IMG/VR virus record: IMGVR_UViG_3300029922_000049 | Length of the DNA stretch: 20,000 nucleotides | Source: an uncultured virus (IMG/VR IMGVR_UViG_3300029922_000049) | Taxonomy: Duplodnaviria > Heunggongvirae > Uroviricota > Caudoviricetes | Strand: one strand, 5' to 3' | In this document: piece by piece, positions 1 through 20,000 of the stretch | Layout: the number at the start of each line of letters is the position of its first letter | Numbering within the stretch: position 1 is the first letter of the stretch | Notes under the pieces: generated by a model | What the model was told of the DNA's origin: nothing | The model's database searches: none | The model's input: the letters and a program-made list of their open reading frames with translations, nothing else | Program-made: the position numbers and the translations under genes

Positions 1-1
1 T

Positions 2-319
2 TTAAACTTTTTCTTCTATATCAGGTAGTTCATCTTCTTTTAATTCTTCTATATTAGGTATTTCATCTTCTTTTTTTGTTTTCCAAATAAAGTAGAATAG
101 ACTTAAAGAAGTAAGAGAAGCAGCAACAAATACCACATCGATAAAATTAATTGTTGAATGTTGAGTCTGTAATGTATAATATGCATTATCATTAGTAAAT
201 TGCTGAGCAGCTGCTGCTGAATAATCTTGTGATGCTTTACGTGAGATTAACTCATGTGATACTCCGAGAAAAATCAAAAGAATAAAAACCAATAAAGATT
301 TAAATAATTTATTTTTCAT
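2..319 (-). CDS. Small membrane protein with two hydrophobic segments and an acidic tail; probable partner of the SPFH protein
   Basis: Hydrophobic stretches LLVFILLIFLGV and FIDVVFVAASLTSLSLFYFIW; start overlaps the stop of 319..1269 (TAATG). Confidence 0.6.
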   Translation of the reverse strand: MKNKLFKSLLVFILLIFLGVSHELISRKASQDYSAAAAQQFTNDNAYYTLQTQHSTINFIDVVFVAASLTSLSLFYFIWKTKKEDEIPNIEELKEDELPDIEEKV

Positions 320-1269
320 TATCGTTTTGTTTTTGATGTGTTACTCATACTAGTTAAGCCATACAATTCAAGAAGTGAGAAATTTCCACCAGCGATTGTA
401 CTTGGCACTTGAAGTTTACCATTTTTAAGTGCATCAGCAAATGCTAATTTAATTGCAATATCTGCATCAAGATGACTCTGAGCTTCAATAGCTGCTTTTG
501 CTTGTGCAAACTTATTGGCTGAAATTACTTTATTCTGAGCAGTTTGTATATTCATTTCAGAAGAATATTTTTCATCAATAGCATCTTGAATAGCTTTATT
601 TTCATATGAGAATTGTCCAGCAGAACCAATATTCATAATTTTAATACCATATAAGGCAAAATGTGCAGATACATCTTTAGCCATTTGAGAAAATACTACA
701 CTTCGTTCATTTTGTCCTTGTGTTAACGTTCTATCTCCAAATGCTGTAGTTAAGCAAGTTTGAACATATGCTCGAACATCACTATCCATCAAATCTGATA
801 AAGATCTTCCACTATAAGAATATAAGAATAATGTAGCCCATTCTTCTGGAATTGATGCAGTTGCAGTTATACAAACTTCAAATCCGATTGATTCTCTAGA
901 CTCTACTTTAATTGCATCATTTGAAGTTTTATTCGAACCTCCACCTGCTTGATTCCATTCACGTGTAACAGGAGTTCTATTTACAATAATAACTGTATCA
1001 GAAGGCATCCAATAACCAGAATTATTACCTCTACCAGTTTTTTGCCATTGTGTAGGAATGTAAATTCGTTTTGCAACTACTTTGTTCTTTTCCAAATAAT
1101 CCTGAGATTTTAATTTAGTTTGATTAGTTTGAGTTCCATTCTCCAATGGAATAAGGTAAGCTGTTTCGTTAGGTTTAACCTCAACGATTTTCTGCTTTTG
1201 ATAAGGTTTCATACAGGATGACATTAATGATACTACAAGCACACATACTAAAATCAATTGTTTTTTCAT
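319..1269 (-). CDS. SPFH/band-7 (prohibitin-like) lipoprotein
   Basis: Lipoprotein signal ending LMSS-C; SPFH-like core (VESRESIGFEV...DVRAYVQ...FALYGIKIMNIG...AIQDAIDEK) followed by an Ala-rich coiled coil. Confidence 0.7.
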   Translation of the reverse strand: MKKQLILVCVLVVSLMSSCMKPYQKQKIVEVKPNETAYLIPLENGTQTNQTKLKSQDYLEKNKVVAKRIYIPTQWQKTGRGNNSGYWMPSDTVIIVNRTPVTREWNQAGGGSNKTSNDAIKVESRESIGFEVCITATASIPEEWATLFLYSYSGRSLSDLMDSDVRAYVQTCLTTAFGDRTLTQGQNERSVVFSQMAKDVSAHFALYGIKIMNIGSAGQFSYENKAIQDAIDEKYSSEMNIQTAQNKVISANKFAQAKAAIEAQSHLDADIAIKLAFADALKNGKLQVPSTIAGGNFSLLELYGLTSMSNTSKTKR

Positions 1270-1321
1270 ACTTTTTTGTTTTTTGTTTTTAATAATTATT
1301 ATTTATGTTTAATTGAGGATA

Positions 1322-1353
1322 CAAAGATAATACATATTATTTTATTTACCAAA
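1322..1353 (-). promoter_or_regulatory. Bacteroidota primary-sigma promoter for the SPFH operon
   Basis: Minus strand TTTG-N20-TATCTTTG matches the -33 TTTG / -7 TAnnTTTG consensus. Confidence 0.8.
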
Positions 1354-1378
1354 CATTTTTCATTATTTTTCATATAAT
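1351..1378 (+). promoter_or_regulatory. Putative phage-type promoter for the methyltransferase
   Basis: AAACAT-N16-TATAAT; similar AAAC(T/A)-N16-TAT motifs precede genes at 4703-4730, 7080-7107, 7827-7854 and 13937-13964. Confidence 0.45.
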
Positions 1379-1398
1379 AAATTAAAATAATTTATTGA

Positions 1399-2190
1399 AT
1401 GTCTAAAATAGAGAACGATAAGTATTATACCCCAATAGAAATTTCTAAATATTGTATTGATAAAACATTTGAAATACTTAATAATGATATTATTACAGAT
1501 ATTATTGAACCAAGTGCTGGTAATGGCTCTTTTTCTAATCAATTAAATTGTACTGCATATGATATTGAACCAGAATCTAAAAATATAATTAATCAAGATT
1601 ATCTACAATTAAATATACCATATAAAAAAGGTAGATTAATTATTGGTAATCCTCCTTATGGTACTAAAATGTTTTTAGCTAATAAATTTTTTAAAAAATC
1701 AATAGAACTTGGAGATTATATATCTTTTATTTTACCAATTTCTCAATTAAATAACGTTGCAAGCTTATATGAATTTGATCTTATTCATAGTGAAGATTTA
1801 GGTTTACAGTATTATACAGATAGAAATATTCATTGTGTTTTAAATATTTATAAAAGGCCAGAAAAAGGATTAAATTCTAAGCCTGATTTTAAAATGAAGG
1901 ACTTGACTATAATAAGAGAAACTTATAAAGGCTATAATGATATTGATAATTTTGATTTGAGAATGGTATATTGGGGATCAGGATGTGCAGGAAAAATATT
2001 ATCAAAAGATGATAAAAGATATGCTGGAGAATATAAAATATTTATACATAATGATAAATTGAAAAGTAGAATCATTGAAGTTTTATCGAATACAAATTGG
2101 AAAAATGAAATAAAAAATGTTGCTATGATGAGAATTAAACATTATCACATATATAATGTATTAAAAAAAGAAATTCCTGAAATTTTATAA
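1399..2190 (+). CDS. Orphan amino-DNA methyltransferase (N6-adenine, gamma-class motif order)
   Basis: Motif X YYTP, motif I IIEPSAGNGSF, motif IV GNPPY; no adjacent restriction enzyme. Confidence 0.85.
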   Translation: MSKIENDKYYTPIEISKYCIDKTFEILNNDIITDIIEPSAGNGSFSNQLNCTAYDIEPESKNIINQDYLQLNIPYKKGRLIIGNPPYGTKMFLANKFFKKSIELGDYISFILPISQLNNVASLYEFDLIHSEDLGLQYYTDRNIHCVLNIYKRPEKGLNSKPDFKMKDLTIIRETYKGYNDIDNFDLRMVYWGSGCAGKILSKDDKRYAGEYKIFIHNDKLKSRIIEVLSNTNWKNEIKNVAMMRIKHYHIYNVLKKEIPEIL

Positions 2191-2202
2191 CTTCAGGAAT
2201 TT
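2171..2202. terminator. Bidirectional hairpin terminator between convergent genes
   Basis: AAATTCCTGAA / TTCAGGAATTT 11-bp inverted repeat flanked by A and T tracts. Confidence 0.65.
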
Positions 2203-2206
2203 ATTT

Positions 2207-2605
2207 TTATTTTAAACAAATTGATTTAAAATCTTCTAGTATTTTATCCAATATTTCACTTTCATGAATCTCATCATATATTTCTCCTGTTTCAAAATTA
2301 TATGGAATTGCATACACATCAAATTCACCATCTACAATAGAGTATATACAAACAAAATCATTATTAATGTCTATTGATTCAGGAAAATCTAATGACATAA
2401 ATACTTTTTTTGCACCTTCATTAAAATATTTTTTAGCTCTATTATAACAAGATTCAACATCTCCTCCCAATGCTAATGCATTCATTTCAAATTTACCATC
2501 ACTGGTTTCTACAAATAATTGAAATGGATAATGTCCATAACATTCTTCACCGTCCATCAACTCAATTTTAACTAATTGTTCTACAAATTCTTTTACGTTT
2601 TTCAT
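2207..2605 (-). CDS. Hypothetical acidic protein
   Basis: 132-aa ORF overlapping the upstream stop; protein-like composition. Confidence 0.65.
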   Translation of the reverse strand: MKNVKEFVEQLVKIELMDGEECYGHYPFQLFVETSDGKFEMNALALGGDVESCYNRAKKYFNEGAKKVFMSLDFPESIDINNDFVCIYSIVDGEFDVYAIPYNFETGEIYDEIHESEILDKILEDFKSICLK

Positions 2606-3105
2606 ATTTTATTATTTTTTATGTTATACTCAAGTTCTTCTAATTTATTTTTTCTTAATAATATGGTAATATTTAAAATTTCATTGTTATATGTATTTGT
2701 ATATCTTGATTTTAATACTCTTAAATTATTTGATACTATTGATATTATTAATGATGTCATAAATGATAATGTATAATTAAAATTAAAATTATGCTTACTA
2801 TTAGAGTATTTACTTAAAAATATTATAATACAACTAGAATTAAGAAATAAATTTAATTTTACATTATTTTTTGGAACAAAAATACTATCAAAAAAAATTA
2901 TTGTTTTTTCATTAATATTTTTTATGAAATTATTTAATTTTTCGATATCTGATAAATATTCTGTGCCTATTATTATTCTATATCCAAATTTAATAAAATC
3001 TTTTTTGATCATTATTAAAAAAGATTTACTGATAGAATCCATAATTAACTCAATATAACTTCCTTTAGATTGTTCTATTGCATTTAATATATCTTCATAA
3101 CTCAT
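2602..3105 (-). CDS. Hypothetical protein, possibly a degenerate RecA/DnaB-fold fragment, with C-terminal RxxKLxxL motif
   Basis: IIFFDSI, IIIFLS and LRVLKSRY echo DnaB-type C-terminal motifs but there is no Walker A; tail RKNKLEEL. Confidence 0.5.
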   Translation of the reverse strand: MSYEDILNAIEQSKGSYIELIMDSISKSFLIMIKKDFIKFGYRIIIGTEYLSDIEKLNNFIKNINEKTIIFFDSIFVPKNNVKLNLFLNSSCIIIFLSKYSNSKHNFNFNYTLSFMTSLIISIVSNNLRVLKSRYTNTYNNEILNITILLRKNKLEELEYNIKNNKI

Positions 3106-3200
3106 AATAATTATTTTATAATTTTAATTTAGATTATATTTTTTGATATAAGTCAGGAGAGTTGTAAAAAATATAGAAAATTATATAAATATTTATAATT

Positions 3201-4652
3201 TTATAATTTTTCACGGAGTATTAAATAATAATCTTTTTTGTAAGGATTATTATTTAATGCTTGGATAAGCCTCTCATTATCCGTCCATACCTTACTGTCA
3301 ATAAAATCATTGATCAAAAGGGTTCTTTTCTTATTCCTGTCATTAACTGTGTAAAACAATTTTTCGCCGAAACGTTCTTCGAAATTATATAATGTTTTAC
3401 CTGCATTAACATCAGCATTTATTTTTTTACCACAGCAAAGACATTCAAATTCTTTCTGTGATTTTCTATTATTTTTGTCTATATATCCACATTTACTACA
3501 AGTCTGGCTTGAGTAAGCTGCATCAATAAATTTAATTTTAACTCCGTAATCTATTTTTAATTGATTAAGTTTACTCTTGATAATACTTAATCCAAATCTA
3601 TGGAGTAAACGATTATTCTTTTTGCCAATGTTACTACCTTTAAAATCTAAATCTTCCATGATTAAGGTTTCTGGTTTATATTTTTTATAAATTTTATTAA
3701 ATATCCGATTGATCTCGTTTTTACTGAAATCTCTAATCATATTAACTAATTTATTATATTCACTAAACTCAGATAACTTTACATACTTACCATGAATTTC
3801 TTTCAAATGATTAGTTAATATCATTAATTGATCATCTAATTTCTTTAACTTTTTCAAGTACCATTTACCGTAGGTTTCTCCATTATTTGTTGCTAACAGA
3901 ATATTTAATCCAATGTCAAACGATAATTTAACTTTACTTAATTCTGGTTTAATAATATCTAATTCTTTAGTTATCAATACACTATTGAATTTATGATCTT
4001 TGAATATTAATGTACAAGAAGTATTAAGTTTACCTTCAAATTTGTCAGCGTATTTATTATTTAGTAAAGGAATGTAATAAAATTTACCTTTGATATTTTT
4101 TTTTCCTGATGATAATTTAATTACATATTTTATATTAGAATTTAAGCCAGTTGGTGTTTCAATGACGGCAATTTTATACTGAAGTACCATGTTAATATTT
4201 TTGCATGATGGTAATTTACCAAAGAAGTTCTTGAATATCCAACGACCAAGTTTAATTGTTTCGTAATTTACCTTGTGATTTTTACCATGAATGTCTTCAT
4301 TAATGAAAAATAAATTCCTTTTATTTACTAAACATAAATCTTTCTTTATTTCGTTACTTAAGTTACTTGATAGTACAATCTTGTTGAATTTACGCTTGAA
4401 ATTACTGACTTTAGATTTAAACAATCCAACTACTTGTCTATTTATTGCATCTTTATAACGTTCAGTTAGAAATGTATAAACGTCTTTGTAGAGCGAGTTA
4501 TCAATACAAATTGAATTATATTTATAGTAATGATTCATATGTTTATTTATTAACACTTCAGCTACTCTACGCCACTCTGGATATAATTTATCCTGAATGT
4601 GTTTTGTTTTAATATCATTTGCGTTGGTGATAAATTTATAAGATTTGATCAT
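3201..4652 (-). CDS. tnpB: TnpB-family RNA-guided nuclease (IS200/IS605/IS607 superfamily), with no adjacent tnpA
   Basis: RuvC-I SFDIGLN, RuvC-II LIMEDL, Zn ribbon SQTCSKCG...FECLCCG, RuvC-III NADVNAG; all three acidic residues present. ATG at 4652 (MIKSYKF) is preferred over the TTG at 4661. Confidence 0.9.
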   Translation of the reverse strand: MIKSYKFITNANDIKTKHIQDKLYPEWRRVAEVLINKHMNHYYKYNSICIDNSLYKDVYTFLTERYKDAINRQVVGLFKSKVSNFKRKFNKIVLSSNLSNEIKKDLCLVNKRNLFFINEDIHGKNHKVNYETIKLGRWIFKNFFGKLPSCKNINMVLQYKIAVIETPTGLNSNIKYVIKLSSGKKNIKGKFYYIPLLNNKYADKFEGKLNTSCTLIFKDHKFNSVLITKELDIIKPELSKVKLSFDIGLNILLATNNGETYGKWYLKKLKKLDDQLMILTNHLKEIHGKYVKLSEFSEYNKLVNMIRDFSKNEINRIFNKIYKKYKPETLIMEDLDFKGSNIGKKNNRLLHRFGLSIIKSKLNQLKIDYGVKIKFIDAAYSSQTCSKCGYIDKNNRKSQKEFECLCCGKKINADVNAGKTLYNFEERFGEKLFYTVNDRNKKRTLLINDFIDSKVWTDNERLIQALNNNPYKKDYYLILREKL

Positions 4653-4667
4653 TAAATTCAATAATTA

Positions 4668-4699
4668 TTTGGTTTAATCAAAATATATTTGTATCTTTG
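4668..4699 (+). promoter_or_regulatory. Bacteroidota-type promoter pointing away from tnpB
   Basis: Plus strand TTTG(4668)-N20-TATCTTTG(4692-4699). Confidence 0.7.
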
Positions 4700-4702
4700 T
4701 AC

Positions 4703-4730
4703 TATATATAAATAATATAAAATAAAGTTT
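4703..4730 (-). promoter_or_regulatory. Putative phage-type promoter for tnpB
   Basis: Minus strand AAACTT-N16-TATATA; same boxes and spacing as 7080-7107. Confidence 0.5.
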
Positions 4731-4792
4731 AATATAATATTTTTCTATATTATTGATTAAAATTCTATAATATCATTGATAGATTATAAGAC

Positions 4793-5317
4793 TTATATTT
4801 TTTTAATGTTGTCTATTTTATCAAGTTTAATTTTTCTTACTGCTTTTATTGTATCACTATAAGATAGATTGTTTTTATGTTCAGACCATATTCTATTTTT
4901 AATTCTATCGTCTGAATTATCATAACAAGATTTACAAATTGTTGATATCCATCCTTTTGTAAATCCAATATTTTCAGTTGATCCACAAAATTCACAAGTA
5001 TTTGCAGACATATTTTCAGCAAATCTTACCATACCATCTATTTGTTCATCGCCTCCATTAAAATAGAAACTTAAAGTTCCAAATTTTTCTTTAACTTGAG
5101 TTGCAACAACTTGAGAGATTTTTTTATCATCAGATCTATATTCGTTATTATTATCTATATAATTTTGAATAGAATAACATAACTGATCTAATATCCAAAA
5201 CCAACCATCACCATGTTCAAATCCCCAACACATTGCAGTCTTAGTCATACCTTCATAACGATCTATGAAAATTTTTGGATATTTTTTAACTAAATAGTTA
5301 TCTAATTTTTCAGTCAT
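4793..5317 (-). CDS. Conserved phage hypothetical protein with a CxxC...CxxC Zn finger and C-terminal RxxKLxxI motif
   Basis: GDGW...QVKEKFGTLSFY...CEFCG...GWISTICKSC pattern recalled from phage proteins; tail RKIKLDKI. Confidence 0.7.
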   Translation of the reverse strand: MTEKLDNYLVKKYPKIFIDRYEGMTKTAMCWGFEHGDGWFWILDQLCYSIQNYIDNNNEYRSDDKKISQVVATQVKEKFGTLSFYFNGGDEQIDGMVRFAENMSANTCEFCGSTENIGFTKGWISTICKSCYDNSDDRIKNRIWSEHKNNLSYSDTIKAVRKIKLDKIDNIKKI

Positions 5318-5324
5318 AATAATT

Positions 5325-6074
5325 TTATTTATCTAATACATATTTATCATAATAATCATTAAATCCATCCATCATAGTGGTAATTGAATTTGAATTATCA
5401 TCTTTTAATCCAATAATAGTATCGATCAAACCATATTGTACTGCTTGATCTGAATTTAACCATTTATCTCTTTGACAAAAATTGTGGATTTCTTCAAACG
5501 GCTTTCCAGTATTTTGAGAAAGAATCTTGAATAATAAAAAATTATATTTTTCAGTCTCCATTTGACTAATACGAGTGTCATCTACTTTACCACTAGTTCC
5601 AGCAGCAACATGATGTAACATAACGGTAGCATTAATTAGTGATGAACGTTTACCTTTTTCACCAGAAGAAAGTAGAACAGACCCCATTGACGCGCACATT
5701 GCTAAATTGACTGTAGACACATCAGACTTAATCCAGTTCATTACATCAATGATACCAAGTCCTTGTATAACTGACCCGCCTGGACTTGAAATTTGCATTG
5801 TAATATCCTTTCCAGGTTCTGCATTATCCAAATATAACAATTGTGCTTGAATAATATCTGACATAACATCATCTACTTCTCCAGAGACCCATAAAATTCT
5901 ATCTAAAAGCAATCTATCAAACACAGATAATTGTGTAACATTTAATTTTCTTTCTTCTAATATCATAGGGGTTAGTCCATAATTCTTAATTTGATATTTT
6001 ATTGCATTATCTACCACTGTTGAATTCATACGTAAATGCTTAGTAGCGTAGTTTTTGAAATCGTTTTTCTGCAT
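5325..6074 (-). CDS. clpP: ATP-dependent Clp protease proteolytic subunit
   Basis: FDRLLLDRI, AQLLYL, ISSPGGSV, catalytic Ser in CASMG, His in MLHH, Asp in QRDKW, YGLID. Confidence 0.95.
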   Translation of the reverse strand: MQKNDFKNYATKHLRMNSTVVDNAIKYQIKNYGLTPMILEERKLNVTQLSVFDRLLLDRILWVSGEVDDVMSDIIQAQLLYLDNAEPGKDITMQISSPGGSVIQGLGIIDVMNWIKSDVSTVNLAMCASMGSVLLSSGEKGKRSSLINATVMLHHVAAGTSGKVDDTRISQMETEKYNFLLFKILSQNTGKPFEEIHNFCQRDKWLNSDQAVQYGLIDTIIGLKDDNSNSITTMMDGFNDYYDKYVLDK

Positions 6075-6111
6075 AATTTAATATTTTAGTTATTATTTAA
6101 TTGATTAGATA

Positions 6112-6142
6112 CAAAGATAAGGAAAGTTTTTGAATTACCAAA
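6112..6142 (-). promoter_or_regulatory. Bacteroidota-type promoter for clpP
   Basis: Minus strand TTTG-N19-TATCTTTG. Confidence 0.8.
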
Positions 6143-6161
6143 GGAAACTCAATATTTTTTA

Positions 6162-6219
6162 AATAAACCTATAATTATCAAGTAAATTGTATAATGCACT
6201 TGATAATTATAGGTTTATT
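6162..6219. terminator. Long perfect hairpin (22-bp stem, 14-nt loop)
   Basis: AATAAACCTATAATTATCAAGT (6162-6183) / ACTTGATAATTATAGGTTTATT (6198-6219), just downstream of 6235..6576. Confidence 0.7.
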
Positions 6220-6234
6220 ATAATGATTTTTTAA

Positions 6235-6576
6235 TTAGGCTTCTGTTGTTTCATCTTCAGATTCAACTTCTGTTCCTTCTTCTTCATCATTAAGTTGTGA
6301 TAGCATAACATCTTTCAATTTCTGCATTCTTTCGTCTGAGAAAAGAGATTTTACTTTTTCATCATCAATTGGATATGAAATTTCATTATCCAACACATGA
6401 TAAAGATAATCAATAGCTAAATCTTGATCAGCTTTTTCACAAAGGAAATCAATTAATGCTAATTTGTCAGTTTCACTAAGATCAAAAATTTTAATTTCTT
6501 TAACCTCATTAAGAAATTCTTTTTGATTTTCAGTTGTTGGATCAGTTAATTCTGATAATTTTTCTGTAATGTTCAT
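6235..6576 (-). CDS. Hypothetical highly acidic protein
   Basis: 113-aa ORF, D/E rich. Confidence 0.7.
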   Translation of the reverse strand: MNITEKLSELTDPTTENQKEFLNEVKEIKIFDLSETDKLALIDFLCEKADQDLAIDYLYHVLDNEISYPIDDEKVKSLFSDERMQKLKDVMLSQLNDEEEGTEVESEDETTEA

Positions 6577-6618
6577 AATTTTTTATTTATAATTTTTTAT
6601 TGTTTAATATATTTTTAA

Positions 6619-6855
6619 TTAATATCCTTCTTCTTCGTCGTCTTCTTTATATGAATTATTGATATCTTCATCATCATTAAGATCTTGTACATCAGATACT
6701 ACAGTTTCTACAATTTCTATATCATCATACACTAATGTATTATCCTGCATAATACTTTCTGAAAGTTCTTGTGCATATTGTTCTACTCTTTCATAATCAG
6801 CGTCTTCCGATTCAATTGAAAGAGTCATTTGAATTTTATATTCCTTTTTTTTCAT
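6619..6855 (-). CDS. Hypothetical highly acidic protein
   Basis: 78-aa ORF, D/E rich, co-oriented in the operon. Confidence 0.7.
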   Translation of the reverse strand: MKKKEYKIQMTLSIESEDADYERVEQYAQELSESIMQDNTLVYDDIEIVETVVSDVQDLNDDEDINNSYKEDDEEEGY

Positions 6856-6865
6856 ATTTTATTTT

Positions 6866-7063
6866 TTATTTTTTATCTTCTTTTACTTCGATTTTTAATA
6901 TTCTATGTGATGGTATAAATAAGAAATCTTTATCAAATTGTTGCCATACTCCATTATTTCCTATTCCTGTCACATTTTGCCTTAATGTGTATTCATTTTC
7001 ATACTCAGTAGGTATTGTTATTTCTGTTTCATCATCAAGATAAACTATTATATTATAATTCAT
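6866..7063 (-). CDS. Hypothetical protein
   Basis: 65-aa ORF directly downstream of a promoter-like motif. Confidence 0.65.
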   Translation of the reverse strand: MNYNIIVYLDDETEITIPTEYENEYTLRQNVTGIGNNGVWQQFDKDFLFIPSHRILKIEVKEDKK

Positions 7064-7079
7064 AAATTTAATTTTTTCT

Positions 7080-7107
7080 TATATACTAAAAGAAAAACAA
7101 TAAGTTT
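7080..7107 (-). promoter_or_regulatory. Putative phage-type promoter
   Basis: Minus strand AAACTT-N16-TATATA, 17 bp upstream of the ATG at 7063. Confidence 0.5.
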
Positions 7108-7122
7108 ATAATAAGTTTATAA

Positions 7123-7200
7123 TAAGTAGTCTTCTATCTCTGATAGCGGGGGTGCACCCTCCAAATATGTATATCTTAACCTGAATCGGCAGACTTCTTA
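7123..7200. ncRNA. Candidate small structured RNA in a GC-rich intergenic island
   Basis: Closing stem TAAG.AGTCT / AGACT.CTTA with inner hairpins CTATC-TCT-GATAG and GGGTGCACCC; GC far above the surroundings; family not recognised. Confidence 0.35.
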
Positions 7201-7503
7201 TTATAAACTAGATTTATTTTCTAAATATTTAACATATTGATATAGTATTACATTTTCTTTAATTGATTCATCTATTATTTCAAATAAAATATCAATTTCT
7301 GAATTTAGCCAATTAATTGGCTCTTCTTTCCATTCATCTGGTATAATACCAATAGGAGTAGAAGATACAAACATTTTTATTTTTTGCTTTGCATCATTAA
7401 TAACATTAATATTCTCATCAATTTTATTTCTTACATCTTCAATAGCCTCAAAAGACATTCTATTAAGATATACATTTGCTGTAAAATCTGTTCCCCAACC
7501 CAT
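7201..7503 (-). CDS. Hypothetical protein
   Basis: 100-aa ORF behind tandem promoters. Confidence 0.7.
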   Translation of the reverse strand: MGWGTDFTANVYLNRMSFEAIEDVRNKIDENINVINDAKQKIKMFVSSTPIGIIPDEWKEEPINWLNSEIDILFEIIDESIKENVILYQYVKYLENKSSL

Positions 7504-7508
7504 AATTA

Positions 7509-7622
7509 TATTTTTATATCAACAAAGATAATATATTTATTTCTAATTACCAAATTAATTGTTCAATATTTTTGTTTATTTTTATATCAACAAAGATAAT
7601 ATATTTATTTATACCTACCAAA
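7509..7622 (-). promoter_or_regulatory. Tandemly duplicated Bacteroidota-type promoter (34-bp exact direct repeat, 68-bp period)
   Basis: TATTTTTATATCAACAAAGATAATATATTTATTT at 7509-7542 and 7577-7610; each copy gives TTTG-N20-TATCTTTG on the minus strand. Confidence 0.8.
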
Positions 7623-7623
7623 T

Positions 7624-7815
7624 TTATTTCTCAAAATCTTCCTTTATTTTATATCCCCGTTTTTCCATATCACTCTTTATGAGATTTTCAATATATTTTG
7701 AACGACTTAAATCATTCTCTTTTATATAATCTTGTAAAATAACATCCAAATCTCTATTTAATGTTATGCTTATTTTAGGCTTCTTAATATCTTCTGATAA
7801 TTTGTGTCTCGACAT
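7624..7815 (-). CDS. Ribbon-helix-helix (CopG/Arc-like) DNA-binding protein
   Basis: KISITLNRDLDVILQDY...LSRSKYIENLIKSD strand-helix-helix pattern. Confidence 0.75.
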   Translation of the reverse strand: MSRHKLSEDIKKPKISITLNRDLDVILQDYIKENDLSRSKYIENLIKSDMEKRGYKIKEDFEK

Positions 7816-7917
7816 AGTTTTTATTTATAATATAAAAATATTTTAAAATAGTTTGTTAAATCACTAAAAAATCATTTTTATGACCTTAATATATTTATAT
7901 ATAGAATAAAAAATATC

Positions 7918-8076
7918 ATGGATAAAAAAGTAAATATAAGAATAACGGTAAATAAAGACTTAGATAACTTAATGCTAAAACTAATTTCAAATAAATCAAA
8001 GTATATAGAATGGCTGGTATATAATGATCTTAATGTAAAATATACAGATGATAGAATTAAAAAAATAAAATTGTAA
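7918..8076 (+). CDS. Second ribbon-helix-helix protein (52 aa; absent from the ORF track)
   Basis: Translates as MDKKVNIRITVNKDLDNLMLKLISNKSKYIEWLVYNDLNVKYTDDRIKKIKL*; paralogous to 7624..7815 (ITxNxDLD...SKYIExL) and ends 2 bp before the nuclease ATG. Confidence 0.75.
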   Translation: MDKKVNIRITVNKDLDNLMLKLISNKSKYIEWLVYNDLNVKYTDDRIKKIKL

Positions 8077-8078
8077 AT

Positions 8079-9434
8079 ATGAAGAAACCAAATGGATATT
8101 GGACATATGAAAAATGTAAAGAAGCTGCGTTAGAATGTAATACTAAAGAAGAACTAAGAAAAAAATATGGAACAGCATATAACTTGATTTATAAAAATAA
8201 ATGGATAGAATTGGCGAAACATTTTATTGATATTAGAAAAATTAACGGATACTGTACTACTTATGAGAAATGTAAAACAGAGTTAGCCAAATATAAAAAA
8301 CTCGCAGAATTTAAAAACAAATGGATATATAAAGTTATTTTAAATAATAAATGGAACGATTTACTTGAAGACTTTTATACTATAAAAATTGGTGGATGGT
8401 CTTATGATGAATGTAAAAATATTGCATCTAATTATTCAAATAGAACAGAATTAAGTAAAAACCATTCGGCTGTATATAGGAAAATTTTTAAAAATAATTG
8501 GAACGAATTATTAAATCATATGCCAAATGCAAAAATATGGACGTATGATAAATGTGTAGAAGAATCACTAAAATATGAATATAAATATGATTTAAAAAAA
8601 TATTCTTCAAGTGCATACACATCAATACTTAAAAATAAATGGTACGATATTCTTAATAATATGAAATGTAAGATTAAAAATGAATGGACATATGATGAGT
8701 GCAAAAAATATTCTAAAAAATTTAAAACTTTAAAAGATTTCAATAAGAAATATCCTGGAGCAGTTGATGCTATATATAGGCATAGTTGGTTAGATATAAT
8801 TGAAAAATTGAGAGAACAAAAACCACCCAATTATTGGACATATGATAAATGTAAAGATGTTGCACTAAAATATGACAATTTAAAAGATTTCAGAAAAGAT
8901 AATGGTGGCGCTTATTATAGAATAAATAATAATGGCTGGAGTGAATTATTAGAACATATGAAAAAAATGCCAAATTTTTATAAAAGAGCATTGTATGTTT
9001 ATGAATTTTCCGATAATACTTGTTATGTTGGATTGACATGTGATTTAAATAGACGACACTATCAACATTTAAATGATGATAAAGATTCTATTTATAAATA
9101 TATAAAGAATACAAATATTCAACCTAATTTTATAATAAAAAGTGATTATTTAGATGTTAAAGATGCTGTAAAAATGGAAGAAATTATCTTAAATGAATAT
9201 AAAACTAACAATTGGAAAGCTTTAAATAAAAACAAAACAGGTTCAATAGGCGGAATAATACTTTATTGGACATATGATAAATGTTTAGAAGAAATCAGGA
9301 AATATAAAACTCACGGTGATTTTAGAAAAAATGCTCCTGGTGCATATAACTCAGCCTATAAAAAAGGTTGGTTATATGAACTATTGGAGAATAATATAAA
9401 AGATTATGTGAAAAAAAGTAAAAAATCATTATAA
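8079..9434 (+). CDS. GIY-YIG (homing-type) endonuclease with seven ~48-aa W-T-Y-x-x-C helical repeats
   Basis: LYVYEF...YVGLT...RRHYQH...E...N GIY-YIG core; six repeats before it and one after. Confidence 0.8.
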   Translation: MKKPNGYWTYEKCKEAALECNTKEELRKKYGTAYNLIYKNKWIELAKHFIDIRKINGYCTTYEKCKTELAKYKKLAEFKNKWIYKVILNNKWNDLLEDFYTIKIGGWSYDECKNIASNYSNRTELSKNHSAVYRKIFKNNWNELLNHMPNAKIWTYDKCVEESLKYEYKYDLKKYSSSAYTSILKNKWYDILNNMKCKIKNEWTYDECKKYSKKFKTLKDFNKKYPGAVDAIYRHSWLDIIEKLREQKPPNYWTYDKCKDVALKYDNLKDFRKDNGGAYYRINNNGWSELLEHMKKMPNFYKRALYVYEFSDNTCYVGLTCDLNRRHYQHLNDDKDSIYKYIKNTNIQPNFIIKSDYLDVKDAVKMEEIILNEYKTNNWKALNKNKTGSIGGIILYWTYDKCLEEIRKYKTHGDFRKNAPGAYNSAYKKGWLYELLENNIKDYVKKSKKSL

Positions 9435-11327
9435 GTTTTTAAGCATTTCATAAAAATCACTAATAGACATTATCTTCACACCGAATTCTTTTGCTTTATT
9501 CATCTTGGAACTTGAACTTGAAATATCACTGCAAACTAAATGTGTTGTATTTTTTGAAATTGATGACCCTTCTTTTCCACCATGTTTAATAAATAAATTT
9601 TCTTCTTCACTACCTTTTTTAAGCCTAAAGCCTGTGAATACAAAAATTTGTCCTTCTAAATCTTTATTTTTCATAATATTATTTTTTAATTGTTTTGTTT
9701 CAATTGTTATTTGAGGTTTGTCTTGAAGCCATTCATAAAAAGTATCATAAGCATCAAGATATGCATGTGCTGATTTATCTGAGAATCCTTTGATTGCTAA
9801 AATTTCATCAAGTGATGGTTTATAATCAAGATGCATCAGCAATTCAATCTTTTTACTACCAAGATTCTTAAAGAAATTTGAAGCGTGCATCAATTTTGAT
9901 AATTTAACATTTGTAACTGCTTTATGTATGGATTGAAAAACTATAGATGATTTCCGATCTCCAAAGCGGTCTAATGATTCTAAATCTTCTTTTGATAATT
10001 CTAGTATTTGTTTAACAGTTTTATACCCAGCATTATATAATTGATTAATTATACCTTCTGATACATTTTCAGCACCAAGAATTTCAAAGAATGAAATGAG
10101 TTTTTTTATCTCTTGTTCTTCAGTTCCTTCAACCATTAATTCTACACCTGTTTCATTCCAAAATACTTTTGATGATCCAAAGGTTGGCATTTCAAATCCA
10201 GTTGATTTTAACACTCTAATCAACTTAGGAATGACACCCCCGCTGCGTGTAATTTCTATTAAACTATTGATACCCAAGCCATTATCTTTTACAAACTTAT
10301 AGTTATTTAATGTCACTCTAGATATAAGAGCGCCATCCAATAACACAGGAGTTATGAGAGCAACTGGTTTCAGATAGGATTGCTTAGAGACTTCTTTAAC
10401 AATTTCAAGAATTGTTGTTTCAGCGGTTTCAGACCATTGAGGATTTTTATATGCTCTTGCATATGCAGGATTATTATTAGTTTCTCTTCCAAGTTTCTTT
10501 CTGATATCTTTATCATTAATATCAAAAACAAGTCCATCAATATCATACTCTTTACCCCATTCAATAAATATTTCATTCAACTCATCAAAGTCCAAATCTT
10601 TTGCTTTAAATATTTTATATGGTACATCAGAAAAATTTTCATTAATAAATTTTAATTGTTCAGATTTATCTTGAGTGAAATCTTCACTTGCATATCCATA
10701 ACGAATATGTTTAGCAAATTTTAAATCTTCTGATGGTGTATCAGAATTTTTAAGTCCTGCGATCATATTACGAGCATTTTTAAATGGTTCTCCGTTGTCT
10801 CTATAAAAGGTATGACTATTAAAAACTGGTTTTGGAAAAATCATTTCTCCAATAGTGAACAAATTAATTCGTTCTCCTTTATCTCTAAGCTTAGTGTAAT
10901 GCAAGTGCATTGATTCCCCAGTTATACCGTCACCTCTTGACCAAGCAAGTTGGTTATATTCATCTTTAAGGATTGACATTCCATCATATTTTGATGTACA
11001 GACTAATTCTGTTTCTAAAGGTAGTCCTTTATTTTTTAACCATTTATGAATTTCTTCAATTGTATGGTATTTATCCAATGAATACATTGGATATTTCAAA
11101 GATTCTTTTCTATCTGGATTTACATCTTCACTATCTTCAATAACGCCAGATTCAAATATTTCATTATCTGGATTTAATTTTTGAAATGTTAAAATCAACT
11201 TATCATATTCAGGATCAGTTATTTCAGGTTCTCCATTACGATATTTCTGATTTAGTTTTTTAACTTCGATTGAAGCTTCGTTAAATTTGTTATTATCTAA
11301 CAATTTATAAATTTCTGATAAAGTCAT
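9429..11327 (-). CDS. ligA: NAD-dependent DNA ligase
   Basis: Domain Ia (Y...ITDPEYD), PMYSLDK, adenylation KYDG, SRGDGITGE, NARN, DIDGLV, OB fold RSGGVIP, HhH repeats, C-terminal BRCT (FVFTG...KA). Confidence 0.97.
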   Translation of the reverse strand: MTLSEIYKLLDNNKFNEASIEVKKLNQKYRNGEPEITDPEYDKLILTFQKLNPDNEIFESGVIEDSEDVNPDRKESLKYPMYSLDKYHTIEEIHKWLKNKGLPLETELVCTSKYDGMSILKDEYNQLAWSRGDGITGESMHLHYTKLRDKGERINLFTIGEMIFPKPVFNSHTFYRDNGEPFKNARNMIAGLKNSDTPSEDLKFAKHIRYGYASEDFTQDKSEQLKFINENFSDVPYKIFKAKDLDFDELNEIFIEWGKEYDIDGLVFDINDKDIRKKLGRETNNNPAYARAYKNPQWSETAETTILEIVKEVSKQSYLKPVALITPVLLDGALISRVTLNNYKFVKDNGLGINSLIEITRSGGVIPKLIRVLKSTGFEMPTFGSSKVFWNETGVELMVEGTEEQEIKKLISFFEILGAENVSEGIINQLYNAGYKTVKQILELSKEDLESLDRFGDRKSSIVFQSIHKAVTNVKLSKLMHASNFFKNLGSKKIELLMHLDYKPSLDEILAIKGFSDKSAHAYLDAYDTFYEWLQDKPQITIETKQLKNNIMKNKDLEGQIFVFTGFRLKKGSEEENLFIKHGGKEGSSISKNTTHLVCSDISSSSSKMNKAKEFGVKIMSISDFYEMLKNL

Positions 11328-11358
11328 ATTTTTATATTTTTATGTTGTTTATAGAATA

Positions 11359-11408
11359 CAAAGATAAAAAAAATATCTTGAATAAAAAAATTATTCAAGA
11401 TATTTTTT
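11359..11408. terminator. 18-bp hairpin overlapping the ligA promoter
   Basis: AAAAAATATCTTGAATAA (11368-11385) / TTATTCAAGATATTTTTT (11391-11408); -7 box TATCTTTG on the minus strand at 11359-11366. Confidence 0.7.
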
Positions 11409-11424
11409 ATGAAAATATTATTTT

Positions 11425-12195
11425 TTAACTTTTAGAATTAGATATCATAAAAAATTCTGGAAAATCTAATGATTTTTCCAAACTCATAAATTTATCTATT
11501 GCACCAGGTGAAATTTCTTTAACGTAATTTGAAAATTTGTTAGTAGAATCTTGTATAGCTTGATTTTTTGTTTTCATTGTTGGAGTAAAATAAAATTCAT
11601 CTTTAAATGCTTGAGACATTAATCCAATAAAATAGCAGCAATCTAAATAATTTTCTATTTGATCAGTTGATTCAAATTTGAATAGTTGATTATATTTTTG
11701 AATATTTGTAAGCATAATATTTTTATAATTCTCATCTAATACACTATCTATTATATATTTAACTGCTGAACGAATTGTATTAGGTTCATGTCCTCTTGTT
11801 GTTATAATAGAGAATAATCTACCTTCTTTTAGAGTTGTTAAAAATGATTCCCATGATGGTCCAAAATTTTTATTATTTATTGCTTTTTTAATATCATAGA
11901 CAAGTGCGTTATCTACTCTTGTCCCATTATCACTAAATTCAGAAAATGTATATTTAGTATCTGCTTTCCATTCATTGTTGTCAATATAGTTTGTCGGATA
12001 TTTAGAACGTATTTTAGAAAAATCTTGAATTGAGACATCTTTATTTGTCCATTTACCATTTTCAAAATGTTGAAAATGTAAAGGCGTATTCATAATAAGT
12101 AAATTATCATCAATATCAAATATTGAATATTTTGAATTTTCTATATTTTGTTGTTCTAAAATAAATGCATTCCAATCTTTAACTTTTTTACTCAT
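11425..12195 (-). CDS. HAD-superfamily-like protein
   Basis: Motif I FDIDDNL and motif II IITTRGH; no clear motif IV. Confidence 0.6.
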   Translation of the reverse strand: MSKKVKDWNAFILEQQNIENSKYSIFDIDDNLLIMNTPLHFQHFENGKWTNKDVSIQDFSKIRSKYPTNYIDNNEWKADTKYTFSEFSDNGTRVDNALVYDIKKAINNKNFGPSWESFLTTLKEGRLFSIITTRGHEPNTIRSAVKYIIDSVLDENYKNIMLTNIQKYNQLFKFESTDQIENYLDCCYFIGLMSQAFKDEFYFTPTMKTKNQAIQDSTNKFSNYVKEISPGAIDKFMSLEKSLDFPEFFMISNSKS

Positions 12196-12509
12196 TATAA
12201 ATTAAATTTTTTTACTGAGTCATATAATTCTGGATCTTTCATATATTTAATCATATCATTATATTCTTCATCAGTTATATTAATTTTTCTAACGGAATAA
12301 TCTTTAGCTCTATAATTTATAATATATCCTCCTGATCTAAAATTATTTTTTGATATATCTTCAACTCTTGTTATAGAAATAGGACCATGTTTTTTTATAA
12401 ACTCATCATTAGTAGTTATATAATCATAAAAAACTTTCATCATATTAGTATAATAAATATCTGCTTGTAATTTCATGTGATAATATTCATCAAAACTATA
12501 TATTTTCAT
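12195..12509 (-). CDS. Hypothetical protein
   Basis: 104-aa ORF preceded by TTTTTATATATA; coupled to the HAD-like gene. Confidence 0.7.
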   Translation of the reverse strand: MKIYSFDEYYHMKLQADIYYTNMMKVFYDYITTNDEFIKKHGPISITRVEDISKNNFRSGGYIINYRAKDYSVRKINITDEEYNDMIKYMKDPELYDSVKKFNL

Positions 12510-12557
12510 TATAAATAAATTTTTATTTATTGGTATATATAAAAATAAAAATCCATC

Positions 12558-12821
12558 TTAAACAGATGGATTTTTAATATTATTTAACTTTTCTAATTTA
12601 TATTTTCTAAATTTTGAATATTCTATAAATCTTTGTTTTCTAAAAAGTGCATTAGGAAATTCCTTAAAATTAATTTCACCATAACTATTAATAGAATTAA
12701 AAGTATAGGTTTCTCCCATTTTTAATAATGAGATAGAACCGCCTAATTCTATACTAGAATATCGTGAATAATTATCAATGCAAATCATTTTAGTACCATA
12801 TTTATAGTCTTTATATTTCAT
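12558..12821 (-). CDS. Small SH3/KOW-like beta protein with RxxKLxxL tail
   Basis: GTKMICIDN...LLKMGETYTF; tail RKYKLEKL; close paralogue of 12811..13062. Confidence 0.7.
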   Translation of the reverse strand: MKYKDYKYGTKMICIDNYSRYSSIELGGSISLLKMGETYTFNSINSYGEINFKEFPNALFRKQRFIEYSKFRKYKLEKLNNIKNPSV

Positions 12822-13062
12822 TTAATTTTTCTAATTTATATTTTCTTAATTCTGAAATTTTTATAAATCTATTATTATTGAATAAATGGTGAGATATTTC
12901 ATTAAGTCCCAATTCTTCATTAGTGTAATAACCACTACTAACAGTATACACTTTACCTATTTCTAATAATTTTATATTACTTAATTTTGTATCTGGTGAA
13001 TATAATGTGAAATTATCTATACAAACTATTTTTTCACCTATTTTATAATTTTTAGATTTCAT
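12811..13062 (-). CDS. Small SH3/KOW-like beta protein with RxxKLxxL tail
   Basis: GEKIVCIDN...LLEIGKVYTV; tail RKYKLEKL. Confidence 0.7.
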   Translation of the reverse strand: MKSKNYKIGEKIVCIDNFTLYSPDTKLSNIKLLEIGKVYTVSSGYYTNEELGLNEISHHLFNNNRFIKISELRKYKLEKLNEI

Positions 13063-13065
13063 ATT

Positions 13066-13266
13066 TCAATCTTCTAATTTTTCACGATTATTCTTCAAAT
13101 ATTTATAAATGCTAATAAATATTTTATTAAAGCTTCCTATTTCACAAATATATTTTCTATTTAAAATAATCATTTTAACAAAATTTGATTGATTACCAGT
13201 CAAATCTTTTATTCCTGAATCTTTAACCCAATTAGAATATATATCTTCTGATTTTTTATCTTTCAT
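13066..13266 (-). CDS. Hypothetical protein (66 aa)
   Basis: ATG at 13266 preferred because the longer start overlaps a TATATTTG -7 promoter box. Confidence 0.55.
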   Translation of the reverse strand: MKDKKSEDIYSNWVKDSGIKDLTGNQSNFVKMIILNRKYICEIGSFNKIFISIYKYLKNNREKLED

Positions 13267-13309
13267 AATTTTTTTGCAAATATACAATAATATCTTGATA
13301 TAAAAAATA

Positions 13310-13368
13310 TTTTGTTCAAAATAATATTAACTTCATTGACAATGAACATCATATTTAATTGAACAAAA
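13310..13368. terminator. Imperfect long hairpin
   Basis: TTTTGTTCAA / TTGAACAAAA outer stem with inner TTCATTG-A-CAATGAA; downstream of the interrupted gene. Confidence 0.5.
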
Positions 13369-13386
13369 AATATACATCAAATCAAA

Positions 13387-14191
13387 TTATTTATTTTTTA
13401 TATCAATTATAGTATCAAATAATTTATTAAATTTAGATTTTAAATCATTTAAATCTTTTTCATATTCATTCATTTCATCTATAACAGCATCAATATCGCA
13501 AAAGTAATAGTTATTATTATCTTCTGTTTTAGAACTATCTATATCTGCTTTATATAATGGAAAATATAATCCAGTACCGTCAACTTAAACTTATACAAAT
13601 TTGTACTTGCTGTGACGTTTGAATTTCGTTTGATGAAATTCTTTATCCGAACACACTATTCTCTATAGTTTAAAGAAATCGTAGTCGCTTTTAATTATTT
13701 AAACTACATAACGAACAACCATTTTTAAGAATTATTATAGTCCGTTGTTAAGATGTATTTAAAAGTGTATTAATCGTTTTATGTTTACTGTAATCAATAT
13801 TATTGATATGTATAAAGATTAAAAGTTTCAGTTTGATTTTTAATCAAACTTATTACTTTTATGATTTTACGTTAGTTAAGTTTTTAACTAACAACCATTT
13901 TATCATGACATCAAAGAACTATTTGTTTAATTATATTTAATAGTATAATATTTTAAAAAAGTTTATTTTATTTACACTTTTTTATATTTTTATTTAAATT
14001 TTTTGTAACGGAATCTTTACCTTCAAAATCTTTATCATTTGCTAATCTCTCAACATAATAATAAATAACAATTGCATAACCTATGTTATCAAATCCTTCA
14101 CATTTTGTTTCAATAAAACTAGTTATATTTTTTTAACATATTTTAAAATATATATTGGATCACCTACCAATAAATCTGTCCATTTTTTCAT
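13387..14191 (-). pseudogene. Interrupted gene (~124 aa when reconstructed), split by an insertion and by a frameshift in an A7 run
   Basis: MKKWTDLLVGDPIYILKYVKK [A7 at 14128-14134] NITSFIETK...DFEGKDS [insertion] GTGLYFPLYKAD...DIKNK*; the 3' part is a 65-codon open frame with no start at its 5' end. Confidence 0.7.
13577..14011 (-). mobile_element. Non-coding structured insertion; candidate non-autonomous IS607-like/omegaRNA element
   Basis: Ends CCGTTAC...GTTGACGG; CG repeated at both junctions; several perfect hairpins; internal promoter-like and boxA-like motifs; no ORF of 60 aa or more. Confidence 0.6.
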
Positions 14192-14204
14192 AATATTGTT
14201 ATTT

Positions 14205-14447
14205 TTAAAAATCATCGTAGCACCATATTGGTGTATGATCACCCACATAAGCGTTAGCAGTATTATATTCAAAATATTCTTCTGCTTCTTCTTCTGTCAT
14301 GCCGTCATTTATAAATATTTCAATACATTTTGATACTGAGTATATCAATCTCATTGAGTTTATTTCAAGTCCAATAACTGCATCATCTAATCCATCAGCA
14401 GATAATATTTCTTCATCTGGATAATTATTTATAATTTCCTCTAACAT
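14205..14447 (-). CDS. Conserved phage hypothetical protein
   Basis: ADGLDDAVIG...YSVSKCI...EEAEEYFEYN...AYVG..TP pattern recalled from many phages. Confidence 0.75.
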   Translation of the reverse strand: MLEEIINNYPDEEILSADGLDDAVIGLEINSMRLIYSVSKCIEIFINDGMTEEEAEEYFEYNTANAYVGDHTPIWCYDDF

Positions 14448-14474
14448 TTAATATTTATTTTTTTTTATAAAAAC

Positions 14475-14657
14475 TTAACAATTCCAAATTATACCAATTG
14501 CATCGTCAGTTTCCCATCCTGTTCCTTCTTCTATCGTCAAATCACTAATCATCATCACTGCACTATCATCAAAAAGTGGTCCAATTTCAATATCATCAAT
14601 ATTAGGATATATTACTCTTAATTCTTCTATTTTTTCTATTAATTCTTTTACTAACAT
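14475..14657 (-). CDS. Hypothetical protein
   Basis: 60-aa ORF with an MxVKELIEK start typical of small phage proteins. Confidence 0.6.
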   Translation of the reverse strand: MLVKELIEKIEELRVIYPNIDDIEIGPLFDDSAVMMISDLTIEEGTGWETDDAIGIIWNC

Positions 14658-14881
14658 ATTTTTTCATTAATTTTATTTAATTTTAATTTTCTATATTGAT
14701 TATATGTTATGAATTTATTCATAGTATAACTACAAACTATATAACATAAATTTTTATAATTATCAAGATAACTCACATTTGTTATAATATCTTTGTGTAT
14801 ATTAATAATAGTATATGTTTTATATTTATCGAAAATACAAATATCGTTACTCATATAAGTAATTTTATCACCTTTCTTCAT
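14651..14881 (-). CDS. Small SH3/KOW-like protein with RxxKLxxI tail
   Basis: MKKGDKI...KYKTYTI; tail RKLKLNKI. Confidence 0.65.
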   Translation of the reverse strand: MKKGDKITYMSNDICIFDKYKTYTIINIHKDIITNVSYLDNYKNLCYIVCSYTMNKFITYNQYRKLKLNKINEKIC

Positions 14882-15245
14882 ATTTAACAGAATTTATATA
14901 TTTCAGTTTTTTTAATCTATTAATTTGAATAAATGGTTCAGGAAAAGTTATTTCAATCTTATCATATAATTCTTTTAGTTTTTCAACTGGATAATGATCA
15001 AATTTTGGATCAAAAGCATAATTAACACAAGCAAATTCATTGAAAGAATGTGAAAAATTACCATATTCCTGTACAAAAAAATAATAAAAATTTTTATGAA
15101 AATTTTTTCCTTCTATTGTATCTGGAGGATAAGAATATTTTCTGTTCCGCCAATTACAAATAATTCCATGTTTAATCCTGAACAATTTATTTAATTCTTC
15201 ATATTTTAGTTTTCTTTTTCTTTCTTTCTTTTTCCTATTAAACAT
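14868..15245 (-). CDS. Hypothetical protein with RxxKLxxI tail
   Basis: 125-aa ORF; tail RLKKLKYI. Confidence 0.65.
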   Translation of the reverse strand: MFNRKKKERKRKLKYEELNKLFRIKHGIICNWRNRKYSYPPDTIEGKNFHKNFYYFFVQEYGNFSHSFNEFACVNYAFDPKFDHYPVEKLKELYDKIEITFPEPFIQINRLKKLKYINSVKYEER

Positions 15246-15246
15246 A

Positions 15247-15618
15247 TTATAATGAATTTAATTTATTTTCAAATTCTTTAATTGATTTTTTAAATTTTTT
15301 AAGTTCATTTTTTAAATTATTCACACTTCCAATATCATTTTTAATTTGTTCATTTATTGATAATACTGTATTAATAATTTCTTCTAATTGTTTAACTGAT
15401 ATTCCATCTGTTAAAAAATGAGATTGTAGTCTCCAGTTACCGTCATTATCTGATATTAGAAAACATTTTGTTATTTCTTCTTCGGACAAAATAAACCAAT
15501 TCTTTGATAGTTTATCTTTAAATACATTAATTCCAATTTTGTTAAAAAGTTCAATTGTTTTTAAAACGTCTTCTTTATTGTTAATTGAAATTACGCTAAT
15601 TTCGTTTGGTGCTTTCAT
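15247..15618 (-). CDS. Hypothetical protein with C-terminal coiled coil
   Basis: 123-aa ORF in a tightly packed operon. Confidence 0.65.
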   Translation of the reverse strand: MKAPNEISVISINNKEDVLKTIELFNKIGINVFKDKLSKNWFILSEEEITKCFLISDNDGNWRLQSHFLTDGISVKQLEEIINTVLSINEQIKNDIGSVNNLKNELKKFKKSIKEFENKLNSL

Positions 15619-15624
15619 TATATT

Positions 15625-16059
15625 TTATATTATTAATTTACCGTTAATATGATCAAATTGATGTTGAATTGCGATGGCATTTAAATCTTTAAATGTAGAT
15701 AATTTATAATTCCAATTAATATCATAATATTTAATATGAACTATTGATCTTCTATTAATTGGAAATTCTAAATTAGGAAAGCTTAAGCATTTTTCTTTAT
15801 TTTGTATAAGAAATCCATCAAGTTTTATTTCTGGATTTATAAATACTTCTTTTAAATCAGGATTATTAATTACAAATAAATTTAAATTGTGTCCAACTTG
15901 TGGCGCAGATAATCCAAATTCAAAATTATGATAATTAATAGTTTCAAACATATCTTTAATCAAAGAAATTAAAAAAGGATTTTCTTTTTTTACGTCTACA
16001 TTTATTTTTCGTAATTTACCTGAGTTAGAATCATCATATTTGATTATATCTAAAATCAT
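15625..16059 (-). CDS. def: Peptide deformylase homologue with a substituted active site
   Basis: GLSAPQVG, VFINP, EKCLSFP, QHQFDHING (canonical GxGxAAxQ, EGCLS, HExDH). Confidence 0.85.
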   Translation of the reverse strand: MILDIIKYDDSNSGKLRKINVDVKKENPFLISLIKDMFETINYHNFEFGLSAPQVGHNLNLFVINNPDLKEVFINPEIKLDGFLIQNKEKCLSFPNLEFPINRRSIVHIKYYDINWNYKLSTFKDLNAIAIQHQFDHINGKLII

Positions 16060-16277
16060 TTATTTTTCTTTTTTTCTTTCTTTTTTTCTTTATTTTCAGC
16101 TTTTTCTATTTTCTTTTCTTCTAATTTCTCTGAAACTCCTGATTTGAAAAAATCTTTATATTCTTTTTTCGAACAATATTTCCATCCTTGTTCAATATAA
16201 GATTTTATACTAACAACTTCATTAATACTTCCATCAGGTAATTTTTTAAAAGTGTCATTTTTTCTTAATATCTTCAT
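16056..16277 (-). CDS. Hypothetical basic protein
   Basis: 73-aa ORF with GWKYCSK and a Lys/Glu tail. Confidence 0.65.
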   Translation of the reverse strand: MKILRKNDTFKKLPDGSINEVVSIKSYIEQGWKYCSKKEYKDFFKSGVSEKLEEKKIEKAENKEKKKEKKKNK

Positions 16278-16300
16278 ATACTATTTTATTTTTATTATTG

Positions 16301-16558
16301 TTATAATAGATTTAATCTAATTAGTTTTTCTTTTCTTTGAAATTTTTTAAATTTATTAATAGTTAAAAATTGACTACTTAATGGTTTAATATCTTGATGC
16401 TTTATATCAGAGTTAACATATATATGTTCTAATTTAGTTATTTTTCCAATATAAACATATAAGACTTTATATGTTTTTCCAATTGTTAAATATCTTTCAT
16501 ATCCATTATCATTTAAAATGCAGATAACGTTATCATCTATTGAATATTTATATTGCAT
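16301..16558 (-). CDS. Small SH3/KOW-like protein with RxxKLxxL tail
   Basis: DDNVICILN...LTIGKTYKV; tail RKEKLIRL. Confidence 0.7.
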   Translation of the reverse strand: MQYKYSIDDNVICILNDNGYERYLTIGKTYKVLYVYIGKITKLEHIYVNSDIKHQDIKPLSSQFLTINKFKKFQRKEKLIRLNLL

Positions 16559-16812
16559 AATTTATTAAGTTTTTTTAACTTATCAAGTCTTTGTTTTTTA
16601 TTAAAATCATTGAGTGATAAAAACAAATCACAAAATACAGTTAATGTATAACTATTACTATTTGATTGAATAATAACTTGATATTTATTAATATTAGTAT
16701 TACAATGAATTCCAATAATTTTATATGATCTTCCAATAGTTAATATATTTGGATAACTACTATTATTTATACATACTATTTCATCACCTTGATTCCAACC
16801 GTTATTATTCAT
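16537..16812 (-). CDS. Small SH3/KOW-like protein with RxxKLxxL tail
   Basis: GDEIVCINN...LTIGRSYKI; tail RLDKLKKL. Confidence 0.7.
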   Translation of the reverse strand: MNNNGWNQGDEIVCINNSSYPNILTIGRSYKIIGIHCNTNINKYQVIIQSNSNSYTLTVFCDLFLSLNDFNKKQRLDKLKKLNKLCNINIQ

Positions 16813-17062
16813 TCCAACCTAATTTATTAAGTTTTTCTATCCGTTTTTCTCTTAATCTCTGTATCTTCCATTCTCTTGATTCAGTAATAATTGATGTTGT
16901 TGTAGACATTATATAAGGAACAAATATATAACCTTGCTCTAATAATCCAGTTGAACCAGAAATAATGTCATTTGTATTATAACTTGATGAAAGTGTATTA
17001 TAATAACTTGATGATATTGTAGTTATACTATATCTTGATTTTACTGTTTTAATTGAATTCAA
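16805..17062 (-). CDS. Ser/Thr-rich protein with a GYIFVPYI motif and RxxKLxxL tail
   Basis: 85-aa ORF; tail RIEKLNKL. Confidence 0.6.
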   Translation of the reverse strand: MNSIKTVKSRYSITTISSSYYNTLSSSYNTNDIISGSTGLLEQGYIFVPYIMSTTTSIITESREWKIQRLREKRIEKLNKLGWNE

Positions 17063-17499
17063 TCTCTATACATTAATTTTTTATTGTAGTATATACTACT
17101 ACATGTACCTTGACCATATGTCAAAGCAAATTGCCAACCGTTATATTCACAGATATCAGACGGAAAATGACTTGTAAAATCATCAATAGATTCTGTTATT
17201 TCAGTTCCTTCTTTTTCTGCTAAATCAAACAATGAGTATAATAGTTGAGTTGGATATGGTGTACAACCATTTTTGTAACATTTGTCCCTCCATTCTTCTC
17301 CATTTTTGCTTATTATTCTATTGACTAAAGAATCAAAAGTTTCTTGATCATTGAACATTTTTTTAATTCTTTCGATATTAATATTATTTTGATCATCTTC
17401 TAATTGTAATTTTTCTCGGAACTCACGAATACTTTCTTCACCCTCAGGAGTTTTTAAAAACTCTAAATATTCTTCTAATTTTTCTGTAACACTTGACAT
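17059..17499 (-). CDS. Hypothetical protein
   Basis: 146-aa ORF coupled to the next gene (ATGA overlap). Confidence 0.7.
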   Translation of the reverse strand: MSSVTEKLEEYLEFLKTPEGEESIREFREKLQLEDDQNNINIERIKKMFNDQETFDSLVNRIISKNGEEWRDKCYKNGCTPYPTQLLYSLFDLAEKEGTEITESIDDFTSHFPSDICEYNGWQFALTYGQGTCSSIYYNKKLMYRD

Positions 17500-17531
17500 A
17501 ATATTATATTTATTTATTTATTTATTTATTT

Positions 17532-17843
17532 TTATTCAAACCACAATCTAAAATGATTAGTAGTTTCTTCTGAAAACTCACTTGGATGTTTTGAAAAAAT
17601 TAACATCATTAGACTTTTATAGTCTGTTTTTTCTGTTGTTTCAATATATACAGTACAAGTATAATCTTTTTTTGACTCCATATCAAAAAGAATTTCTGAT
17701 ACTCCAAAATTAACAAGTAGTGTACAGAAAATTGCGGTATCTCTACTACTCCAATCAAGAATATTCATGGATGTAGTGTAATCAAACTCAACTAATTCTC
17801 CGTAATAATCTCCGTATTTTTCACTTTTATGTACTACTATCAT
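17532..17843 (-). CDS. Hypothetical protein
   Basis: 103-aa ORF ending RLWFE. Confidence 0.7.
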   Translation of the reverse strand: MIVVHKSEKYGDYYGELVEFDYTTSMNILDWSSRDTAIFCTLLVNFGVSEILFDMESKKDYTCTVYIETTEKTDYKSLMMLIFSKHPSEFSEETTNHFRLWFE

Positions 17844-17868
17844 AATATTATAATTTTTATTGTTTAAC

Positions 17869-18129
17869 TTATTCTATTATAGTTTCATTTATTTTATTTA
17901 ATTTTTCTTTTCTTAATATAATATTTGCTTTATTGTAATATTTTTCATAATAAAGTTTCCTGAAATAAAACCATTTTTGATTAGGTGGCTCATATTCCAT
18001 ATTTGACATATATAATTGAGAATCTTTGTAGTCATGTACATAATATTGTACAAATAGATAATATGCTATATCATCAAATATTGTAGAGTTTTTTAAATTC
18101 CAATATCCCCATCCTTTATCTATAATCAT
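17869..18129 (-). CDS. Tyr-rich hypothetical protein with RxxKLxxI tail
   Basis: Tail RKEKLNKI. Confidence 0.65.
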   Translation of the reverse strand: MIIDKGWGYWNLKNSTIFDDIAYYLFVQYYVHDYKDSQLYMSNMEYEPPNQKWFYFRKLYYEKYYNKANIILRKEKLNKINETIIE

Positions 18130-18519
18130 TTAAAATTCTACTGTATTTATCATTCTTAAATATAATGGTAATTTTTGATGTAATTCTTTTCTATATTGAG
18201 TAAATATATCATTTATATTTAAAAAATCTTTTTTATCAATTATTTTTACTAAATAATAGTTATATTTAATTGACCATTGTCCTAAAGTATTATCAATATA
18301 TGTATTATTTTTAGATATATTAATAAAATGAATAAAACATGAGTCATCATTTATACATATGCACATTCCTAATGTCGATTGATTGCTACTTAATGCATCA
18401 TTAACAGCATTCATTTGGCATCTAAAATTATATCTACATCTACCACTTTTTACGTTTATTTTTTTACCAGTACTAATAGCATAATTTTTAATAAGACTTG
18501 TTGATTTTTTATCTAGCAT
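18130..18519 (-). CDS. Hypothetical protein
   Basis: 129-aa ORF; CQMNA...HFIN...IDNT could be a Cys-His-Asp triad (unverified). Confidence 0.65.
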   Translation of the reverse strand: MLDKKSTSLIKNYAISTGKKINVKSGRCRYNFRCQMNAVNDALSSNQSTLGMCICINDDSCFIHFINISKNNTYIDNTLGQWSIKYNYYLVKIIDKKDFLNINDIFTQYRKELHQKLPLYLRMINTVEF

Positions 18520-18529
18520 AATATATTAT

Positions 18530-19090
18530 TTATAAATTATTTAAATCTTTCGGAATTGGTTTTAAATGCCAAAATCCGTTATCATCAATTGTAAAACTTT
18601 CTGGTTTCATAGGAGAATATCCCCAAGTACAGAAACCATTACATTCGATATTTTCACAAGTATTTGTAAACTTATTTTCTACTCCCCATTCTTGCCCGCA
18701 TAAAACACAAATTAATTTTTTATCTGATATATCATTTTCTTCGTTATCAATTTGTTTTAATTTATCTCTTCTCTCATATTTTATTGAATATATAAATCTT
18801 TTAATTGTGCACCATACTTTTTTATTGTTATCATTTAAAACTTTTATTTTACCAATATTATGATCTAATATATTATATGATTTACCAATAGTTAAATTAC
18901 ATCCTTTAATTGATGGATCATAATATCTTTTATTGTTTTCATTACAATACCGTTCAGTTTCAAAGCATATAACAGTTTTACCTATTATACAAAATTTATC
19001 TGTAAGTATGCATCTTTTTAATATTTTTCTTTTTTCAAATTGATCTTTTTCTAAAAAATCTTGACTATTTAACCACTGCTGAAGTATCAT
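18530..19090 (-). CDS. Fusion of an SH3/KOW-like domain, an internal RxxKLxxI motif and a Cys-rich Zn-finger domain
   Basis: GKTVICF...LTIGKSYNI, RRDKLKQI, then CVLCG...CENIEC. Confidence 0.65.
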   Translation of the reverse strand: MILQQWLNSQDFLEKDQFEKRKILKRCILTDKFCIIGKTVICFETERYCNENNKRYYDPSIKGCNLTIGKSYNILDHNIGKIKVLNDNNKKVWCTIKRFIYSIKYERRDKLKQIDNEENDISDKKLICVLCGQEWGVENKFTNTCENIECNGFCTWGYSPMKPESFTIDDNGFWHLKPIPKDLNNL

Positions 19091-19301
19091 ATAATTTCTT
19101 TAATTTTTCTTTTCTAAGATATTGATCATCTAATTTAGTATAATTATCAATTGATATCGTGCACCATTTCGTAATTTTTTTATTTGACCTGCATGTTAGA
19201 CAATATTCATATTCATTATTCAAAATACTTATAATTTCGATTTTAAAAATGTTTCCAACTACAATGTTTCCAACTACAATATCTCCTACTTTATATTTCA
19301 T
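19065..19301 (-). CDS. Small KOW-like protein with RxxKLxxL tail
   Basis: MKYKVGDIV; tail RKEKLKKL. Confidence 0.65.
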   Translation of the reverse strand: MKYKVGDIVVGNIVVGNIFKIEIISILNNEYEYCLTCRSNKKITKWCTISIDNYTKLDDQYLRKEKLKKLYDTSAVVK

Positions 19302-19503
19302 ATAATTTATTTAATTTTTCTTTTCTTAAATATTTAATATCTATTAGATATGAATTATAATCTAAATATTCAGAATCAATATAAGTGCGACGTGATTCTG
19401 TTAAATATACTACTACATAATACAATGAAATTTCACCAATTTCTATTATTTTTAATTTAATATCATTATTAAGCAATACAATATCATTAATTTTATATTT
19501 CAT
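19291..19503 (-). CDS. Small KOW-like protein with RxxKLxxL tail
   Basis: MKYKINDIV; tail RKEKLNKL. Confidence 0.65.
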   Translation of the reverse strand: MKYKINDIVLLNNDIKLKIIEIGEISLYYVVVYLTESRRTYIDSEYLDYNSYLIDIKYLRKEKLNKLYEI

Positions 19504-19999
19504 TTAATTGTTTCAATTTTAATGCTCTTATATCTTTTTTAGAAAAAATATTTAAATTTGTTTTATTAATGATATATGAAAATAATTTATTTTTCATCAA
19601 CACAGATCTATTATTAAGAGATACTGATTGTATGACTTTTTCAATATCAACTCTTTCTCCGTACTCTTCATTAATAAAAATATTATTATTATCAAAATCA
19701 TATTCTAATGTTATATATATGTCATATATTGGTTCTCCATACATATTATGTTTATCACTTTCTAAATAAACCCCTACAATTTTGTCAAATTCATTAGATA
19801 AATAACCTATATATTCTTGTAGAAGAACGTTTAAAAAATCATCTTCAGTATAATCTCCGATATGCCTACGTAAAAAATTTTCAATAAACCATTTTTCAGG
19901 ATCAACTCCCGTTTCAGATGCAATGTTATCTATTATTTTAAGTTGAAATTCAACTTTACTACTTATCCAATTGTTAAATATAGTTTCAAATGATTTCAT
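19493..19999 (-). CDS. Hypothetical protein with RxxKLxxL tail
   Basis: 168-aa ORF at the window edge; tail RALKLKQL. Confidence 0.65.
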   Translation of the reverse strand: MKSFETIFNNWISSKVEFQLKIIDNIASETGVDPEKWFIENFLRRHIGDYTEDDFLNVLLQEYIGYLSNEFDKIVGVYLESDKHNMYGEPIYDIYITLEYDFDNNNIFINEEYGERVDIEKVIQSVSLNNRSVLMKNKLFSYIINKTNLNIFSKKDIRALKLKQLNEI

Positions 20000-20000
20000 A

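Follow-up and report, generated by a model that had tools for sequence, protein, structure and literature searches.

C-terminal recognition peptides in other systems

The ssrA tag, the basic C-terminal motif of the MuA type and the ClpX-binding tail of SspB are Clp recognition peptides located at the extreme C-terminus. Some peptides of this kind are basic and hydrophobic, some stand behind flexible linkers, and they recruit to an AAA+ protease. C-terminal loading peptides behind linkers are also known from encapsulins and scaffolding proteins, while the CTS of T4 internal proteins stands at the N-terminus and is cut off by the prohead protease at [LI]-x-E; the T4 CTS and the encapsulin peptides both direct small proteins that are not related to each other into a shell of the HK97 type. 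In the ankyrin/PRANC (F-box-like) proteins of poxviruses, variable ankyrin repeats are combined with a constant C-terminal element, and this element plugs into one host or viral machine; PRANC itself, a folded domain some 30 residues long, binds Skp1. In phage T4, gp43, gp55 and gp33 carry an interchangeable C-terminal epitope for binding of the sliding clamp, placed behind an unstructured linker of variable sequence (PMC2988020).

The peptide analysed here has the consensus R-x-x-K-L-x-x-[LI]. It was detected in a window of 20,000 nucleotides (the whole stretch of DNA under study), which belongs to a 72,617-bp contig, itself part of a Bacteroidetes-type megaphage of roughly 700 kb. As with the Clp recognition peptides, the tag is short and C-terminal, and the phage has both an unfoldase and ClpP, but 1-12 residues follow the tag here, and the scale differs as well. 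It resembles the encapsulin peptides in being C-terminal and linker-borne. Unlike the T4 CTS it is not N-terminal, and a [LI]-x-E motif adjoins it in just 6-15% of the cases. The T4 clamp epitope is likewise short, C-terminal, linker-borne and present on unrelated proteins; however, T4 has it on three proteins, whereas the tag is found on 11-24% of all ORFs here. We found no paper that describes such a tag.

Presence and enrichment of the tag

The tag occurs within the last 20 residues of 36 of the 160 non-overlapping ORFs of the contig, a count of non-independent events because most carriers stand in tandem paralogue arrays. Only 0.1-0.5 tagged ORFs are expected: shuffling of whole proteins gave a mean of 0.12 (maximum 2) and shuffling of the last 20 residues a mean of 0.45 (maximum 4), with 2000 shuffles each. 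Among the same 160 ORFs there is one internal copy; none has the motif in its first 20 residues, and the reversed motif was counted four times at any position. A chance origin of the enrichment is thereby excluded. About one fifth of this phage's proteins, mostly small and otherwise unrelated, end in the same peptide. The preliminary description had listed 14 proteins from the window. Translation of their coordinates returned each of the 13 C-terminal motifs, as well as the internal copy, as written, with the 13 ending 3-9 residues ahead of the stop; the set is real and, with 36 ORFs on the contig, far larger than had been claimed. The reported codon variants (AGA and CGG for Arg; TTA, CTT and TTG for Leu) were also recovered. 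LigA, ClpP, the methyltransferase and TnpB do lack the tail, and recognised enzymes in general carry no tag.

All tags of the window are encoded on the (-) strand. RKNKLEEL (2632..2655) lies 9 residues ahead of the stop of a 167-aa ORF (2602..3105) that belongs to no family and has no Pfam or PHROG match, and RKIKLDKI (4814..4837) terminates a zinc-ribbon protein (4793..5317). Two beta-rich paralogues, 12558..12821 and 12811..13062, share the tag RKYKLEKL (12585..12608 and 12823..12846, respectively). The former is followed by a terminator-like hairpin in place of an overlapping gene; the ATG after the latter begins 1 nt beyond the tag. RKLKLNKI (14669..14692) is found in ORF 14651..14881 and RLKKLKYI (14895..14918) in a 125-aa ORF with a singleton body (14868..15245). 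Three further carriers are ORF 16301..16558 with RKEKLIRL (16313..16336), ORF 16537..16812 with RLDKLKKL (16567..16590) and a Ser/Thr-rich ORF with a singleton body (16805..17062), in which the Arg of RIEKLNKL (16820..16843) is encoded by CGG. A member of the Tyr-rich helical family (17869..18129) ends in RKEKLNKI (17890..17913). The last three are RKEKLKKL (19092..19115) of ORF 19065..19301, RKEKLNKL (19303..19326) of ORF 19291..19503 and RALKLKQL (19505..19528) of ORF 19493..19999, which codes for 168 aa and has a singleton body. The internal copy, RRDKLKQI (18749..18772, (-) strand), represents residues 107-114 of a 186-aa protein (18530..19090), where it separates a beta-rich from a Cys-rich domain. 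This protein looks like a tagged gene product fused to its downstream neighbour.

Residue pattern and codon usage

The core of the tag can be written as R1-x-x-K4-[LI]5-x-x-[LI]8, usually with a hydrophobic residue just ahead. Among 299 near-terminal matches to an R...phi..phi pattern, position 4 is K in 258 (86%), as compared to 15% internally, and position 1 was counted as R in 255 and as K in 61. In the logo of clade A (G001 and G002), K predominates at position 2 (107 of 146 tags) and at position 7 (88 of 146). The residues behind the tag are unconstrained; they number 1-12 in this clade and mostly 1-4 in LR745206. On a helix, R1, K4, L5 and L8 share one face, as would be expected of a short binding epitope.

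Synonymous codons are used neutrally at the conserved positions. TTA encodes Leu5 in 25 of the 36 tags, which corresponds to its genome share of 0.666 (p 0.86), and across 146 tags the codons at K2, K4, L5, K7 and L8 match genome frequencies (p 0.06-1). At the edges of the tag, AGA is over-used for Arg1 (88% against 76% in the genome; p 0.0005) and ATA for Ile8 (71% against 48%; p 0.0004). Of 17 places with a strict DNA pattern for the tag, 16 are in frame 0 of an ORF on the same strand. Neutral codon choice and in-frame occurrence uphold the earlier proposal that the constraint acts on the peptide.

Carriers of the tag

For 41 carriers (relaxed to K[LI]), the tails were removed and the bodies compared by BLASTP. 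They form four families (10, 6, 3 and 2 members), and the other 20 are singletons, a few of which could be assigned by eye to the beta-rich and Tyr-rich families. Many carriers are thus unrelated, as had been stated, and homology over the whole length was not found across all of them. The label "SH3-like", which had been given to some carriers, is unproven, as AlphaFold2 (AF2) predicts a C-terminal helix after a small beta domain, with a pLDDT of just 69.6. Carriers are accessory "dark matter", mostly small orphan proteins: Pfam searches matched none of the 33 larger tagged proteins of LR745206 and left 80 of 83 tagged G002 proteins without a match, and PHROG searches matched none of 15 carriers from the window.

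The zinc-ribbon family, with 997 homologues of which 97 were aligned, shows that the tail is a module. Tails of the type RKIK[LI]DKL are present in 62 of the 97, located 33-45 residues past the last CxxC, and the contigs that bear tailed members reach 711 kb. One homologue has the variant RKIRLDKL, with R replacing K, and 34 have no tail. Tail-less homologues of 4793..5317, for which the preliminary description had suggested a search, are therefore common and support the view that the tail is attached to unrelated bodies. In G002, the tag is found behind a Tad3 domain (residues 2-125 of a 194-aa protein; E 3.3e-34) and also behind DUF6794.

For the zinc-ribbon protein, the AF2 model (pLDDT 93.1) shows a confident body (residues 1-146), a linker with pLDDT <50 at residues 150-153 and the tag within a helix comprising residues 155-173, a placement similar to that of the T4 epitope. 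The linker sequence is variable among the 62 tailed orthologues. In the model of a beta-rich paralogue, the C-terminal helix (residues 69-82) is the best-predicted region. These models support the earlier suggestion of a helix, which they predict to follow a flexible linker.

Distribution among related megaphages

The tag had been proposed to be phage-wide and is in fact clade-wide. It occurs on 95 of 602 ORFs in the relative G002 and on 111 of 470 ORFs in G003. In the complete phage LR745206 (634,780 bp), 111 of 971 ORFs bear a variant, R-[DE]-x-K-[IL]-x-x-[IL], while shuffling of tails gave a mean of 3.5 and a maximum of 11 (200 shuffles). The residue at position 2 of these 111 tags is D 52 times, E 24 times, N 15 times and K 9 times, and at position 9 LR745206 uses L or G where this clade has N. 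LR745206 retains R1, K4, phi5 and phi8 while the remaining sequence differs. In Lak-C1, the tag is essentially absent (1 of 653 ORFs).

Possible functions of the tag

The preliminary description had suggested a phage-wide address label, for example for docking on one hub protein, for import into a phage compartment or capsid, or as a degron for the phage-encoded ClpP. It is borne out in part, namely in the peptide-level constraint, the modular attachment, the wide occurrence and the helix, while the role as an address label is still a proposal. We favour the interpretation that the tag is a portable C-terminal docking helix for one co-evolving receptor, and we consider this rather probable, though by no means assured. 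The helix, often via a flexible linker, would have been joined to hundreds of small, mostly orphan accessory proteins in one group of roughly 630-710-kb megaphages and would bring them to a common receptor. Co-evolution with this receptor may be reflected at position 2, where this clade has K and LR745206 has D/E. One point against docking is that we know of no phage precedent for a single receptor with 100-250 distinct ligands per genome. Alternatively, the carriers could descend from one small gene, with the helix being part of a common fold or serving self-association. Most carriers are indeed tandem paralogues, and in the Tyr-rich family the tag prolongs a conserved helix, but about 20 bodies lack detectable similarity, tail-less zinc-ribbon homologues are common, the tag also follows Tad3 and DUF6794 domains, and a linker of low confidence separates body and helix in the AF2 model. 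A stable coiled coil probably also needs more than the two hydrophobic residues of the core, and we regard descent from one gene as improbable. The conserved stretch could also be a DNA or RNA signal for the next gene, such as a translation initiation region, a coupling element or a recombination junction, with the peptide as a by-product. About half of the tagged genes run at least 8 nt past the start of the next gene, and such long overlaps are in strong excess over untagged genes (28/50 versus 11/182; 43/92 versus 44/508; 29/110 versus 72/859). The next ATG lies at most 8 nt from the tag in 23 of 39 tagged genes, and at exactly 1, 4 or 7 nt past it in 20 of them. The tag stretch may therefore affect expression of the downstream gene, and the over-use of AGA and ATA at the tag edges and a clear nucleotide-level bias in a second tag (see below) point in the same direction. 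That the next start codon is often inside the post-tag residues is probably due to the free variation of these residues. Synonymous codons are neutral at five conserved positions, the pattern is in frame, and the tag is retained in the 7 of 39 tagged genes without a start codon within 35 nt downstream. It is also retained in zinc-ribbon orthologues down to about 50% identity, and LR745206 keeps R1, K4, phi5 and phi8 though other positions differ. A nucleotide signal as the primary function is thus very improbable.

If the tag is a docking helix, the sliding clamp and a ClpC-like/ClpP machine come into question as receptor, both with the same low probability, while the procapsid interior and some other unrecognised protein are each a long shot. 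In the case of the clamp, the tag would be this clade's form of the T4-family epitope and would hang accessory proteins on the DNA-loaded phage clamp, which seems doubtful to us. The replication set is T4-like (gp32-like protein, UvsW, family-B polymerase, gp55-like protein), and in both tag-bearing clades the polymerase has a C-terminal tail with the spacing of the tag, R-x3-[LV]-x2-I (...KRLSVLNSIFQF and ...RRLSVVMDIFGGFK), while the tail is unrelated in the untagged Lak-C1. This match was noticed post hoc. The polymerase tails share R1, phi5 and phi8, but they have V in place of K4 (K in 86% of the tags) and end in aromatic residues, which the tags lack. In T4, polymerase and gp55 both carry the epitope; here, the gp55-like protein of LR745206 has no tag in 7 of 9 sequences read, and most of the 120 relatives listed stop without one at 121-124 aa, the tagged 53-aa ORF behind it being a separate gene. 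A search with the clamp model PF02916 gave no match, but it gave none in the control genomes either, so that it carries no weight. The T4 epitope is swappable among proteins behind a variable linker, as would apply to the tag, but it is hydrophobic and acidic (PMC2988020), while the tag is basic with a near-fixed Lys at position 4. With the Clp machine as receptor, the tag would be a degron or an adaptor tether, serving either to clear early proteins at a set time or to hand over bound host targets; the preliminary description had named a ClpP degron among its options, and this, too, we consider not very likely. The window codes for an untagged ClpP (5325..6074, (-) strand; Pfam CLP_protease, E 2.4e-52; NCBIfam ClpP models), a candidate partner system, and 8 nt separate clpP from the tagged zinc-ribbon gene downstream of it. 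The phage also has a ClpA/ClpC-like unfoldase of 844 aa with a G-I-G-F loop, which we take to be the ClpP-docking loop and which shows no variation in 17 of 17 relatives. A homologue of the unfoldase was found in the tagged LR745206 and was not detected in the untagged Lak-C1, but three lineages underlie this co-occurrence, and the same distribution is seen for 50 further proteins that are untagged. As the unfoldase of LR745206 has no Clp_N domain, N-domain docking cannot be the common mechanism, and the residues behind the tag in this clade keep it from the extreme C-terminus. Use of the tag for loading small proteins, e.g. anti-defence proteins, into the procapsid for co-injection would fit small orphan carriers in paralogous arrays, one of them a Tad3-type Thoeris inhibitor, yet we judge it improbable. 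A [LIV]-x-E motif just ahead of the tag, ending at position -2, is present in merely 15% of 254 tags in clade A and 6% of 111 tags in LR745206 (background 1.7% per position). The genes lie in operon-like runs with genes for replication and nucleotide metabolism, and the loading of 100-250 distinct cargo proteins is hard to imagine.

A second tag and wider implications

A second tag, K-F-N-[LI]-stop, is found on a further 14-16% of the ORFs in two relatives. In the window it occurs as K-F-N-L (12198..12209, (-) strand), immediately ahead of the stop of ORF 12195..12509. Many of its carriers are ankyrin proteins, so that, as in the PRANC proteins, ankyrin repeats are joined to a constant C-terminal element; here, however, the constant part consists of four residues at the carboxyl end and the virus is bacterial. 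The two tags might couple hundreds of small, rapidly evolving binders (and ankyrin/LRR proteins in the case of the second tag) to one or two phage machines, with the ClpC-like/ClpP protease and the clamp as candidates. Such adaptors would make up a large repertoire that is open to evolution; they would capture host proteins, e.g. those involved in defence, and either have them destroyed or keep them at the phage DNA. We put this forward as a speculation with rather little probability.

The tag would provide a handle on otherwise unannotated proteins, as a receptor can be sought for a peptide of 8 residues, and it could double as a portable tool. Even without a receptor, it is a simple sequence marker of this megaphage group and of its accessory gene pool. 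If plug-in recruitment is true, one organising principle would cover a quarter to two fifths of the genes in the largest known phages, and with a protease or the clamp as receptor, a virus would be running targeted recruitment in bacteria at a scale that is known only from eukaryotic hubs.

The phage and its relatives

The window covers the final 20 kb of a virus contig of 72,617 bp (the source contig), which has a G+C content of 22.6%. An identical stretch is also included in a longer IMG/VR contig of the same phage (G001; 125,546 bp), and as CheckV assigns a completeness of 18% to this contig, the genome is estimated at about 700 kb. The ClpP encoded in the window (5325..6074, minus strand) is most similar to that of the uncultured phage LR745206 (53% identity), for which a complete genome of 634,780 bp is available, followed by the ClpP of Prevotella Lak megaphages (38%). 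Contigs as large as 711 kb encode homologues of two phage proteins. Al-Shayeb et al. (PMC7162821) assign all genomes above 634 kb, and the Lak phages as well, to the 'Mahaphage' clade, the predicted hosts of which are Bacteroidetes.

Mobile elements sit within the phage, as is evident from a TnpB gene (OrfB_IS605/Cas12f-like TNB; window 3201..4661, minus strand), located between tagged ORF 2602..3105 and the gene for a zinc-ribbon protein, and from an IS607-like pair of serine recombinase and TnpB genes on the source contig (6129-7902, minus strand).

Abundance and distribution of the C-terminal tag

The preliminary description had listed 14 copies of the motif R-x-x-K-L-x-x-[LI], and all were recovered at the positions reported. 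The C-terminal enrichment of this motif is pronounced. In a simple set of 160 non-overlapping ORFs from the source contig, 36 ORFs have the motif within their last 20 residues, one has it internally, and none has it within the first 20. Whole-protein shuffling results in an average of 0.12 tail matches (at most 2), and shuffling of only the last 20 residues, which retains their richness in Lys and Leu, in an average of 0.45 (at most 4; 2000 shuffles in each case).

The tag characterises a whole clade. For counts across genomes, Ile was also permitted at position 5 (R..K[LI]..[LI]), and a distance from the stop codon of up to 20 residues (G001, G002) or up to 12 residues (G003, LR745206, Lak-C1) was accepted. 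There are 53 matches in about 51 of the 234 ORFs of G001, while the related contigs G002 (330 kb) and G003 (256 kb) have 95 carriers among 602 and 111 among 470 ORFs. In LR745206, which represents a second tag-bearing clade, 111 of 971 ORFs are tagged (shuffled tails: mean 3.5, maximum 11, 200 shuffles). A single carrier is found among the 653 ORFs of the comparison megaphage Lak-C1 (540 kb).

The fixed core of the tag consists of R1, K4, [LI]5 and [LI]8, which would all fall on one face of a helix. Among near-terminal matches to the pattern R...phi..phi (phi being hydrophobic) in the G001-G003 clade, position 4 is Lys in 258 of 299, compared to 15% of internal matches. Position 2, which is mostly Lys in the G001-G003 clade, is occupied by D (52), E (24), N (15) or K (9) in LR745206, with L or G at position 9 and the stop codon only 1-4 residues away from the tag.

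The tag as a module

The tag is a module found on many unrelated proteins, as had been proposed. After trimming of the tails, 41 carriers (with Ile allowed at position 5) fall into four BLASTP families (10, 6, 3 and 2 members) and 20 singletons. Alignment by eye adds a few of the singletons to the families of beta-rich and Tyr-rich paralogues, and at least a dozen unrelated bodies are left. Recognised enzymes are never tagged, which agrees with the initial observation on the core enzymes.

The zinc-ribbon protein (4793..5317, minus strand) belongs to a family with 997 detected homologues, for which the existence of tail-less members had been raised as a question. Such members are common: among 97 aligned homologues, 34 lack the tail and stop 5-32 residues past the last CxxC, while 62 carry a tail of the RKIK[LI]DKL type 33-45 residues past this CxxC and one has a variant with R for K. 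In the AlphaFold2 model based on this alignment (pLDDT 93.1) the body (residues 1-146) is confidently predicted, the linker (150-153) has a pLDDT below 50, and the tag lies within a C-terminal helix (155-173). A Foldseek search with this model against the PDB gave no match at E <= 0.001. Some carriers had been called SH3-like. The model of a beta-rich paralogue has four strands followed by a helix (69-82), but since it is only of moderate quality (pLDDT 69.6), the assignment of the fold remains a guess.

In G002, the tag is found behind a Tad3 Thoeris-inhibitor domain (E 3.3e-34, residues 2-125 of 194) and behind DUF6794, and 80 of 83 tagged proteins have no match in Pfam; this set represents 83 of the 95 carriers, from which 11 proteins of a single array and one whose gene is truncated at a locus border had been omitted. 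Pfam matches were also absent for the 33 larger tagged proteins from LR745206. None of 15 window carriers matched PHROGs, where matches were obtained for only 3 of the 36 proteins submitted, and the search of the ESM Atlas returned nothing. Net charge and pI of the carrier bodies are uninformative, being only mildly acidic.

Peptide or nucleic acid

That the constraint acts on the peptide, as was originally suggested from codon variation, is supported by 146 tags in which the codons at K2, K4, L5, K7 and L8 follow genome usage; the same holds when only the source contig is considered. At 16 of 17 places, the strict DNA pattern coincides with frame 0 of an ORF on the same strand. For 7 of 39 tagged genes, the 35 nt downstream contain no start codon, and orthologues retain the tag down to about 50% identity.

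Some properties speak against a purely peptide-based story. Overlaps of at least 8 nt with the next gene occur for 28 of 50, 43 of 92 and 29 of 110 tagged genes versus 11 of 182, 44 of 508 and 72 of 859 untagged genes, respectively. The next ATG is often found 1, 4 or 7 nt past the tag, within an Asn-Glu/Asp codon pair, and the codons AGA (Arg1) and ATA (Ile8) are somewhat over-used. A minor role of the tag stretch in translational coupling is possible. In our reading, the residues behind the tag are unconstrained, the start of the next gene has shifted into this free tail, and carrier arrays expand by duplication and by recombination at the conserved junction.

We rejected a giant-virus early promoter (AAAATTGA) concealed in the K-L codons because Leu5 is mostly TTA, the relatives are phages and the terminators are of bacterial type. 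Frameshift fusion of array genes was also rejected, the +1 frame carrying a stop codon within the tag.

A second C-terminal tag

A second tag, K-F-N-[LI] directly before the stop codon, terminates 11 of 160 ORFs on the source contig, 20 of 234 in G001 and 94 of 602 in G002, and a looser ending ([KN][FY]N[LIMV]) is found for 64 of 470 ORFs in G003. It is absent from the ORFs of LR745206 and Lak-C1. One carrier is encoded in the window (12195..12509, minus strand), and others on the source contig (36686-40944 and 45996-48629, plus strand) and throughout G002. The array on the source contig begins right behind two AAA+ genes and a gene for a DUF2201 metallopeptidase/VWA protein. When 48 of 103 carriers (looser pattern) were submitted to Pfam, 10 ankyrin-repeat proteins and one protein with leucine-rich repeats were identified; two further ankyrin proteins with this ending are encoded on the source contig.

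The second tag shows a bias at the nucleotide level. Its Asn is encoded by AAC in 59 of 125 cases, versus 12.4% in the genome (p 1.7e-21), and for Ile as the last residue, ATA is used in 57 cases and ATT in 2, a preference also seen before TAA stops. For 64 of the 125 ORFs, the following gene begins within a 4-nt overlap (ATGA). The ending may be compared with the end of the DNA polymerase (...I-F-Q-F), a resemblance that we consider a lead only.

Further features of the window and contig

A terminator-like hairpin, poor in G+C and followed by a T-run, is located directly behind tagged ORF 12558..12821 (window 12530..12560). About 800 nt between two minus-strand gene runs (13290..14120) contain several short inverted repeats and no convincing ORF; scans of the window including this region for tRNAs and against Rfam gave no match. 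The 451-aa protein encoded at 8079..9434 (plus strand) has about seven repeats of a unit of about 55 residues (W-T-Y-[DE]-K-C...) around a GIY-YIG-like segment. For this protein itself Pfam gives no match, although similar proteins from G002 match DUF7487, DUF723 and DUF4379. Two large proteins from the source contig (118-1392, plus strand; 41602-43446, minus strand) have their last ~25 residues in common (...DKMTIVDANA), and one of them matches CBM_5_12 weakly, without reaching the Pfam cut-off (E 4e-4). The two are possibly fibre-like and share a module at the C-terminus.

Both tag-bearing clades have a split family-B DNA polymerase, the exonuclease/N-terminal part and the C-terminal part being encoded by genes about 90-100 kb apart (G002: 23642-25003, plus strand, and 111471-112952, minus strand; LR745206: 130568-131992 and 232803-234344). 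In LR745206, the gene for a gp55-like late sigma factor (121 aa) is followed by a tagged ORF of 53 aa in another frame and by a terminator hairpin (189151-189649; locus L052). In one relative (P0166), the gp55-like reading frame continues into a similar tagged stretch.

Candidate receptors

As receptors of the tag, we consider the Clp system and the sliding clamp about equal candidates, both ahead of the capsid as a destination. In addition to the ClpP from the window, the phage codes for a protein-quality-control set (G001: L018:12607-15138 and L017:1802-2800, both plus strand; G002: L028:2871-4742, minus strand) with DnaJ, DnaK and an 844-aa ClpA/ClpC-like unfoldase, the G-I-G-F loop of which is invariant. 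A homologue of the ClpC-like protein was found in LR745206 and not detected in Lak-C1, which parallels where the tag occurs. The case for docking on the Clp_N domain, however, is weakened because the LR745206 unfoldase lacks this domain, and the distribution over the three lineages is common to 50 other untagged proteins. Phyletic profiling for proteins that the two tag-bearing clades share and Lak-C1 lacks names no receptor, as its 51 untagged candidates, mostly unknown proteins, are too many.

For the sliding clamp, the clamp-binding epitope described for T4 (PMC2988020) provides a comparison. The C-terminal tail of the polymerase shows a spacing of R-x3-[LV]-x2-I-F in both tag-bearing clades, Lak-C1 having an unrelated tail. 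This tail, however, has V in place of the Lys of the tag and an aromatic end that is not seen in tags. The gp55-like protein of LR745206 is complete and carries no tag; most of the 120 relatives listed have this untagged form of 121-124 aa, and a gp55 with a frameshifted tagged C-terminus was rejected as this form is the rule among them. No clamp gene was recognised with PF02916, but this is uninformative since control genomes were negative as well. With respect to the capsid, a T4-type protease site is found beside only 15% and 6% of tags, and was dismissed as a general feature next to the tag.

The finding of the tag is real and strong, and its mechanism is what we infer. The tag is apparently undescribed, as had been supposed: full-text searches of the literature and term look-ups in PMC7824862, PMC7162821 and PMC11165621 yielded no account of such tags. 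A shared terminal docking peptide is of a known kind; new are the sequence of this tag, the scale on which it is used and the second tag that accompanies it.
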